A stretch of 64,000 nt of DNA, from assembly GCA_031555505.1 (NCBI GenBank), contig JAVBUH010000007.1, positions 25,378-89,377 on the forward strand. Reading direction: 5' to 3'. The translations under genes were made by a program, and so were the position numbers. Below, piece after piece: positions 1-64,000 of the stretch. Origin of the DNA: Tannerellaceae bacterium. Its GTDB lineage: Bacteria > Bacteroidota > Bacteroidia > Bacteroidales > Tannerellaceae. Below the pieces are notes generated by a model, which was not told the origin of the DNA, searched no databases, and worked only from the letters and a program-made list of their open reading frames with translations. Each line of letters opens with the position of its first letter. Within the stretch, counting starts at the first letter, position 1.

Positions 1-31
1 TTTATGACTTGTATATTCACCGGAGAAGGTC

Positions 32-39
32 TACTTTTG
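32..39 (+). promoter_or_regulatory. Bacteroides-type -7 promoter box
   Basis: TACTTTTG matches TAnnTTTG and ends 25 nt before ATG 65. Confidence 0.5.
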
Positions 40-64
40 TTTGATTAAAATAAAACCGCAAGGC

Positions 65-613
65 ATGGGAGAAAATAAAAGTGTGCTGGTGAAGGGAGCC
101 ATGATGTTTGGTCTGGCGCTCGGCATTTACTGGATATTCAAATACATTTTCTTTATCTGGGGATTCTCATTACCTGTAATGAGTTCCGTATACTGGGGGT
201 TCACCTGCCTAGTTCCATTTATCGCCTACCGGATGACAATCCAATACAAGCGAATGGCCGACGGACAGATTAGTTTTTTCCATGCCTGGCAATTCGGCGT
301 CTTGCTCTATACTTTTGCAGCCCTGGTGGTGTCCCTGATGCATTACATCTTCTACCGCTACCTGGCGCCGCCGGATTTTCTCGCCAACGCATTCAACCAG
401 ACAATAGAAATGCTTAAACAAAGCAAGGTAGACCCTAAAATGCTCGACGAGATCGGAGAGATGCATATTACTCCCATCCAAATGGTCATCCAGGGTATTT
501 TCAGCAATATATTCTATGGTGTTGTTTTCTCCCTGCCGGTAGCGATATTTGCGTACCGCAAACGTGACGACTCTCCCACCCCGCCGTATAACTCCAACTC
601 AACAGATGAATAA
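65..613 (+). CDS. DUF4199-like small integral membrane protein
   Basis: ORF 41..613 is TTG-initiated in the track. I trimmed it to ATG 65 because a TAnnTTTG -7 box occupies 32-39. It has several hydrophobic helices (GAMMFGLALGIYWIF, FGVLLYTFAALVVSLMHYIF, IFYGVVFSLPVAIF). The family name is from memory of Bacteroidota DUF4199 genes that precede GT2 genes. Confidence 0.55.
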   Translation: MGENKSVLVKGAMMFGLALGIYWIFKYIFFIWGFSLPVMSSVYWGFTCLVPFIAYRMTIQYKRMADGQISFFHAWQFGVLLYTFAALVVSLMHYIFYRYLAPPDFLANAFNQTIEMLKQSKVDPKMLDEIGEMHITPIQMVIQGIFSNIFYGVVFSLPVAIFAYRKRDDSPTPPYNSNSTDE

Positions 614-1562
614 GATGGATATATCAGTTGTTATTCCTTTATATAATGAAGCCGAGTCGCTACCCGAGTTGTCTGCCTGGATCGAGCGGGTAATGGCGGC
701 CAATAAGTTCAGTTACGAAGTGATCTTTGTTGACGACGGAAGTACAGACAACTCCTGGCAAGTGATCCAGTCGCTACAGCAACAGTCGTCCCATATACGC
801 GCTATCCGCTTCCGGCGTAATTATGGTAAATCGCCGGGGTTGCATTGCGGTTTCCAGCGGACGCAGGGAGATGTGGTGATCACGATGGATGCCGACCTAC
901 AAGACAGTCCCGACGAAATACCCGAACTGTATCGCATGATCCGTGAAGATGGATACGACCTGGTTTCGGGTTGGAAGAAAAAACGCTACGACCCACTGTC
1001 GAAAACACTGCCCACCAAGCTTTTCAATGCAACCGCACGCAAAATATCCGGTATCCGACTGCACGATTTCAACTGCGGCCTGAAAGCCTATCGGGGCGAA
1101 GTAGTGAAAAGCATTGAGGTGTATAACGATATGCACCGCTACATTCCTTATCTGGCAAAAAATGCCGGATTCTCAAAGATCGGCGAAAAGGTGGTACATC
1201 ATCAGGCTCGCAAATACGGAACTACCAAGTTTGGCCTCAGCCGTTTTGTCAATGGCTACCTTGACCTCATTACACTTTGGTTTACCTCCAGTTTTGGGAA
1301 AAAACCCATGCATTTTTTCGGGCTGCTCGGCAGCCTGATGTTCCTGATCGGGTTCATTGCGCTGATCTATGTATTGACCATGAAACTGGTCTCTATCCTG
1401 GCAGGCGACCTCCGTCCGCTGGTGACCAATTCACCCTTCTTCTATATTTCACTCACGGCAATGATCATCGGCACGCAGCTCTTCCTGGCCGGTTTCCTGG
1501 GCGAACTGATCTCACGGAATGCGCCGGGACGGAACAACTACATTATATCGGCCGAGTTATAA
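606..1562 (+). CDS. Family-2 glycosyltransferase (polyprenyl-phosphate glycosyltransferase-like, GtrB/DPM1 type)
   Basis: ORF 549..1562 trimmed to ATG 606 (MNKMDISVVIPLYNE). It carries GT-A motifs VVIPLYNE, FVDDGSTD and DADLQD (DXD), plus two C-terminal TM helices. Confidence 0.85.
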   Translation: MNKMDISVVIPLYNEAESLPELSAWIERVMAANKFSYEVIFVDDGSTDNSWQVIQSLQQQSSHIRAIRFRRNYGKSPGLHCGFQRTQGDVVITMDADLQDSPDEIPELYRMIREDGYDLVSGWKKKRYDPLSKTLPTKLFNATARKISGIRLHDFNCGLKAYRGEVVKSIEVYNDMHRYIPYLAKNAGFSKIGEKVVHHQARKYGTTKFGLSRFVNGYLDLITLWFTSSFGKKPMHFFGLLGSLMFLIGFIALIYVLTMKLVSILAGDLRPLVTNSPFFYISLTAMIIGTQLFLAGFLGELISRNAPGRNNYIISAEL

Positions 1563-1587
1563 ACATTCAACAGCCATCTGATCCATC

Positions 1588-3309
1588 ATGAAAAGCCAGG
1601 AATTACGCAAACTCGCTCCCGAACTGGATTCCCTGCGACTGGGAAGTGGTTGGAGTATCGAAGATCTTAGTAAGCCGCAGATTATTGTAGAAAGCAGCTA
1701 CGGACACAGCCATCCGGGAAGCGCCCACCTCAACCAATTGGTAGAAGCAGCCGATGAAGGCATCACCGGGCGAGGAGGACGACCGGCTAATTACTACGTG
1801 ACCGATATCTGTGACGGAGAAGCACAAGGGCACGACGGGATGAATTACTCCCTTGTATCCCGCGATATCATGGCGGCGATGATGGAGATCCATGTCAAAG
1901 CCACCCCGTTTGATGCGGGCGTATTCATTTCAAGTTGCGACAAATCCGTTCCAGCCCATCTCATGGCCATTGCCCGGCTGGATATGCCAGCATTATTCGT
2001 ACCTGGAGGCATCATGAAAGCCGGCCCCGACCTGCTTACGCTCGAACAGATCGGGAAGTACAGCGCGCAATATCAACGAAAGGAAATCACCGAAGCGGAG
2101 TTTCTGCAATATAAACACACTGCCTGCCCCAATTGCGGCGCCTGCTCTTTCATGGGAACTGCCTCTACCATGCAAGTCATGGCAGAAGCCCTGGGCATGG
2201 CATTACCTGGTTCCGCCCTGATACCTACCCATTTGCCTCACCTGCGCACTTTCGCATTGCATGCCGGTCAACGTGCACTGTCACTGGCTACGGAAGGAAT
2301 ATGTCCATCTGATATCCTGACACCGCAAGCCTTCGAAAACGCCATTATGATACACGCCGCCATCGCCGGGTCCAGTAATAGCCTGTTGCACCTGCCGGCT
2401 ATTGCACATGAACTGGGGATGGAATTGCCTCCTGCCTTGTTTGACGATATCCACCGGAAGATCCCTTTCCTGCTCAATATACGTCCCAGCGGTTACTGGC
2501 CGGGCGAGTATTTCTGGTATGCAGGAGGCGTACCAGCCATCATGGAAGAAATACGGGAACACCTGCACCTGGATGTACTGACCGTCACAGGGAAAACTGT
2601 CGGCGAAAACCTGGAAGAGCTTCAGCGAAATGGATTCTACGACACTTGCCATCAGCACCTGCAATCATTGGGTGTACGGCCGGCCGACATCATCCGACCG
2701 GCATCCAACCCGATCCGCACCCAAGGTGCAATCGCCATTCTGAAGGGCACCCTTGCCCCTGAAGGGGCTGTAATGAAGCATGCGGCCATCTCTCCCAAAC
2801 TCATGCAGGTCACGTTGAAAGCCCGCGTATTCGACTGCGAAGAAGAGGCGCAACATGCCGTACTACAGAAACAGATCCGTCCCGGCGATGCTGTCTTCAT
2901 CCGCTACGAAGGTCCCAAAGGCAGTGGTATGCCCGAAATGTTCTATACTACCGAAGCCATTGCCTCCGATCCCGAGTTGATCGAAACCACAGCACTCATT
3001 ACCGACGGACGCTTTTCCGGAGCTACCCGTGGTCCGGCTATCGGCCATGTATCCCCCGAAGCATCCGAAGGCGGCCCCATAGCCTTGGTGGAGGAAGGAG
3101 ACCTGATCCGTATTGACATCCCTGCCCGCAGACTGGATATCTGCGGCATACAAGGAATACCCCATACACCAGAAGAAATAAAGACCATCCTGGCCGAACG
3201 GCGCAAGCACTGGGTCCGACCGGCATCTGTCCCATACAATGGCATCCTCGATATATATACCCGCATCAGTACATCCCCGATGAAGGGAGGATATATGGAA
3301 AAGGAATAA
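1588..3309 (+). CDS. IlvD/Edd family dehydratase (dihydroxy-acid / sugar-acid dehydratase)
   Basis: 573-aa ORF with the Cys-containing motifs SSCDKSVPAHLMA and CPNCGACSFMGTASTM typical of Fe-S IlvD/Edd enzymes. Substrate cannot be assigned from sequence. Confidence 0.8.
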   Translation: MKSQELRKLAPELDSLRLGSGWSIEDLSKPQIIVESSYGHSHPGSAHLNQLVEAADEGITGRGGRPANYYVTDICDGEAQGHDGMNYSLVSRDIMAAMMEIHVKATPFDAGVFISSCDKSVPAHLMAIARLDMPALFVPGGIMKAGPDLLTLEQIGKYSAQYQRKEITEAEFLQYKHTACPNCGACSFMGTASTMQVMAEALGMALPGSALIPTHLPHLRTFALHAGQRALSLATEGICPSDILTPQAFENAIMIHAAIAGSSNSLLHLPAIAHELGMELPPALFDDIHRKIPFLLNIRPSGYWPGEYFWYAGGVPAIMEEIREHLHLDVLTVTGKTVGENLEELQRNGFYDTCHQHLQSLGVRPADIIRPASNPIRTQGAIAILKGTLAPEGAVMKHAAISPKLMQVTLKARVFDCEEEAQHAVLQKQIRPGDAVFIRYEGPKGSGMPEMFYTTEAIASDPELIETTALITDGRFSGATRGPAIGHVSPEASEGGPIALVEEGDLIRIDIPARRLDICGIQGIPHTPEEIKTILAERRKHWVRPASVPYNGILDIYTRISTSPMKGGYMEKE

Positions 3310-3357
3310 ACAACTGTTATTCTATCCTAATTGGCATGCGATCCGTGAAAAATAACG

Positions 3358-3365
3358 TACATTTG
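3358..3365 (+). promoter_or_regulatory. Bacteroides-type -7 promoter box
   Basis: TACATTTG, ends 19 nt before ATG 3385 (apbE copy 1). Confidence 0.55.
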
Positions 3366-3384
3366 CGCACTAACAAGAAAAGAG

Positions 3385-4395
3385 ATGAACAGGATAGGGG
3401 CTTTTGCCGTTTGCATATTGACCATTCTCACCTCCTGCTTTCCTGACTATCCCTATTACCGGGAAAACGGTTCCGTCTATGGCAAAGAATATACTATTTA
3501 TTATCAGTCGCAGGCATCTTTCTTCCGTGAGATCGAAGCGATTGTCGAACAGTCGAACCATTCGCTCAACGTCTACAACCCTGTATCCATCATTTCACGG
3601 GTAAACAGGAATGAAGCGGTTGTGCTCGACACCTTCTTCATCGATGTTTTCAATAAATCAATCGCACTCTCCGAAATGACGCACGGTTTGTTCGATCCTA
3701 CCTGCTTCCCGCTCGTTTCTTTCTGGCGCAATGCTTTTGCCGAACCGGACAAAATACCCGAATATCAGGTAGACAGTATCAAACAGTTTGTTGGATACCG
3801 GAAAATACGTATTGAGAACGACCAGGTGATCAAAGACGACCCCCGTATCCAACTCACCCTAACTGCCTTGGCCAAAGGCTATACCTGCGATCGGATCGTG
3901 GCCTTACTAGAAAACAAGGGCATACATAACTATATGGTCGACATGGGAGGTGTCATCGTTGCCAAAGGAATAGACCAGCAGGGGAACGCCTGGCAGTCGG
4001 CTATCCGCAAGCCGGTGGAGACAGACGACAATCGCACCATTGGTATCGAACAGGTCGTACAGATACCAGACCGGCATGCCATGGGCACCTCTGGCGATTT
4101 TAAAAACTACTATATCCGCAATGGCAAAAAATATGCCCATACCATCAATCCCATCACCGGCTATCCGGCGGAACAAGACGTTCTGAGCAGTACCATCATT
4201 GCCCATGACGGCATTACAGCCGATGGACTCTCCACCGCCTTCACCGCCCTCAGTTCAGAACAACTCCGGCAGCTGGGTGATTCGCTCCCTGATATCGAAT
4301 ATTTTATCATCCATACCGACAGCAACGGGGAATACGTTATAACGTATTCGGAAGGGATGAAAAAACACCTGCTCAAACAAGACAAATTTCAATAA
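3385..4395 (+). CDS. apbE: FAD:protein FMN transferase (ApbE family lipoprotein), copy 1
   Basis: 336 aa with a signal peptide and lipobox Cys (ILTILTSC). ApbE motifs present: ALAKGYTCD and GTSGDFKNYYIRNGKKYAHTINPITGYP. A -7 box lies at 3358-3365. Confidence 0.85.
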   Translation: MNRIGAFAVCILTILTSCFPDYPYYRENGSVYGKEYTIYYQSQASFFREIEAIVEQSNHSLNVYNPVSIISRVNRNEAVVLDTFFIDVFNKSIALSEMTHGLFDPTCFPLVSFWRNAFAEPDKIPEYQVDSIKQFVGYRKIRIENDQVIKDDPRIQLTLTALAKGYTCDRIVALLENKGIHNYMVDMGGVIVAKGIDQQGNAWQSAIRKPVETDDNRTIGIEQVVQIPDRHAMGTSGDFKNYYIRNGKKYAHTINPITGYPAEQDVLSSTIIAHDGITADGLSTAFTALSSEQLRQLGDSLPDIEYFIIHTDSNGEYVITYSEGMKKHLLKQDKFQ

Positions 4396-4419
4396 TACAC
4401 ACATACAAAACAATACCCC

Positions 4420-5445
4420 ATGACACGAAACTGTATTCTCGCCACCCTGAGTATCCTGTTATTCACAACCTGCGCACCCAAGCAAACCTATTTTGAAGAT
4501 AGTGGCACCATATTCAACACCCTTTACAAAATCAAGTACGAGGCACCCGGATTACTTACAGAGAAGATCGATGCCGAATTTTCAAAGTTCAACCTCTCAC
4601 TCAACCCCTTCAACCCCTCCTCTATCATCGCCCGGGTGAACCGCAACGAAGAGGTGGAAGTAGACGAATGGTTCAAGACAGTTTTCTACAAGGCACAGGA
4701 AGTATCCGAACGCAGCGGAGGCATCTTCGACATCACCTGCGCCCCATTGATCAATGCCTGGGGATTCGGTTTCAGCAAAATGGACACGGTCACACCCGAA
4801 CTGATCGACAGCCTTAAACAGTTTGTCGGTTACCGGAAGGTTCGCATGGAAGGGAATAAGGTAGTAAAAGAAGACCCGCGTGTAATTCTCAACTGCTCGG
4901 CCATTGCCAAAGGATATGCCTGTGACGTGATAGCCGCATTGCTTGAACGCGAAGGCGTTCAGAATTATTTGGTGGATATAGGTGGTGAAAGCGCCCAGAA
5001 AGGCGTGAATCCCAATGGTGAATGCTGGCGTGTAGGTATCCGCAAACCGGAACAATTGACTGAAGCACATACACCCGGCGTTGAAGAGATCATCCAACTG
5101 TGTAAAAAAGGCGGCATCGCCACCTCGGGCGACTATCAGAACTTCTATGTGAAGAACGGCAAGAAATACGCCCACACCATCAATCCCCTCACCGGATATC
5201 CGGCAGAGCAGGATATACTGAGCAGTACCGTGATTGCCGACGATTGCATGACTGCCGACGCATACGCTACCGCCTTCAATGCCATGGGATTGGAAGAAGC
5301 AATCCAGTTAGCATCTACCCTACCCGGATTAGAATACTTCTTCATCTATTCCGACCACGAAGGCAACTACAAAATCAAATACTCACCCGGTATCGTACAG
5401 TATCTCCCCAACCGGAAGGAACTGGCTATCCTGGAAAATCCGTAA
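4420..5445 (+). CDS. apbE: FAD:protein FMN transferase (ApbE family lipoprotein), copy 2
   Basis: 341 aa with lipobox LLFTTC. Motifs AIAKGYACD and ATSGDYQNFYVKNGKKYAHTINPLTGYP. Collinear paralogue of the upstream gene. Confidence 0.85.
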   Translation: MTRNCILATLSILLFTTCAPKQTYFEDSGTIFNTLYKIKYEAPGLLTEKIDAEFSKFNLSLNPFNPSSIIARVNRNEEVEVDEWFKTVFYKAQEVSERSGGIFDITCAPLINAWGFGFSKMDTVTPELIDSLKQFVGYRKVRMEGNKVVKEDPRVILNCSAIAKGYACDVIAALLEREGVQNYLVDIGGESAQKGVNPNGECWRVGIRKPEQLTEAHTPGVEEIIQLCKKGGIATSGDYQNFYVKNGKKYAHTINPLTGYPAEQDILSSTVIADDCMTADAYATAFNAMGLEEAIQLASTLPGLEYFFIYSDHEGNYKIKYSPGIVQYLPNRKELAILENP

Positions 5446-5517
5446 AAACGCCCTAAGAAGGAAAACAGACTAATTGAGCGAACAAATATACACATCGACT
5501 AACAGCAAACACTGATA

Positions 5518-6301
5518 ATGAAACTTTCTAAAATATACCCCATCGAGTGGATCAAGTTACATCCATACAAATAAACGGATGGAGTAGACAGGTACTATAC
5601 GGAGATTGCCAATACAATATACCGGCATCTGAAAAAAAGAAACCTGAAAGACCTGTTGTATGCAGATGAGCAGATACGCCAGCTGAGTTGTTACCTGACA
5701 GCCTATCTGGAAGATTTGGCGTCTGAGACAGGTATCTGGCGGGCGTTTACCGGCGAATGCCGCAGGTTATACAACAAGCCGTTGCCATTTTACGCCTATG
5801 ATCCGGATGAATATATAGACGGCGAGCCTAATCCGGACGATATCCGGTTTCTGCTTTGGCACTTCTTTAGTGCATTTCCGTGATACCTGGTATCCACAAG
5901 GCCCCGCGTTTATGTATAAAAAAAGCGACCTCAAAGAAAGGGAACTGGCTATCATAAATGATGATCAGCAGGAAGAAATGGACGCACAGGATGCATACCA
6001 CGTTTTTATGGAGGCATCAGGCGGAGAAAGGTTACTTTTCTTCACATCGTTCAATGAAATGCAGGAATTTATTATGCATAAAATGAAGTATGCTGATCAT
6101 ACCACGGAATTGCCTACCGGAATAGGAGACAAACTGGTATTGACAGCCACCCCAAAGCGAGGTATTGCAATAATCAACGCCGGTTTAGACTGCATCAAAC
6201 ATCCAACCAAAGGAAGGCTGATCCGTCTGGACAATAAAAACGGAATCATACAGCCAGTAACATATTTACCTTCCGAATTAGAAACTGCAAGCAAACAATA
6301 A
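5518..6301 (+). pseudogene. Disrupted hypothetical gene (DUF3843-like): in-frame TAA plus a frameshift
   Basis: ATG 5518 opens MKLSKIYPIEWIKLHPYK, then TAA at 5572-5574. The same frame continues without a break into track ORF 5656..5883, which ends at TGA 5881-5883. Reading resumes in the next frame as ORF 5870..6301. The DUF3843 name is memory-level. Confidence 0.5.
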
Positions 6302-6302
6302 G

Positions 6303-6572
6303 TTGGCAGATAGTGGTTTTAATGTCCCGGGTGAAATCCCTCTAACCGGACTTATCTTGCAAAATGAGACACAAAAAGCAGGTGTATGGATCATGCCAGA
6401 CAACAACACCAATGGTATGCTGGAAGATTTTATCTCTTTTCTAATACCAAAAAAAGACCGGTTATTGGAGGTTGCCCAGTCAACACTGAAAGATATTGAG
6501 GTCAAAGATTACAAAAAAGTACCTGACAACAGACCAGGGCACCTGTTCAACATTCATCAATTGGCTCACTGA
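6303..6572 (+). pseudogene. Orphan 89-aa ORF, probable C-terminal gene fragment (DUF3226-like, memory-level)
   Basis: Non-ATG start directly after the preceding stop, with no upstream promoter box. The motif GVWIMPDNNTNGMLEDFISFLIP resembles the C-terminal half of DUF3226-type proteins. No matching N-terminal part is present. Confidence 0.25.
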
Positions 6573-6650
6573 ATTATTCAGACAATAAACGACTATCTCA
6601 TCACTTCAATGAGACAGCGTATGGCAAAGCCAAGCAAGTAGAGGGAGAAA

Positions 6651-7235
6651 TCAAAACGTCTTCAATGCCTGGTACAGCCGCTGCATGGGCAGTCCCATCA
6701 CGTTGTAGAAGGAGCCGTTGATGGCTTCGATGCCGATGTAGCCGATCCATTCCTGGATACCGTAGGCACCGGCTTTGTCGAAGGGCAGGTATTTATCAAC
6801 GTAGTACGTAATTTCTTCTTCGGTAAGGGTAGCGAAGCAGACGGCTGAGGAGGTGGAGAAACTGGATACTTTCTGCCGGGTAGTCAGACAGACGCCGGTA
6901 ATCACTTCGTGTACGTGCCCGGAAAGACGATGGAGCATACGGATGGCATCATCGCGGTCGTCGGGCTTGCCCATGATCTCCTGAAAATTCCAAACGATGG
7001 TATCGGCAGTGATCAGTAACTCATCATCTGCCAGTTGCGGCAGATAGCAGGTGGCTTTTTTACGGGCGACAAATTCAGCCACATCTTCGGGTTTGACGGT
7101 GTCGGGATACGACTCGTCAATGTCGGGCAGGACACGGACCTCGAAAGGCATCTCAAAACCAGTCAACAGCGATTGGCGACGGGGAGATTGAGACCCTAAA
7201 ACGATCCTGTATTCTTCAATATTAGGAAGGAACAT
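6651..7235 (-). CDS. maf: Maf-like nucleoside triphosphate pyrophosphatase
   Basis: 194 aa with motifs LGSQSPRRQSLL, ITADTIV and DKAGAYGIQE. Confidence 0.9.
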   Translation of the reverse strand: MFLPNIEEYRIVLGSQSPRRQSLLTGFEMPFEVRVLPDIDESYPDTVKPEDVAEFVARKKATCYLPQLADDELLITADTIVWNFQEIMGKPDDRDDAIRMLHRLSGHVHEVITGVCLTTRQKVSSFSTSSAVCFATLTEEEITYYVDKYLPFDKAGAYGIQEWIGYIGIEAINGSFYNVMGLPMQRLYQALKTF

Positions 7236-7279
7236 ACACGGTTATATTTGGAGTGTCATTATGTTAATAGTTATCGGAG

Positions 7280-7801
7280 TTACCAGCCGAAAGCCTCGTC
7301 ACCCATCCAGGTGCCTTGTGCTTTCATTGTCTGTTCGATCAGGTCGCGGGCCACACCTTCGCCCCCATTACGCGGGCTGATATACGTAGCTATCGCTTTT
7401 ATTTCGGGAGCAGCATCGGCAGGAGCAACCGGCAGTCCAACCAGACGCATCACCTCATAATCGGGGATATCGTCGCCCACATAGGCGATACATTCGGGCG
7501 AAAGACGGGTCTTGGACAGGAAATCTTCAAAATCGTTCCGCTTGATACTGCTACCCATGTATATATGCTGAATGCCCAGGCGCGAAAAGCGGATGCGCAC
7601 GGCTTCCGTGTACCCACCGGTGATAATTCCCACCTGGAACCCCTTTTTCACTGCCAGTTGAAGGGCATAACCATCTTTGATATTGACCGTACGCATCGGA
7701 TCGCCATCAGGCGCAAGAGGCAGAATATCGCATGACAAGACACCATCTACGTCGAAGACGAAGGCTTTTATTTTTGTCAGGTCAAAAGGAATACTACTCA
7801 T
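7280..7801 (-). CDS. kdsC: 3-deoxy-D-manno-octulosonate 8-phosphate phosphatase (HAD-IIIA, KdsC family)
   Basis: 173 aa with HAD motif [11 protein letters not shown], and motifs ITGG and YVGDDIPD. Confidence 0.8.
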
Positions 7802-8561
7802 GACAGGTACATGTATGGATACTGTGGCTAATCTGTTCGTATAAAGCTTTCAGTGCAGGATCCGTGAGCAAAGCGAGGTGGGCGTCGATCACGGCGCGGT
7901 CATTCCGCACGGCAGGACCGGTCTGCGCCTGTGCCGGAGGCAAACTATGCACTTTGGCGGCAGTTTCATCAATGAGCGGTAGCAGCACATCAGACGGTAT
8001 CCCTTCGGATTCGAGTAATTGTTCGGCCACGGCATACATGTGATTGGTGAAATTACAGGCAAACACAGCCGCCAGATGCAGGTAACGGCGTTTGTCCGAC
8101 GGCAGGAACAACACGCGCGACGAAATCGCCGAGGCGATACGAAGCAGTTCCGATGCATCCTCCTCCCGATGGCTCTCAATAAATACAGGCACTTCATCCA
8201 GGCGGATCGTGCGCGCCTTGGAAAATGTTTGCAGGGGATAAAGCACACCATACCGGCGGGCATGGCCCGCAAACACGTCGACCGGCACACTGCCGGCGGT
8301 ATGTACCCACAATCCGTCATTCGCCGGAAGGGCAGCTATCACATCGGGCAATGCCGTATCTTTGACAGCAAACACATAGAGATCGGCATCCGTACGCACA
8401 CCAGCTAATTGGTCTGTCCATTCACAGCGGAGCAATCGCGCCAGTTGGGCGGCATGATCGGCCGTGGGGCTGAACACCTGTATGATGGTCATACCCGCCC
8501 GCCGCATCTCCTGTGAAAGCTGCGTAGCCAGGTTACCCGCTCCGAGAAAGACGATCTTCAT
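7794..8561 (-). CDS. Rossmann-fold NAD(P)-binding protein with DUF2520-type C-terminal domain
   Basis: 255 aa with N-terminal [15 protein letters not shown] (GxGxxA). Its stop overlaps the kdsC start by 8 nt, and its start overlaps the upstream stop by 4 nt. Confidence 0.65.
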
Positions 8562-9115
8562 ACCTGTTGTCCCTCTTCCGTGGAGGGTTTATAAGTGCCG
8601 ATATGTATCTTTTCCCATTGGAGGTGCGATTCGTCGAACGGTTTGCGTTCCTGTCCTTTGTAGCCGAAGCCCACAATGCATAACACATCCAATTGATACG
8701 GGATATCGAATAGCTGGCGTACATATTGATTGGAGTCGGCCTCGTCGGCCGTCACCCGTTCACGGATCTGACACCAACAACTCCCCAGCCCAAGGTCTTC
8801 GGCCTGCAACTGCATATAAATAGCTGCAATAGAGGCATCTTCAATCCAGGCACCGCTTTTCATCACATCAGCCAGTACCACCACAGCCATGGCGCACCCT
8901 TCGAGGAATGCAGCACCATGTGCACGGCTGGCAGCCAGTTTCTTCAACATTTCCCTGTCTTCCACCACAACAAACTGCCAAGGTGTGCTTTGTTTGGAAG
9001 AAGGAGCCATCAGTGCCGCCTTTAACAGGGATTCCACCTGTTCGGGAGACAGTAACTGATCAGTAAACTTACGGGTGCTCCGACGTATCTTTATTAATTC
9101 GGCAAAACTATTCAT
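8558..9115 (-). CDS. Nitroreductase family protein
   Basis: The track ORF starts at GTG 9127. ATG 9115 gives MNSFAELIKIRRSTRKF, a typical nitroreductase N-terminus. A -7 box lies at 9157-9164. Confidence 0.75.
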   Translation of the reverse strand: MNSFAELIKIRRSTRKFTDQLLSPEQVESLLKAALMAPSSKQSTPWQFVVVEDREMLKKLAASRAHGAAFLEGCAMAVVVLADVMKSGAWIEDASIAAIYMQLQAEDLGLGSCWCQIRERVTADEADSNQYVRQLFDIPYQLDVLCIVGFGYKGQERKPFDESHLQWEKIHIGTYKPSTEEGQQV

Positions 9116-9156
9116 AGAAACAAACACTCATATATGCAAGTACAATAAAATATGTG

Positions 9157-9164
9157 CAAAGATA
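9157..9164 (-). promoter_or_regulatory. Bacteroides-type -7 promoter box
   Basis: The minus strand reads TATCTTTG. It lies 29 nt before GTG 9127 and 41 nt before ATG 9115 (nitroreductase-kdsC-maf operon). Confidence 0.5.
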
Positions 9165-9218
9165 ATGATACGATACACATATCCGCAGAAAACAAGCAAA
9201 TTTGTGGAAAAAGAAAGA

Positions 9219-11054
9219 TCAGCGACTGCCCAGATCGTCGTAGAGCGTTTGGAGGAGCGCTTTGCCTTTGCGAATACGGCGGCCGCCACCTTCGACAGGA
9301 TCGTCGAGCAGGGTTTGGAGGCTTTCGTTGTCAAAGACGGAGACACCGGTAGCGTCTATAAAACCAAAACTATTGGGGAAGGTATAAAAAGCATAATGAG
9401 GGACCGTGGGATCAAAGATGTCTTTGCTGAAGGTGAAGCCGGCCACCGGAAGGTTCAGTTGCCGCAGCAAGGTGGCAGCCAGGTCGGTTTGCATCGCCAG
9501 CGTATCGATCCGCATGGGACGCTTCACAGCGCCACCAATCCAGAGCATGGGGATGTGGAAACGTTGGGGAGCAAACTCTTTTACCGTATCGGGATACCGA
9601 AAGCCATGGTCGGATACGAGGATCACCAGTGTATTTTGCCAGGCAGGCAGCGCCTTCATCTGGTCGATAAACTTCCCCAGGCAGCTATCCGTAAAAGCTA
9701 CGGAGTTGAGGTACGGATTCTCCAGGCGTGTATATGGCACCTCAAAAGGCTCATGGCTGCTAAGCGTAAGGAACGTGGTAAGCCAAGGTGTCGCAGCAGT
9801 ACGTTGGCTGATCGATTCGAAGAGATGAGCGAAGGTCACATCATCGTTAGCCCCCCATTTACTCAGGCGCGTATCGAGCGGGAAATCACGGTCGGCAGTG
9901 ATCCGGTTATAGCCCGAACTGAAAAAGTAGCTTTGCATATTGGTGAAGTTGATATCACCGCCATAGAGCATATCCGCCTCATAGCCCACCTGCCCCAACG
10001 ATTTGGCAATGGAAGGAAGTGTCTGGCTCTTGGCCGGGAATTTCATGATCGAGGTGGTGGGTTGTGCCGGGTAACCGTTCAGCACTGACACCAGTCCGCG
10101 GTCCGTACGGAAAGAGTTGGCATACATATTGGTGAACAAGATCCCTTCTTTGGAAAGCTTGTTCAATTGAGGCGTCACGCCCGGCTGTCCACCCAACGCT
10201 TCAATGGCATTAGCCGTGACACTTTCAAGCAGGATGATCAGGATATTCGGGCGGGAAGTTTTCAGCAGTTGTGTTTCCGTATCAGGCGCAGACGTGGGAA
10301 CATAAAGCAGGCTATCTACCGTAGCCTTCCGCTCGGCTTCAGGCAAATAGTCAAACTGCGCGGCGAAATTATGCTGCTTAGCCAATGAAGCGATCAGGCT
10401 GAAACAAGGGTTGATAGCGGCATGATTCAAAAATTGGTTCTTGCTGAAATACACCATTCCCACATTGGCCGTTGAGGTAGTGACGCCCCCCCGGATCGGC
10501 AGAAACAGCGTACCACCCAGCAAGATTACCACCACCGTGCTCCACAGGCGGTTGCCCACCTTCTTTTCGGGGGTATGCGTCAGGACCAACCGGTCGATAA
10601 ACCACCAGATCGCAAACACCGAAACAGCGAACATAAGGAACTGTTTGACAAACGTCTGCCAGGGAATACTGGCCAATGCATCTTTAGGCGATTGCAGATA
10701 GAACAGCGGCGTAGCATCCAACCGGAATTTCCAGTAATGATACAAGGCTATATCAACGGCAAAGATGAGCGACACCAGGATGGCCACTACCCACACATAG
10801 CCACGCATCACCTTATGCAACCAGACGCCCGGCCGCCAAACAGACCACAACACACAGAGCAGCGGAAAAACAGTAAGGTATCCGGCCACCGTACAATCGA
10901 GCAGGATACCATGGCGGATCACTTCCAGCCAGGCTTCGGGCGACACGCCTTCGGCCATGGCAAGGTGGTAGAGCATGAACATCGGCCGCTGAAAAGCAAA
11001 TACCGGCAACCATACCACAAAGAAAAGAAAGAGGAAGAATACCCGCTGTCTCAT
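9219..11054 (-). CDS. LTA synthase family / sulfatase-type phosphoglycerol(ethanolamine) transferase
   Basis: 611 aa with about five N-terminal TM helices followed by a sulfatase-like domain (NILIILLESV ... LVILVSDHGF). Confidence 0.8.
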   Translation of the reverse strand: MRQRVFFLFLFFVVWLPVFAFQRPMFMLYHLAMAEGVSPEAWLEVIRHGILLDCTVAGYLTVFPLLCVLWSVWRPGVWLHKVMRGYVWVVAILVSLIFAVDIALYHYWKFRLDATPLFYLQSPKDALASIPWQTFVKQFLMFAVSVFAIWWFIDRLVLTHTPEKKVGNRLWSTVVVILLGGTLFLPIRGGVTTSTANVGMVYFSKNQFLNHAAINPCFSLIASLAKQHNFAAQFDYLPEAERKATVDSLLYVPTSAPDTETQLLKTSRPNILIILLESVTANAIEALGGQPGVTPQLNKLSKEGILFTNMYANSFRTDRGLVSVLNGYPAQPTTSIMKFPAKSQTLPSIAKSLGQVGYEADMLYGGDINFTNMQSYFFSSGYNRITADRDFPLDTRLSKWGANDDVTFAHLFESISQRTAATPWLTTFLTLSSHEPFEVPYTRLENPYLNSVAFTDSCLGKFIDQMKALPAWQNTLVILVSDHGFRYPDTVKEFAPQRFHIPMLWIGGAVKRPMRIDTLAMQTDLAATLLRQLNLPVAGFTFSKDIFDPTVPHYAFYTFPNSFGFIDATGVSVFDNESLQTLLDDPVEGGGRRIRKGKALLQTLYDDLGSR

Positions 11055-11066
11055 AGCCTGTACGGT

Positions 11067-12761
<1,695 letters not shown>

Positions 12762-12777
12762 TTAACCGATATAGTCG

Positions 12778-12785
12778 TATATTTG
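12778..12785 (+). promoter_or_regulatory. Bacteroides-type -7 promoter box
   Basis: TATATTTG, 48 nt before ATG 12834 (dgkA-like). Confidence 0.5.
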
Positions 12786-12833
12786 CCGGAGTGAGTAGCA
12801 GCACCACCTAAAAGAGTGCGCCCTTACGTATGT

Positions 12834-13211
12834 ATGAAGAAGAAAGCATTTTCATTTCGTGACCGGGCACAGAGTTTCCGGTATGCGTTTGCCGGTATCG
12901 GCCAACTGATACGGCGTGAACACAACGCGTGGATACACTGTACGGTGGCTGTGTGTGTGGTTATCGCCGGTTTCCTGTTCCACCTTTCTGCCGGTGAATG
13001 GATAGCGATCGTGATAGTGAGCGGCGCCGTACTGGCCGCCGAAGCCTTAAACTCCTCCATCGAACTGCTGGCCGACCACCTCTCTCCCGCATACAGCGAA
13101 GCCATCAAGCACGTCAAAGACATGGCCGCCGGCGCCGTACTGCTGCTGGCCATCGCGGCGGCTGTCACCGGCCTGATTATCTTCATACCCAAAATAGCCG
13201 GGCTGTTTTAG
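12834..13211 (+). CDS. dgkA: Diacylglycerol / undecaprenol kinase family protein (DgkA-like)
   Basis: ORF 12816..13211 trimmed to ATG 12834. About 125 aa with three TM helices and the SSIELLADH motif typical of DgkA. A -7 box lies at 12778-12785. Confidence 0.75.
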   Translation: MKKKAFSFRDRAQSFRYAFAGIGQLIRREHNAWIHCTVAVCVVIAGFLFHLSAGEWIAIVIVSGAVLAAEALNSSIELLADHLSPAYSEAIKHVKDMAAGAVLLLAIAAAVTGLIIFIPKIAGLF

Positions 13212-13223
13212 TAATAACATCTT

Positions 13224-13760
13224 CCTCCCCCCTTATACAACTGCTTGCCGCGAATCTGCTTTCACGCTGTCACTTTCTGCATCCACTCAGCAAGTTACGG
13301 TGACAGGAGGGCGAGGAAAGCCGTTCTCACGTCACTGTTGCCATCACTCGGCATGCAGAAGGCCTGTTGTAGACATAAGCAAGGTCTTTTGCTGCCTTCG
13401 TTATGTTCTTTTCGTTCCACAACTGTGAAGTCCTCGTCCCACAACTGTGAAGTCCCCGTCCCACAGCTGTGAAATCTTCGCTTCACAGCTATGGAACGGA
13501 GATTCCGCAACCGTGGAAAGATCCCTCCGCATTTGTGGAATGATCCCTTCAGCAGTGTGGAGATCGATAAACATCAGCGCGATGGTAATTCATCTTGCAG
13601 ATGGTTGCCATAGTCGATGCTCATGCTAACATGAATTAGTGATAGCAGAAGTGACAGGAGAACGGCTTCCCTCGCCCTCCTGTCACCGTAACTTGCTGAG
13701 TGGATGCAGAAAGTGACAGCGTGAAAGCAGATTCGGAGCAAGGAGTTGTATACGGAGAGG
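13224..13760. mobile_element. MITE-like non-autonomous element: ~110-bp terminal inverted repeats around a 315-bp core with a 22-bp minisatellite
   Basis: The left arm 13224-13335 is the reverse complement of the right arm 13651-13760. The inner ~77 nt (GAATCTGCTTTCACGCTGTCACTTTCTGCATCC...GCCGTTCTC) differ at one position by my count. No transposase or clear target-site duplication was seen. Confidence 0.5.
13415..13568. repeat. Seven head-to-tail degenerate 22-bp direct repeats (minisatellite)
   Basis: Units start at 13415, 13437, 13459, 13481, 13503, 13525 and 13547. They read ttccacaactgtgaagtcctcg, tcccacaactgtgaagtccccg, tcccacagctgtgaaatcttcg, cttcacagctatggaacggaga, ttccgcaaccgtggaaagatcc, ctccgcatttgtggaatgatcc, cttcagcagtgtggagatcgat. 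Confidence 0.9.
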
Positions 13761-13815
13761 TAAGGATTAAAATAATCCGGGGCTTTCTCCGTTAGTAGGG
13801 GAAAGAGTTATCGCA

Positions 13816-14382
13816 ATGCGTATTATTTTATCTTGTCTATTACTCGTACTGACTTATTCGCTGCCGGCACAAACGGCAACATCTCCCATAGAAGTGACCG
13901 GCAGCCGTAAGGCAGTCCGCACCTCCGGCGATATCCTGATGCTGCTTACACCGGCGGCCAGTCTGGCGGCCACGCTGGCTTTACAGGATTGGGAAGGGTT
14001 GAAACAGGGCGCACTGACTGGCGTCACAGCCATAGGAACCACCATTATACTGAAACAACTGATAGACAAAGAACGGCCTGATGGCAGCGACAACGATTCT
14101 TTTCCCTCCATGCACGCCACCGTTTCCTTTGCCGGTGCCGCCTTTCTGCAGAAACGTTACGGATGGACGTATGGTATTCCCGCCTACCTACTGTCTGCTT
14201 ATGTAGGCTGGAGCCGGGTATATGGCAAGAAGCACGATTGGTGGGATGTGGCGGCAGGCACTGCTATCGGTATCGGCAGCGGCTATATCTTCACCCATCC
14301 GTATGCAAAGAAACATCACCTGACGATCACCCCCGTAGCAGGAGGAGGACATATAGGCCTGCATGCATCAATGGTGTTCTGA
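13816..14382 (+). CDS. PAP2 superfamily lipid phosphatase (secreted or membrane-associated)
   Basis: 188 aa with a signal peptide. Carries the canonical PAP2 tripartite motif KERPDG ... PSMHAT ... SRVYGKKHDWWDV. Confidence 0.85.
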   Translation: MRIILSCLLLVLTYSLPAQTATSPIEVTGSRKAVRTSGDILMLLTPAASLAATLALQDWEGLKQGALTGVTAIGTTIILKQLIDKERPDGSDNDSFPSMHATVSFAGAAFLQKRYGWTYGIPAYLLSAYVGWSRVYGKKHDWWDVAAGTAIGIGSGYIFTHPYAKKHHLTITPVAGGGHIGLHASMVF

Positions 14383-14385
14383 CCT

Positions 14386-15699
14386 TTATTCGTAATGCAA
14401 CGCCTCGGCCGGCGGGATGCGGGAGGCATTACGTGCAGGGATCCAAATGGCAGCAATAATAACAACGGCCATGATGAACCAGGTGGTCGCATTCGTGATC
14501 AGGAAACGCAGCACCTTACGATCAGGCAGGTAAACTGTATGCATGGCAGTCATGCTATCGTCTTTCCCCATTGTTTCGATCAAATCGGCAACCACAAGCT
14601 GCGATTCGATAATCATCGCCGGCATAGCGGCAAAAGTCAACAGGATCAATCCTTCCATAAAAAAGGCCCCACGGATACCCTTATGCGTGGCTCCCAACGC
14701 CATCAGCAGCCCGATCTCGTTCCGGCGCGTATTGATACGATACCAAAACGTACCCATTACGCACAACAGCATATTAATTAGAAAGAAGGCCATCAGGTAG
14801 GTGCGGATACGGATCTCCGTAGTCCCGCCAAACAACCGGGCAGTATCTTGTTTGATGTCGGCATACGATTGCACACTCAACAGGTAAAAATTCCCGATCC
14901 GCAGTGCATCAGCCATATCGGCTGTAAACCCATCCCGGAAAACCGCATCCGAAATTGAGGCATTGCTGCGGACTGCATAGACCAGGCCTTTCACGCCATT
15001 GGCATCCAACTGGTCGGCGCGTACAGAATGGGATGAATAAAAAGCATGCTGCGGACGATTGTAATCAAACCGCTTGATATCATCCACCACCCCGACGATC
15101 GTATAATGCTTTTCCTGTCGCCACCAGTCAACCACTTCTTTGCCTATCGCACTGTGTCCGGGGAAAAGCTGCGCCTCCGCCGAGCGACTCACCACCATCG
15201 CATTCGGGATCGTCCAGTCAAAATCGTTCATCGATACCGGTTTGCCGTTGCTGGTATATCCGAATACCCGGAAGAAGTCGCCATCCGGACAAGGGGAAAA
15301 CAGTTGGCCGTTCGCTTGCCGCAGTGTATCCGACAGCGGGAAGAAAGTACCCCCGGTAAAATTACCGCTCCACAAACGTGAATTACCGGCGGCTACCGAA
15401 ACCGCTTCCACACCCGGATAGTTGCGTAAGGTCTGGAGGATACGGACATAGTTGGCATAGGCGGCTTCAGCCGAATCTTCTTCCGCCGCATAATCCGGAT
15501 GATCCGAAGGATACACCGCCAGGTTTACCTGCCAGGTATGCGCCGCACTCCGATGGTCGGGGATACTTTTATTATACCCATACACAAAAAAGTAATCCAC
15601 CATGTACCAGATCAGGCAGAACACACACAACAGTTCCACCATTATCCACACATGACTGCGCTTGCGGTTCCACAGTTGCTTGCATATCGTTTTTATCAT
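14386..15699 (-). CDS. FtsX/MacB-type ABC permease, class A, pair 1
   Basis: ORF 14386..15795 trimmed to ATG 15699 (MIKTICKQLWNRKRSHVW); the longer form overlaps the upstream gene. Layout is TM1, a ~200-aa periplasmic domain, then three C-terminal TM helices. C-terminus is PPAEALHYE. Confidence 0.85.
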   Translation of the reverse strand: MIKTICKQLWNRKRSHVWIMVELLCVFCLIWYMVDYFFVYGYNKSIPDHRSAAHTWQVNLAVYPSDHPDYAAEEDSAEAAYANYVRILQTLRNYPGVEAVSVAAGNSRLWSGNFTGGTFFPLSDTLRQANGQLFSPCPDGDFFRVFGYTSNGKPVSMNDFDWTIPNAMVVSRSAEAQLFPGHSAIGKEVVDWWRQEKHYTIVGVVDDIKRFDYNRPQHAFYSSHSVRADQLDANGVKGLVYAVRSNASISDAVFRDGFTADMADALRIGNFYLLSVQSYADIKQDTARLFGGTTEIRIRTYLMAFFLINMLLCVMGTFWYRINTRRNEIGLLMALGATHKGIRGAFFMEGLILLTFAAMPAMIIESQLVVADLIETMGKDDSMTAMHTVYLPDRKVLRFLITNATTWFIMAVVIIAAIWIPARNASRIPPAEALHYE

Positions 15700-15707
15700 A
15701 GCCGGTA

Positions 15708-17003
15708 TCAATGAAGGTTTAACGAATAAATGATTTCCCTGCGGGATGCCCGCCACGCCGGAATGAACACAGACAACAGATTCAGCACAAAGCAAAAGCC
15801 CAGCGCAATCAGGAACACCGGCATATTGAGCAACATGGTGGGCGAGAAATCTACCACCGGCCCCTCGGCTGGTGTGAGGATCATCTGTTTACCGATCGTC
15901 ATAATCCAGTCGTTGCTTAACAGGATCAGTACATACGAGAACAACAGGCCCACAGCTCCCCCCAACAGGGTAAACAGGAAATTCTCGGCCATCAGTTGTA
16001 CCAACAGCCGTTCTTTCGGAGCACCGAAGGAACGACGTATACCCATCTCGCTCAGGCGGCGCTCCATGCGTGAATCGGCCATGCCCGAGAGGCTGACAGC
16101 GGGCACAAGCAACAGCGCCAGGAAAAGCAGGCCATAGGTGAGGAATATCTTCGAAAAGTCGGGCGCCACATTCGACCAAAAGCGGAACACATGCTCCCAA
16201 TGCTTGTCGGGTTGCCCGTTCAGTGTCAGTTCTATGGGTGCATATTGTCCGGCATACCGGCGTACATTCGCCTCTATTTCCTGCTTCAACGCATCCATTT
16301 TCGCTGCAGAAGCGGCCAGCATATATACCTGCATACGACCCAGCGCGGCTGTCTGTCCAAACCGGCTGTCATAATCAGGGCGTACCGTATAAGGCACCCA
16401 TAACTGGGCATACGACACTTCAGTTGCCTGCGACACATCGCTCACTACGCCACACACCCGATACGATTCAAAGTCAAGGCTCACATACTGGCCCACCGCC
16501 TCTTCCGCTCCGAATAAGCGCTGTGCCAGTGTAGAGGAGATAACGGCCGTGCGGATACCCGATTGCAGATCGGCCTCCGTAAACGGTTTCCCTTCGTGGA
16601 AACGGAAAGAGAAGACTTTCCAAAAGTCCGTATCCGTGAACTTCACTGTCACCGGCCACTGGTCCTTACTCCCTTCCGGCTGGATATAATTCACATTGAA
16701 CGACTGGCAGATACGGCTCACCGCTTCCACCTCTTTCAGGGAAGAGAAACAGCTTTGCACAAAGGAATGAGAGAGCGAGCCGCTGCTGGAACCTTTTTCG
16801 GCATACTTTTCCTGGGCGCTTTTCACGATCAGCATCCGGTCGCGGTTCGTCTCCGGATAGATATTGGCCACCTTGATGTAATACACGATAGACAGTACCA
16901 TCACCGCGGCGATGGACAAGCCTGTCCCGACGATATAGATCGAGCTGAACAGCTTTTCCTGCCGGATCAGGTTCCAGGCTTGTTTGAAGTAGTTTATTAG
17001 CAT
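15708..17003 (-). CDS. FtsX/MacB-type ABC permease, class B, pair 1
   Basis: 431 aa with N-terminus MLINYFKQAWNLIRQEKLF. Coupling loop RRLSEMGIRRSFGA. C-terminus IPAWRASRREIIYSLNLH. Confidence 0.85.
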   Translation of the reverse strand: MLINYFKQAWNLIRQEKLFSSIYIVGTGLSIAAVMVLSIVYYIKVANIYPETNRDRMLIVKSAQEKYAEKGSSSGSLSHSFVQSCFSSLKEVEAVSRICQSFNVNYIQPEGSKDQWPVTVKFTDTDFWKVFSFRFHEGKPFTEADLQSGIRTAVISSTLAQRLFGAEEAVGQYVSLDFESYRVCGVVSDVSQATEVSYAQLWVPYTVRPDYDSRFGQTAALGRMQVYMLAASAAKMDALKQEIEANVRRYAGQYAPIELTLNGQPDKHWEHVFRFWSNVAPDFSKIFLTYGLLFLALLLVPAVSLSGMADSRMERRLSEMGIRRSFGAPKERLLVQLMAENFLFTLLGGAVGLLFSYVLILLSNDWIMTIGKQMILTPAEGPVVDFSPTMLLNMPVFLIALGFCFVLNLLSVFIPAWRASRREIIYSLNLH

Positions 17004-17017
17004 CGTTAGTTAATTGA

Positions 17018-18274
17018 TTATTCATAATGCAGCGCCTCTGCCGGTTGGACCGTAGCCGCCTGCCGGGCAGGATACCAGATACCAATGATGATCATCAGCG
17101 CCATCAGCCCGAAGGTGATCAGGGTACCGGCCAGGAAGCGGAGGACCGTAAAATCAACACGTCCCACCTCAACCACCTCTGCCAGTCCGAGGTTCAGGCA
17201 AATAATAGCGGAAGGGATCGTAGCCAGTCCCAACAGGATCATCCCCTCCTCGATCAGGATGGCGATCAGGCTGCGGGGCGTGCCGCCGAGGGCTACACGC
17301 AAGCCCATCTCTCCTTTCCGGGCTTCGGTGCGTACCCAGAAGGTGCCGATGATACCCAGGAAGATATTCAGCAGCAGGAAGAAGAGGACGGCCAGTTGGG
17401 TATGCAGTGCGTTGCTGTCGTCGCCCACAAAATAGTCGTGGAAAGATTCGACGGTCCGGATGTCCAACAGATAGACATTCCCTACCGAAAGTTGCGCATC
17501 CATGTCAGCCCGGAAACGTTTGGCAAAGTCTTTATCGGCATCGGGTGCAACACGAATACACAAGTCGATCGCATATACATCCTCCGGTTTGGCTCCGGCC
17601 ATGATAGCCGGGGTCAGTATGTCATAGAACGCATAATCGGCTTTGTGGTATTCGGTATACCGCAATTTTTGGGTGACGGCGGCGACCGATCTATACCGTT
17701 CGGTATTCTCTTTGTCCTGCGGATAATGCAGGAGTTGGCCAATTCCCGAAGAGTTGCCGAAAAGGGTAGCTTCCATATCTTCGGTGATCACGAAAGTCTT
17801 CTCATTCAGGCCATCGATAGGGATATCGCGTCCATCTTTGCCCTTGATGTTGAATACCCGGAAATAATCGGGTGTCACCGTCAGCAGGCGGCCCGGAATA
17901 TAGTTGGCGGTGTCGGCGCCCACTTGTCGTCCGCGCCTGTTCTGGCAATACGGATAAGCGGCGCGGGAATACGATACTGCTTCCACGCCGGGATAGGTAC
18001 GGATTCGGTCGGCGATGGTTAACAGGTCTTCACCTGTTGTGGTAGCCTTCCTGTCCAACGGGATATACCCTTCGCTTTCGTTCCCTTTTTCAGACAAGGC
18101 AATATAATAGGTATGCTCCGTATCGTACCCTTTGGGCGACGTAAGCGTATAGCCGGTCACCAACAGATAATCTACAATATACCAGAGAAACACCGACACG
18201 AGTAATAACTCTACCCAAATCCACGCGTTCGTCTTTCGCTGGTTCCAGATGATAGAAAATAAATGTCTGATCAT
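17018..18274 (-). CDS. FtsX/MacB-type ABC permease, class A, pair 2
   Basis: 418 aa with N-terminus MIRHLFSIIWNQRKTNAWIWVELLLV. Coupling loop RKGEMGLRVALGG. C-terminus QPAEALHYE. Confidence 0.88.
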   Translation of the reverse strand: MIRHLFSIIWNQRKTNAWIWVELLLVSVFLWYIVDYLLVTGYTLTSPKGYDTEHTYYIALSEKGNESEGYIPLDRKATTTGEDLLTIADRIRTYPGVEAVSYSRAAYPYCQNRRGRQVGADTANYIPGRLLTVTPDYFRVFNIKGKDGRDIPIDGLNEKTFVITEDMEATLFGNSSGIGQLLHYPQDKENTERYRSVAAVTQKLRYTEYHKADYAFYDILTPAIMAGAKPEDVYAIDLCIRVAPDADKDFAKRFRADMDAQLSVGNVYLLDIRTVESFHDYFVGDDSNALHTQLAVLFFLLLNIFLGIIGTFWVRTEARKGEMGLRVALGGTPRSLIAILIEEGMILLGLATIPSAIICLNLGLAEVVEVGRVDFTVLRFLAGTLITFGLMALMIIIGIWYPARQAATVQPAEALHYE

Positions 18275-18301
18275 AATTCGTATAGATTAGAGTAGTGAGT
18301 A

Positions 18302-19576
18302 TTAATTATCTTTCAATGCATCCACAATATTGCCCGAGGCTGTGCGGTAGGCCGGGATACCTGCCGAAAGCAGGTTCAGTACCAGGCAGAACACAAAAGC
18401 GTAGACAAAGACCATCGGGTTGAACAGCATCTCTATATTGACCGAAGCCAGGCCGTTGATCTCGCGTCCGCCGGCATAACCCAACAGCCAGCCCTTCAAC
18501 ATAAACAAAGCTCCGTATGATAAGAGCAGCCCGATCACACCGCCGATCAGCGATACCACCAGGTTCTCCGTCAACACCTGCATCATCACCTCACCCCGGG
18601 TAGCGCCGAAAGCTTTGCATACACCGATCTCAGTCATTCGTTTGCGCATCCGCGAAAGCGTCATACCCGACAGGTTGATGGCCGGAACGAGCAAGAGTAT
18701 CAGGATGATGACGGCATAGCGCACCATCGTACCCCTGGTACTCGGCTTGGCAGCACTGGTACGTGTTTGCAATTCGAAATGGGTCTCCGGTTGTCCGTTG
18801 AGCACATATTCATAGTCGGTAAGCGTGGTGTTGTATTGTTTGACACGCTGTTCGGCTTCGGCCCGGATCGCCGGAAAATCGGCAGGCGACCTGGCTAGTA
18901 AATACACCTGGAACAGCCCCAGTATATCTTCCGTAAATGAGATCTGCATAAATTTATCGGCGCTATACGGTATCCATATCTGGGCGTAGGCCGATTCGGC
19001 CAGGATAGTGACGTCTTTCACCACGCCGCAGACAGTGAATAGTTCATGGCTCAGCAGCATCTCTTTACCTACGATGTCGGTCGTACCGAATAGTTTACGC
19101 GCTACCGTTTCACAGACGACAACCGTTTTGATCCCCGATGTCACGTCGGCTTCCGTATACGGCTTCCCGGCAATGAATGCGAAATTGAACACTTTCCAGA
19201 AATTTTCGTCGGTATTCAGCAAATCCCCATTGAACTTGTTTTTTCCGCCCGGAACGGATGCCAGTTTGGAACGGAAACGGGCGGCAAAAGCCACCGTCTC
19301 TACCGATTGCAGGCCGCGATAACAAGCCTTGATGGTTTTGAGCGACAGGTTGGAATTACTGTCGCCGCCTTTCTTTCCCAATGCTGTAGCCCATGTCACA
19401 TACAGCATCCGGCTGCGGTTACCCTCAGGCTGATAATCGGCGTTCCGCACCTCATACACAATCACGATCACCATGATCATACAGATCGCCAATGCCGTAC
19501 CGACAATCGACACCACGCCCAGCAGCGGGTTCTCCCGCAATGCCGCCATCGCTTGTTTAAAATAGACCTTATACAT
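18302..19576 (-). CDS. FtsX/MacB-type ABC permease, class B, pair 2
   Basis: 424 aa with N-terminus MYKVYFKQAMAALRENPLLGVVSIVGTALAICMIM. Coupling loop RKRMTEIGVCKAFGA. C-terminus IPAYRTASGNIVDALKDN. Confidence 0.88.
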   Translation of the reverse strand: MYKVYFKQAMAALRENPLLGVVSIVGTALAICMIMVIVIVYEVRNADYQPEGNRSRMLYVTWATALGKKGGDSNSNLSLKTIKACYRGLQSVETVAFAARFRSKLASVPGGKNKFNGDLLNTDENFWKVFNFAFIAGKPYTEADVTSGIKTVVVCETVARKLFGTTDIVGKEMLLSHELFTVCGVVKDVTILAESAYAQIWIPYSADKFMQISFTEDILGLFQVYLLARSPADFPAIRAEAEQRVKQYNTTLTDYEYVLNGQPETHFELQTRTSAAKPSTRGTMVRYAVIILILLLVPAINLSGMTLSRMRKRMTEIGVCKAFGATRGEVMMQVLTENLVVSLIGGVIGLLLSYGALFMLKGWLLGYAGGREINGLASVNIEMLFNPMVFVYAFVFCLVLNLLSAGIPAYRTASGNIVDALKDN

Positions 19577-19606
19577 ATTTATTTACCTTTTTCTACTAAC
19601 TACAGT

Positions 19607-20851
19607 TTATTCATAATGCAACGCCTCAGCCGGTTGTATCTTCGTAGCCAAACGGGCAGGATACCAGATACCGATCATGATCATGATAGCCAGCAATAAA
19701 ACAGTAATGGATATACCAACCAGGAAGCGTAAAATACCAAAAGGCATCAGATAGGTTCCTACAATATCCATCAGACCGACATTGATACAAATGATTCCGG
19801 CCGGGATCATGGCCAGTGCCAACAATACCAACCCTTCGCCAATGAGTATAGACATCAATCCGCGGCGTGTTTCCCCTAAAGCAATGCGTAATCCCATTTC
19901 CCCTTTCCGGTATTGTGTACGGAACCAGAACGTACCGATAATACCCAGGAAGATATTCAGCAACAAAAAGCCTAAGACGGAAAGTTGTGAACGGACTTCG
20001 TTCATGTCTCGTTTCAGGTAACTGGTGCGCAACAGGTCAAAGCTTACGATATCCATCAAATACAGGTTGCCTACACGCATTTGTGTTTTCATATCCTGAC
20101 GGAACCGCTTGGCAAAGTCTTTATCCGCTTCGGGTGAGACGCGGATGCATAGCTCGATATACTGAACCATATTGCGATCCAGCTTGGCTACCTCGGCAGC
20201 ATCCATCAACAGAAAGTAGGTATTCTCCCGCTTATCAAATTCCAGGTAACGGAAAGAATGGGTAACAGCCGCTACCTTTCTGGCTACATCCACAGAGCTG
20301 GAATGTACAAATGGCTTACCCAATCCCGGTTGGTCGCCATACATCTCCTTCTCCATCTCCGCCGATATAACTACATTGGTAGCACCGGCTTCTACCTGGA
20401 CATCTTTCCCTTCTTTGGTTTTCACGCGGAATACCTGAAAGAATCCGGGAGTAGCATGCCGTTGATGGCCAGCCACATACCGGGTCGTATCTTCTCCGAC
20501 TAATTGGTAAGAGTTTCCCTGGCTATAGGGAACGGAAAAGAAAGAAAGACAGGCTGCTTCAATACCCGGATAGTTGCGGACACGGTCCAACACTACCTGT
20601 AAGTCCTCGCCGGAAGTGGTTGTCTTCGTTTCCGCCGGTATATATTCGGCGCTTTTAGACGTCAGCTCACGCATCATCAACTGATACGTATGATCGATCT
20701 CCGTACCGGTAGGCTGGTAATAGGTATAGGCCGTAACACAAAAGAAATCAACGATGAACCACAAGAAAACAGACACCAGCAGGAGTTCGGCCCACAGCCA
20801 GGTATTACTCTTCCGCTGATTCCATATCATTGTAAGCAAATGCTTTATCAT
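19607..20851 (-). CDS. FtsX/MacB-type ABC permease, class A, pair 3
   Basis: 414 aa with N-terminus MIKHLLTMIWNQRKSNTWLWAELLLV. Coupling loop RKGEMGLRIALGE. C-terminus QPAEALHYE. Confidence 0.88.
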   Translation of the reverse strand: MIKHLLTMIWNQRKSNTWLWAELLLVSVFLWFIVDFFCVTAYTYYQPTGTEIDHTYQLMMRELTSKSAEYIPAETKTTTSGEDLQVVLDRVRNYPGIEAACLSFFSVPYSQGNSYQLVGEDTTRYVAGHQRHATPGFFQVFRVKTKEGKDVQVEAGATNVVISAEMEKEMYGDQPGLGKPFVHSSSVDVARKVAAVTHSFRYLEFDKRENTYFLLMDAAEVAKLDRNMVQYIELCIRVSPEADKDFAKRFRQDMKTQMRVGNLYLMDIVSFDLLRTSYLKRDMNEVRSQLSVLGFLLLNIFLGIIGTFWFRTQYRKGEMGLRIALGETRRGLMSILIGEGLVLLALAMIPAGIICINVGLMDIVGTYLMPFGILRFLVGISITVLLLAIMIMIGIWYPARLATKIQPAEALHYE

Positions 20852-20874
20852 AGATTTTCAGAATTAAGCTGTTA

Positions 20875-22167
20875 TTAATTATCCTTCAACGCTTCCACAA
20901 TATTCATCACTGAAGCCCGATAGGCCGGGATACCGGCAGAAAGCAGGTTGAGAACCAGGCAAAACAGGAAAGCATACACAAACACCATGGGGTTCAACAT
21001 CATCTCCAGATTCACTGAAGCCGATCCATTGACCAATGACGAGACAAACGTATTGGATTCTCCCAACAGCCAGCCACGCAAAAGGAAGAGCGCCCCGTAG
21101 GAGAGTAATAATCCTACAATACCTCCCAGGAGTGTCAGGATGAGGTTTTCATACAACACCTGTCCCAGCAGTTCACCTTTCGTTGCCCCAAATGCTTTGC
21201 GAACGCCAATCTCTGCCATCCGCTTCCGCATCCGCGACAAAGTCATCCCTGACAGGTTGATCGCCGGAACAAGCATCAACACAAGTAAAACAATCGTATA
21301 CCGGATCATTAACGCCTTTATGTCGGGCGCCCGGTTGGCAGCGAAACGTTCCATCCGCACAAAATGGGTATCGGGTTGATCCAAAAGCTCGTAATCCATA
21401 TCCGTCAGCGTAGCATTGTACTCCTTTACCCTGCCTGCTATTTCCGAACGAATCGCTTCAAAATCATTTCTGCTTTTAGCCAACATATACACCCGATACC
21501 CTCCGAGTATATTCTCGGCATAACTCATATTCAGGATATCTTCCGTAGAATAAGGAGCCCATATCTGCGCATAAGATGATTCGGCCAGTGTGGAAACATC
21601 CCTTACAACAGCGCAAACAGTAAACTCATCGTAACTCAACAACAGCTGTTTGCCCACTACATCAGTGGTCCCGAACAACCGACGCGCCACCCCTTCCGAA
21701 ATAACGGCCTGTTTGATGCCGGATACAACATCCGCATCCGTAAACGCCTTTCCGCCGATAAAGCTAAAATCAAATACCCGCCAGAAAGCAGCGTCACAGA
21801 AAAGGACATCGCACACAAACTCTTCAGACGATCCTCCGGGTAAAGACGCCAGTTTCATCGCCCCCGGAGCAAGCACAGTGGTAGCTTCCGGAGTCTTCAG
21901 ATCAGTATATACCGACTTAACTGTCGTCATCGAAAGCATTGCATGGCTGGCTCCGTCGCCGACACGATCTTTGGCCCGCCCCCATTGCACATACATGGTA
22001 CGATCGCGTTTGGTTTCCGGCTGGTAGTTGGCATTCCTCACCTCGTAAATGATCACAATGATCATGATCATGCAGATAGCGAATGCCGTCCCCAGGACAG
22101 AGATCACACTGAGGAGCGGATTTTCCTTCAGCATGGCGATGGCTTGTTTGAAATAGACTTTATACAT
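20875..22167 (-). CDS. FtsX/MacB-type ABC permease, class B, pair 3
   Basis: ORF 20875..22233 trimmed to ATG 22167 (MYKVYFKQAIAMLKENPLL) by homology with B2. Coupling loop RKRMAEIGVRKAFGA. C-terminus IPAYRASVMNIVEALKDN. Confidence 0.85.
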   Translation of the reverse strand: MYKVYFKQAIAMLKENPLLSVISVLGTAFAICMIMIIVIIYEVRNANYQPETKRDRTMYVQWGRAKDRVGDGASHAMLSMTTVKSVYTDLKTPEATTVLAPGAMKLASLPGGSSEEFVCDVLFCDAAFWRVFDFSFIGGKAFTDADVVSGIKQAVISEGVARRLFGTTDVVGKQLLLSYDEFTVCAVVRDVSTLAESSYAQIWAPYSTEDILNMSYAENILGGYRVYMLAKSRNDFEAIRSEIAGRVKEYNATLTDMDYELLDQPDTHFVRMERFAANRAPDIKALMIRYTIVLLVLMLVPAINLSGMTLSRMRKRMAEIGVRKAFGATKGELLGQVLYENLILTLLGGIVGLLLSYGALFLLRGWLLGESNTFVSSLVNGSASVNLEMMLNPMVFVYAFLFCLVLNLLSAGIPAYRASVMNIVEALKDN

Positions 22168-22245
22168 AACGATGATTGAGCTATATACGATTACTTTAAT
22201 ACGTTTCCCGGGGTACGGCACGCTTGATGCCAAATGGCAACCGGC

Positions 22246-22911
22246 TTATTGTACCTGGCGGCCGTCGAAGAAGCGAACGGTGCGGCTGGTTTGCTTCGCC
22301 TGGCGTTCGTCGTGCGTTACCATCACGATGGTACGGTTGTCTTCCTTGTTCAGTTGGTGGAGGATCTCCATTACTTCGGCACCCATCTTACTGTCGAGGT
22401 TACCGGTAGGTTCGTCGGCGAGGATAATGTCGGGATTACCTACAATGGCACGGGCGATAGCTACACGCTGGCACTGACCGCCGGACAACTGTGTGGGGAA
22501 GTGGCGCATACGGTGGCTCAGACCTACCTTTTCCAATACGGCTTCGGCAGCCTTGCGGCGTTCGGATGCAGAGACCTTGCGATACAGCAACGGCAGCTCC
22601 ACATTGTCCAATACGTTCAATGAGTTGATCAGGTGGAAACTCTGGAACACAAAACCAAGCTGTTTGTTACGGAAAGCAGCCAATTCCTTATCGCTCATTT
22701 TGACGGTATTGACACCGTTGATCTCCACTGCTCCCGTTGTCGGAGCATCGAGCAAGCCGATAATATTCAGCAAAGTGGATTTACCGCAACCCGAAGGCCC
22801 CATGATGCTGAGGAATTCACCTTTCAACACTTCCATGTTTACGTTTTCAAGGGCTACCGTTTCGATTTCCTTGGTACGATAGATTTTCTGCAAGTTCGTT
22901 AATTTAATCAT
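22246..22911 (-). CDS. MacB/LolD-type ABC transporter ATP-binding protein (the only ATPase in the array)
   Basis: 221 aa with Walker A GPSGCGKST, Q-loop FVFQ, signature LSGGQCQRVAIARA, Walker B ILADEPTGNLD and H-loop MVTHD. Confidence 0.93.
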   Translation of the reverse strand: MIKLTNLQKIYRTKEIETVALENVNMEVLKGEFLSIMGPSGCGKSTLLNIIGLLDAPTTGAVEINGVNTVKMSDKELAAFRNKQLGFVFQSFHLINSLNVLDNVELPLLYRKVSASERRKAAEAVLEKVGLSHRMRHFPTQLSGGQCQRVAIARAIVGNPDIILADEPTGNLDSKMGAEVMEILHQLNKEDNRTIVMVTHDERQAKQTSRTVRFFDGRQVQ

Positions 22912-22958
22912 GACTGTAATTTTTAGATGTTATTATTAATTGTTATTATCTTTATTAT

Positions 22959-23051
22959 AAAGGCCTCAAGGGCTTTAAGGGCTACAAAGGCCTTAAGGAC
23001 GGGCTACGCATTAGCGCTCAGGACTTAGACATTAAAGCCTTTGAGGCCCTT
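22959..23051. repeat. Intra-operon stem-loop plus five tandem 9-mers in the 144-nt gap between permease A4 and the ATPase gene
   Basis: AAAGGCCTCAAGGGCTTTA (22959-22977) pairs with TAAAGCCTTTGAGGCCCTT (23033-23051), giving a 19-bp stem with 2 mismatches. Tandem 9-mers aaaggcctc/aagggcttt/aagggctac/aaaggcctt/aaggacggg occupy 22959-23003. An AT-rich tract at 22912-22958 precedes the ATPase start. Confidence 0.7.
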
Positions 23052-23055
23052 ATCC

Positions 23056-24315
23056 TTACTCATACCTTAAGGCTTCCGCCGGAGGCAGGTTTACCGCTTT
23101 GCGTGCCGGGAACCAGACTCCCAGGCAGATCATGCCTCCCATCAGTGTGTATGTGAATACCGTCACACACAAGAATCGCCAGAGCGACAAAGACAGGCGG
23201 GTCGTTTCCATCAGATCTACAAAAGCCAGGTTCGCTATCAGAAAGAGAATGATCGGGATAGTAATACCTAACAGGCAAAGCCCTTCCCAGTTCACATAGC
23301 CATATAATCCTCTTTTGCTTGAGCCTAAGGCTACCCGAAGCCCGATCTCACCACGGCGGTATTGCGTACGCAACCAGAAGGTGCCGATAATGCCGAAAAA
23401 TACGTTGACAAGCATAAAGGCCATCATGGCTATTTTGATCTTCATCCGTTGTTCATAGCCCCGGACTTTCTCTTCGCGTTGCTGTGTGAGTATCTTGGCG
23501 CCGTATACATAGAGGTTGTTCACCGTTAGGCGATCGCCCATCGATTCCAGGAAACGGTTCATATCGGCGCTGGTATGTATCTGCTTCATCCGGACGCACA
23601 ACTCCACATTGGAAGCTCCATGCTGGGCGATGAACGCTTCCAGGTCGCTCCCTACCAACACATCATAAAAACAAGGGTTACTGATCTCATAGTTGCTCAT
23701 CCGTATCGGTTCGGAAACGGCCGAAACGGTGATCTCTTTCTCATCTCGCTTCACCTTCCGTCCTTTACCGCTTTGCGTACCGAAAAACTCGGTTTCCATA
23801 TCGGCAGATATAACCATGGAAGACCTGTCCGTATTTATTTGGGAAGCTATCAGACTCCCGTTTTTATCTTTTGATCGGAATACGGAAAAATACTCCGGTG
23901 TCACCTTGCGCATCTGAAAAGAGCGGGAAGAAAGCCCTGTTGTGTCGCCATCGATAGCGTCAATGGTTGTGTACATAGCCCCAAAGGCATACGGCACGGC
24001 AGAGAGGCTAAGGGAAACCGCCTCCACTTCGGGGCTCTGTCGAATCAGGTCGGCCAGCCGGAGCAAATCTTCCGCTTCAGTTGTTGTCTGTTGTTCTTCC
24101 GGAATATAACCCACAGAACCCTCATTCAGCATTTGCTTTTTCAGCCGGAACGTATTTTCGATATCGAAGCCAAGCGGTTGGTTGTATACTACCACATCAA
24201 CAAGGAACACGTCCACAAGCAGCCAGAGTACGCCAATCACCACCAGGAGTTCGCCAAACAGCCAACCATTGGAGCGGCGTTGTTTCCATATTATTTTGAA
24301 TATCTGCTTAAACAT
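23056..24315 (-). CDS. FtsX/MacB-type ABC permease, class A, pair 4
   Basis: 419 aa with N-terminus MFKQIFKIIWKQRRSNGWLFGELLVV. Coupling loop RRGEIGLRVALGS. C-terminus PPAEALRYE. Confidence 0.88.
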   Translation of the reverse strand: MFKQIFKIIWKQRRSNGWLFGELLVVIGVLWLLVDVFLVDVVVYNQPLGFDIENTFRLKKQMLNEGSVGYIPEEQQTTTEAEDLLRLADLIRQSPEVEAVSLSLSAVPYAFGAMYTTIDAIDGDTTGLSSRSFQMRKVTPEYFSVFRSKDKNGSLIASQINTDRSSMVISADMETEFFGTQSGKGRKVKRDEKEITVSAVSEPIRMSNYEISNPCFYDVLVGSDLEAFIAQHGASNVELCVRMKQIHTSADMNRFLESMGDRLTVNNLYVYGAKILTQQREEKVRGYEQRMKIKIAMMAFMLVNVFFGIIGTFWLRTQYRRGEIGLRVALGSSKRGLYGYVNWEGLCLLGITIPIILFLIANLAFVDLMETTRLSLSLWRFLCVTVFTYTLMGGMICLGVWFPARKAVNLPPAEALRYE

Positions 24316-24339
24316 ACGTCTATCGTTTTGAAGGAGTTT

Positions 24340-25593
24340 CTAATCGTTATCTTTTAAGGCATCCACAATAGGCTGACGGGCTGTGCGGATAGCTGGGATT
24401 GTTGAGCTGAGTAGGTTGAGCAGAAGCACAAACAGCAATGCAATAGCGAAAGTTGCGGGCTGGAACAGCATACCGGCAGTTACAAAAGCGCCGTTCAGCA
24501 GGAGGAAGCCCTTACACAGATCGAGCAGTATAAAAGACAACACAAGTCCGATCACCCCCCCGATACAGGAAGTCACACAACTTTCGCACACAATCTGCAT
24601 CCACAGCCGGTTATACGTAGCTCCAAAGGCTTTGCGTACACCTACTTCGCTACGACGGCGCTGTACGGTTGATTGTGTAACACCCGTCAGGTTCAGTGCA
24701 GGCAGTAATAACAGGAACAGCAGGATAGCCCCTTTTTCGAGGATAAATTCTTTCATTGTCACCTTCCTGAATCCGCCGCCACCCATGGCGATCACCGCAC
24801 GGGTTGTCGGCGCATTGGGGAAATCAACCGTCTGCGTTGCATTAGTATCATTCAACGCTTGTTTGCGTTTTTCCACCTCTGCCCGGATAACCGGGAAATC
24901 TTTTTTGTCTTTTGCCAAGATGAGGACCTGGAAAGAACCGACAAAGCCATAGCGGGAAGTCAGCAACTCCGGATCCGTAGTATAAGGAATCCATATCTCA
25001 CTAAATGAATCGCTCGCCTGCCGGCTTACTTCCTTTACCACACCGCGGATCGTAAATTCGCGCGAATCCATAAGGACTGTCTTACCGACAACCTCTGTTG
25101 TTCCAAACAAATCCTTTGCCACTTTTTCGCTGATCACCATGGCTGCGATACCCGACTGGTGATCGGCTTCGGTAAACGGTGCGCCCTGTATAAACTGAAA
25201 GTTAAATACTTTCCAGAAGCCCGGATCAGTAGCCTTCCGGGCATACTCCTGAAACAGACGCTTCCCCGGAAGAGAAAGGGGGCGGTTGTCTGAAGCAACG
25301 GCAGTCACCGCCTCGGCAGTCTCCAGAGGATAGAAGACCTCCTTTACCACCTCGAGCGACATCACACCATGGTTGGCAAAGGTATGGTCTTTAGACTCCA
25401 CGGCGGTACCATATACATAGAGTGTCCGGTCGCGGTTATTCTCGGGAGAGAAATTGGCCAGATCAATCTGGTAGATCAGCACCACGAGCATAATCATTGC
25501 GATCGAAAGTGCCGTACCCAGGATGGAGATCGTGCTGACGAGCGGACTCTCTTTCAGTATTTGGATGGCCATTTTTATGTACTGCTTCAACAT
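24340..25593 (-). CDS. FtsX/MacB-type ABC permease, class B, pair 4
   Basis: 417 aa with N-terminus MLKQYIKMAIQILKESPLVSTISILGTALSIAMIM. Coupling loop RRRSEVGVRKAFGA. C-terminus IPAIRTARQPIVDALKDND. Confidence 0.88.
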   Translation of the reverse strand: MLKQYIKMAIQILKESPLVSTISILGTALSIAMIMLVVLIYQIDLANFSPENNRDRTLYVYGTAVESKDHTFANHGVMSLEVVKEVFYPLETAEAVTAVASDNRPLSLPGKRLFQEYARKATDPGFWKVFNFQFIQGAPFTEADHQSGIAAMVISEKVAKDLFGTTEVVGKTVLMDSREFTIRGVVKEVSRQASDSFSEIWIPYTTDPELLTSRYGFVGSFQVLILAKDKKDFPVIRAEVEKRKQALNDTNATQTVDFPNAPTTRAVIAMGGGGFRKVTMKEFILEKGAILLFLLLLPALNLTGVTQSTVQRRRSEVGVRKAFGATYNRLWMQIVCESCVTSCIGGVIGLVLSFILLDLCKGFLLLNGAFVTAGMLFQPATFAIALLFVLLLNLLSSTIPAIRTARQPIVDALKDND

Positions 25594-25646
25594 TGGACTA
25601 AATTTTAGTATAAGTTTATTATAAATAGACTTTACGGATCATATCA

Positions 25647-26906
25647 CTATTCATACCGCAACGCTTCTGCAGGGGGAAGACTGGCGGCTTTACGGGCGGG
25701 GAACCAGATAGCCAGGCAGATCATACCGGCCATCAGCAGGTAGGAACCGGCTGTTGCACGCAGGAACCGCCAGGCAGACAACTCCTGCCGGGAAGTTTCC
25801 AGTATATCCATCAGTGCCAGATTCAGGATCAGGAAAAAGATAGCGGGCAGGGTGAGCAGTAACAGGCAAAGGCCTTCGTTGTTCATAAACCGGTATAATC
25901 CACTCCGGCTCGATCCGAGCGCGATACGCAGCCCGATCTCGTTCCGGCGGTATTGCGTACGCAACCAGAAGGTACCAATGATGCCGAAGAATACATTCAC
26001 CAGCATGAAGGCCATCAGGGACAGACGGATCTTTGTAGCGTCGCCATTCCCGCGAATCATATCTTCGCGTTGGCGGTCGAATTTCCTCGCCCCATAGACG
26101 TAGAGGTTGTTCACCGTCAGCCGGTCGCTGATCGATTCGAGGAACCGGTTCATCTCTTCGGGACTGTAGTCTTTCTTCATCCGCACACACAACTCGGCAC
26201 GGGAAGCGCCGAAGTTCTCGACGAGATCCGTGAAATCATTCCCTACTTGTACATAATAAAAACTGGGCTCACTGATTTGGTAATCCGTTAAACGTATCGG
26301 TTGGGATACGGCGGAAACGACTACTTCTTCTTCATCCCATTTCACGCTTCTCCGTTCACCGCTTTGTTTGCCGAAGAAACGGGTTTCCATATCGGCCGTA
26401 ATCACGATGGAAGAACGGGTGGTTTCCAGTTGCGGTACGATCGGATCGCCGTTTTTATCTTTAACACGGAAAACGGTGAAATATTCCGGGGAGACATTGC
26501 GTATCTGGAAGGATTGGCTGGACAATCCGGTAGTATCGCCATCCACCGGCTCGATATTGGTCCAGGAGTTGCCGTACGAATACGGGCAGGAGAAATAGGT
26601 CACGCAAATCTCTTCCACTTCATTGCTCAACCGGATCTGGTCCATCAGCCTCAACAGGTCGTCGGCCTCGGTGGTCGTGCGCTGGTCGGCAGGGATAAAA
26701 CCGGGCGCCTGCTGGTTCAGGTCGGCCAGTTTGAGGCGGAAGGTGTGGGAAATATCGAAGCCTAACGGCAGGTTGTACGTGCGTTTTTCAACCAAATAAA
26801 CATCCATCATCACCCAAAGCACGCCCATCACCACCAATAATTCAGCAAATATCCAACCATTCGAGCGACGTTGGTTCCATATCATTTTGAGTATCTGTTT
26901 CCACAT
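25647..26906 (-). CDS. FtsX/MacB-type ABC permease, class A, pair 5
   Basis: 419 aa with N-terminus MWKQILKMIWNQRRSNGWIFAELLVV. Coupling loop RRNEIGLRIALGS. C-terminus PPAEALRYE. Confidence 0.88.
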   Translation of the reverse strand: MWKQILKMIWNQRRSNGWIFAELLVVMGVLWVMMDVYLVEKRTYNLPLGFDISHTFRLKLADLNQQAPGFIPADQRTTTEADDLLRLMDQIRLSNEVEEICVTYFSCPYSYGNSWTNIEPVDGDTTGLSSQSFQIRNVSPEYFTVFRVKDKNGDPIVPQLETTRSSIVITADMETRFFGKQSGERRSVKWDEEEVVVSAVSQPIRLTDYQISEPSFYYVQVGNDFTDLVENFGASRAELCVRMKKDYSPEEMNRFLESISDRLTVNNLYVYGARKFDRQREDMIRGNGDATKIRLSLMAFMLVNVFFGIIGTFWLRTQYRRNEIGLRIALGSSRSGLYRFMNNEGLCLLLLTLPAIFFLILNLALMDILETSRQELSAWRFLRATAGSYLLMAGMICLAIWFPARKAASLPPAEALRYE

Positions 26907-26933
26907 ATCTGTAGTTCTTTTTGCAGGTGAATA

Positions 26934-28187
26934 CTATTCTACATCTTTCAGTGAGTCTACAATAGGCTGCCGGGTGATCCGTATAGCCGGGATCGATGCG
27001 CTCAGCAGGTTAAGCAGCAGGACAAAGCTGAAAGCGATCAGGAATGTGCCGGGTTTGAGCAGCATTTCAACATTCAGCATCGTGTTGTTGCCCAACAGGA
27101 AACCCTTACATAGCTGGAGCAGTGCAAAGGAGAGGGTGAAACCGATAACTCCGCCGATCAGGGAGATTACCAGGTTTTCACTGATGATCTGCCGGAATAA
27201 AACGGCACGCGTAGCACCAAACGACTTGCGGAGCCCCAGTTCGCCACGGCGTCGCTGGACGGACGATTGCGTGACGCCGGTCAGGTTCAAGGCCGGTACC
27301 AGCAACAGGAACAATAGCAGGGAGCCCCGCTCTGCCCAGAAATCCAACGTGGTTCTTTTCCTGAATCCGTTCCCTCCCATGGCTACATCTGCCTGGGTAA
27401 GCAATCCGGTTGGAAAACTAACATCCACTTCCGTATCGGCGGCGTTCAACTGCAACCGGCGCTTTTCCAGTTCATCGCTGATCGCCTGGAAATCGCTTCT
27501 GTCTTTTGCCAGGATACAAATACTAAATGTGCCTGCTTTAGTCTGCCGGGAACTCATGAACATTTCGTTGGTGGTATAGGGAAGCCAGATTTCTCCCCAG
27601 GATTTGTTGGCTTGCCTGCTTACCTCCTGTACGACGCCACAGATCGTATATTCAAGGAAATCCATGATGATGGCCTTTCCCACCACATCGGTCGTACCGA
27701 ATAATTCGCGGGCCAGCTTGTCGTTCACCACCACAGAACGGATGCCCGAATCGAAATCGGCCTCCGTAAATGGCTTGCCCTGCAGGAATTCGAAATCAAA
27801 CACTTTCCAGAATGCCGCATCGGTATATAACAGGGCATATTCCTTATACAATCTCTTTCCGGGAAGGGATACCGGACGGTTGTCCGTTGCCGTAGCGGTC
27901 ACGGCGGCCGGTGTCTGGAGAGCATAGAAATATTCTTTCACTACCTGGTGCCCCATTCCACCGCGGTTACGGTTGGACTTATCCTTTTTTTCCACCTCGG
28001 TCCCGGATATATACATCATCGAACCACGGTTGGTTTCCGGACGGAAGCCTACCAACTGCACCTGGTAAACCAATACCACGATCATGATCATAGCGATCGA
28101 AAGCGCCGTCCCCAGGATGGATATCGTGCTGACGAGCGGATTCTCCCGAATCGTCTGGATGGCCATTTGTATATAATGCTTCAACAT
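26934..28187 (-). CDS. FtsX/MacB-type ABC permease, class B, pair 5
   Basis: 417 aa with N-terminus MLKHYIQMAIQTIRENPLVSTISILGTALSIAMIM. Coupling loop RRRGELGLRKSFGA. C-terminus IPAIRITRQPIVDSLKDVE. Confidence 0.88.
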   Translation of the reverse strand: MLKHYIQMAIQTIRENPLVSTISILGTALSIAMIMIVVLVYQVQLVGFRPETNRGSMMYISGTEVEKKDKSNRNRGGMGHQVVKEYFYALQTPAAVTATATDNRPVSLPGKRLYKEYALLYTDAAFWKVFDFEFLQGKPFTEADFDSGIRSVVVNDKLARELFGTTDVVGKAIIMDFLEYTICGVVQEVSRQANKSWGEIWLPYTTNEMFMSSRQTKAGTFSICILAKDRSDFQAISDELEKRRLQLNAADTEVDVSFPTGLLTQADVAMGGNGFRKRTTLDFWAERGSLLLFLLLVPALNLTGVTQSSVQRRRGELGLRKSFGATRAVLFRQIISENLVISLIGGVIGFTLSFALLQLCKGFLLGNNTMLNVEMLLKPGTFLIAFSFVLLLNLLSASIPAIRITRQPIVDSLKDVE

Positions 28188-28205
28188 CGGTCTGAATATT
28201 AGTAG

Positions 28206-29453
28206 TTATTCGCTTACTTTCAGTTTGTTCTTATCCTTATAGCTGGTCATATCAGACACGACCACCTGGTCGCCAGCCTGAAGGCCACCTGTTACTTCCA
28301 CATATTCGAAGTTGCTGTCGCCCAGTTGTACTTTACGTTTCAGCAGTTGGTCGCCGTTTACTACAAAGAGTTCGTATTCACCTTTGCCCATATAATAAGA
28401 TGAGTTGGCTATACGCATCACGTCGTCTTTGACTGCGTTCATCACATATACATCCGTCTTGAGGCCGGATCGGAGGCGGCGGTGGTTGTCTTCGTTTAAC
28501 TGGACAGAGAAGGAGATGACACCGTTTTTCGAAAGTGGCGTCACATCGCTCACCACACCGTCGAGCTTGTCGTTGCCGATCTTCACCACTGCACGGCTGC
28601 CGGCGGCGATGCGGTCGCCATACGTATCGGCAATCTCTCCTTCGATCTTGAAATGCGACAGGTCAGACACGATCGCCACGCGGTTACCCTGTGCTACCTG
28701 CGCGCCGATCTCATTGTTCACATACGTGAGGATTGCTTTGCGGGGCGAACGGATCTGGGCATCTTCCAGCGTACGTTTCATCTCGGCCAGTCCTTTGCGG
28801 AAGATACTGAGTTCGAGTTCTTTCACTTTCATCTCAGCATCTACGAGCGCTTTCTCGTTGGAATACTTCTGTTCGTCTTCGTCGAGCTTGAGTTTGCTCA
28901 CGTTGTAATCGAGTTCCACCTGACGTACCTTATCGGTAGTACCGGCGCCAAGGCTGTCGAGGTAACGTTCGTTGCGAAGTTCTACTTCTTTACGGTTGAG
29001 CGTCATGCGTGAAACCTTGAGCTGCATTTCCATTTCGGACAGCTTACCTTGGTTGGAGACACCCAGTTGTTGCAACTGAAGACGTTTCATTTGTTCTTCG
29101 TCAAGCAGCTTGTTGTAGTCGGTCTCTGCTGTCTGGAGGTCGAGTTTCAGGATCGGCGTCCCTGCATCCACCGAGTCGCCGCCCTTTTTATAGATTTCCA
29201 CAATACGCGAATTGATGGGCGACGTGATGATTTCTTCAAAGGCGGGTACCACCTTGCCCGAAGCGCTGACCGATACTTCGATCACGCCCACATCCACGGT
29301 AGAGATCTGGAGATCCCGCCGGTTCAGACTGGTTTGCAACAATGAAATAATAAGCACGATCAGAACCACGGCAATCCCGACACCTGATCCGACCTTAATG
29401 ATTTGTTTGCGCGATTCTTTCTGACGCACTTCTTTTGAAATTTCTCTGTCCAT
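28206..29453 (-). CDS. HlyD-family periplasmic adaptor (membrane fusion protein), first gene of the operon
   Basis: ORF 28206..29528 trimmed to ATG 29453 (MDREISKEV). Single N-terminal TM helix, a long coiled-coil region (QLQQLGVSNQGKLSEMEMQLKV...), and a C-terminal beta-barrel domain. Confidence 0.85.
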   Translation of the reverse strand: MDREISKEVRQKESRKQIIKVGSGVGIAVVLIVLIISLLQTSLNRRDLQISTVDVGVIEVSVSASGKVVPAFEEIITSPINSRIVEIYKKGGDSVDAGTPILKLDLQTAETDYNKLLDEEQMKRLQLQQLGVSNQGKLSEMEMQLKVSRMTLNRKEVELRNERYLDSLGAGTTDKVRQVELDYNVSKLKLDEDEQKYSNEKALVDAEMKVKELELSIFRKGLAEMKRTLEDAQIRSPRKAILTYVNNEIGAQVAQGNRVAIVSDLSHFKIEGEIADTYGDRIAAGSRAVVKIGNDKLDGVVSDVTPLSKNGVISFSVQLNEDNHRRLRSGLKTDVYVMNAVKDDVMRIANSSYYMGKGEYELFVVNGDQLLKRKVQLGDSNFEYVEVTGGLQAGDQVVVSDMTSYKDKNKLKVSE

Positions 29454-29486
29454 ATCTTGATGTGTTGTGTTTCTATCCGCTAAAAA

Positions 29487-29501
29487 ACAAACCCTGTGCC
29501 A
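29487..29501 (-). promoter_or_regulatory. Candidate sigma-54 (-24/-12) promoter of the HlyD-FtsX operon
   Basis: The minus strand reads TGGCACAGGGTTTGT, against the consensus TGGCAC-N5-TTGC. The GG/TG spacing is correct but the -12 element is TTGT rather than TTGC. It ends 33 nt upstream of ATG 29453. No TAnnTTTG box lies in this leader. Confidence 0.4.
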
Positions 29502-29543
29502 AAAAGGTAAAACGCTGATTTCGTGCACACAACAGCATACTCT

Positions 29544-29565
29544 AAGTGTTCACTATCGAACACTT
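29544..29565. promoter_or_regulatory. Perfect 8-bp inverted repeat AAGTGTTC-N6-GAACACTT, candidate operator or enhancer site
   Basis: Read directly from the sequence. It lies about 45-65 nt upstream of the sigma-54-like element on the transcribed strand. Confidence 0.35.
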
Positions 29566-29685
29566 TGTTCGGTTTCAGGCAGCAAGTGTAACACATACCG
29601 TCGATGGGAACAGGACCGGTAACGGAAGTTTGTCGGAACTTGAAGCAAGCCGCATTCACATATGTCGGAATGTGAATGCCGTCGG

Positions 29686-29753
29686 TTGAGGTGCAGGCCT
29701 CAGTAGGGTTGGGACGCAGGCCTCGCGGAAGTGAGACGCAGGCCTCGATTTAG
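29686..29753. repeat. Three phased ~22-bp bricks with core GCAGGCCTC
   Basis: The GCAGGCCTC core occurs at 29693, 29716 and 29738 (spacing 23 and 22). The same core is seen in the arrays at 35523-35622 and 59441-59545. Confidence 0.8.
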
Positions 29754-29985
29754 TCAGACCTGCATGAAGTGCTTGCATGCTGATGATGATCCGAAAAAGA
29801 TCGTGATGAGTAAAAACGCCCATCTCATCGCGCAAATAACTGAAATAGGAGGATTGTCGTTCGTTTACTTTTTGTTAATGCGCCATGACGCGGAAACTTA
29901 TTCATTAACCGCATGTTATAGTTAATATGACGCGTCGAATATTAATTATTAATATGGACAATTTTATTAAACAACAGTTATTTAT

Positions 29986-30396
29986 ATGAAAAAGAATACA
30001 TTTGCACCAGTTTTCCTTGCCATGTTGGTTTTCGCGTCTTGTGGAAATGATGACAACAATGACAATGGTACACCTCCGCCTACTTCAGTAGAGAAAAAAA
30101 TTACTACTTTGGACATGTCCTTTTCTCCATCTACCCTGAATGCGGTTGTTGGAGAGAAGATTACATTTATAATCGGAGCCGGACATACTGCCACACGAGT
30201 AGATGAGGCAACATGGAATGCAAACGGGACAACATCCAATGGCGGGTTCGATTATTCGGAAGGTAGCTATACGTACGAAGTTCAGCCTTCAGATGTAGGC
30301 ACAATCTACTATGTTTGCCTGCTTCATGTTACAATGGGGATGAAAGGAACGATCATTGTGACGACTTCTTCGTCATCACAAAACGGAGGCTATTGA
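29986..30396 (+). CDS. Cupredoxin (type-1 blue copper, plastocyanin/pseudoazurin-like) lipoprotein
   Basis: 136 aa with lipobox LVFASC. Copper ligand pattern H (GAGHTA) ... C-x2-H-x4-M (YYVCLLHVTMGM). The gene and its flanks look AT-richer than neighbouring DNA by eye. Confidence 0.75.
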   Translation: MKKNTFAPVFLAMLVFASCGNDDNNDNGTPPPTSVEKKITTLDMSFSPSTLNAVVGEKITFIIGAGHTATRVDEATWNANGTTSNGGFDYSEGSYTYEVQPSDVGTIYYVCLLHVTMGMKGTIIVTTSSSSQNGGY

Positions 30397-30528
30397 ACTC
30401 CGTTATAATCAGGTTGTTGTTCGTTAGGACCGGATAGCAACCTGATTATTTTCCGAAGTGAGTTCTTCGGATTGTAATAATTCCGCCCGATGTGGAGACT
30501 AATAGGTAAGCGTCACAGGAAAAATATG

Positions 30529-30536
30529 TACATTTG
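30529..30536 (+). promoter_or_regulatory. Bacteroides-type -7 promoter box
   Basis: TACATTTG, 20 nt before ATG 30557 (dnaG). Confidence 0.55.
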
Positions 30537-30556
30537 TGACTGCAAAAGACAATCGC

Positions 30557-32689
30557 ATGATAGACCAACTCACCATCGACCGGATATTGGATGCTGCAAA
30601 CATTGTAGACGTCGTGTCCGAATTCGTCACTCTCAACCGGCGCGGGGTGAACTACGTGGGCTTGTGTCCGTTCCATACCGACAAGTCGCCTTCGTTCTAT
30701 GTATCTCCCGCCAAGAACATCTGTAAATGTTTTGCCTGCGGCGAAGGCGGTACGGCCGTGCACTTCATCATGAAGCACGAGCAAATCAGTTACTTTGACG
30801 CCCTGCGCTTCCTGGCCAAGAAATACAACATTGAGATACAGGAGCGTGAGCTGAGCGACAAGGAAAAACAAATCCGCAGTGACCGTGAGAGTATGCTCAT
30901 CGTCAACGGCTGGGCGCAACAATACTTCACCACCCAACTGTTCGAACACGAAGAAGGCCGTAGCATCGGTCTGCGTTATTTCATAGAACGAGGCTTCCGC
31001 GAAGACACCATCCGCAAATTTCAACTCGGTTACAGCCTCGAGCAGCGTGACGCACTTTTTCAGGCTGCTTCCAAAAGCGGTTACAAATCCGAATTCCTGG
31101 AAAAGACCGGACTGGTGATCGCCTACGACAATGGACGGATGAACGACCGTTTCCGCGGACGCGTAATCTTCCCCGTGCATACCCTGAGCGGCAAAGTGGT
31201 AGCCTTCGGCGGACGTGTACTGAAGAAAGATGAGAAGACGGCCAAATACGTAAACTCGCCCGAAAGCGAAATATACCACAAGAGCAACGAACTATACGGC
31301 ATCTACTTTGCCAAGCAGGCGATCTCCCGCGAAGACATGTGCTACCTGGTAGAAGGATATACGGACGTGATCTCGATGCACCAGGCAGGGATCGAAAACG
31401 TAGTGGCATCGTCGGGTACGGCGCTCACGCCGGGGCAGATCAAGTTGATACGTCGCTTCACCAACAACATCACCGTGCTCTACGACGGCGACGCGGCCGG
31501 TATCAAAGCCGCCATCCGCGGGATCGATATGTTGCTGGAGGAAGGGATGAACATCCGCGTGCTGCTGCTGCCGGATGGAGAAGACCCCGACTCGTTCGCC
31601 CGCAAGCACAACGCCACGGAGTTTGCCGCTTACATCAAAGCCAACGAGACGGACTTTATCCGCTTCAAGACCAAGCTCCTGCTGGAAGATGCCGGCAACG
31701 ACCCGATCAAGCGCACGGCGCTGATCTCAGACATCATCCGTTCCATCGCTATCATCCCCGACAACATTACCCGCACCGTCTACATCCGCGAGTGCAGCGC
31801 CATGCTGGAAGTAGACGAACGTGCCATCCTGACCGAAGTGAACAAACTGCGCCTGGCACAGGAAGAAAAGCGTGGTACACAACCGGTGGCTTATACCCCT
31901 TCGACCGGTACGGATATGCTCCCGCCGGACTATCCGGCTATCACCGAGCTGCCCCCGGCAGACGGCAGTCACCCATACGCGCCCGACAACCTGCCGCCTC
32001 CGCCCGAAGACATTCCTGTGGAAGGAACCGGCGTGGTGATACCTGAACAGTTAAAACCCCAAAGCGCCAAGCGCTCGCCTTACGAAGTACACGAACTCAC
32101 ACTTCTCCGGTATATCGTGCGCTACGGCGAACGGTTGCTCTTTGACGAACAGCAATACGATAAGAAAGAAGAGCTGGGCGAAGACGGCCGGATGGTGCCC
32201 GTATTCATCCCGATCCACGATCCGGAACAGACGCGGGTAGCGTCTTATATCCTACACGAACTGGAACAGGACGACATGACGTTTGCCAACCCTCTCTTCC
32301 GGATGATGCTCGAAGAAGCCGCCGCACGATGTGCCGCTGAAGGCTTCTCGGCCAGCAAGTATTTCCTGGCACATCCTGACCAGGCGGCCAGCCGGCTGGC
32401 TGCCAACCTGATAGGCGATAAATACCAGTTGAGCAAGTACCACACCAAGTTCCGCAAGATCGAAGAGGAAGAAGACAAACTGGAAATGCTCGTCACCTAC
32501 GAACTCTATGCGCTGAAGGAGGTTTATATCGTGCAACAGATCCATACCATCCACACTCAGATCAAGGAAGCGCAAGTCAACAGCGATATGGACCGTGTGA
32601 TCGGCCTGATGAAGCAATTGGTGCAACTGAATGATATCAAGAGTGCGCTGTGCAAAGAACTGGGCGAGCGCATCGTGCTTAAAATGTAA
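30557..32689 (+). CDS. dnaG: DNA primase
   Basis: ORF 30536..32689 trimmed to ATG 30557, with a -7 box ending at 30536. Zinc ribbon CPFHTDKSPSF...CKCFAC. TOPRIM motifs EGYTDVIS and YDGDAAG. Confidence 0.95.
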   Translation: MIDQLTIDRILDAANIVDVVSEFVTLNRRGVNYVGLCPFHTDKSPSFYVSPAKNICKCFACGEGGTAVHFIMKHEQISYFDALRFLAKKYNIEIQERELSDKEKQIRSDRESMLIVNGWAQQYFTTQLFEHEEGRSIGLRYFIERGFREDTIRKFQLGYSLEQRDALFQAASKSGYKSEFLEKTGLVIAYDNGRMNDRFRGRVIFPVHTLSGKVVAFGGRVLKKDEKTAKYVNSPESEIYHKSNELYGIYFAKQAISREDMCYLVEGYTDVISMHQAGIENVVASSGTALTPGQIKLIRRFTNNITVLYDGDAAGIKAAIRGIDMLLEEGMNIRVLLLPDGEDPDSFARKHNATEFAAYIKANETDFIRFKTKLLLEDAGNDPIKRTALISDIIRSIAIIPDNITRTVYIRECSAMLEVDERAILTEVNKLRLAQEEKRGTQPVAYTPSTGTDMLPPDYPAITELPPADGSHPYAPDNLPPPPEDIPVEGTGVVIPEQLKPQSAKRSPYEVHELTLLRYIVRYGERLLFDEQQYDKKEELGEDGRMVPVFIPIHDPEQTRVASYILHELEQDDMTFANPLFRMMLEEAAARCAAEGFSASKYFLAHPDQAASRLAANLIGDKYQLSKYHTKFRKIEEEEDKLEMLVTYELYALKEVYIVQQIHTIHTQIKEAQVNSDMDRVIGLMKQLVQLNDIKSALCKELGERIVLKM

Positions 32690-32707
32690 CTAATATAAGA
32701 TGTATAT

Positions 32708-33625
32708 ATGTACTTTGTAGAAACTGAAAATGTAGTCAAACAGTTTACCGGCCACCTGGCACTTAACCAGGTGAGTATACGGGTGCCGCAGGGAAAGATA
32801 TTCGGACTGCTGGGACCCAACGGTGCCGGAAAAACCACACTGATCCGGATCATCAACCGGATCACTGCGCCCGACAGTGGCCAAGTATACTTCAACGGCC
32901 GGACTTCGCAACCGGAAGATATCTTCCAGATCGGATACCTGCCCGAAGAACGGGGATTGTACAAGAAAATGAAGGTGGGCGAACAGGCCATTTACCTGGC
33001 GCAACTCAAAGGCCTGCCTTATATGGTAGCCCGCGAACGGCTCACAAAATGGTTTAAGCACTTCGACATCATGCCCTGGTGGAACCGCAAGCTGGAAGAG
33101 CTGTCAAAAGGCATGCAACAGAAGGTCCAGTTTATCATCACCGTAATCCACGAACCGGCCCTGCTCATCTTCGACGAACCGTTCAGCGGCTTCGACCCGG
33201 TGAATGCCGAACTGCTGAAGCAGGAAATTCTCGCCCTGAAACAAGCCGGACATACGATTATTTTCTCTACGCACAACATGGCGTCGGTAGAAGAGATCTG
33301 CGACGAGATTGCACTGATCAACAAATCGCAGGTAGTGCTGTCGGGCAGTGTGAAGGATATCCGTAACCGTCATAAAACAAATACCTATACGCTCGACGTG
33401 CGTACAGGCTATACCTCCCTGCCGGAATGCTGTGCCATTCTGTCTGAAACGCCGGAGGGTGATACTACCCGGCTGCATATCCACAAGGAAGAGGAAATAA
33501 GCAACTCAGCCCTGCTGGCCGAACTGGCAGGATATATGGAAATCCTGTCGTTTGCCGAAGACATTCCCTCCATGAACGACATATTTATTAACACCGTTTC
33601 CGGTACTAACTCCAAACAGCCATGA
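32708..33625 (+). CDS. ABC-2 type transporter ATP-binding protein (NatA-like)
   Basis: 305 aa with GLLGPNGAGKTTL, signature variant LSKGMQQK and Walker B LLIFDEPFSGFD. It overlaps the downstream permease gene by 4 nt. Confidence 0.9.
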   Translation: MYFVETENVVKQFTGHLALNQVSIRVPQGKIFGLLGPNGAGKTTLIRIINRITAPDSGQVYFNGRTSQPEDIFQIGYLPEERGLYKKMKVGEQAIYLAQLKGLPYMVARERLTKWFKHFDIMPWWNRKLEELSKGMQQKVQFIITVIHEPALLIFDEPFSGFDPVNAELLKQEILALKQAGHTIIFSTHNMASVEEICDEIALINKSQVVLSGSVKDIRNRHKTNTYTLDVRTGYTSLPECCAILSETPEGDTTRLHIHKEEEISNSALLAELAGYMEILSFAEDIPSMNDIFINTVSGTNSKQP

Positions 33626-34935
33626 ACAAACTGGGACTGATCATCAAACGTGAATACCTTCGCCGTGTAAGTAAGAAGTCATTCATTATCATGACGCTGT
33701 TAATGCCGTTCCTCATGGCGGCGCTTGTTTTTGTGCCCCTGTGGCTATCTACCCTCAAGGGCGACGAAGTAAGGCAGATTGCCATTATCGACCAGACCGG
33801 TAAATATGCCCACCTGTTCGAAGACACCGGCAACTACCGTTTCATCCAAAGCAACCAGTCGCTCGACAGCTACCGGCAAAACCCGGATAAAAGCCTCTTT
33901 GCCATCCTGCAAATCACCGACGACCTGCTCGCCCATCCGCAGGCTGCCACCCTCTACTCCGAGAAACAGGTACCGGGCGAACTGAGCCGGATGGTGAACC
34001 AGACGCTCAGCCGCTATCTCGAAGACGAGAAACTGGCATCCTACAACATACCCGGCCTGAAAGACATCATCAAAGAAAGCCAGGTACGATTTGACGTGCA
34101 GACCATCAAATGGAGCGACGACGGCAGCGAGCAGGTATCGTCTGCCCAGGCAGCTTCCATCATCGGCATGATCTTTACAATCATGATCTATATGTTCATC
34201 CTGATGTATGGCGCCATGGTGATGCAGGGAGTGATGGAAGAAAAGACCAACCGCATCGTAGAGCTGATGATTTCGTCTGTCCGCCCGTTCGACCTCATGA
34301 TGGGTAAGATTATCGGCATCGGCTTTGTAGGCCTGACGCAAATCCTGTTGTGGGGTATTATGACCTTTATCCTGGTCACAGCCGGCTCCTTCGCCCTCGG
34401 AGGCGGTGTAGACCCAACGGCCATGCAAGCCGGCATGATGACCAATGGTATGGATATACAGGCTGTGGCAGCCCAGACGTCCGAATCAAAAATACTGACG
34501 ATGTTGCACGCTATCAATTTCGTGGAGATCGGCCTCTTCTTTGTCCTCTATTTCGTTGGCGGATACATGCTGTATGCCGCCATGTTTGCCGCATTCGGAT
34601 CGGCCGTAGACCAACAGGAAGATACGCAGCAGTTCATGATGCCGATCACTCTCCTGTTGATATTCGCCCTCTATGCCGGTATCTATAGCATGGAAAACCC
34701 GGACGGGCCGTTGGCTTTCTGGTGTTCGATGATCCCCTTCACCTCCCCGATCGTGATGATGATCCGCATCCCGTTTGACATCCCGATGTGGGAGAAGCTC
34801 CTGTCCGTCATCCTCCTGTATGCCTCCTTTATTGCCGTCACCTGGTTTTCCGCCCGCATCTACCGCATCGGCATCCTCATGTACGGCAAAAAGCCCAGCA
34901 TCAAAGACATGATCAGGTGGCTCAACTACAAATAA
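33622..34935 (+). CDS. ABC-2 family permease (NatB-like, large first extracytoplasmic loop)
   Basis: 437 aa. TM1, then a ~150-aa loop, then five or six C-terminal TM helices. Confidence 0.8.
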   Translation: MNKLGLIIKREYLRRVSKKSFIIMTLLMPFLMAALVFVPLWLSTLKGDEVRQIAIIDQTGKYAHLFEDTGNYRFIQSNQSLDSYRQNPDKSLFAILQITDDLLAHPQAATLYSEKQVPGELSRMVNQTLSRYLEDEKLASYNIPGLKDIIKESQVRFDVQTIKWSDDGSEQVSSAQAASIIGMIFTIMIYMFILMYGAMVMQGVMEEKTNRIVELMISSVRPFDLMMGKIIGIGFVGLTQILLWGIMTFILVTAGSFALGGGVDPTAMQAGMMTNGMDIQAVAAQTSESKILTMLHAINFVEIGLFFVLYFVGGYMLYAAMFAAFGSAVDQQEDTQQFMMPITLLLIFALYAGIYSMENPDGPLAFWCSMIPFTSPIVMMIRIPFDIPMWEKLLSVILLYASFIAVTWFSARIYRIGILMYGKKPSIKDMIRWLNYK

Positions 34936-34946
34936 CCCACCATGTG

Positions 34947-34981
34947 TCAGCGGTACCAGGCCTATCGCCTGCTACCGCTGA
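34947..34981 (+). terminator. Weak hairpin downstream of the ABC-2 permease
   Basis: TCAGCGGTA ... TACCGCTGA forms a 9-bp stem with a 17-nt loop. No T-run follows. Confidence 0.25.
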
Positions 34982-35283
34982 TGCCCAATCTTCTTTCCCA
35001 CTTTCGAATCACGACGGATCACCTCTATAAAAAAACCGTTTTTATATCAGGGGGTGTGCAAATCAACGCATTTTCATGATTGTTTGAAAGTGAAGCATTC
35101 TAACCCATGAAATGAACATATCAGGGTGGTACCATAGCTTGAATGAATGCCCGGTCACGGGCATCCAATCATGCAACCGAGGATATATTCAAATTCAACC
35201 CTATCTGAAGCACCGCCAGCTTTCAATTCCAACTAAATACGATGCTTAACAGCCAAATTATATCTCATACAGTTCTATTGGGG

Positions 35284-35424
35284 GAATCTGCTTTCACCCT
35301 ATCACTTTCTGCAGTCAGTCAGGCACTTAGGGTGACAGGAGAGTGATGGCAGAACAGAAAAACAGCCTCTCCTTTCACTGTAACTCATTGACCACCTGCA
35401 GAAAGTGACAGGGTGAAAGCAATT
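35284..35424. repeat. Long hairpin element; arms homologous to the terminal repeats of the 13.2-kb MITE-like element
   Basis: The left arm GAATCTGCTTTCACCCTATCACTTTCTGCAG pairs with the right arm CTGCAGAAAGTGACAGGGTGAAAGCAATT. Both share GCTTTCAC(G/C)CT(G/A)TCACTTTCTGCA with 13252-13281 and 13705-13734. Confidence 0.75.
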
Positions 35425-35522
35425 TTCGTGTAAGAAGTTATAGCAGATGGATGCTCACTGCAAGGTGGGTTTTGGCGCTGTTCCTGCCATTGAAATGACC
35501 AGATGCATGACTTGCTCAAACC

Positions 35523-35622
35523 AGGCCTGCGCCTCACCTTTGCAAGGCCTGCGCCTCACTCTCCCTGAGGCCTGCGCCTCGTCCAGGTGAGGCGCAGGCC
35601 TCAATCAGATGAGGCCTGCGCG
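35523..35622. repeat. Five phased 22-23 bp bricks with core AGGCCTGCGCCTC (one inverted)
   Basis: Cores occur at 35523, 35545 and 35568, an inverted GAGGCGCAGGCCTC at 35589, and a degenerate copy at 35612. Confidence 0.85.
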
Positions 35623-35700
35623 TAGATACTGTAGGTGGAATGTCCGGTTTTCGATCAGCCGGATTGGCCTTCCAAATCACCATCGTCTTCGAAAAAAAAG

Positions 35701-35788
35701 ATCATAATGACCCTAAACGAAGATTATGATGTTCGTGAACGAACATTATGACGATCGTTTTGGATCGTTATGATCTTTTTTGTGGCGA
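35701..35788. repeat. Four tandem 22-bp bricks with core ATTATGA
   Basis: Units read atcataatgaccctaaacgaag, attatgatgttcgtgaacgaac, attatgacgatcgttttggatc, gttatgatcttttttgtggcga. They start at 35701, 35723, 35745 and 35767. Confidence 0.85.
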
Positions 35789-35940
35789 TTGCGGGATTTG
35801 TAACACCTTCTTTATCGGAGGGTTACAAGCTGTCAATCGGAGTAAACAGGAAAGAACCGACTCCACCCACTTCCCAGGTTGAGTCATTCTTCCGGGCCTG
35901 CATAAACAGCGAGAGGCCGCTCATTAGCGACCTCTCTGCG

Positions 35941-36011
35941 TTGGGCTACCAGGACTCGAACCTGGAAAGTCAGGACCAGAATCTGAAGTGTTACCATTAC
36001 ACCATAGCCCA
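35941..36011 (-). tRNA. tRNA-Gln (anticodon CTG)
   Basis: Hand-folded 71-nt cloverleaf. Acceptor TGGGCTA/TAGCCCA, D-arm GTGT-AATGGTA-ACAC, anticodon loop TTCTGGT, T-arm CCAGG-TTCGAGT-CCTGG. No encoded CCA. A -7 box lies 20 nt upstream. Confidence 0.85.
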
Positions 36012-36031
36012 GTGATTTTCCTTTGCGGTTG

Positions 36032-36039
36032 CAAATGTA
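36032..36039 (-). promoter_or_regulatory. Bacteroides-type -7 promoter box
   Basis: The minus strand reads TACATTTG, 20 nt before the tRNA-Gln 5' end (36011). Confidence 0.5.
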
Positions 36040-36188
36040 AGCACTTTTTTCAAACCGCCACAAGAAAAACTATTTTTTTTTCGGCAAGCAACCATCTTTA
36101 CTCCGGGCTTGTTTACAAAATAGCAGGATAAGCGCTTCTAACTCTATTAAATAATAGGTAGAAGAACCGTACATCCAAATAATAAAAG

Positions 36189-36196
36189 TATATTTG
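36189..36196 (+). promoter_or_regulatory. Bacteroides-type -7 promoter box
   Basis: TATATTTG, 34 nt before ATG 36231 (rsfS-ftsH-cdsA). Confidence 0.55.
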
Positions 36197-36230
36197 CAAC
36201 TTCGATAATATTATCTTATTTACGCAATAG

Positions 36231-36590
36231 ATGGATCAAACAAAAGAATTAGTAGATGCAGTGATTGAAGGGCTGCAGGAAAAGAAAGGCAAACGAATTG
36301 TTGCCGTAGATTTAACCCAAATCCAGGGAGCTATTTGCCAATTCATGGTTATTTGTGAAGGCAACACCCCTACACAAGTTTCCGCATTATCTGATTCCGT
36401 ATGGGACTTTGCCCGTAAGAAAGCAAACGAAAAACCCCTCTCGGTTGACGGCAACCAGGCTGCTCAATGGATCGGTATGGATTATGGCACGGTTCTTGTT
36501 CATATTTTTTTACCTGAACAACGTTCCTTTTATAATCTGGATCACCTTTGGGCCGATGCCACATTGACTTCTATCCCGGACTTGGATTAA
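36231..36590 (+). CDS. rsfS: Ribosome silencing factor RsfS (iojap family)
   Basis: 119 aa with the motif pattern DYFVICEG-like (QFMVICEGNTPTQV) ... WIGMDYGTVLVHIF, located upstream of ftsH. Confidence 0.85.
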   Translation: MDQTKELVDAVIEGLQEKKGKRIVAVDLTQIQGAICQFMVICEGNTPTQVSALSDSVWDFARKKANEKPLSVDGNQAAQWIGMDYGTVLVHIFLPEQRSFYNLDHLWADATLTSIPDLD

Positions 36591-36617
36591 AAAAGATACT
36601 TTTAGTAGTAATGATTT

Positions 36618-38957
36618 ATGGAGAACAACAATAAAACACCGAATAAAAGCCCGAACAACAGACAAAAAATGTTCCGGTTTAATCTATACTGGATGTATGG
36701 GCTGATCTTCGTGATGCTTATCGCCCTGTATCTGACCAATGACACAGCCAGCGTAAAAGAAATAGGATGGACCGAATTCCAACGGTATGCCAAAGAAAAC
36801 GCCTTCGACAAGATGGTGGTATATAACAAGAAAAACACCATTGAAGCTACCGTAAAGAAAGGGATGTACGGTCTGGTGTTTAAAGGAGACACTACGCAAT
36901 TGGGCACAAACCCCAAGGCTGTGATCAAAATCCCGTCGGCCGATAAGTTTTCCGATTTCTATGATAAAGCGGTTGCCGAAAATAAGATCGACGCCCAGGT
37001 AAGCTACGAGGAAGGTGACGATATGATGTGGGGATTCCTTATTTCGTGGGGACCCATCCTGTTGCTGATCGCTGTCTGGATCTTTCTGATGCGACGGATG
37101 TCGGGCGGGGGAGCCGGAGGAGGCGGAGTATTCAATGTAGGTAAATCTAAAGCACAATTGTTCGATAAGGACAACGACCGCAAGGTAACTTTCAAAGATG
37201 TAGCCGGTCTGGCAGAAGCCAAACAGGAAGTGGAAGAGATTGTATCCTTCCTCAAAAATCCGGACAAATATACTGAGCTGGGAGGTAAAATACCCAAAGG
37301 CGCCTTATTGGTTGGCCCTCCGGGTACAGGTAAGACATTGCTGGCCAAAGCCGTAGCCGGTGAGGCAAATGTGCCGTTCTTCTCCCTGTCGGGTTCCGAC
37401 TTTGTGGAGATGTTTGTAGGCGTGGGTGCATCCCGTGTGCGCGACCTGTTCCGCCAGGCAAAGGAAAAAGCCCCCTGTATCGTATTTATCGACGAAATAG
37501 ACGCAGTAGGCCGCGCCCGTGGAAAAAATGCGAACATGAACAGCAACGACGAACGCGAAAACACGCTGAATCAGTTACTCACCGAAATGGACGGTTTCGG
37601 CTCTAACAGCGGCGTGATCATCCTGGCCGCTACCAACCGTGCCGACATCCTGGACAAAGCCTTGCTTCGTGCCGGACGTTTCGACCGTCAGATCCATGTG
37701 GAACTGCCTGATCTGAACGAACGAAAAGAAATATTCAGCGTTCACCTGCGTCCGATCAAGATAGACGATACCGTAGATACGGATTTCCTGGCCCGTCAGA
37801 CTCCGGGTTTCTCAGGCGCCGACATTGCCAATGTGTGCAACGAAGCCGCCCTGATCGCAGCTCGTAACGGGAAGAAATTCGTTCAGAAGGAAGACTTCAT
37901 GAATGCGGTAGACCGTATCATCGGCGGGTTGGAAAAACGCTCCAAGATCACAACGGCCAACGAGCGCAAAAGCATCGCCATCCATGAAGCCGGCCATGCT
38001 ACACTAAGCTGGCTGTTGGAATTTGCCAACCCATTGGTAAAGGTAACTATCGTCCCCCGCGGTAAAGCACTAGGTGCTGCCTGGTACCTGCCGGAAGAAC
38101 GCCAGATCACCACACGTGAACAATTGCTTGACGAGATGTGTGCCACGCTGGGAGGCCGTGCTGCCGAAGAACTCTTCCTTGGACGAATCTCCACCGGCGC
38201 TTCCAACGACCTGGAACGAGTAACCAAACAGGCCTACGCCATGGTGGTCTACTTTGGTATGAGCGACACCCTGCCGAACCTGAATTATTACGATTCGTCA
38301 GGTCAGGACTGGGGTTTCACCAAGCCCTATAGCGAAGAGACCGCAAAACTGATTGACAAAGAAGTGCAATCCATCATTGACGAACAATACCAACGCGCCA
38401 AAAAAATCCTGTCTACCCACAAGGAAGGACACAACCAACTGGCCGCCGTATTGCTCGAGCGGGAAGTGATCTATACCGAAGACGTGGAACATATCTTTGG
38501 CAAACGCGCCTGGGTATCCCGTACGGAAGAATTATTGGAACAGCAGGTAAAGGAAAACGACAAAAAACAAGCCACAAAACCGGCTGACGAATCAACCCCG
38601 ACAGAACCGGCAATTGAAAACCCAACCCGGGAGGAGCCTGTCGAGACTATACCTGCAACACCGGTCGTAGAGCAAAAGCCTATCCCTGAACAACCGACCG
38701 GGGAACAGCCTGTAGTTACGCCTCCCCCCGCTCCTGAGCCCCCAGCAGACGAGATTTCTACGGTAGCCTCCCCCATCGTGAAAAAGGAAGAAGAGACAAA
38801 AATATCCTTCTCCGTAGACGATGATATCAAGGAAGTAGAAATAAAACGCCCGGCTGTCAAAAAAAATGACAGTAAAAAGGCACAACCGCAAAAGGAAGAG
38901 GATGAAACAAAGCCGGCCAACAACAATGCGAAACCGGATTATCCCTCTCTCTTTTAG
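36618..38957 (+). CDS. ftsH: ATP-dependent zinc metalloprotease FtsH with extended low-complexity C-terminal tail
   Basis: 779 aa with Walker [14 protein letters not shown], Walker B VFIDEIDA, an SRH region and zinc site HEAGHA. The last ~140 aa are Pro/Glu/Lys-rich. Confidence 0.95.
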
Positions 38958-38983
38958 TGATAAAACCGCCACAGCATACATAC

Positions 38984-39817
38984 ATGAAAGACCTCATAAA
39001 GCGAGCAATAACCGGTATACTATATGTTGCCGTGATCATTAGCGGGATTTGTTTACATCCCCTCACATTCCTGGTATTGTTCGGTTTGACCACCAGCTAT
39101 CTGCTGTGGGAATTTTATGGACTGCTGAAGCATTTTGAGCAATCTAAAATCAAAAAGACGATCAGTTGCCTGGGCGGGCTATATCTGTTTGCCGCCACTT
39201 TTTTGTATGCGAACGACCTGATTGGAGGCATTATCTTCTATCCGTATCTATGCTTTATGCTGTATACGCTGATTGCCGAATTGTATGATAAGGGATCCAA
39301 TCCGATCGAAAACTGGTCGTACACCTTCCTGGCCCAGGTTTATTGCGCGGGGCCTTTTGCTCTGCTCAACTTTGTGGCCGCCATACCGGATACACCAGGT
39401 GAGATGTTGCATACGCCCCTTTTCGTATTGGCCATTTTTGTCTTTGTATGGATGAACGATACCGGTGCATACCTGATTGGAAGCCTCTTTGGCAAACACA
39501 GGCTATTCGAACGTATTTCACCCAAAAAATCCTGGGAAGGCTTCTTTGGAGGATTGGTAGTGACGCTACTGGCATCGCAGGTTTTTTATTATTTTACACC
39601 CAATATCTCACGTATCACATGGTTCTTCTTCTCCATGCTGATCGTGGTATTCGCTACCTGGGGCGATCTGGTAGAATCATTATTTAAACGGACATTAAAA
39701 ATCAAGGATTCCGGCAATTGCTTTCCGGGGCACGGGGGAATGCTCGACCGGTTCGACAGCATACTGATGGCTACGCCGGTTGCCTATATGTACATTGAAC
39801 TGTTTATTCGAAATTGA
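38984..39817 (+). CDS. cdsA: Phosphatidate cytidylyltransferase
   Basis: ORF 38957 (GTG) trimmed to ATG 38984 (MKDLIKRAITG). Multi-TM protein with the CdsA signature SLFKRTLKIKDSGNCFPGHGGMLDRFDS. Confidence 0.9.
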   Translation: MKDLIKRAITGILYVAVIISGICLHPLTFLVLFGLTTSYLLWEFYGLLKHFEQSKIKKTISCLGGLYLFAATFLYANDLIGGIIFYPYLCFMLYTLIAELYDKGSNPIENWSYTFLAQVYCAGPFALLNFVAAIPDTPGEMLHTPLFVLAIFVFVWMNDTGAYLIGSLFGKHRLFERISPKKSWEGFFGGLVVTLLASQVFYYFTPNISRITWFFFSMLIVVFATWGDLVESLFKRTLKIKDSGNCFPGHGGMLDRFDSILMATPVAYMYIELFIRN

Positions 39818-40508
39818 ACGTCAGTATCACCATCCGGGAGGAGGCTTTCGAGAGTGCATCCGTATATTTAATCATTTCCCTGTCTGCCAAGTCGGGACGG
39901 TCTTTTTCAAGTAAGTCCACCAGGCCAAAAGAAAATTTTAATTCCGGGCATAACTTAAAATACGGAAGATAAAAATCACATCCCAGTCCGATCTCTACAC
40001 CAAAATCAAGTCCATTGAGCAACAGGGGATTCCCTTTTTTACGTCCCATATCCAATGAGCCATAAATACCACCGATCAAATAGGGCCGGTAATTATTCAA
40101 ACGCAGGGCGCTGTATTTCAGGTCGATCGGGAGCGTTACATAATTGGAACGGACAGTGGTCGTAAATTCTTCACCCGAAGCCTGTTCACGAAAGACAAAT
40201 TTTTTATCTCCGAAATGCAACGTGGGAATCACCCGCAAATTCAGGTACGGATTCAGGAACATATCACCGATCACTCCCACACTAAATCCGGGAGAATAAG
40301 ACGGGATCTCCGCATACCAGGTTTCCCCATTGGTGGTCACACCCGTATGAGTCAGGATCATATCTTGCGCATGCATACCCACATGGAATCCCAAATGGAA
40401 CAATTTATGATCGGCATACGGTTGAACCTTCACCAGCTCCTTTTGCGCCCAAACGCTTGTTGTTGCCAGAAAGCAGATATACAGTAGTAAAAAAACTCGC
40501 TTCAACAC
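39804..40508 (-). CDS. Outer-membrane beta-barrel protein (porin/PorT-like family)
   Basis: 234 aa with signal peptide LLLYICFLATTSVWAQ, alternating beta-strand pattern and C-terminal ...ILTFNFE. Its tail overlaps the cdsA tail by 14 nt. Confidence 0.55.
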   Translation of the reverse strand: MLKRVFLLLYICFLATTSVWAQKELVKVQPYADHKLFHLGFHVGMHAQDMILTHTGVTTNGETWYAEIPSYSPGFSVGVIGDMFLNPYLNLRVIPTLHFGDKKFVFREQASGEEFTTTVRSNYVTLPIDLKYSALRLNNYRPYLIGGIYGSLDMGRKKGNPLLLNGLDFGVEIGLGCDFYLPYFKLCPELKFSFGLVDLLEKDRPDLADREMIKYTDALSKASSRMVILTFNFE

Positions 40509-40614
40509 TCTTCCTTGTTTTGTCTAATAACGCGGAAAGCCGCGAGTTATTGCAAAAAAGGAACGATTTGAACAAAATTATAGGTGAGATGTTTTTTTAA
40601 TAAGAAGAATGTCC

Positions 40615-40622
40615 TATTTTTG
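40615..40622 (+). promoter_or_regulatory. Bacteroides-type -7 promoter box
   Basis: TATTTTTG, 36 nt before ATG 40659 (ferredoxin). Confidence 0.55.
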
Positions 40623-40658
40623 CACGAACTTATAGTTATCAATTAAAACCTCAAAAAA

Positions 40659-40826
40659 ATGGCTTACGTAATTAATGACGATTGTATTGCTTGCGGCAGT
40701 TGTATCGATGAATGTCCGGTAGGAGCAATTTCTGAAGGCGACAAATACTCTATCGACCCTGAAATGTGTACGGACTGTGGGACTTGCGCAGATGTGTGTC
40801 CTACTGAAGCAATTCATCCGGCATAA
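40659..40826 (+). CDS. 2x[4Fe-4S] ferredoxin (55 aa)
   Basis: Too short to appear in the ORF track. Translation is MAYVINDDCIACGSCIDECPVGAISEGDKYSIDPEMCTDCGTCADVCPTEAIHPA, with two CxxCxxCxxxCP motifs. A -7 box lies 36 nt upstream and a terminator follows. Confidence 0.85.
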   Translation: MAYVINDDCIACGSCIDECPVGAISEGDKYSIDPEMCTDCGTCADVCPTEAIHPA

Positions 40827-40886
40827 CCCCGACAGCAAAAACGCGATAGGCTTCCATGTACACAGGCACGCCTATAAAAAAAACAT

Positions 40887-40920
40887 CCGGTTGTTTTCCT
40901 CAAGCAGGAAAAACAACCGG
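40887..40920. terminator. Bidirectional intrinsic terminator between the ferredoxin and DUF3276 genes
   Basis: CCGGTTGTTTTCC-tcaagca-GGAAAAACAACCGG forms a 13-bp stem with a 1-nt bulge. It is flanked by an A-run upstream and TTGCTTGTTTT downstream. Confidence 0.7.
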
Positions 40921-40948
40921 TTGCTTGTTTTCGTCGGATCCGTATCCG

Positions 40949-41302
40949 TCAAAACTCGATATCGAGTTTAAATTCTTCCGGGGAACTACCCCCATCTTCT
41001 CCAAACGACTGCGACTGGCTACCTGAAGCTCTGCTTTGCCGGATATACTCAATCACTTCGATCATCCCTTCCATAAACTTCTCAAAATCTTCCTTATACA
41101 AAAAGATCTTATGTTTTTCAAAAGAAACGGGAGCGCCTTCTTTCGGCTGGATCTTTTTACTCTCGGTAATGGCAAGGAATAAATCGTCTTTCAGATTCTT
41201 TTTCACATCCAAATAATAAATCCGCTTCCCAGCCTTTATTGCTTTCGAATACAGAATCTCCTTATCACCGCCTTCAACATGTCTTCTATTCGTATCTTCC
41301 AT
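40949..41302 (-). CDS. DUF3276 (PUR-alpha-like) family protein
   Basis: ORF 40949..41314 trimmed to MEDTNRR. Motifs AGKRIYYLDVKKN ... LAITESKK ... KHKIFLYKEDFEKF. Family assignment is memory-level. Confidence 0.55.
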   Translation of the reverse strand: MEDTNRRHVEGGDKEILYSKAIKAGKRIYYLDVKKNLKDDLFLAITESKKIQPKEGAPVSFEKHKIFLYKEDFEKFMEGMIEVIEYIRQSRASGSQSQSFGEDGGSSPEEFKLDIEF

Positions 41303-41516
41303 GATAACAAACATTAGTTAATATCTATCCCTTTTCACATAACTTGCCTCAAATATGCACTTTTTTTTTAAATATACAACCATAATTCTCGTTTAAATTG
41401 CCTAAAAAAGTTAATTTTTCTGATAATTTGCTGCTTTTCCATTAACAATCATTTACACGCCGCACCGAGAGCTAAGAAAGTTACACTAACTCCGCGTGTT
41501 TTCACAAAAGAATCGC

Positions 41517-41524
41517 TACCTTTG
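41517..41524 (+). promoter_or_regulatory. Bacteroides-type -7 promoter box
   Basis: TACCTTTG, 32 nt before ATG 41557 (nusB). Confidence 0.55.
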
Positions 41525-41556
41525 CAACGAAATTAAACAAGAAGTTCCTTCATAAG

Positions 41557-42489
41557 ATGATCAACAGAATTTTAATCCGCATTAAAGTTTTACAGATAGT
41601 TTACTCTTTCTATCAAAACAAAAACGGAGATCTCAACATGGCTGAAAAAGAACTGCTGTTCAGCCTGCAGAAATCGTACGATTTATACCATTACTTTCTC
41701 CTCCTGATCCTTGATGTCACCTACCTGTACGAGCGGATTACCGACAGTCGCAAACATAAACTGCGTCCTTCGGAGGAAGACCTCAATCCAAACACCCGCC
41801 TCATCGACAACAAATTTGCCAAACAACTGGCGTCCAATAAGGCGTTGAAAAAATATGCCACCGAACATAGTCTCACCTGGAGTAGCGATACTGATCAAGA
41901 TTTCGTCAAGCAAATCCTGGAACTGCTGCTTTCATCCGAACTATATGCCGCCTATAGTGCCAATCCGGACGATTCGTATGGAGCAGACCTGGAATTTTGG
42001 CGTGCATTCTTCAAAAAGCATATCTGCGGTAACGAGCTGGTAGAAGATTATCTGGAAGACAAGAGTATTTACTGGAACGACGATATCGAGATTGTTGAAA
42101 CCTTTACGCTCAAGACCATCAAACGGTTTGAAGAAGCTAATGGAAGTGTACAATCGCTGCTTCCCATGTTTAAAGATGAGGAAGACCGCGAATTTGCCAT
42201 CCAGCTACTTCGGCAATCATTGCTGAAAGCCGATGAATTCCGCGTACGGATAGACCGCCACATGAAAAACTGGGAATCCGAACGTATCGCCCAGATGGAT
42301 CTGCTCATCATGCAGGTTGCCCTGGCAGAGATCGTTACCTTCCCGTCCATCCCGGTAAATGTAACACTCAACGAATACATCGATGCCGCCAAATATTACA
42401 GTACGCCCAAAAGCGGTACTTTTATCAATGGCATCCTCGATGCGATCGTTGGTGAGTTAAAAAAAGAAAAGGTATTGTTTAAAGAGTGA
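41557..42489 (+). CDS. nusB: Transcription antitermination factor NusB (long Bacteroidota form)
   Basis: 310 aa. The C-terminal NusB fold carries the motif INEYIDAAKYYSTPKSGTFINGILD. A -7 box lies 32 nt upstream. Confidence 0.8.
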   Translation: MINRILIRIKVLQIVYSFYQNKNGDLNMAEKELLFSLQKSYDLYHYFLLLILDVTYLYERITDSRKHKLRPSEEDLNPNTRLIDNKFAKQLASNKALKKYATEHSLTWSSDTDQDFVKQILELLLSSELYAAYSANPDDSYGADLEFWRAFFKKHICGNELVEDYLEDKSIYWNDDIEIVETFTLKTIKRFEEANGSVQSLLPMFKDEEDREFAIQLLRQSLLKADEFRVRIDRHMKNWESERIAQMDLLIMQVALAEIVTFPSIPVNVTLNEYIDAAKYYSTPKSGTFINGILDAIVGELKKEKVLFKE

Positions 42490-42499
42490 TATTTATCTG

Positions 42500-42507
42500 T
42501 ACCTTTG
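42500..42507 (+). promoter_or_regulatory. Bacteroides-type -7 promoter box
   Basis: TACCTTTG, 43 nt before ATG 42551 (yajC). Confidence 0.55.
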
Positions 42508-42550
42508 CGAGATACGGTAAACAACAGTATTAATTTCTAAATAGTAAACC

Positions 42551-42862
42551 ATGAACTTACTTACCATTTTTCTTCAGGCAGCCGAAGGTGGCGCAAGCCC
42601 GTACTCAGGACTAATCATGATGGTTGTCATCATTGCTATTTTCTATTTCCTGATCATTCGTCCGCAACAAAAGAAACAGAAAGACATCCAGAAAGCCCGT
42701 GAATCGTTGGCTGTGGGTGATAAAGTGATCACTTCAGGAGGCATATACGGCAAGATCAAAGAAATCGGAGATATCTATATGATCGTTGAAATTGCCGATA
42801 ATATTCGCGTACGCGTAGACAAAACGTCTGTATTTGCCTCTGCGGAAGACACAAAGAAATAA
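42551..42862 (+). CDS. yajC: Preprotein translocase subunit YajC
   Basis: 103 aa with a single TM helix, followed by IRPQQKKQK ... GDKVITSGGIYGKI. Confidence 0.9.
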   Translation: MNLLTIFLQAAEGGASPYSGLIMMVVIIAIFYFLIIRPQQKKQKDIQKARESLAVGDKVITSGGIYGKIKEIGDIYMIVEIADNIRVRVDKTSVFASAEDTKK

Positions 42863-42877
42863 ACAAGGCATTTGCAC

Positions 42878-43891
42878 ATGTCTGGACTTGATCAACATAG
42901 CAACAGACTCAAGTCTGAGCCCAACAAGATAAAGTTTTTTTTACTGCAACGCCAGTGGAAAGAGATATTTATCTTTTTGGGCTTTGTGCTTTTATCGTTC
43001 GGTTTCTGGTTACTGCAAAGCATGCAGGAAGAATACGAAATTGATGTCTCCATACCGATCAAATATAAAAACGTACCTGTAGATATCGCCTTTACTGAGC
43101 AGGCACCGGAGAAAATCACCGTCAGACTGAAAGACAAAGGGAGTGTGCTGATGAATTACTCATTCGGACGTAAATTTGCCCCTATCGAGAAAAATTTCAA
43201 GACAAAAGACCAGCAGGCTTCGACCGGTGCCCTTACCATTTCCACGAAAGAGTTGGAAGCGGAAATCCAGAAACAACTCATTGCCACCACGCGTCTGATC
43301 AAGTTCGATCCGGGGCAAATCAAAGTGACCTATGGCAGACGTGCCCATAAAACCATCCCGGTAGTATTCGACGGGAAGATCAATCTTGAACCCGGATTCC
43401 AACTGTCGGGTGAGATACTGATCAACCCGGCTGTCGTAAATGCATATGCCACAGAAGCGTTACTTGACTCAACCCCTCAGATCAACACAGTATATACCGT
43501 ATTTAAAGCGGTCAATAAGACGATTACCAAAACTGTCCAGCTCCAAAAATCGCCTAATCTTTCGCTGGAAAAAGAGAGCGTTACCGTGACTATTCCGGTA
43601 GACGAGTATTCTGAAAAGACATTAAACATTCCTGTAGAATGCACGGATATCCCCCCTCATTACACCGTGAGGATGATGCCACATACAGTAAAAGTAAGTT
43701 GCAACATTCCCATTTCCCGTTTCAAGGAATTAACGGAAAAACAGTTTGCCATCCAGATCCCGTTCAACGTGTTGGAGCAAAACCTGTCGGGCATTGTTTC
43801 TGTCGAACTTACGCAAAAGCCCAACTGGGTATCCACCTGCTCGCTTTCGCCCAACAAGGTTGAGTTTGTCATCGAACAAAATAAAGAATGA
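42878..43891 (+). CDS. YbbR-like domain protein (CdaR family)
   Basis: ORF 42872 (TTG) trimmed to ATG 42878. One TM helix followed by repeated beta-rich modules. It sits in the conserved yajC-ybbR-coaE position. Assignment is memory-level. Confidence 0.5.
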   Translation: MSGLDQHSNRLKSEPNKIKFFLLQRQWKEIFIFLGFVLLSFGFWLLQSMQEEYEIDVSIPIKYKNVPVDIAFTEQAPEKITVRLKDKGSVLMNYSFGRKFAPIEKNFKTKDQQASTGALTISTKELEAEIQKQLIATTRLIKFDPGQIKVTYGRRAHKTIPVVFDGKINLEPGFQLSGEILINPAVVNAYATEALLDSTPQINTVYTVFKAVNKTITKTVQLQKSPNLSLEKESVTVTIPVDEYSEKTLNIPVECTDIPPHYTVRMMPHTVKVSCNIPISRFKELTEKQFAIQIPFNVLEQNLSGIVSVELTQKPNWVSTCSLSPNKVEFVIEQNKE

Positions 43892-44469
43892 TCAAAATTG
43901 GTATCACCGGAGGGATAGGTAGCGGCAAATCAGTTGTTGCCACATTGATGGGGATAATGAATATTCCGGTCTATATTGCTGATGATGAAAGTAAAAAACT
44001 CACTGACACCTCTTCCCGGATACGTGAACCGCTGATCGCCCTGTTCGGCACGTCACTCTATACACCACAGGGACTGGATCGGCGGAAGTTAGCTTCACTG
44101 ATATTTGGCGATCCAGCGGCACTTGCCCGGGTAAACGCCATCATCCATCCGGAAGTCAATCGTCACTTCCTGGACTGGAGCGACCGACAATCTGGCTTCG
44201 TATGCGCTATCGAATCGGCCATCCTGTTTGAAGCAGGTTTCGACAGCATTGTCAATATCAGTCTCATGGTGTATGCCCCGCTTGAATTATGCATCGAAAG
44301 AGCCTTACGCCGTGGTGGTCTCTCCTCCCGCGAAGAAGTGATCCGCCGCATGAATAACCAGCTACCGGATGAAATAAAAAAAGAACGGGCTGATTATGTG
44401 ATCATGAATGATGACAGTCACGCTATTATCCCGCAAGTAGAGGCTTTTCTCACTTCACTCCTCCCCTGA
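43888..44469 (+). CDS. coaE: Dephospho-CoA kinase
   Basis: 193 aa with P-loop GITGGIGSGKS. It overlaps the upstream gene by 4 nt. Confidence 0.9.
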   Translation: MIKIGITGGIGSGKSVVATLMGIMNIPVYIADDESKKLTDTSSRIREPLIALFGTSLYTPQGLDRRKLASLIFGDPAALARVNAIIHPEVNRHFLDWSDRQSGFVCAIESAILFEAGFDSIVNISLMVYAPLELCIERALRRGGLSSREEVIRRMNNQLPDEIKKERADYVIMNDDSHAIIPQVEAFLTSLLP

Positions 44470-44519
44470 TTTCCTTATTTTTTTCTTGCTGATCTTGCTG
44501 TTTTTTGGGCGACTTGTGT

Positions 44520-44527
44520 TACATTTG
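44520..44527 (+). promoter_or_regulatory. Bacteroides-type -7 promoter box
   Basis: TACATTTG, 36 nt before ATG 44564. Confidence 0.55.
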
Positions 44528-44563
44528 CGCCTTGAAAGTTAAACTGAAAAAGAAACACGAATT

Positions 44564-45019
44564 ATGTTGAAGACTATTTTGTCTGTTTCCGGAAAACCCG
44601 GATTATATAAGATCATTTCCCAAGGGAAAAACATGTTGATCGTTGAATCACTCATCGACCAAAAAAGACAGCCGGTATATGCACGGGACAAAGTGATTTC
44701 TTTGGGCGATATCGCTATCTACACCGACGAAGAAGAGGAACCGCTGCATAAAGTACTCACCAGCATAAAAGAAAAGGAGGGCAGCCAGGCGCTCTCATTC
44801 AATCCTTCTGCAGCCAAGCCTGAAGAACTGCGCAATTATCTTGCTACCGTATTACCGAATTTCGATCGCGACCGTGTATATCCCAGTGATATCAAAAAGC
44901 TGTTGGGATGGTATAACCTGTTGATTGCAACCGGTATCACCGATTACACACCGCAGGCAGAGCCGGCAGAAACACAAGATCAGGCTGCCGATGCGAAAGA
45001 AGAAATAACCGAAGCATAA
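44564..45019 (+). CDS. DUF5606 family protein
   Basis: 151 aa with N-terminus MLKTILSVSGKPGLYKIISQGKNMLIVESL. A -7 box lies 36 nt upstream. Family name is from memory. Confidence 0.5.
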   Translation: MLKTILSVSGKPGLYKIISQGKNMLIVESLIDQKRQPVYARDKVISLGDIAIYTDEEEEPLHKVLTSIKEKEGSQALSFNPSAAKPEELRNYLATVLPNFDRDRVYPSDIKKLLGWYNLLIATGITDYTPQAEPAETQDQAADAKEEITEA

Positions 45020-45218
45020 AACAATCCATATCCAATCGAAAAAAGGGGTGTGTCATCTGTGAGCCAGGCTACTTTTGATACAGCCTCCTTTTGATGCATA
45101 AAACACCGGGGCAATCTACGCCCAAAACAACAAGCAGAGACCTCTTACCTGTCTCAAATTGTTATATATATAAACAAAACCAAGATTAGTAAGTATTGGG
45201 CCGTAACCGGCATTATGT

Positions 45219-45467
45219 ATGAACGCGCAAAACAAAAATCACCTCCTGCCCGAATCATTAAAAGCAGGATCGTATGAGGCATTCAATCAGTTATATATGT
45301 TGTATGCCGACAGTTTGTACGGATTTGCAAAATCAAAGAGCAACGCCAAAGACATCGTGCAGGAAACATTCCTGCGTGTGTGGTTCACCCACAGGCAAAT
45401 CCTTTCCGATACGTCCTTCAAGTCCTACCTCTACACCTTTGACAAATATACTATAAAAAGAGCATGA
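45219..45467 (+). pseudogene. Truncated ECF-type sigma-70 factor (region 2 only)
   Basis: 82 aa. The sequence AFNQLYMLYADSLYGFA...AKDIVQETFLRVW matches sigma region 2. Region 4 is absent; intact ECF sigmas are roughly 170-200 aa. Confidence 0.5.
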
Positions 45468-45658
45468 GACTCCCCAAAAAATGGTTCAAGGTTGCGGCCT
45501 CTATCCTGACGGAAAGATTATCACTATCCCAGACACCTCATATTACGTCCCAAAACGCTATGAGCAAAAGTGAAAGGCAAGCGATATTGAATCAGGGCTT
45601 TTAATCACATCCACTATTAATAGTAGGGCTATTAATAGATTTAACCTAGCTATGGACG

Positions 45659-45699
45659 AGGGGTTGCCAAAGGTATGTTTCATATCGGCAACCCCTTTT
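45659..45699 (+). terminator. Intrinsic terminator
   Basis: AGGGGTTGCC-N18-GGCAACCCCT forms a 10-bp stem, followed by TTTT. Confidence 0.55.
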
Positions 45700-45780
45700 A
45701 ATATGTACAACTCCCATTCCATCCGAACGAGACGTCAGGACCATGACACGTATGGCAGGACAAATACGGTATAGAAAGGC

Positions 45781-46953
45781 TTAAATGTCGAGTTTATTAC
45801 GTTCGTACGACGGACGAGCTACGAAAATGTATACAAACAGAGAGAGCAGGCAACAGCCGGCACCGGTCAGGTAAGCCGCGTCCAAGCCAGCCCATGAAGA
45901 AATGAAGCCGGTAGCCAGCGTGCCAATTCCCACACCCAGATCGAAGGAAGTAAGGTAAGTGGAAGTAGCCGTACCGCGCAGGTGATGCGGCGCCACGTTG
46001 ACAAACAGGCATTGAAACGCCGGCACACAAACCCCGAAACTCAACCCGAGTGCCAGGGCACAGACAAAAAACGCCGAGGGCACATGCCACAAGGCAAATA
46101 CAGCAAACGAAGCAGCCAGACTGATAATAGCGCTAATCGCGACATGATGTATCTTGCCCCGGTCGACCAGCCGCCCTGACACCATACGTGCCACACCTAC
46201 ACCACCCGCAAAAAAGATAAAAAAGTAGCCCGGATCAGGGACATCGATCTCCCGTCCATACAGTACCACAAACGAGATCACCATCCCATAGGGAATAGCC
46301 ACCAGCATATACGACAAGGCGGCAGGCAACGCTTTTATCAGGATGAAACGGTCCAGTGAGAAAGGGGGGCGCTTTACCTTCTCCCGTTTCGGATACTGAA
46401 TCATGCAGACCGAAACAACGCCGACTATCGCCAAGGCCAGACTGACACCTACCAGCGGATGAAACCCATGTACTTCATAAAAAGCGACGGCAAACAACGG
46501 GGCAAGCGACATGGAAAGGTTCACTGTCAGCCCATAAAACCCCATCCCCTCTCCTCTTCGTTGCGACGGGATCACGTCAATGGCGATTGTATTCCCAGCC
46601 ACGGAGGTAAGCCCCATAAAACCGCCCTGAATAAAACGGACTGCCATAACCGTAGCCACGCTGGCGGCAAAAAAGTAACCGCCAAACAGGGCGGCAAACA
46701 AGATAAAGGAGTATAAATACAACGGTTTACGCGAGAAAATATCCACTATATAACCGGAAAAAGGGCGTACACACAACAGACCGATCGTATAACTGGATAA
46801 AGCAATCCCCACCTTCGACGTATCAATACCTAATTCTTCTACCAGATAAACCGGCATGGTAGGCATCAACATGTAGAAGGAAATGTTCATCAGGAAGTAG
46901 GAGATACAACACTGAATAAAGTCCCTGTTCCAAAGTACCGGCTTGTTTGCCAT
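45781..46953 (-). CDS. MFS transporter
   Basis: 390 aa with about 12 TM helices and the MFS loop motif GYIVDIFSRKP. Confidence 0.85.
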   Translation of the reverse strand: MANKPVLWNRDFIQCCISYFLMNISFYMLMPTMPVYLVEELGIDTSKVGIALSSYTIGLLCVRPFSGYIVDIFSRKPLYLYSFILFAALFGGYFFAASVATVMAVRFIQGGFMGLTSVAGNTIAIDVIPSQRRGEGMGFYGLTVNLSMSLAPLFAVAFYEVHGFHPLVGVSLALAIVGVVSVCMIQYPKREKVKRPPFSLDRFILIKALPAALSYMLVAIPYGMVISFVVLYGREIDVPDPGYFFIFFAGGVGVARMVSGRLVDRGKIHHVAISAIISLAASFAVFALWHVPSAFFVCALALGLSFGVCVPAFQCLFVNVAPHHLRGTATSTYLTSFDLGVGIGTLATGFISSWAGLDAAYLTGAGCCLLSLFVYIFVARPSYERNKLDI

Positions 46954-46999
46954 TTAACTCTTCGCTACTAACTACCTGTTCTAACTATTCTATTCAACC

Positions 47000-48880
47000 T
47001 TACGCCAGCTCACTTAGTTCAAGCCAGCGCATAGTTTTTTCGTCTATTGCATCAATCACCTGTGCCATGCGGGCTGATTGGACAAGCAGTTCATCATTGG
47101 AAAGCGTACCACTGCTCATAGCCGCTTCAAGAGCAAACTTTTCTTCTTCCAGGCATTGGATGTCGGCCTCAAGCGATTCAAACTCACGTTGTTCCTTGAA
47201 AGAAAGTTTCTTCTTGGGCTCGGAAGCGGTGCGCAACGGTTTCTCGGCCACTGGCTGTTTCGCCTGCCGGGTAGCCTCCGCTTCTTTCTCCTGCAGCAGT
47301 TGCACCTCCTGCCATTCGCGATACAACGTATAATTGCCGGGGAAGTCTTTGATATCGGCATCGCCACGGAACACCAACACATGGTCTACCACCTTGTCCA
47401 TAAAGTAACGATCATGCGAGACCACAATCACACAGCCTTTGAACTGTTGCAGGTATTCTTCCAGCACGTTGAGGGTGACGATATCAAGGTCGTTGGTCGG
47501 TTCATCGAGTACCAGGAAGTTGGGATTTGCCATCAACACCGTGCATAAGTAGAGGCGACGCTTTTCCCCTCCGCTCAATTTATACACATAGCTGTGCTGT
47601 TTCTCGGGTGTGAAAAGAAAATAGTTGAGAAATTGGGAAACACCCATCTTTCGGCCATCACCAAGATCAACATATTCAGCAATATCCTGCACTACATCAA
47701 TCACCTTCATTTGCTCGTCAAATTGCAGGCCATCCTGGCTGTAATATCCAAAACGAACCGTTTCGCCGATATCGAAATGTCCGCTGTCAGGCACCACGTC
47801 ACCGATCAACATCTTAATAAAGGTAGACTTGCCCGTTCCGTTATTACCTACAATACCCAACTTCTCGTAACGGGCAAAAGTGTAGTTGAAATCGTCTGTG
47901 ATGCGGAGGTTGCCGAACCGCTTCGATACATGCACGGCGTCGAATATCTTGGATCCGATATAAGTAGCCTTCACGTCCAGGTTTACACGGGCATTATCGC
48001 GCCGTTGCTTAGCCTGCTTTTCCAATTCGTAAAAAGCGTCGATACGGTATTTGGCTTTCGTCCCGCGTGCCTGTGGCTGGCGGCGCATCCAGTCGAGTTC
48101 CTTGCGGTAGAGATTATTGGCCCGTTCCACATCGGCATGGAAAGCGTCGAGGCGTTCCTGTCGCTTTTCCAAATAATAGCTATAGTTGCCTTTATAGGGG
48201 TACAACTGCCCATGGTCTATCTCGATGATCTCGTTGCACACACGGTCAAGGAAATAACGGTCGTGCGTCACCATCAGCAAGCTGATATTGGCGCGGCTGA
48301 GGTAACCTTCGAGCCATTCGGTCATATCGAGGTCGAGGTGGTTGGTAGGTTCGTCAAGCAGGATCAGCTCCGGTTCATTGATCAGGACGTTGGCCAGCGC
48401 CACACGTTTCAACTGGCCGCCCGACAACGTTTCTACCTGCTGGTCGAAATGGACAATCTTCAACTGCCCAAGGATCTGCTTGGCGCGCTGTTCATAATCC
48501 CATGCCTTCTGATGATCCATCCGGGTGAGGATATCTTCCATGTGAGCTGTATCACCCCCGGCCATGGCAGCTTCATACTCTGCAATGAGTTGCACGGTAT
48601 CGTTGGCTGCATAGAAACAAGCCTGAAGCACGGTAAGTCCTGCCGGATAAGCAGGCGATTGTTCCAGGTAACCTACGCGCAGGTCGTTGCGGAATACCAC
48701 CGAACCACTGTCATAATCTTCCTTCCCGGCAATGATATTCATCAGGGTAGTCTTACCTGTTCCATTCTTGGCGATCAACCCAATCTTCTGCCCTTGCGCC
48801 ACGCCGAAGGTCATGTCCTCGAAAAGGACGGTCTCGCCAAAACTCTTTTTCAACCGGTCTATTTGCAGGTAACTAACCAT
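47000..48880 (-). CDS. ABC-F family ATPase (Uup-like, C-terminal coiled coil)
   Basis: 626 aa. Both cassettes are canonical: AKNGTGKTT/LSGGQ/LLDEPTNHLD and [28 protein letters not shown] -7 box lies 31 nt upstream. Confidence 0.9.
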   Translation of the reverse strand: MVSYLQIDRLKKSFGETVLFEDMTFGVAQGQKIGLIAKNGTGKTTLMNIIAGKEDYDSGSVVFRNDLRVGYLEQSPAYPAGLTVLQACFYAANDTVQLIAEYEAAMAGGDTAHMEDILTRMDHQKAWDYEQRAKQILGQLKIVHFDQQVETLSGGQLKRVALANVLINEPELILLDEPTNHLDLDMTEWLEGYLSRANISLLMVTHDRYFLDRVCNEIIEIDHGQLYPYKGNYSYYLEKRQERLDAFHADVERANNLYRKELDWMRRQPQARGTKAKYRIDAFYELEKQAKQRRDNARVNLDVKATYIGSKIFDAVHVSKRFGNLRITDDFNYTFARYEKLGIVGNNGTGKSTFIKMLIGDVVPDSGHFDIGETVRFGYYSQDGLQFDEQMKVIDVVQDIAEYVDLGDGRKMGVSQFLNYFLFTPEKQHSYVYKLSGGEKRRLYLCTVLMANPNFLVLDEPTNDLDIVTLNVLEEYLQQFKGCVIVVSHDRYFMDKVVDHVLVFRGDADIKDFPGNYTLYREWQEVQLLQEKEAEATRQAKQPVAEKPLRTASEPKKKLSFKEQREFESLEADIQCLEEEKFALEAAMSSGTLSNDELLVQSARMAQVIDAIDEKTMRWLELSELA

Positions 48881-48911
48881 GTATATACTCCTTTAAATGT
48901 ATTTTAGTGGA

Positions 48912-48919
48912 CAAAGGTA
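48912..48919 (-). promoter_or_regulatory. Bacteroides-type -7 promoter box
   Basis: The minus strand reads TACCTTTG, 31 nt before ATG 48880 (Uup-like ABC-F). Confidence 0.55.
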
Positions 48920-49004
48920 GGAAAACAGCGAAGAATACGGCCAAAAGGGCGTATGAAGTTTAACAAAAAGCAACAATCGTATCTGAAAAGAGAACGGGAT
49001 TTCC

Positions 49005-49012
49005 TACCTTTG
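49005..49012 (+). promoter_or_regulatory. Bacteroides-type -7 promoter box
   Basis: TACCTTTG, 34 nt before ATG 49047 (transporter-murK-murQ). Confidence 0.55.
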
Positions 49013-49046
49013 CGCCGAAATACAAACTGTATAAAGAAAGAACCCT

Positions 49047-50474
49047 ATGTTGACTGTCATGATTCTCGTATTCCTGGTCGGTTATCTGTTGATCGCACTA
49101 GAACATCCAATCAAGATTAATAAAGCAGGAACGGCATTGCTGACCGGAACCATCCTGTGGGTAATCTACACACTGATTGCCCATGATTACATTCCAACGG
49201 TATCGGCCAACGCTTTCCGGCTCTTCCTGGAAGCCCATCCGGATTTCAAATCACTCCCGTTTGTAGATCAATGTTTCCATTTTGTAGTTGAACATCAAGT
49301 GCTTGAAACGATCGGTGAGATCTGCGAAACGCTGATCTTCCTTGTTGGCGCGATGGTTACGGTAGAACTGATCGACTCCCACGGGGGATTCATGTTCATC
49401 ATCAACAAAATCACCACACGCAACAAACGGAAACTGTTGTGCCTGATTGCCGTCATCACCTTTTTTATGTCGGCCATACTGGACAACCTGACCACATCCA
49501 TCGTAATGATCATGCTGATCCGGAAGCTACTCGGCAACTATAAAGAGCGGTGGGTATTCGGCAGTATTATCATTATCGCAGCCAACAGTGGCGGCGCCTG
49601 GTCTCCCATTGGCGACGTAACTACGATCATGCTGTGGGTAAGAGGAAATATATCCACCTCTGCCACCATCCCGCATCTGATCATCCCGAGCATTATATCG
49701 GCTCTGATACCTGTCTTGCTCACACTGCCCCGGTTGCATGGGGATATTACCCCTCCCAATACGTTTGCATATGATCATAACGAGCTACTACTGAAAGAGC
49801 TACCCCAGAAAGATAAGTTATCGATCCTTATCCTGGGAGTAGCCTGCCTGGTGTTCGTGCCCATTTTCAAGACGATCACCCACCTGCCGCCATTCATGGG
49901 TATCCTGATGGGGGTAGGATTATTGTGGATATTCACCGAGATCATGTACCAACGCAATACAATGGATGAAAGTATGAAACTGCGCCTGTCTAAAGTAGTG
50001 CAACGTATCGACGGATCCACCTTGTTATTCTTCCTCGGTATCTTGTTGGCGGTAGATGCCCTGCGAGCCAGTGGTCTTCTGGGTAGTTTTTCTATTTGGA
50101 TGGATCAAACAATCGGGAATGTATATCTGGTCAACATCATTATCGGAGCTATGTCTGCCATTGTAGATAACGTTCCGCTGGTAGCCGGCGCGATCGGCAT
50201 GTATCCGGTAGCCAATGAAGCAATGGTAGCTGCCGCTGCCGATCCGGTATATATGGCCTACTTTATGGAAGACGGCGCTTTCTGGCAATTCCTGGCTTAT
50301 TGCGCCGGCGTGGGTGGCAGCATGCTGATTATCGGTTCGGCTGCCGGCGTGGTGGTGATGGGATTGGAACGGATCAACTTTATCTGGTATCTGAAAAATA
50401 TAACCTGGATCGCTGCGATTGGTTACCTGGCAGGAGCCGGTGTTTATCTGTTACAGGAATTCCTGTTGGCATAA
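49047..50474 (+). CDS. NhaD/ArsB-type ion-transporter-superfamily permease (candidate MurT-like MurNAc transporter)
   Basis: 475 aa, polytopic. It is the first gene of a three-gene unit with a BadF-type kinase and MurQ. A -7 box lies 34 nt upstream. Confidence 0.7.
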   Translation: MLTVMILVFLVGYLLIALEHPIKINKAGTALLTGTILWVIYTLIAHDYIPTVSANAFRLFLEAHPDFKSLPFVDQCFHFVVEHQVLETIGEICETLIFLVGAMVTVELIDSHGGFMFIINKITTRNKRKLLCLIAVITFFMSAILDNLTTSIVMIMLIRKLLGNYKERWVFGSIIIIAANSGGAWSPIGDVTTIMLWVRGNISTSATIPHLIIPSIISALIPVLLTLPRLHGDITPPNTFAYDHNELLLKELPQKDKLSILILGVACLVFVPIFKTITHLPPFMGILMGVGLLWIFTEIMYQRNTMDESMKLRLSKVVQRIDGSTLLFFLGILLAVDALRASGLLGSFSIWMDQTIGNVYLVNIIIGAMSAIVDNVPLVAGAIGMYPVANEAMVAAAADPVYMAYFMEDGAFWQFLAYCAGVGGSMLIIGSAAGVVVMGLERINFIWYLKNITWIAAIGYLAGAGVYLLQEFLLA

Positions 50475-50494
50475 TAACCATTATTCTTTGTATC

Positions 50495-51337
50495 ATGATA
50501 CTGATAGCAGACAGCGGTTCAACAAAAACGGAATGGTGTGTATCCCAAGACGGTATACCCGTCCGGCAGATCCGGACAAACGGCACCAATCCCTTTTTCC
50601 AGTCGGCCTGCGAAATCGCCGGTGAACTGGAACAGGCATTGTTCCCGGCCATCAGCGACCTGCCGATAGACGCGGTCTGCTTTTACGGTGCAGGTTGCGC
50701 CTTCCCTGAAAAAAACAAGATCATTGCCGACTGTATACAGGCGCGGCTGCCTGTACCGGTAGAAGTGTACAGCGACCTGGTTGGCGCCGCCCGGGCATTG
50801 CTCGGCCACAAGGCTGGTATTGCCTGTATCCTGGGCACAGGTTCCAATTCGTGCTTGTATGATGGAGAAAAAATCGTACAACAAACCCCTGCCCTGGGAT
50901 ATATCCTGGGCGACGAAGGCAGTGGTGCCGTATTGGGCAAACTGCTGGTAGGCGACTGCCTGAAAAAGCAATGGCCACAATCACTCATCGACAGCTTCCT
51001 TGACCGGTACCAACTGACGCAGGCTTCTATCCTGGAACGGGTGTACAAACAGCCTTTTCCCAATAGGTTTCTGGCTTCCCTGGTGCCGTTCCTCCACGAC
51101 CATCTCAACGAAGAACCGGTGTACCGGCTTGTTTACAACAGTTTTAGCCAGTTCTTTATCCGTAACATACTTTCCTATCCCAATGCCTCTCAGTACCCGA
51201 TCGGCTGTACCGGTTCGGTAGCCTGGTACTTCCGTGATGTATTGCAGGATGCAGCCCATTCGCAAGGATTACACCTCGGCGAGATCCGGCAGGCTCCGAT
51301 GGAAGGATTGATCACCTATCATTCAACAATATACTAA
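50495..51337 (+). CDS. murK: BadF/BadG/BcrA/BcrD-type sugar kinase (candidate MurNAc kinase)
   Basis: ORF 50300..51337 trimmed to ATG 50495 (MILIADSGSTKTEW), because the longer form overlaps the transporter gene. ASKHA-fold motifs ADSGSTKT and ILGTGSN. Confidence 0.65.
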   Translation: MILIADSGSTKTEWCVSQDGIPVRQIRTNGTNPFFQSACEIAGELEQALFPAISDLPIDAVCFYGAGCAFPEKNKIIADCIQARLPVPVEVYSDLVGAARALLGHKAGIACILGTGSNSCLYDGEKIVQQTPALGYILGDEGSGAVLGKLLVGDCLKKQWPQSLIDSFLDRYQLTQASILERVYKQPFPNRFLASLVPFLHDHLNEEPVYRLVYNSFSQFFIRNILSYPNASQYPIGCTGSVAWYFRDVLQDAAHSQGLHLGEIRQAPMEGLITYHSTIY

Positions 51338-51341
51338 TGCG

Positions 51342-52172
51342 ATGGCTTTTCAAAAGATAACAGAATCAGAATCTTTATACCACAACCTGGAACAGATGTC
51401 TGTACAGGAACTGCTGGAGAGTATCAACCGGGAAGACCAGAAAGTGGCACTGGCCGTACAAAAAGAAATCCCGAAGATAGAGCAACTGGTAAGCAACATA
51501 GTAGACCGGATGCTACAAGGTGGCCGCCTTTTTTATCTGGGAGCCGGCACCAGCGGACGGTTGGGCGTACTGGACGCTTCGGAGATTCCTCCCACATACG
51601 GTATGCCGAAGACATTGGTGATCGGCCTGATCGCCGGTGGCGACACCGCCTTACGCAATCCGGTGGAAGCGGCCGAAGACAATGAAACCAGAGGTTGGGA
51701 AGAACTCGAAGAACGACATATCAACGAGAAAGATACAGTAGTAGGTATCGCAGCCTCAGGCACTACTCCATACGTGATCGGCGCCCTGCGCGAAGCCCGC
51801 AGGCGGGGAATCCTCACAGCCTCTATCGCCTGCAATCCCGATTCGCCTATGGCTGCGGCAGCCGATATGGCCATCGAACCGGTGGTAGGCCCCGAATTTG
51901 TTACAGGCAGCACGCGGATGAAGAGCGGAACAGCCCAGAAGATGATCCTCAACATGATCACCACATCCGTCATGATCAAACTCGGACGCGTAAAAGGTAA
52001 CCGGATGGTCAATATGCAACTCACCAACCAGAAGTTGGTAGACCGTGGCACACGCATGATCATGGAAGAGCTCCAATTGGATTACGAGCAAGCCAAAAAT
52101 CTGTTATTGCTACATGGTTCGGTTCGTGAAGCCGTTGAATCATTCCACCGCCAATGGCGATTAAATCAATAA
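51342..52172 (+). CDS. murQ: N-acetylmuramic acid 6-phosphate etherase
   Basis: 276 aa with a SIS domain. Motifs GRLFYLGAGTSGRLGVLDASE and IAASGTTPYV. Confidence 0.9.
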   Translation: MAFQKITESESLYHNLEQMSVQELLESINREDQKVALAVQKEIPKIEQLVSNIVDRMLQGGRLFYLGAGTSGRLGVLDASEIPPTYGMPKTLVIGLIAGGDTALRNPVEAAEDNETRGWEELEERHINEKDTVVGIAASGTTPYVIGALREARRRGILTASIACNPDSPMAAAADMAIEPVVGPEFVTGSTRMKSGTAQKMILNMITTSVMIKLGRVKGNRMVNMQLTNQKLVDRGTRMIMEELQLDYEQAKNLLLLHGSVREAVESFHRQWRLNQ

Positions 52173-52200
52173 AGGCTTTCCTGACAACAGGATGTTTTTG

Positions 52201-52208
52201 TACCTTTG
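52201..52208 (+). promoter_or_regulatory. Bacteroides-type -7 promoter box
   Basis: TACCTTTG, 31 nt before ATG 52240. Confidence 0.55.
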
Positions 52209-52239
52209 TCTCCCGTTAATCATTAAACAGTAGTAAGGA

Positions 52240-52881
52240 ATGAGTATATTCTCCAAATTATTCGGCAAGAAGCAGAGCGAAGCTGAAGGTGTAGGCGAAC
52301 GCACGGTTGAAGAGTTCGTCATGTTGATCCGCGTGTACTATCAGGGCGTTATGGCCATGAACCTGGGTATTACCAACCTGCAAATGTTGCCAGACCTGGC
52401 TCTGTTCAAACGTATGCTGAAGATACCGACCCAGAACAACAAACTGGGCGTAGCCGAAAAATCACGTGTACGTAAGATATTAATGCAAGACTATGGCCTG
52501 AACGAAGACTTCTTCAAAGAGATCGACGCTTCTGTCAAGAAAAACTGCAAGTCCCAACAGCATGTACAGGCTTACTTCTTCCAGTTCCAGGGCTTCTGCA
52601 ACGACCTGTTTACCCAACTCGAAAGCCTGATGGGACTAAAGTTCCGCTTCTCCATCCTGGTCAAGAAACTACTGCGTGTCCAGACTGAGAAAACCGTACA
52701 CGAGATCATGACCAAACAGGAATGGAAAGAGGTCAAAGACCAGAAAGGCGCCTGGGCCATCCGCAAATACGCCGAAACCCTTGGCTACTCCGAACAATGG
52801 ATCACAGACCTTGTCTACAACGTAGTGGTGTTAGCCCGGAAGTCCGGCAAACAGGATGCAAAACGGAATAAAGAAGAGTAA
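52240..52881 (+). CDS. Hypothetical protein
   Basis: 213-aa ORF with a -7 box 31 nt upstream and a terminator downstream. No family recognised. Confidence 0.5.
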   Translation: MSIFSKLFGKKQSEAEGVGERTVEEFVMLIRVYYQGVMAMNLGITNLQMLPDLALFKRMLKIPTQNNKLGVAEKSRVRKILMQDYGLNEDFFKEIDASVKKNCKSQQHVQAYFFQFQGFCNDLFTQLESLMGLKFRFSILVKKLLRVQTEKTVHEIMTKQEWKEVKDQKGAWAIRKYAETLGYSEQWITDLVYNVVVLARKSGKQDAKRNKEE

Positions 52882-52900
52882 CTACCGGTTACCCTGACAT

Positions 52901-52947
52901 AAAACGGCTGTCCGAACAGAATTATTCAATTCCCGGACAGCCGTTTT
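52901..52947. terminator. Bidirectional intrinsic terminator
   Basis: AAAACGGCTGTCCG-N19-CGGACAGCCGTTTT, with an 11-bp GC-rich stem flanked by A- and T-runs. Confidence 0.75.
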
Positions 52948-52955
52948 CTTATCTC

Positions 52956-54611
52956 TCAGTGTGCAATAGCCGGTAAAATATAGTCGGCCAGCATGGCTGC
53001 CACCTGCGTATGCGCGTATGGCTGTCCGTAAGCGCTGGAGGTGATGACAATCACCCAGGGCTGGTCTTTAAAGACCAGGATATAGTTGCCGCCATTACCG
53101 GCACAATAAAAGGCTTCATACAGTTGGCCATTCACCCGGAAGCACTTATTCCAAAACAGATAGCCATAGTATTCATGGTCCCTTCCGGCAATCGGTTCCT
53201 GGTGGGTGAAGCTTTGATCTACCCACGTTTTGGGTAAGATCTGTATTTCATTCCACATCCCCCCGTTTTGATACAGTTGCCCGTATTTGGCAAAATCCAA
53301 CGCGCACAGTTGTATACCACCGGCGGTATTTGGCACCTGCTGAGGGGTATACTGCCATTGGTAACGGGTGATACCTAAAGGTTTAAACAGTTTCTTATCG
53401 GCATATTTATCCAGACCTTCCGGGACTGTTTTATTCAGCACATCACCCAGCACCACCACACCAGCCGTAAAATAGTGCCATTGCCCTCTCATAGTATCCT
53501 GGAAAGGCAGGTCTAAGGCAAATTTCACCCAATCGTCCGTGGGATACATATTCTCTTCGTTGCCGGGTGAATGGGCATCTTCATCATTACCCTCAAATCC
53601 GGAACTCATCGTAAGGAGTTCCTGTATACTGGTATTTCCCTTTCCCGGGTGAGGGTGTTCGAAACGATCGAAATTGTAAAAGTCCTTTAGCGGCTGGTCT
53701 TCGCTTCTGATAAAACCGTCTGCGATGGCCATTCCCATTACCGTAGAAGCAAAAGACTTGCCTACAGAGCGTGGGTCGTGCAATGTGCTTCTGTCTGCAC
53801 CGTTGAAATATTCCTCGATCAGCAATTCGCCGTTGCTAATCACCACTACACTGTTTATCTTCTTGAAAACACCTTCATCAACAGCCGCTTTCAATTCCTT
53901 TATTTTAGTGGTATCAAAAGACCGGTGGGATACCGGAAATCCATTATAAGGAAGCACTTCGCTTAGCTGCGTATGGGATATATCCAACACGGGATGCCGC
54001 AACACCTCTATAGCCAATTCGCCACTGGCCATTAACTCTCCGGTCTTCACCTCACTGCCGGAGGCCACATACGGACGAATTTCCATACGCAACCGATGAC
54101 TTCCGTCTGTCAACGCCCGATCTCCCCCGTTAGCAAGAAATCTGTTCCAGAAAGACTCGCTCCAGGAGCCTTGTCCGTTCACATTGTCTACCAAGGGACG
54201 GTTCATACGGGTGGCGGTATCCTGATATTTTGCCTGCGGCGCTCCCGGAAGCAGGTTACTCCGGTAAATCTCTTCACCATCTACAAACAAAGTAAACTGG
54301 AAGTTGCCAACCCTAAACAGGGAATCGGCAAATAAACCGGGCTCTAAACCATGTTTATAGTTGGTGAGTGAGTTGTCGAAAAAGGCGACAAAAAACAGGT
54401 CGCTCTTATTGGTGAGTGTATAGGTATGCAGGAAATCGGAGGATTGTAAGGAATCATCCGCTACGCGCTTGCCGGTAAAGAACAACTTACCGACATTCTT
54501 TTTGTGCAACTCTGTTGTTACACCTGCCGTTTCTACAAGATCAGACACCTGTGCCGATACCGCGAAGGAAGCACACAGGAAAAAGCAACACCATATACCG
54601 GGATATTTCAT
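52956..54611 (-). CDS. Serine hydrolase (class C beta-lactamase / PBP4* family) with N-terminal accessory domain
   Basis: 551 aa with a signal peptide. An SxxK motif (PRSVGKSF) opens the C-terminal ~320-aa domain. Confidence 0.75.
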   Translation of the reverse strand: MKYPGIWCCFFLCASFAVSAQVSDLVETAGVTTELHKKNVGKLFFTGKRVADDSLQSSDFLHTYTLTNKSDLFFVAFFDNSLTNYKHGLEPGLFADSLFRVGNFQFTLFVDGEEIYRSNLLPGAPQAKYQDTATRMNRPLVDNVNGQGSWSESFWNRFLANGGDRALTDGSHRLRMEIRPYVASGSEVKTGELMASGELAIEVLRHPVLDISHTQLSEVLPYNGFPVSHRSFDTTKIKELKAAVDEGVFKKINSVVVISNGELLIEEYFNGADRSTLHDPRSVGKSFASTVMGMAIADGFIRSEDQPLKDFYNFDRFEHPHPGKGNTSIQELLTMSSGFEGNDEDAHSPGNEENMYPTDDWVKFALDLPFQDTMRGQWHYFTAGVVVLGDVLNKTVPEGLDKYADKKLFKPLGITRYQWQYTPQQVPNTAGGIQLCALDFAKYGQLYQNGGMWNEIQILPKTWVDQSFTHQEPIAGRDHEYYGYLFWNKCFRVNGQLYEAFYCAGNGGNYILVFKDQPWVIVITSSAYGQPYAHTQVAAMLADYILPAIAH

Positions 54612-54671
54612 CTTTCAGTCCTCCACTTTGAGACCACAAACATAGTATATTCTTTTGTACGCAGCGGCACA

Positions 54672-56861
54672 TTATTCCACCACAAACCAGGAATAACTTC
54701 CGGGTTCCAGCGTAAAGGTAAAATCTACGGTATAGTCGCGGTTGACTTTGTAGCGAACCGGACTTCCTTCTTTTTCACGGATGGAAGCCACCTGTGTTAA
54801 GCCGGTGTAGTAAAGTGGCAATTTGATCGTCCGGGTGATGGATTCCTTCAATGGGTTGTAAACCATCAGGAAGCCTTTCTCCTTCAACTGCCGATCCACG
54901 TGCAAGATACCGTCCCAGTCGCGTCCGTCGGCACGGCGGAGGTGGATGATGTCGGCATTGAGGATGTCGCGGTATTTTTTATACCAGTTTACCACATTGA
55001 TCACAGTCTGCTTTGTCTCTTCCGTATCGTACAAACGGGGACCACGGTAGCAGGCCTGGATACCGGCCCCATAATACTGGTACATCAGTTGTTCGTAGTC
55101 CTTCAGATGCTGGTTCAACGGTTCCAGTACAGCATCCGGCCCACCGCCATGATAGGCCGTCAACGGCACAAACCCCCAACCCATAGCCGGGGTCTTTTCC
55201 CACGTCCCGTCGTAGATATTCTGTCGGTTCAATATTTTTTGTTGCTCCCTGGATAAGGCAAAATTCACTTCCCGGTAGCCGAGCGCAATTTTGTTTGTCC
55301 CATCCAGAAAATACCAGTCGGGCGCATTCACATACACACCGTGGGCAGTCATCCAGTGGAAGATGCTTTTCTGCAGCTCCATCTGCCGCCATTGCGAATC
55401 GTCCAGTCCCTTATGGCCCGGGTGGCTGGTCGATGCACACACGTCGCCCGGATAGGGCCCGTCCATTTCCATGATGTCGAATCCTGTATTGGCAAAGAAG
55501 TCGATGATAGCCTGATGATAATCCAGTCCCCATTGGCTGGCAAAGCAGGGGGCATTGCCAAAGAAAGCGCCACCCGGCTTGCCGGTCTTCGGATCGACCA
55601 CATCCGTTTCCGGTCCGATCTTCCGTGAACTGAATAAGGTATATCCTCCGATCATGATTCCCTTTTGATGAGCATAGTCGGCCATCTTCTTCCATTTCGA
55701 GTGATTTTCGGGCGTATTCAGTTCCATCTTCAGATGGCTTCCGAAGCTGAGGATCACTGCCTCGTAACCGGTAGCGGCACACTGGTCGATCACGGTATAC
55801 ACTTCCTCATCCTTCTTGCTTACGAGGTGCATGAAGATAGGATTTTCTGTTGTCCAGGGGGCAATGGTGCGGTACATCCGGCGTATGGCCAAACCACGTC
55901 GTTCACGGTCGTAGCTATCCATCAGCAGTTCGAAGGAATGGGGCGACTGGAACGTTTCGCCGGGGTTCAGGTCGATATTCGGCGCTTTTTCGGGATACAC
56001 TTCCAGCAGGCAGGGTGTATTCAGGTCGTAGTTTACCTGCGAAGTATAGGCGCTGTCGGTGAGCCAATGCGTAGTCTGGTCGCTCAGATCGTACCGCATG
56101 GCATTGTTGTAGGCATAGTTTGTCTCTACATAGATAGCAGCTGGCTTGGCCATTTTGTCTGGTGTACCTACCACGGCGCTTTGTTCTTCCACCACGGCCA
56201 GTATCTCGTGAACCACCCGGTTGATCCGAAGTGGCGCCTTGCTGTTGTTACGTACGGTAAGCCATTTACAGATCAGGGGAATCCCGTCGTAGATGGCATA
56301 GTGCACTTCCAGCTCCACATCGGGTAGGGAAATGCATTGGTAGCGGAAAGCGATGGTTTTCCCCGTAGCCTGTCGGCGGTTAGACGCCCATCGTTTGTTT
56401 TCCCATTGGATGAATGGTTGCGCATCTGTTATACGGCACGAAACATAGTGGAAACCATCGGTACCTTTCTTCAGTCCATCAACCCACTCCTGCAACAGAT
56501 AGGCGTTTTCTTGCTGGCCGTACAGCCCGCCTACCGCATATTCTGTTCCATTGAGATTGATACGGGCCTCCGGCTGGATGGCGCGCAGCAGTTGCTGCCC
56601 GTTTACCATATTCTTATAATCGATACAGGCCACATCGGGTGTGATACGGAAGGTACGTTTCACCAGTCCGTTGTATAGGATCACTTCATTTCCTGCGGGT
56701 TGTGTATAGATATCAGCCTTATCGGGGCAAGGGGTGACGAGCCAGTCGTAGGTCACCGGCTTCCGGTCGTTGGCCGGATCCCAGTCGGGAAGACGCTGCC
56801 CACAGAGTGGATGACAACAGAAAAAGGCAATAAAGACAGAAAAGCATCCGGTTGTACGCAT
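54672..56861 (-). CDS. Putative glycoside hydrolase (alpha-galactosidase-like TIM-barrel, family not assigned)
   Basis: 729 aa with a signal peptide. Gene confidence is high. The product call is weak and rests only on general resemblance. Confidence 0.4.
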   Translation of the reverse strand: MRTTGCFSVFIAFFCCHPLCGQRLPDWDPANDRKPVTYDWLVTPCPDKADIYTQPAGNEVILYNGLVKRTFRITPDVACIDYKNMVNGQQLLRAIQPEARINLNGTEYAVGGLYGQQENAYLLQEWVDGLKKGTDGFHYVSCRITDAQPFIQWENKRWASNRRQATGKTIAFRYQCISLPDVELEVHYAIYDGIPLICKWLTVRNNSKAPLRINRVVHEILAVVEEQSAVVGTPDKMAKPAAIYVETNYAYNNAMRYDLSDQTTHWLTDSAYTSQVNYDLNTPCLLEVYPEKAPNIDLNPGETFQSPHSFELLMDSYDRERRGLAIRRMYRTIAPWTTENPIFMHLVSKKDEEVYTVIDQCAATGYEAVILSFGSHLKMELNTPENHSKWKKMADYAHQKGIMIGGYTLFSSRKIGPETDVVDPKTGKPGGAFFGNAPCFASQWGLDYHQAIIDFFANTGFDIMEMDGPYPGDVCASTSHPGHKGLDDSQWRQMELQKSIFHWMTAHGVYVNAPDWYFLDGTNKIALGYREVNFALSREQQKILNRQNIYDGTWEKTPAMGWGFVPLTAYHGGGPDAVLEPLNQHLKDYEQLMYQYYGAGIQACYRGPRLYDTEETKQTVINVVNWYKKYRDILNADIIHLRRADGRDWDGILHVDRQLKEKGFLMVYNPLKESITRTIKLPLYYTGLTQVASIREKEGSPVRYKVNRDYTVDFTFTLEPGSYSWFVVE

Positions 56862-56950
56862 ACAAAGATTTTGTTATTTTAGTTGAACGTTCATCGACTG
56901 CCATCAGGCAGTATTGCGGGCAAAGATAGCCGTAAAAACAGAAATATACA

Positions 56951-56958
56951 TACCTTTG
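56951..56958 (+). promoter_or_regulatory. Bacteroides-type -7 promoter box
   Basis: TACCTTTG, only 3 nt before ATG 56962. This implies a leaderless or very short-leader mRNA, or use of ATG 56968 or 56971. Confidence 0.45.
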
Positions 56959-56961
56959 AAC

Positions 56962-57549
56962 ATGCAAATGATGGAAAACAGCGAACAACATCCCCTCGGC
57001 TTCTTTTTGCCTGCGAACACCCGCCTGCTGATGCTGGGCAGTTTCCCTCCGCCACGCAACCGGTGGTCGATGGACTTTTATTACCCGAATATACAGAATG
57101 ATATGTGGCGCATTATCGGCCTGATCTTCCACGGCGACAAGGATTATTTCCTCACCGGCCGGAAAGCATTCAGCCGTGAAAAGTGCGTAGGCTTCTGCCT
57201 GGAAAATGGGGTAGGGATAGGCGATACAGCCGTAGCCGTGGTGAGGCAAAAAGCCAATGCGTCTGATAAATACCTCGAAGTAGTAGAACCGCTCGATCCC
57301 GTAGATATTCTCTTGCAGATACCCCTTTGCGAAGCCATCGTCATCACAGGTCAGAAGGCGATGGACACGTTCTTATCCGTCGTTCCCCAGGCGCATGAAC
57401 CTGCCGTGGGCGGCTGGACCATCTTCATGCTATCCGGCCGTACCTACCGGCTATATCGCATGCCTTCCTCTTCCCGCGCCTATCCGAAGCCGCTGGAAGA
57501 GAAAGCTGCTATTTACCATACGATGTTCGAATCGTTGGGGATGATCTGA
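56962..57549 (+). CDS. Uracil-DNA glycosylase superfamily protein
   Basis: ORF 56914..57549 trimmed to ATG 56962 (alternatives 56968 and 56971). Motif LMLGSFPP ... FYYPNIQNDMWRIIG. A -7 box ends only 3 nt before ATG 56962. Confidence 0.7.
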   Translation: MQMMENSEQHPLGFFLPANTRLLMLGSFPPPRNRWSMDFYYPNIQNDMWRIIGLIFHGDKDYFLTGRKAFSREKCVGFCLENGVGIGDTAVAVVRQKANASDKYLEVVEPLDPVDILLQIPLCEAIVITGQKAMDTFLSVVPQAHEPAVGGWTIFMLSGRTYRLYRMPSSSRAYPKPLEEKAAIYHTMFESLGMI

Positions 57550-59052
57550 TCAGCCGCAATGGAAGTAGGTACTGACCAGCTTCATCATCGCATCGGCATT
57601 GGTGGCGATATCCTGTCGCAGGGTCTTATCATTGTAAGAGCGCAGACGCTTGATGATACCGTCTATCATCCCGGGGCTGAATACATTATAGGCTTCATAC
57701 ACCTCCCGTTGCCGTTCGAGGCAATCGGCCGAAGCGGCGCAACTATCGGGTAATTGTTCCAAGACGGACAATTTATCCTTGTTTTCAGCCTGGTGGATGT
57801 TTACGCTGACGTATGTCTTCGCTGCCACCTCAAGGCCATCAGGCATTTCGAAACCATGGCGGCAGGCCACAGCCAGACCGGCAATCAATTGGTGCAAATT
57901 AGCCGAACCATCCGGCGAACGCATTTCCACCGTCTGCTTTTGCGACGTATCCACCTTGCTTTCCTTCTCCAACGGATTGGCCGATACATGCATATCGTGC
58001 TTGCCCGACCAGCCCAGCGGTACACGTACCAGTACGGAACGGTTACGGTCTCCCCAGCAGATATTGGTAGGCGCTTCCTGATGGGGTACCAGGCGGAAGT
58101 AAGAAGTAGGATTCGTATTACCGAAAGCTGTAATGGAAGGCGCCAGTTGCATCATACCCGCAATGGCTTTACGGGCTGTTTCAGACAACACACCATTGGC
58201 CAGCATCTGGTTCTTACCGTCTTTCATGATACGCATGTGCACATGGAGCCCTGATCCGGCCTTGCCGGTAGTGATCTTCGGCGCGAAAGTGATGTTGTAG
58301 CCATATTCGTAAGCCAGGTTGCGGATGATCCACTTGGCGATTACCAGTTGGTCGGCGGCTTCTTCGGCATTGGTGGGAAGAAATTCAATCTCGTTCTGCT
58401 CATACGTCAATCCATCCAGCGTAAAGTTGCCTACCTCCGAATGGCCATACTTAATGACCCCGCCTGCCTGGGCTATATATTGCATGCATTGGGTACGGAA
58501 CTTGTTGAACTTGGCAAACGGATCCGATTCGTGGTAGCCTTTCTGGTCAGTAGCCTGGAACAGGCCTTCATTCGGTGCGATCACATAGTATTCAAGTTCG
58601 CCCATCGCTTCGAATTCCATGCCGGTTACCTGTTTGAAAGCTTCACAGGCTTTGTGCAGCGTATATTCCGGGGCGCTTTCCAGCGGTTCACCATCCTTAT
58701 TAAAATAGGAACACAGGATGGTGAGTGTAGGCAATTTCGCAAACGGATCCACAAACGCCGTCCGGTAACGGGGCACCACATACAGGTCGCTGCTTCCGGC
58801 TTCGATAAAGGGGAAAAGGCTCGATCCGTCTACCCGCTCGCCACAAGTCAGGATGGTATCCAGATAAGCCAGGTTATTGATAACGAAATTCAGGGTTTTC
58901 AATCGCCCGTCGCCGGCCGGATACATAAAGTCTACCATACGGATATCATGTTCGCGGATATAGCGGATAATATCTTCCTTTGTAAACTCCCGTGCCGGCT
59001 TTTTCAGGAACGCCACCAGGGCATTCGCATTCATCTCGATTGTGTGGTCCAT
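57550..59052 (-). CDS. glnA: Glutamine synthetase (type I-like, 500 aa)
   Basis: GS catalytic-domain motifs KTGKAGSGLHVHM, NPTSYFRLVP and SVLVRVP. A -7 box lies 31 nt upstream. Confidence 0.85.
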   Translation of the reverse strand: MDHTIEMNANALVAFLKKPAREFTKEDIIRYIREHDIRMVDFMYPAGDGRLKTLNFVINNLAYLDTILTCGERVDGSSLFPFIEAGSSDLYVVPRYRTAFVDPFAKLPTLTILCSYFNKDGEPLESAPEYTLHKACEAFKQVTGMEFEAMGELEYYVIAPNEGLFQATDQKGYHESDPFAKFNKFRTQCMQYIAQAGGVIKYGHSEVGNFTLDGLTYEQNEIEFLPTNAEEAADQLVIAKWIIRNLAYEYGYNITFAPKITTGKAGSGLHVHMRIMKDGKNQMLANGVLSETARKAIAGMMQLAPSITAFGNTNPTSYFRLVPHQEAPTNICWGDRNRSVLVRVPLGWSGKHDMHVSANPLEKESKVDTSQKQTVEMRSPDGSANLHQLIAGLAVACRHGFEMPDGLEVAAKTYVSVNIHQAENKDKLSVLEQLPDSCAASADCLERQREVYEAYNVFSPGMIDGIIKRLRSYNDKTLRQDIATNADAMMKLVSTYFHCG

Positions 59053-59083
59053 CTCCGTAACTATTATTTAAGATTATTGCGGT

Positions 59084-59091
59084 CAAAGATA
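59084..59091 (-). promoter_or_regulatory. Bacteroides-type -7 promoter box
   Basis: The minus strand reads TATCTTTG, 31 nt before ATG 59052 (glnA). Confidence 0.55.
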
Positions 59092-59283
59092 ACGCTTACT
59101 AATCGAATTTACCCACATTCTATAGAATAAAAACAAGAGCGCCACCTTCGGTTTCACCATGGCATCGCACTTAACCCACATCATCCCGGAAAACGGCGTA
59201 GTACTTACTTGCAGTTAGGCTCCGATTGGAAGTTTGCTACCTTTAGATAAGGATATGTTACAAATCCCGCAATCGCCACAAAA

Positions 59284-59368
59284 AAGATCATAATGATCCA
59301 AAACGATCGTCATAATGCTCGTTTAGGAACATCATACTCTTCGTTTAGGAACATTATGATCTTTTTTT
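59284..59368. repeat. Four tandem 22-bp bricks with core TCATAAT (complement of ATTATGA)
   Basis: Cores occur at 59288, 59310, 59332 and 59354, with exact 22-nt spacing. Confidence 0.8.
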
Positions 59369-59440
59369 CGGGAGACAATGGTGATTTTGAAGGCCAATCC
59401 GGCTGATTGAAAACCGGACATTCCACCGACAGTATCTACA

Positions 59441-59545
59441 CGCACGCCTCACCTTTGCAAGGCCTGCGCCTCACCTGGACGAGGCGCAGGCCTCAGGGGT
59501 GTGAGACGCAGGCCTCAAGGAGAGTGAGGCGCAGGCCTCGTTTGA
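59441..59545. repeat. Five phased 22-23 bp bricks with core GCAGGCCTC / AGGCCTGCGCCTC
   Basis: AGGCCTGCGCCTC occurs at 59460. GCAGGCCTC occurs at 59486, 59508 and 59531. A degenerate copy lies at about 59441. Confidence 0.8.
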
Positions 59546-59910
59546 GCAAGTCCGGCATCTGGTCATTTCATCGGCAGGAACAGTGCTAAAACCTACCTTG
59601 CAGTGAGTATCCATCCGCTAAAGCATCATACACGAAAATTGCTTTCACCCTGTCACTTTCTGCTGGTGGTCAATGAGTTACAGTGAAAGGAGAGGCTGTT
59701 TTTCTGTCCTGCTGTCACACTCAATCCTTGTCTGCAAGCGGCCGTGACAGGTGACAATAAAAAAGGGAAGAATGTTCACATTCGACAATCTATGCACAGC
59801 TCCGCATGTTTTTGCGTTGATCCATTTTATGTCGGCCTACCATCTCCATTTTTGTGTCATTGTCCACTCCAGCGAGGAAGGGCTGGCCTATTTTAGGGCG
59901 GAAATACTGC

Positions 59911-60729
59911 TTATTTCAGGAATGGATTTCCTTTGGGGTTACGGCTGAGCACCCAACGGAAGGCGTTGATGAAGAGGAGTTTTTGGGTGGCGTCGGTAAA
60001 CTCGTCGTCGCCGTGGCCCATATTTAGATAGATCATGCGGTATTTTGTATTGGTCCACACGATGGGAAAGTCGCCGAAATTGACCACGTCTTTGATACCC
60101 ATCGGGTAGTTATCGGGCGAGAGGCTGACAAGGACTTCTACGTCAGGATTCAGCCGCGGGCTGGGCGTCCACTGGTACCATTCACTTTCGGGGGCGATGA
60201 AGGACGCGGGCAGGTTTTTAGTGACCGGGTGCGAGGTCTGGTCGAGCACCAGCTTGGCCGGTTGGGGTGGCCAGTTGTTGCAGTAGAAGACACCGCCGCC
60301 GAGGAACTGTAGTAACCAGGGCCATTGGGTGGTTTTGTCGTTGTAGGCTGCTACGTGGAAACCCATCCATCCACCACCGTTCTCCATGTATTTCTCGAAG
60401 GCCGACCGGCCCGTGGGAGTGGATGGATAACCGTCAAGCATGACCACGATGTCGTATACCGACAGCTGTTCATACGTGTAGGTGTCCAGGTTGGTGGTTA
60501 CGTCGAGGTAAAAGCCGTCGCCGTAGTTCAACCGTTTGAAAAACTCCACTCCCTGTTTTGCAAAGTCCACATGGGCGGCTTCGGCATGCTCTGTATAAAA
60601 TACCAGGGCTTTGAAACGCGGGGCTTTTGCGTAATTGGCCGGATAGCCATCAGGCGTCTGCGCCTGGGCTTGGGTTGTGAAAGCAACCAGCAAGGAAAAT
60701 AGGTAAGGAAATAAAAAATATCGTTTCAT
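59911..60729 (-). CDS. ThuA-like (class I glutamine amidotransferase-like) domain protein, copy 1
   Basis: 272 aa with a signal peptide and motif GGGWMGFHVAAY. Family assignment is memory-level. Confidence 0.55.
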   Translation of the reverse strand: MKRYFLFPYLFSLLVAFTTQAQAQTPDGYPANYAKAPRFKALVFYTEHAEAAHVDFAKQGVEFFKRLNYGDGFYLDVTTNLDTYTYEQLSVYDIVVMLDGYPSTPTGRSAFEKYMENGGGWMGFHVAAYNDKTTQWPWLLQFLGGGVFYCNNWPPQPAKLVLDQTSHPVTKNLPASFIAPESEWYQWTPSPRLNPDVEVLVSLSPDNYPMGIKDVVNFGDFPIVWTNTKYRMIYLNMGHGDDEFTDATQKLLFINAFRWVLSRNPKGNPFLK

Positions 60730-60749
60730 GGGAGAATGCTTTTAAATCG

Positions 60750-61550
60750 TTATTTTTTAGATGCCCAGTTGATCGCATTAGTGAAGAGGGTGATGAAGGC
60801 TTCTGTTTCGTACAGTTTGGAGCTGTGGCCGATGAGGAAGTACACGTTACGGGCTTTCTTTGCCGGGTTGATCCAGATCACGGGATGGTCGCCCATTTTG
60901 ATGTCGGAGGCGGGCTGGTAGGTGGATTCGTCTACCGACGCCAGTACGTGGACGTTGGGGCGCGGGTTTTTGTCGAAGGTATACCATTCGTCGTCGGGGA
61001 TGGGGAAAGACGCAGGGACGCCTTTCATGACCGGGTGGGTGGCATCTTCCACGTTGACGGTGGCGGTGGCGAGGGCGGCGATGTAGTTTTGGAAGCGGAT
61101 GCCTCCCATGAAGTCGGAGAACCATTGCCACATGGGATAACCGTCAAACTCTCCCAGCAGCGTGGCGTGGTGGAAGCCAATCCATCCGCCAAGGCCCTGG
61201 TCAATGTATTTGATGAAAGCGGCTTCTTCTTCCGGTTGCCAGGTGTAGGGCGGAAAGTCGAGCTGGATAATGAGGCGGAACTGTGCCAGGAAGTGGTCGT
61301 TGATGGGACGGGTGTTGTTGATCTCGGTGAGTTCGAAGCCCATCGTAGCGGATTGGTGGGCCAGCCATTTCAGGCCGGCGTCGGTAAATCCACCGTGCTG
61401 ACCACCGCGCTCGGTTAAAACGAGGATTTTGTAGGGGGCAGACTTGGTGTCGGCTGCCGGGGTGTCTCCTGTTGCCTTTTGAGAGGCGCCTCCGCAGGCG
61501 GTGAGGAGTAGGATGGAGAGGAGGAAAACTGAGAAGAAGTGCTTTGCCAT
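60750..61550 (-). CDS. ThuA-like domain lipoprotein, copy 2
   Basis: 266 aa with lipobox LLLTAC and motif GLGGWIGFHHATL. Paralogue of the adjacent gene. Confidence 0.55.
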   Translation of the reverse strand: MAKHFFSVFLLSILLLTACGGASQKATGDTPAADTKSAPYKILVLTERGGQHGGFTDAGLKWLAHQSATMGFELTEINNTRPINDHFLAQFRLIIQLDFPPYTWQPEEEAAFIKYIDQGLGGWIGFHHATLLGEFDGYPMWQWFSDFMGGIRFQNYIAALATATVNVEDATHPVMKGVPASFPIPDDEWYTFDKNPRPNVHVLASVDESTYQPASDIKMGDHPVIWINPAKKARNVYFLIGHSSKLYETEAFITLFTNAINWASKK

Positions 61551-61578
61551 AGTATGAATGTTTTTATGAAACTATCCC

Positions 61579-61790
61579 GGCTCCCCGCCTTGAAAGGCGG
61601 GGGAGACCATGCTTGCGATGGTGGGGCGGTTGATTAGTATATGTGTTTTGTATAGTTGTTTGCATATTATATTTCTTAGTTAGTAATCTTTATTTTACCA
61701 TTTTTCATGATGAATGTGTTTTATCAGGAATGCATCAACCGCCCCACCACCGCAAGCGGCGGTCCCCCCCAGCCTTTCAAGGCGGAGAGC
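61579..61790. repeat. Imperfect 56-57 bp inverted repeats flanking a 99-bp AT-rich spacer
   Basis: The left arm 61579-61634 (GGCTCCCCGCCTTGAAAGGCGGGGGAGACCATGCTTGCGATGGTGGGGCGGTTGAT) matches the reverse complement of the right arm 61734-61790. Each arm also contains its own GC-rich hairpin (CTCCCCGCC-ttgaaa-GGCGGGGGAG). Confidence 0.8.
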
Positions 61791-61836
61791 TAAGTTACCT
61801 TTACACACTCTTCTTGACGATATACTTTTTAAAACC

Positions 61837-64000
61837 TTATTCATATTCCACAGCGAGGGATATCCATTTGCCGGCAGAGGTTACCCATACTTCTTTGTAG
61901 CAGGCATTGTTGATTTGTGGCCAGTAAGGGATGTCTTCGTCGTCGAGCGAACGGATGCCAACGGGCATTTCGCCGGTAATCTCGCCGGAAGAGAAGCTAT
62001 CCATTTGCGGGTAGTTATGGCCTTCGCCGTAGATGAGGGACTGGCCGAAGGGGTTGAGGCCTACGGTCCAGTATAGTTGCTCTTTACCGATGCGGAGGAG
62101 TTCGCTGTCATTCAGAAAGCGTCCGCATAAGGCGGCTGCTTTACCGGTGGAGAGGTGGATGGCGGTGTTGCCGTTGAAGATGCTGAACCAGACGGGGAAG
62201 CGCTTCATATAATGCTCTTTGTCCAAGGCGACTCCTTTCTTGACCTGTGTGCTGTAGCGTTCTATGGCATTGGCAGGAGGGAAGAGGTGCAGGTGCTCGA
62301 AGCCGAAGGTGTCTTTCCACTCGTCCACATGATAGACGCCGCTCGGCATCATGCCGTAGGGGGCGGTATAGGGCATCATGCCTTTCATATAACCGGCATA
62401 GAGGCGGATAGACTGCATCCAGCGGGTATGGTCCGGATGATCGGGCTGTGTTTCGCACAGGAGGATTAAGGCTTGCATATAGGTCTGCTCGCGCGACTGG
62501 TGGTTGTAGTGCACAATGCCCTGGCGGGTTTTGTCGCGGTAGAAGAATCCTTTGGTCTGCTGCTTGTCTTTCAGCGGCTCGGTGCGCTGGCAGTCGAGGG
62601 TATAACGGATATATTCGGCTGCTATTTCGGCATAATACGGATCCTCTGTGAGCTTGAAGAGCATGCTGGCCGACCAGGAGATGGTGGCCATGTACTGGCT
62701 TTCGGATGTATTGTAGCTGTGCTCGTAGAAGTGGAAGAAGTCGCCGTAGCCCACTTCGTCATTCCGCTTGAGGGCAAAGGCAAAGTCTTCCCTGGCTACG
62801 CGGCGGAGGTGTTCCTGCAGCATTGGATCACGGTCGATGGTCAGGGCGGCGTAGGCTTCGTAGGCGGCATAGAGGAAGTTGTCGAAGGCACAATTCTGTA
62901 CGCGTACGGTTTTGATATCGTCCGGTGTGCCGAATACGCCGTCTTGCCAGATCAGCAGCCCTACGCTGCTGGCGTGGTATCCGTCGCCAAAGCGGGTGCG
63001 GAGGATGAACTCCAGTCCCCATTCAGCCTCTTCCAGCATACGTGCGGCCAGGATCGGATGGCTGTCTTTCAGCCGGTTGTAGCCTTCGAGTAAGGCGTAG
63101 GTCACGTCGCCCGTTTGCAAGGTTTGTTGTGACAGGTCGCCGGCATCGTGCCAACCGCCGCCGAAAGAAACGGTTTGCCCATTGTGTACGGCGCAGAGGT
63201 CAGTATGGCAGGTGCCGTGGATACCCGGTACGGGATAGCCGCATCGCTGGCAGAAAATATAGTTCAGGGTACGCCAGAGGGAATTGCTCCAGATGTCGGC
63301 CTCGATGCGGAATTCCGGTGTGGTGATATCGCCTACCCGCAGTTGGTAGGAACCGGGCTGGCGGAAGTCAGAAAAATCAAGCACGCTAAACGTGCCGATG
63401 GATGTTTTTTCCTGACGGATGGAACCACTGAAGACAGACTGATTCGTTCCCGGGTCAATCAGTTGGAACCGGTTGTTGTGCTTGCTCGCATCCATGTTGA
63501 CGATGGCGGTCTTAGCATCATCGAGTTGATAACCCGTGGTAGAATAGACCACGCGGTTCCGGCCCGGTTGCCATCCGTGGGTGATCTCGGGATCATCGAT
63601 CTGCAGGAGGCGAAGGTTGTCGAAATAGTATACACAGGAATCGCCCGTAGTGCGGTCTTTCCCTTTCAGGCTTACGTTGAAGGCGATCTGTTCTACCTGG
63701 TCGCGCTGCATATCGCCAAGGTCGAGGAAGCAGCGGTTCCATTCGCGATTACGAAGGTTGAGCAGGTGTGAGGCCGAGGACAGTCCCGGACGGGTGGATG
63801 ATTGCGCGTTTTGGAAGTTAAGGTTCATGTTTACCACGCGGGCGCCTTCACAATCAGGATAGATCCAGACCTCGATGCGGTTGAAGGTTTCCCAGTTGGC
63901 GCCTTTCAGGTCGAGCTTCACGCTGCTGTTGCCGTAGGTGGCATAATCGGGATCGGAAGGCGAACCCTGTGCCCGTTTGCCGGTGGAGGTAGGATAGGAG
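61837..64000 (-). CDS. Glycoside hydrolase family 9 protein (5' end beyond the window)
   Basis: The reading frame stays open to position 64000, so the track start at 63921 (GTG) is probably internal. The GH9 signature GGGWHDAGD is present, preceded by an Ig-like N-terminal module. Confidence 0.75.
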   Translation of the reverse strand, partial: SYPTSTGKRAQGSPSDPDYATYGNSSVKLDLKGANWETFNRIEVWIYPDCEGARVVNMNLNFQNAQSSTRPGLSSASHLLNLRNREWNRCFLDLGDMQRDQVEQIAFNVSLKGKDRTTGDSCVYYFDNLRLLQIDDPEITHGWQPGRNRVVYSTTGYQLDDAKTAIVNMDASKHNNRFQLIDPGTNQSVFSGSIRQEKTSIGTFSVLDFSDFRQPGSYQLRVGDITTPEFRIEADIWSNSLWRTLNYIFCQRCGYPVPGIHGTCHTDLCAVHNGQTVSFGGGWHDAGDLSQQTLQTGDVTYALLEGYNRLKDSHPILAARMLEEAEWGLEFILRTRFGDGYHASSVGLLIWQDGVFGTPDDIKTVRVQNCAFDNFLYAAYEAYAALTIDRDPMLQEHLRRVAREDFAFALKRNDEVGYGDFFHFYEHSYNTSESQYMATISWSASMLFKLTEDPYYAEIAAEYIRYTLDCQRTEPLKDKQQTKGFFYRDKTRQGIVHYNHQSREQTYMQALILLCETQPDHPDHTRWMQSIRLYAGYMKGMMPYTAPYGMMPSGVYHVDEWKDTFGFEHLHLFPPANAIERYSTQVKKGVALDKEHYMKRFPVWFSIFNGNTAIHLSTGKAAALCGRFLNDSELLRIGKEQLYWTVGLNPFGQSLIYGEGHNYPQMDSFSSGEITGEMPVGIRSLDDEDIPYWPQINNACYKEVWVTSAGKWISLAVEYE

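What the first reader, a model, noticed from the sequence alone, without database searches (positions are those of the whole stretch)
14386..29453. Ten FtsX/MacB-type permease genes share one ATPase and one HlyD adaptor in a single 15-kb operon
Seen: twelve same-strand genes with gaps of 8-144 nt run from 29453 down to 14386. The order is HlyD-type adaptor, permeases B5-A5-B4-A4, one LolD/MacB-type ATPase (GPSGCGKST, LSGGQ, ILADEPT), then B3-A3-B2-A2-B1-A1. All ten permeases are about 415-437 aa with the MacB/LolCE layout: an N-terminal TM helix, a ~200-aa periplasmic domain, and three C-terminal TM helices preceded by an R..E(I/M/V)G(L/V/I)(R/C)(K/V/I)(A/S)(F/L)G loop. They fall into two strictly alternating classes. 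Class A has N-terminus M.K....IW.QR..N.W...ELL and C-terminus PAEAL(H/R)YE. Class B has N-terminus M(Y/L)K.Y(F/I)K(Q/M)A and a C-terminus ending IV(D/E)(A/S)LKD in four of five copies. Established: type VII ABC systems (MacB, LolCDE) use two permease chains with two ATPase chains. LolC/LolE is the precedent for a heterodimer served by one ATPase gene, and fused two-FtsX duplicated permeases exist in Bacteroidota and Acidobacteriota. Inference: five alternative B/A heterodimers may compete for one ATPase and one periplasmic adaptor. That would be a cassette-like, substrate-diversified extractor or efflux machine. No outer-membrane factor, sensor or regulator gene lies beside it. Such arrays are routinely auto-annotated as 'ABC transporter permease', but I know of no functional description of a 10:1:1 architecture.
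Basis: partly seen in the sequence, partly recalled or inferred. Interest (0 to 1): 0.85.

Follow-up and report, generated by a model that had tools for sequence, protein, structure and literature searches.

The report
Multi-permease MacB-type efflux operon, Bacteroidales
A gut-type Bacteroidales bacterium carries a 15-kb operon in which five two-gene permease modules appear to share one ATPase and one periplasmic adaptor of a MacAB-TolC-like pump; this layout is common in related genomes, but I found no experimental study of it.

Summary
Twelve minus-strand genes (14386-29453) encode one HlyD/MacA-type adaptor, one LolD/MacB-clade ATPase and ten MacB_PCD+FtsX permeases. The permeases alternate strictly between two classes, B then A.

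It is one case of a conserved Bacteroidales locus: [sigma-54 promoter] adaptor-(BA)n-ATPase-(BA)m, usually followed by TolC, a sigma-54-dependent response regulator and a histidine kinase. Complete arrays hold 1-5 pairs, and truncated ones show at least 7. A and B counts are equal in 46 of 47 complete arrays.

Four results point to a B/A heterodimer as the working unit:
- Class B aligns to the N-terminal half and class A to the C-terminal half of fused ADOP permeases.
- A natural 858-aa B-A fusion exists.
- B-to-A gaps are tiny (median 11 nt).
- The A and B trees mirror each other.

The ATPase (about 87% identity) and adaptor (about 74%) are far more conserved than the permeases (about 44-50%). 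The periplasmic domains vary most.

The window lacks TolC and the regulators but keeps the conserved sigma-54 promoter and upstream palindrome.

Best reading: an inducible type VII ABC pump with interchangeable heterodimeric permease modules. Substrates are unknown. I found no functional paper. I rate it a new variant of a known kind, of moderate interest.

The parts
29547..29570 (-). Palindromic upstream element GAACAaagTGTTCGatagtGAACA, a probable binding site (UAS) for a sigma-54 enhancer-binding protein
   Evidence: It is the only match in the window, against 0 expected in shuffles. A related motif, YCGR-N2-4-YGRACA, lies upstream of the adaptor gene in 59 of 66 related loci, against a 6.7% background. 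It sits about 58 nt upstream of the -24 element. Its function is inferred.
29487..29501 (-). Sigma-54-type -24/-12 promoter-like element TGGCACagggtTTGT, 34-48 nt upstream of the adaptor start codon
   Evidence: In 64 of 66 related upstream regions TGGCAY is followed by a conserved TT-n-G at the -12 spacing. Parabacteroides loci carry the perfect TGGCACGGAGTTTGC. No Bacteroides sigma-A -7 motif (TAnnTTTG) occurs on this strand in 29454-29985. The -12 element here reads GT instead of GC.
28206..29453 (-). Periplasmic adaptor (MacA/HlyD-type membrane fusion protein), 415 aa, with a hydrophobic N-terminal segment that looks like a membrane anchor
   Evidence: Pfam HlyD_3 and HlyD_D23. NCBIfam RND_mfp, DarC and MacA, all below their cut-offs. 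Identity is 95% to L001 and averages 74% over 66 loci.
26934..28187 (-). Permease B5 (class B, 417 aa)
   Evidence: MacB_PCD 1.6e-25 and FtsX 4.1e-17. The AF2 model has pLDDT 86 and its top fold matches are MacB and 5xu1. It belongs to orthogroup 'b'.
25647..26906 (-). Permease A5 (class A, 419 aa)
   Evidence: Pfam hits are weak. The AF2 model has pLDDT 89.5 and its top fold matches are MacB (5gko, 5lil, 5nik) and LolE. It aligns to the C-terminal half of ADOP, as its close paralogue A4 does.
24340..25593 (-). Permease B4 (class B, 417 aa), 60% identical to B5
   Evidence: It aligns to ADOP positions 3-402.
23056..24315 (-). Permease A4 (class A, 419 aa), 63% identical to A5
   Evidence: It aligns to ADOP positions 475-803.
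22957..23053 (.). 28-nt imperfect inverted repeat in the 144-nt gap between A4 and the ATPase gene, followed by an AT-rich leader
   Evidence: The RNA fold is -38.7 kcal/mol with z = -2.9. In 24 of 61 related arrays this gap holds an internal sigma-54-like promoter, but the window's gap does not. The role is unknown.
22246..22911 (-). The single ABC ATPase (221 aa) of the LolD/MacB/FtsE clade
   Evidence: ABC_tran 2.5e-34. DarD, LolD and MacB-NBD score about 250 bits, all below equivalog cut-offs. The best PDB sequence match is 5xu1_A at 3.6e-70. Identity to 80 Bacteroidales loci is 83-97%.
20875..22167 (-). Permease B3 (class B, 430 aa)
   Evidence: It is 60% identical to B2 and belongs to orthogroup 'f'.
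19607..20851 (-). Permease A3 (class A, 414 aa)
   Evidence: It is 49% identical to A2.
18302..19576 (-). Permease B2 (class B, 424 aa)
   Evidence: ADOP positions 7-401. It is 82% identical to its L001 orthologue.
17018..18274 (-). Permease A2 (class A, 418 aa)
   Evidence: ADOP positions 480-803. It is 81% identical to its L001 orthologue.
15708..17003 (-). Permease B1 (class B, 431 aa), the most divergent B copy
   Evidence: MacB_PCD 6.3e-29. It belongs to orthogroup 'd'. It is the window B copy closest to the N-half of the natural fusion P0348, at 42% identity.
14386..15699 (-). Permease A1 (class A, 437 aa), the most divergent A copy and the last gene of the operon
   Evidence: ADOP positions 471-803. 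It is the window A copy closest to the C-half of fusion P0348, at 38% identity.
13816..14382 (+). Convergent PAP2-family phosphatase gene, a conserved neighbour. Whether it belongs to the system is uncertain.
   Evidence: Pfam PAP2, with weak LpxE and undecaprenyl-diphosphate phosphatase similarity. It is directly downstream of the ATPase-permease array, on the opposite strand, in the window and in 17 related loci. In 5 of these (L003, L004, L022, L023, L025) TolC and the sigma-54 regulator follow, and the kinase too in three.

Best explanation
The operon encodes the inner-membrane and periplasmic parts of a MacAB-TolC-like (type VII ABC) tripartite extrusion system, in a form typical of Bacteroidales.

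**Proposed working unit.** The unit is a heterodimer of one class-B and one class-A 4-TM permease. This is the split equivalent of a fused ADOP-type duplicated permease. It would be powered by a homodimer of the single ATPase and capped by the single MacA-like adaptor, which would bridge to a TolC-family channel encoded elsewhere in this genome.

**The five modules.** The five B-A modules belong to three ancient orthogroups. Two of these were duplicated in tandem, giving b b | ATPase | f f d. They would be alternative permease cores that dock on the same ATPase and adaptor. Their cytoplasmic and transmembrane interfaces are conserved, and their periplasmic domains have diverged. Each module would therefore handle a different set of periplasmic or outer-leaflet substrates, most plausibly membrane-active peptides, lipopeptides or other amphiphiles.

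**Expression.** Transcription is predicted to start from one sigma-54 promoter. A two-component enhancer-binding regulator, not encoded in the window, would activate it.

**Shown versus inferred.**
- Shown: gene content, folds, two classes, pairwise co-inheritance, the correspondence to fused permeases, the conservation asymmetry and the conserved promoter motifs.
- Inferred: heterodimer assembly, sharing of the ATPase and adaptor, use of TolC, sigma-54 dependence and substrate diversification.
For: **Family**
- All ten permeases hit Pfam MacB_PCD and FtsX.
- Both classes model with a MacB-like fold.
- The ATPase and class B are closest in sequence to the S. pneumoniae MacAB-like pump 5xu1.
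- The adaptor is HlyD/MacA-like.

**Heterodimer**
- Class B aligns to ADOP (TIGR03434) positions about 3-402 and class A to about 471-803.
- The natural 858-aa fusion P0348 is B (residues 1-423) followed by A (440-858).
- Order is strictly B then A in the window and 80 loci, apart from split or fragmented genes. Counts are equal in 46 of 47 complete arrays.
- The median B-to-A gap is 11 nt, against 31 nt for A-to-B.
- A and B distance matrices over 213 pairs correlate at r = 0.92 (Spearman 0.65). Shuffling partners within loci gives 0.13 +/- 0.02.
- Within the window, paralogue identities are congruent: A4-A5 63% with B4-B5 60%, and A2-A3 49% with B2-B3 60%.

**Sharing**
- One ATPase gene occurs in 45 of 47 complete arrays, and every complete array has an adaptor gene, whatever the number of pairs from 1 to 5.
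- Mean identity to the window over 66 loci is 86.6% for the ATPase and 74.4% for the adaptor. It is 43.5% for the best A and 50.2% for the best B.
- dN of the permeases against L001 is 4-10 times that of the ATPase and adaptor. All are under purifying selection, with dN/dS of 0.03-0.16.

**Diversification**
- The periplasmic domain is the least conserved region (A 0.35, B 0.46). The N-terminus plus TM1 scores 0.54 and 0.59, and TM2-4 plus the C-terminus 0.50 and 0.57.
- Orthogroups keep their positions across genera.

**Tripartite and regulated**
- TolC, a sigma-54 response regulator and a histidine kinase follow the array in many related loci.
- The sigma-54 -24/-12 motif and the upstream palindrome are conserved, including in the window.
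- PMC12316311 independently predicts sigma-54 control of COG0577 permeases in Bacteroidia.
Against: - No protein-protein or transport data exist. The heterodimer and sharing models rest on genomic context only.
- The window has no TolC, regulator or kinase gene, so a tripartite assembly in this organism is assumed.
- The -12 element reads TTGT, not TTGC.
- Class A Pfam scores are partly below the gathering thresholds.
- Only one natural B-A fusion appeared among the top 150 class-A representatives. It could be a gene-calling or sequencing artefact.
- dS against L001 is near saturation, so the dN/dS values are approximate.
- Periplasmic divergence may reflect relaxed constraint rather than new specificities.
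- Two complete arrays carry a second ATPase gene (L047 and L078), and the truncated L030 shows the same. Sharing is therefore not obligatory.
Confidence: 0.6

Rival explanations
1. Ten homodimeric permeases. Each A and each B forms its own homodimer, as MacB does, giving ten different pumps that share the ATPase. The B-A alternation is then only a relic of how the genes were duplicated.
For: MacB, HrtB, FtsX and the 5xu1 permease are homodimers (established knowledge), and these are the closest folds. Each class has all four TM helices and a complete periplasmic domain.
Against: Equal A and B counts in 46 of 47 arrays are not expected for independent homodimers. Nor are mirrored A and B trees that collapse when partners are shuffled, 11-nt B-to-A gaps, the match of B and A to the two halves of ADOP, or a B-A fusion.
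Confidence: 0.1
2. Redundant or decaying duplicates. Only one or two pairs work, and the rest are recent duplicates drifting toward loss without distinct roles.
For: Pair number is very fluid between species, from 1 to at least 7. Some related arrays contain fragmented A or B genes, such as L033 and L054. Two of the window's pairs are tandem duplicates.
Against: All ten window ORFs are intact and carry the conserved motifs. dN/dS against L001 is 0.06-0.16. The duplicates are old, at 50-63% identity. Three distinct orthogroups are kept in the same positions across genera.
Confidence: 0.12
3. A Lol-like or other extractor rather than an efflux pump. The B/A heterodimers extract lipoproteins or lipids from the inner membrane, as LolCDE does. 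Different modules would serve the unusually large lipoprotein repertoire of Bacteroidales.
For: LolC/LolE is the paradigm of a heterodimeric type VII permease with one ATPase gene. LolE and LolC chains are among the top fold matches. The ATPase scores about as well on LolD as on DarD.
Against: A MacA/HlyD adaptor is the first gene, and TolC follows in related loci. Lol systems have neither. The lolCE equivalog scores are 18-23 bits against a cut-off of 362. An inducible sigma-54 and two-component control fits a stress pump better than a housekeeping sorter.
Confidence: 0.1
4. Free combinatorial pairing. Any B can pair with any A, giving up to 25 heterodimers, so gene adjacency does not define cognate pairs.
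For: TM and coupling regions are conserved within each class across paralogues. All genes appear to be co-transcribed.
Against: Partner-specific co-evolution is strong. Duplication always copies B and A together. Tight B-to-A spacing suggests coupled synthesis.
Confidence: 0.08

Closest known systems
MacAB-TolC (E. coli, A. baumannii, A. actinomycetemcomitans), the type VII ABC tripartite efflux pump
   Same: The permeases have four TM helices with a MacB_PCD periplasmic domain. The NBD belongs to the MacB/LolD clade. The adaptor is MacA/HlyD-like. A TolC gene sits in homologous loci. MacB chains are the top fold matches for both classes.
   Different: MacB is a homodimer with the NBD fused to the permease. 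Here the ATPase is a separate protein, the permease is inferred to be a B/A heterodimer, and five modules accompany one ATPase and one adaptor. No TolC lies in the window.
Spr0693-0694-0695 of Streptococcus pneumoniae (PDB 5xu1), a MacAB-like pump
   Same: It is the best sequence match in the PDB for both the ATPase (3.6e-70) and class B (2.8e-14). The ATPase and permease are separate polypeptides and the system has an adaptor.
   Different: It has a single homodimeric permease gene, comes from a Gram-positive organism without TolC, and has no array.
LolCDE
   Same: It is a heterodimer of two diverged FtsX-type permeases served by one ATPase gene. LolE and LolC are high fold matches.
   Different: It has no adaptor or TolC and only a single pair, and it is essential and constitutive. 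The lolCE equivalog model is far from met.
ADOP-family duplicated permeases (TIGR03434) and other fused double-FtsX permeases such as E. coli YbbP (PDB 9ge6)
   Same: Class B corresponds to the N-terminal module and class A to the C-terminal module. YbbP is a fold match. From my own knowledge, the ADOP family is described as many permease paralogues without adjacent ATPase genes. That also implies ATPase sharing.
   Different: Here the two modules are separate genes arranged in a regular array, with the ATPase and adaptor in the same operon. Scores are 80-136 bits against a full-length cut-off of 622.
Shared-energiser ABC systems: group II ECF transporters with exchangeable S components, and multitask ATPases such as MsiK/MsmK (own knowledge)
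   Same: The concept is the same: several membrane specificity modules use one ATPase module.
   Different: Those are importers of unrelated folds. I know of no demonstrated sharing among type VII exporters, and the papers I searched showed none.
P. gingivalis MacB-like loci PG0679-0685, PG1662-1667 and PG0280-0283
   Same: They are Bacteroidales loci with TolC, an adaptor, two or three 'ABC transporter permease' genes and one ATPase (PMC12094164). A periplasmic domain from a P. gingivalis permease (PDB 3is6) is a fold match.
   Different: They hold only one pair, or three permeases. The review offers only a hypothetical role in heme efflux. I did not test orthology to the window genes.

Membership tests
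Type VII ABC transporter (MacB/FtsX superfamily) permease | C-terminal FtsX domain (TM2-TM4) with a cytoplasmic coupling helix | tested here: met
   PF02687 is found in all ten. Class B scores 51-68 bits. Class A scores 20.6-31 bits, and A4 and A5 fall below the 25.5-bit gathering score. The AF2 models show TM2, a coupling helix, TM3, TM4 and a short C-terminal helix.
Type VII ABC transporter (MacB/FtsX superfamily) permease | Large periplasmic core domain (MacB_PCD: Porter and Sabre subdomains) between TM1 and TM2 | tested here: met
   PF12704 is strong in class B (80-102 bits) and weak in class A (20-35 bits). Fold search of both models matches isolated MacB, YknZ and P. gingivalis periplasmic domains (3ftj, 5f9q, 3is6).
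Type VII ABC transporter (MacB/FtsX superfamily) permease | Cognate NBD of the MacB/LolD/FtsE clade with intact Walker A, signature and Walker B motifs | tested here: met
   Sequence motifs are present. ABC_tran scores 119 bits. DarD, LolD, MacB-NBD and FtsE score 215-253 bits. PDB matches are 5xu1_A, MJ0796 and LolD.
MacAB-TolC tripartite efflux pump | Periplasmic adaptor (membrane fusion protein) encoded with the transporter | tested here: met
   HlyD_3, HlyD_D23 and RND_mfp hit, with MacA at 6.3e-08. The adaptor is the first gene of the operon.
MacAB-TolC tripartite efflux pump | TolC-family outer-membrane factor | tested here: inconclusive
   None was found in the 64-kb window: none of the ORFs scanned with Pfam is one, and BLAST of all window ORFs of at least 120 aa found none. 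An OEP-family gene follows the array in 29 of the 80 related loci. The rest of the source genome could not be reached.
MacAB-TolC tripartite efflux pump | Homodimeric permease with a fused N-terminal NBD (MacB architecture) | tested here: not met
   The ATPase is a separate 221-aa protein. There are two permease classes with heterodimer signatures.
MacAB-TolC tripartite efflux pump | Export or extrusion of defined substrates (macrolides, peptides, toxins) | not testable with these tools
   There are no experimental data, and I found no functional paper.
LolCDE lipoprotein extractor | Match to the LolC/LolE equivalog model | tested here: not met
   TIGR02212 scores 18-23 bits against a cut-off of 362.
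LolCDE lipoprotein extractor | No membrane fusion protein or TolC; hands substrate to LolA | tested here: not met
   An adaptor gene is in the operon, and TolC is in related loci.
ADOP duplicated permease (TIGR03434) | A single polypeptide of about 800 aa with two MacB_PCD+FtsX modules | tested here: not met
   The window genes are separate 414-437-aa ORFs with stop codons and 8-27-nt gaps between B and A. Only the metagenomic relative P0348 is fused.
ADOP duplicated permease (TIGR03434) | Sequence similarity to the family model | tested here: inconclusive
   It is the best NCBIfam hit for all six permeases tested. Class B matches the N-half at 130-136 bits and class A the C-half at 81-94 bits. 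All are far below the 622-bit cut-off set for full-length proteins.
Sigma-54-dependent, two-component-controlled operon | A -24 GG / -12 GC promoter at the right spacing upstream of the first gene | tested here: met
   TGGCACagggtTTGT lies at 29487-29501. The -12 reads GT. The motif is conserved in 64 of 66 related upstream regions, with a position-specific TT-n-G.
Sigma-54-dependent, two-component-controlled operon | A cognate enhancer-binding protein with a Sigma54_activat domain | tested here: inconclusive
   It is absent from the window. A gene with Response_reg, Sigma54_activat and HTH_8 domains follows TolC in 22 related loci, and a histidine kinase follows in most of those.

The most novel reading that the evidence does not exclude
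The array is a plug-and-play type VII ABC machine. Five (elsewhere 1 to at least 7) co-evolving B/A heterodimers exchange on one common ATPase dimer, adaptor hexamer and TolC scaffold. This would be analogous to S-component sharing in group II ECF importers. One sigma-54 and two-component envelope-stress signal would then switch on a whole panel of substrate-specific extruders. Gain and loss of modules would track the peptide, lipid or toxin challenges of each gut lineage.
Probability: 0.4. Interest if true: 0.7.

Novelty: new variant of a known kind. Interest (0 to 1): 0.55.

Why it matters
Type VII ABC transporters (MacB, LolCDE, FtsEX, BceAB, HrtBA) are studied as single-permease machines. 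This locus and its hundreds of relatives in Bacteroides, Parabacteroides and Tannerella suggest a modular version, in which a slowly evolving ATPase-adaptor core serves several fast-evolving heterodimeric permease modules.

If that is confirmed, three things follow:
- It would explain the long runs of 'ABC transporter permease' genes in gut Bacteroidales genomes.
- It would give a natural system for asking which parts of the MacB fold set substrate specificity.
- It would point to an inducible, sigma-54-controlled envelope-defence system in abundant human gut bacteria. Such a system could bear on tolerance to host antimicrobial peptides, bile, bacteriocins or drugs.

The comparative data here already define cognate pairs, orthogroups and candidate regulatory sites that can be tested directly.

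Tried and rejected
**Searches and scans that led nowhere**
- The sigma-70 promoter and terminator scan was uninformative (26 promoter-like sites found against 21 expected). It does not apply to Bacteroidota.
- The Bacteroides -7 motif TAnnTTTG is absent upstream of the operon and is not enriched in intergenic gaps. I therefore dropped the idea of internal sigma-A promoters.
- I looked for TolC, a regulator or a kinase in the window. None was found.
- I tried to extend beyond the window with the look-up of encoding contigs on three window proteins. None is on record.
- I tried to map the B. thetaiotaomicron orthologous locus to BT numbers and fitness literature. Cluster names gave no locus tags. 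A search for BT0857-0864 found only an iron transcriptome table.
- Nine literature searches found no functional or structural study of the multi-pair array.
- Rfam and tRNA scans found nothing in the operon.

**Ideas considered and dropped**
- The three GAGGCCTGCGTC repeats upstream are not an operon-specific operator. The same repeat clusters occur in two other intergenic regions of the window.
- I found no support for phase variation by invertible promoters. The only inverted repeats are a 10-nt hairpin upstream and the 28-nt repeat in the gap before the ATPase gene.
- The "A A" and "B B" runs in my first classification of related loci are split or fragmented genes, not true departures from alternation.

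Full report
**1. Observation**

The region holds twelve consecutive minus-strand genes. After correcting three start codons to the first in-frame ATG that gives the conserved N-terminus, the order is:
- Adaptor 28206-29453.
- B5 26934-28187, A5 25647-26906.
- B4 24340-25593, A4 23056-24315.
- ATPase 22246-22911.
- B3 20875-22167, A3 19607-20851.
- B2 18302-19576, A2 17018-18274.
- B1 15708-17003, A1 14386-15699.

Gaps are 8-144 nt. All ten permeases (414-437 aa) hit Pfam MacB_PCD and FtsX. Class B hits are strong. Class A hits are weak and partly below the gathering scores. The ATPase has intact Walker A, signature and Walker B motifs and is an ABC_tran protein of the LolD/MacB/DarD clade. The first gene is a HlyD/MacA-type adaptor.

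AlphaFold2 models of A5 (pLDDT 89.5) and B5 (86.0) have the expected layout: an N-terminal helix, TM1, a mixed alpha/beta periplasmic domain, then TM2, a coupling helix, TM3, TM4 and a short C-terminal helix. Their best PDB matches are MacB, LolE/LolC, Spr0694-5, HrtB, YtrF and YbbP.

The two classes are homologous but very diverged (hhalign 97.8% probability, 21% identity).

**2. Setting**

The window comes from a Tannerellaceae (Parabacteroides-like) genome. The ATPase is 97% identical to one in a Tannerellaceae MAG (L001). It is 83-93% identical to those of Parabacteroides, Bacteroides, Tannerella and Phocaeicola.

I classified every ORF in the best 80 loci with HMMs built from the window's A, B, ATPase and adaptor proteins. 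Nearly all show the same grammar: adaptor, n B-A pairs, ATPase, m B-A pairs. Apparent exceptions ("A A", "B B") are split or fragmented genes.

Among the 47 arrays with both ends visible (46 related loci and the window):
- Pair numbers are 1 (8 arrays), 2 (12), 3 (9), 4 (14) and 5 (4).
- Arrays cut by the 10-kb flank reach at least 7 pairs.
- A and B counts are equal in 46 of 47.
- 45 of 47 have exactly one ATPase gene.

The window's 10:1:1 layout is therefore at the upper end of a continuum, not a singular architecture.

**3. The pair is the unit**

Five independent lines point to a B/A heterodimer.

- *Fusion correspondence.* The best NCBIfam hit for every permease tested is the fused "ADOP family duplicated permease" TIGR03434. 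Class B always aligns to positions about 3-402 and class A to about 471-803. This is the same order as the genes.
- *A natural fusion.* I searched the class-A profile against 1.84 billion representative proteins. It found 837 clusters at E <= 1e-30. Among the top 150 was one 858-aa protein, P0348. Its N-half is class B, closest to B1 at 42%. Its C-half is class A, closest to A1 at 38%.
- *Gene spacing.* B-to-A gaps are very short: median 11 nt, with 94% at or below 40 nt. A-to-B gaps have a median of 31 nt, A-to-ATPase 130 nt and ATPase-to-B 56 nt.
- *Duplication copies both genes.* In the window, A4-A5 is 63% with B4-B5 60%, and A2-A3 is 49% with B2-B3 60%. A1 and B1 are both outliers.
- *Mirrored trees.* Over 213 adjacent full-length pairs, the A and B distance matrices correlate at r = 0.92 (Spearman 0.65). 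Shuffling partners within loci gives 0.13 +/- 0.02. The nearest A and nearest B in other loci belong to the same pair in 148 of 213 cases.

Clustering the pairs gives orthogroups that keep their positions across genera. The window reads b b | ATPase | f f d, and its close relative L001 reads b | ATPase | f d. The window's five modules are thus three old lineages plus two tandem duplications of whole B-A units.

**4. Shared core, fast-evolving modules**

Against 66 loci, the window's ATPase averages 86.6% identity and the adaptor 74.4%. The best-matching A and B average only 43.5% and 50.2%.

Against L001, dN is 0.018 for the ATPase and 0.031 for the adaptor, but 0.11-0.20 for the permeases. 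All have dN/dS of 0.03-0.16. The ten permeases are therefore maintained genes, not decaying copies. dS is near saturation, so these ratios are approximate.

Within the permeases, the least conserved part is the periplasmic domain (mean column conservation 0.35 for A and 0.46 for B). The N-terminal helix plus TM1 scores 0.54 and 0.59. TM2-4 plus the C-terminus scores 0.50 and 0.57. The TM2 and coupling-helix stretch and the C-terminal region are the most conserved windows, at 0.67-0.71.

In solved MacB-type structures these regions face the NBD (my own knowledge of those structures; not tested here).

This pattern is what one expects if many different modules must dock on one ATPase and one adaptor while their periplasmic parts diverge. 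It does not prove it.

**5. Regulation and missing parts**

In related loci the array is followed by three genes:
- a TolC-family gene (Pfam OEP);
- an NtrC-type sigma-54-dependent response regulator (Response_reg, Sigma54_activat, HTH_8);
- a HAMP/PAS histidine kinase.

In Parabacteroides a convergent PAP2 gene sits between the array and this trio. The window has the PAP2 gene (13816-14382). After it comes an ABC-F ATPase gene, not the trio. No TolC or regulator was found anywhere in the 64 kb. L001 also shows no trio in the 4.7 kb after PAP2.

The window nevertheless keeps the conserved control region. TGGCACagggtTTGT lies at 29487-29501, with the -12 element reading GT. The palindrome GAACAaagTGTTCGatagtGAACA lies at 29547-29570, where 0 matches are expected by chance.

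Across 66 related upstream regions, 64 have TGGCAY followed by a conserved TT-n-G at the -12 spacing. A palindrome-like motif lies about 58 nt upstream in 59 of them, against a 6.7% background. The usual Bacteroides sigma-A -7 motif is absent.

A 2025 computational survey independently reported sigma-54 promoters upstream of COG0577 FtsX-like permeases in Bacteroidia (PMC12316311).

In 24 of 61 related arrays a second sigma-54-like promoter sits just before the ATPase gene. None occurs in 236 B-to-A gaps. The window's 144-nt gap has no such promoter. It holds a 28-nt inverted repeat instead (-38.7 kcal/mol, z = -2.9).

I infer a single sigma-54-driven 12-gene transcript in this organism, activated by a regulator encoded elsewhere.

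**6. Mechanism proposed**

The proposed complex is (B.A)1 : ATPase2 : adaptor (a hexamer by analogy with MacA) : TolC3. Five alternative B.A cores would be made together and use the same ATPase and adaptor pool.

Substrates are unknown. The closest characterised relatives handle membrane-active peptides, macrolides, heme or lipoproteins.

Bacteroides versions of the array embed a DUF2807/GIN ("Toastrack") gene. PMC/bioRxiv 10.1101/2020.09.24.301986 links that domain family to envelope-stress systems. This fits an envelope-defence role only loosely, and the window has no such gene.

**7. Comparison and novelty**

The system works like MacAB-TolC, but it is not a canonical member. The NBD is not fused, the permease is inferred to be heterodimeric, and TolC is not adjacent. 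It shares the heterodimer principle with LolCDE but fails the LolCE model, and it has an adaptor. It is the split counterpart of ADOP-type fused permeases.

Sharing of one ATPase by several membrane modules is known for importers such as ECF group II and MsiK (my own knowledge). I found no description of it for type VII exporters. I also found no functional paper on these Bacteroidales arrays in nine full-text searches. A P. gingivalis review only lists similar small loci with hypothetical roles.

**8. Verdict**

The heterodimer and sharing parts are strongly supported by comparative genomics. The claims of singularity and of missing regulators are corrected.
- The locus is widespread and routinely auto-annotated, so a specialist in Bacteroides genomes would not be astonished.
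- The modular logic, the cognate-pair map and the conserved sigma-54 control are not described in the literature I could search, and they are directly testable.
- Novelty: new variant of a known kind. Interest: about 0.55.

Noticed in passing
window 29690-29746, 35522-35622, 59439-59539: A dispersed intergenic repeat, GAGGCCTGCG(T/C)C, occurs in clusters of 3-5 copies spaced about 22-23 nt apart. There are 16 matches against 4.2 expected. One cluster lies upstream of the operon, one near tRNA-Gln and one next to the glutamine synthetase gene. It looks like a REP-like element rather than an operon-specific site.
   Followed up: partly
window 36485-36499 (+): A second sigma-54-type motif, TGGCACGGTTCTTGT, lies about 120 nt upstream of the FtsH gene (36618-38957). 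It is the only other match to the pattern in the 64 kb.
   Followed up: no
window 22957-23053: A 28-nt imperfect inverted repeat rich in AAGGCCTT/GAGGCC sits in the gap between A4 and the ATPase gene (RNA fold -38.7 kcal/mol, z = -2.9). It sits in the gap where 24 of 61 related arrays carry an internal sigma-54-like promoter.
   Followed up: partly
L074 10697-11323, L035 13297-13929 and about 25 other Bacteroides loci: Bacteroides versions of the array embed a same-strand gene of about 206 aa for a DUF2807/GIN ('Toastrack') domain protein, after the ATPase or after the first downstream pair. They also carry an extra hybrid kinase (ABC_sub_bind + PAS + HisKA) before TolC. Neither is in the window.
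   Followed up: partly
L016 10853-11635 (-), L017 10895-11701 (-) and other Parabacteroides loci: An opposite-strand gene with HU-like DNA-binding and DUF4469 domains is inserted directly after the ATPase gene in many Parabacteroides arrays. This splits the array into two transcription units. It is absent from the window.
   Followed up: no
L003, L004, L016, L030, L034-L037, L057 and others: the gap between class A and the ATPase gene: An internal sigma-54-like promoter (for example TTTTGGCACGCAATTTGCC) lies just upstream of the ATPase gene in 24 of 61 arrays. None occurs in 236 B-to-A gaps. This suggests separate boosting of ATPase expression in those species.
   Followed up: partly
P0348 (metagenomic protein, 858 aa): A natural fusion of a class-B module (residues 1-423) and a class-A module (440-858), closest to the window's B1 and A1. 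Its genomic context could not be inspected.
   Followed up: partly
L033, L054, L080, L017 (related loci): Several arrays contain fragmented A or B genes. These are either pseudogenes or MAG assembly errors. If real, they indicate ongoing loss of modules.
   Followed up: no
window 9219-11054 (-) and 11067-12758 (-): Downstream of the PAP2 gene lie a membrane sulfatase-superfamily protein with DUF3413 (YejM/OpgB-like) and an ABC-F ATPase. In Parabacteroides loci TolC, the sigma-54 regulator and the kinase lie downstream of PAP2 instead. This implies a rearrangement in this lineage.
   Followed up: partly
window 17027-18022 (+): A 331-aa antisense ORF lies entirely inside A2. Its composition is biased toward R, G, D and Q. 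It is probably a spurious shadow ORF.
   Followed up: no
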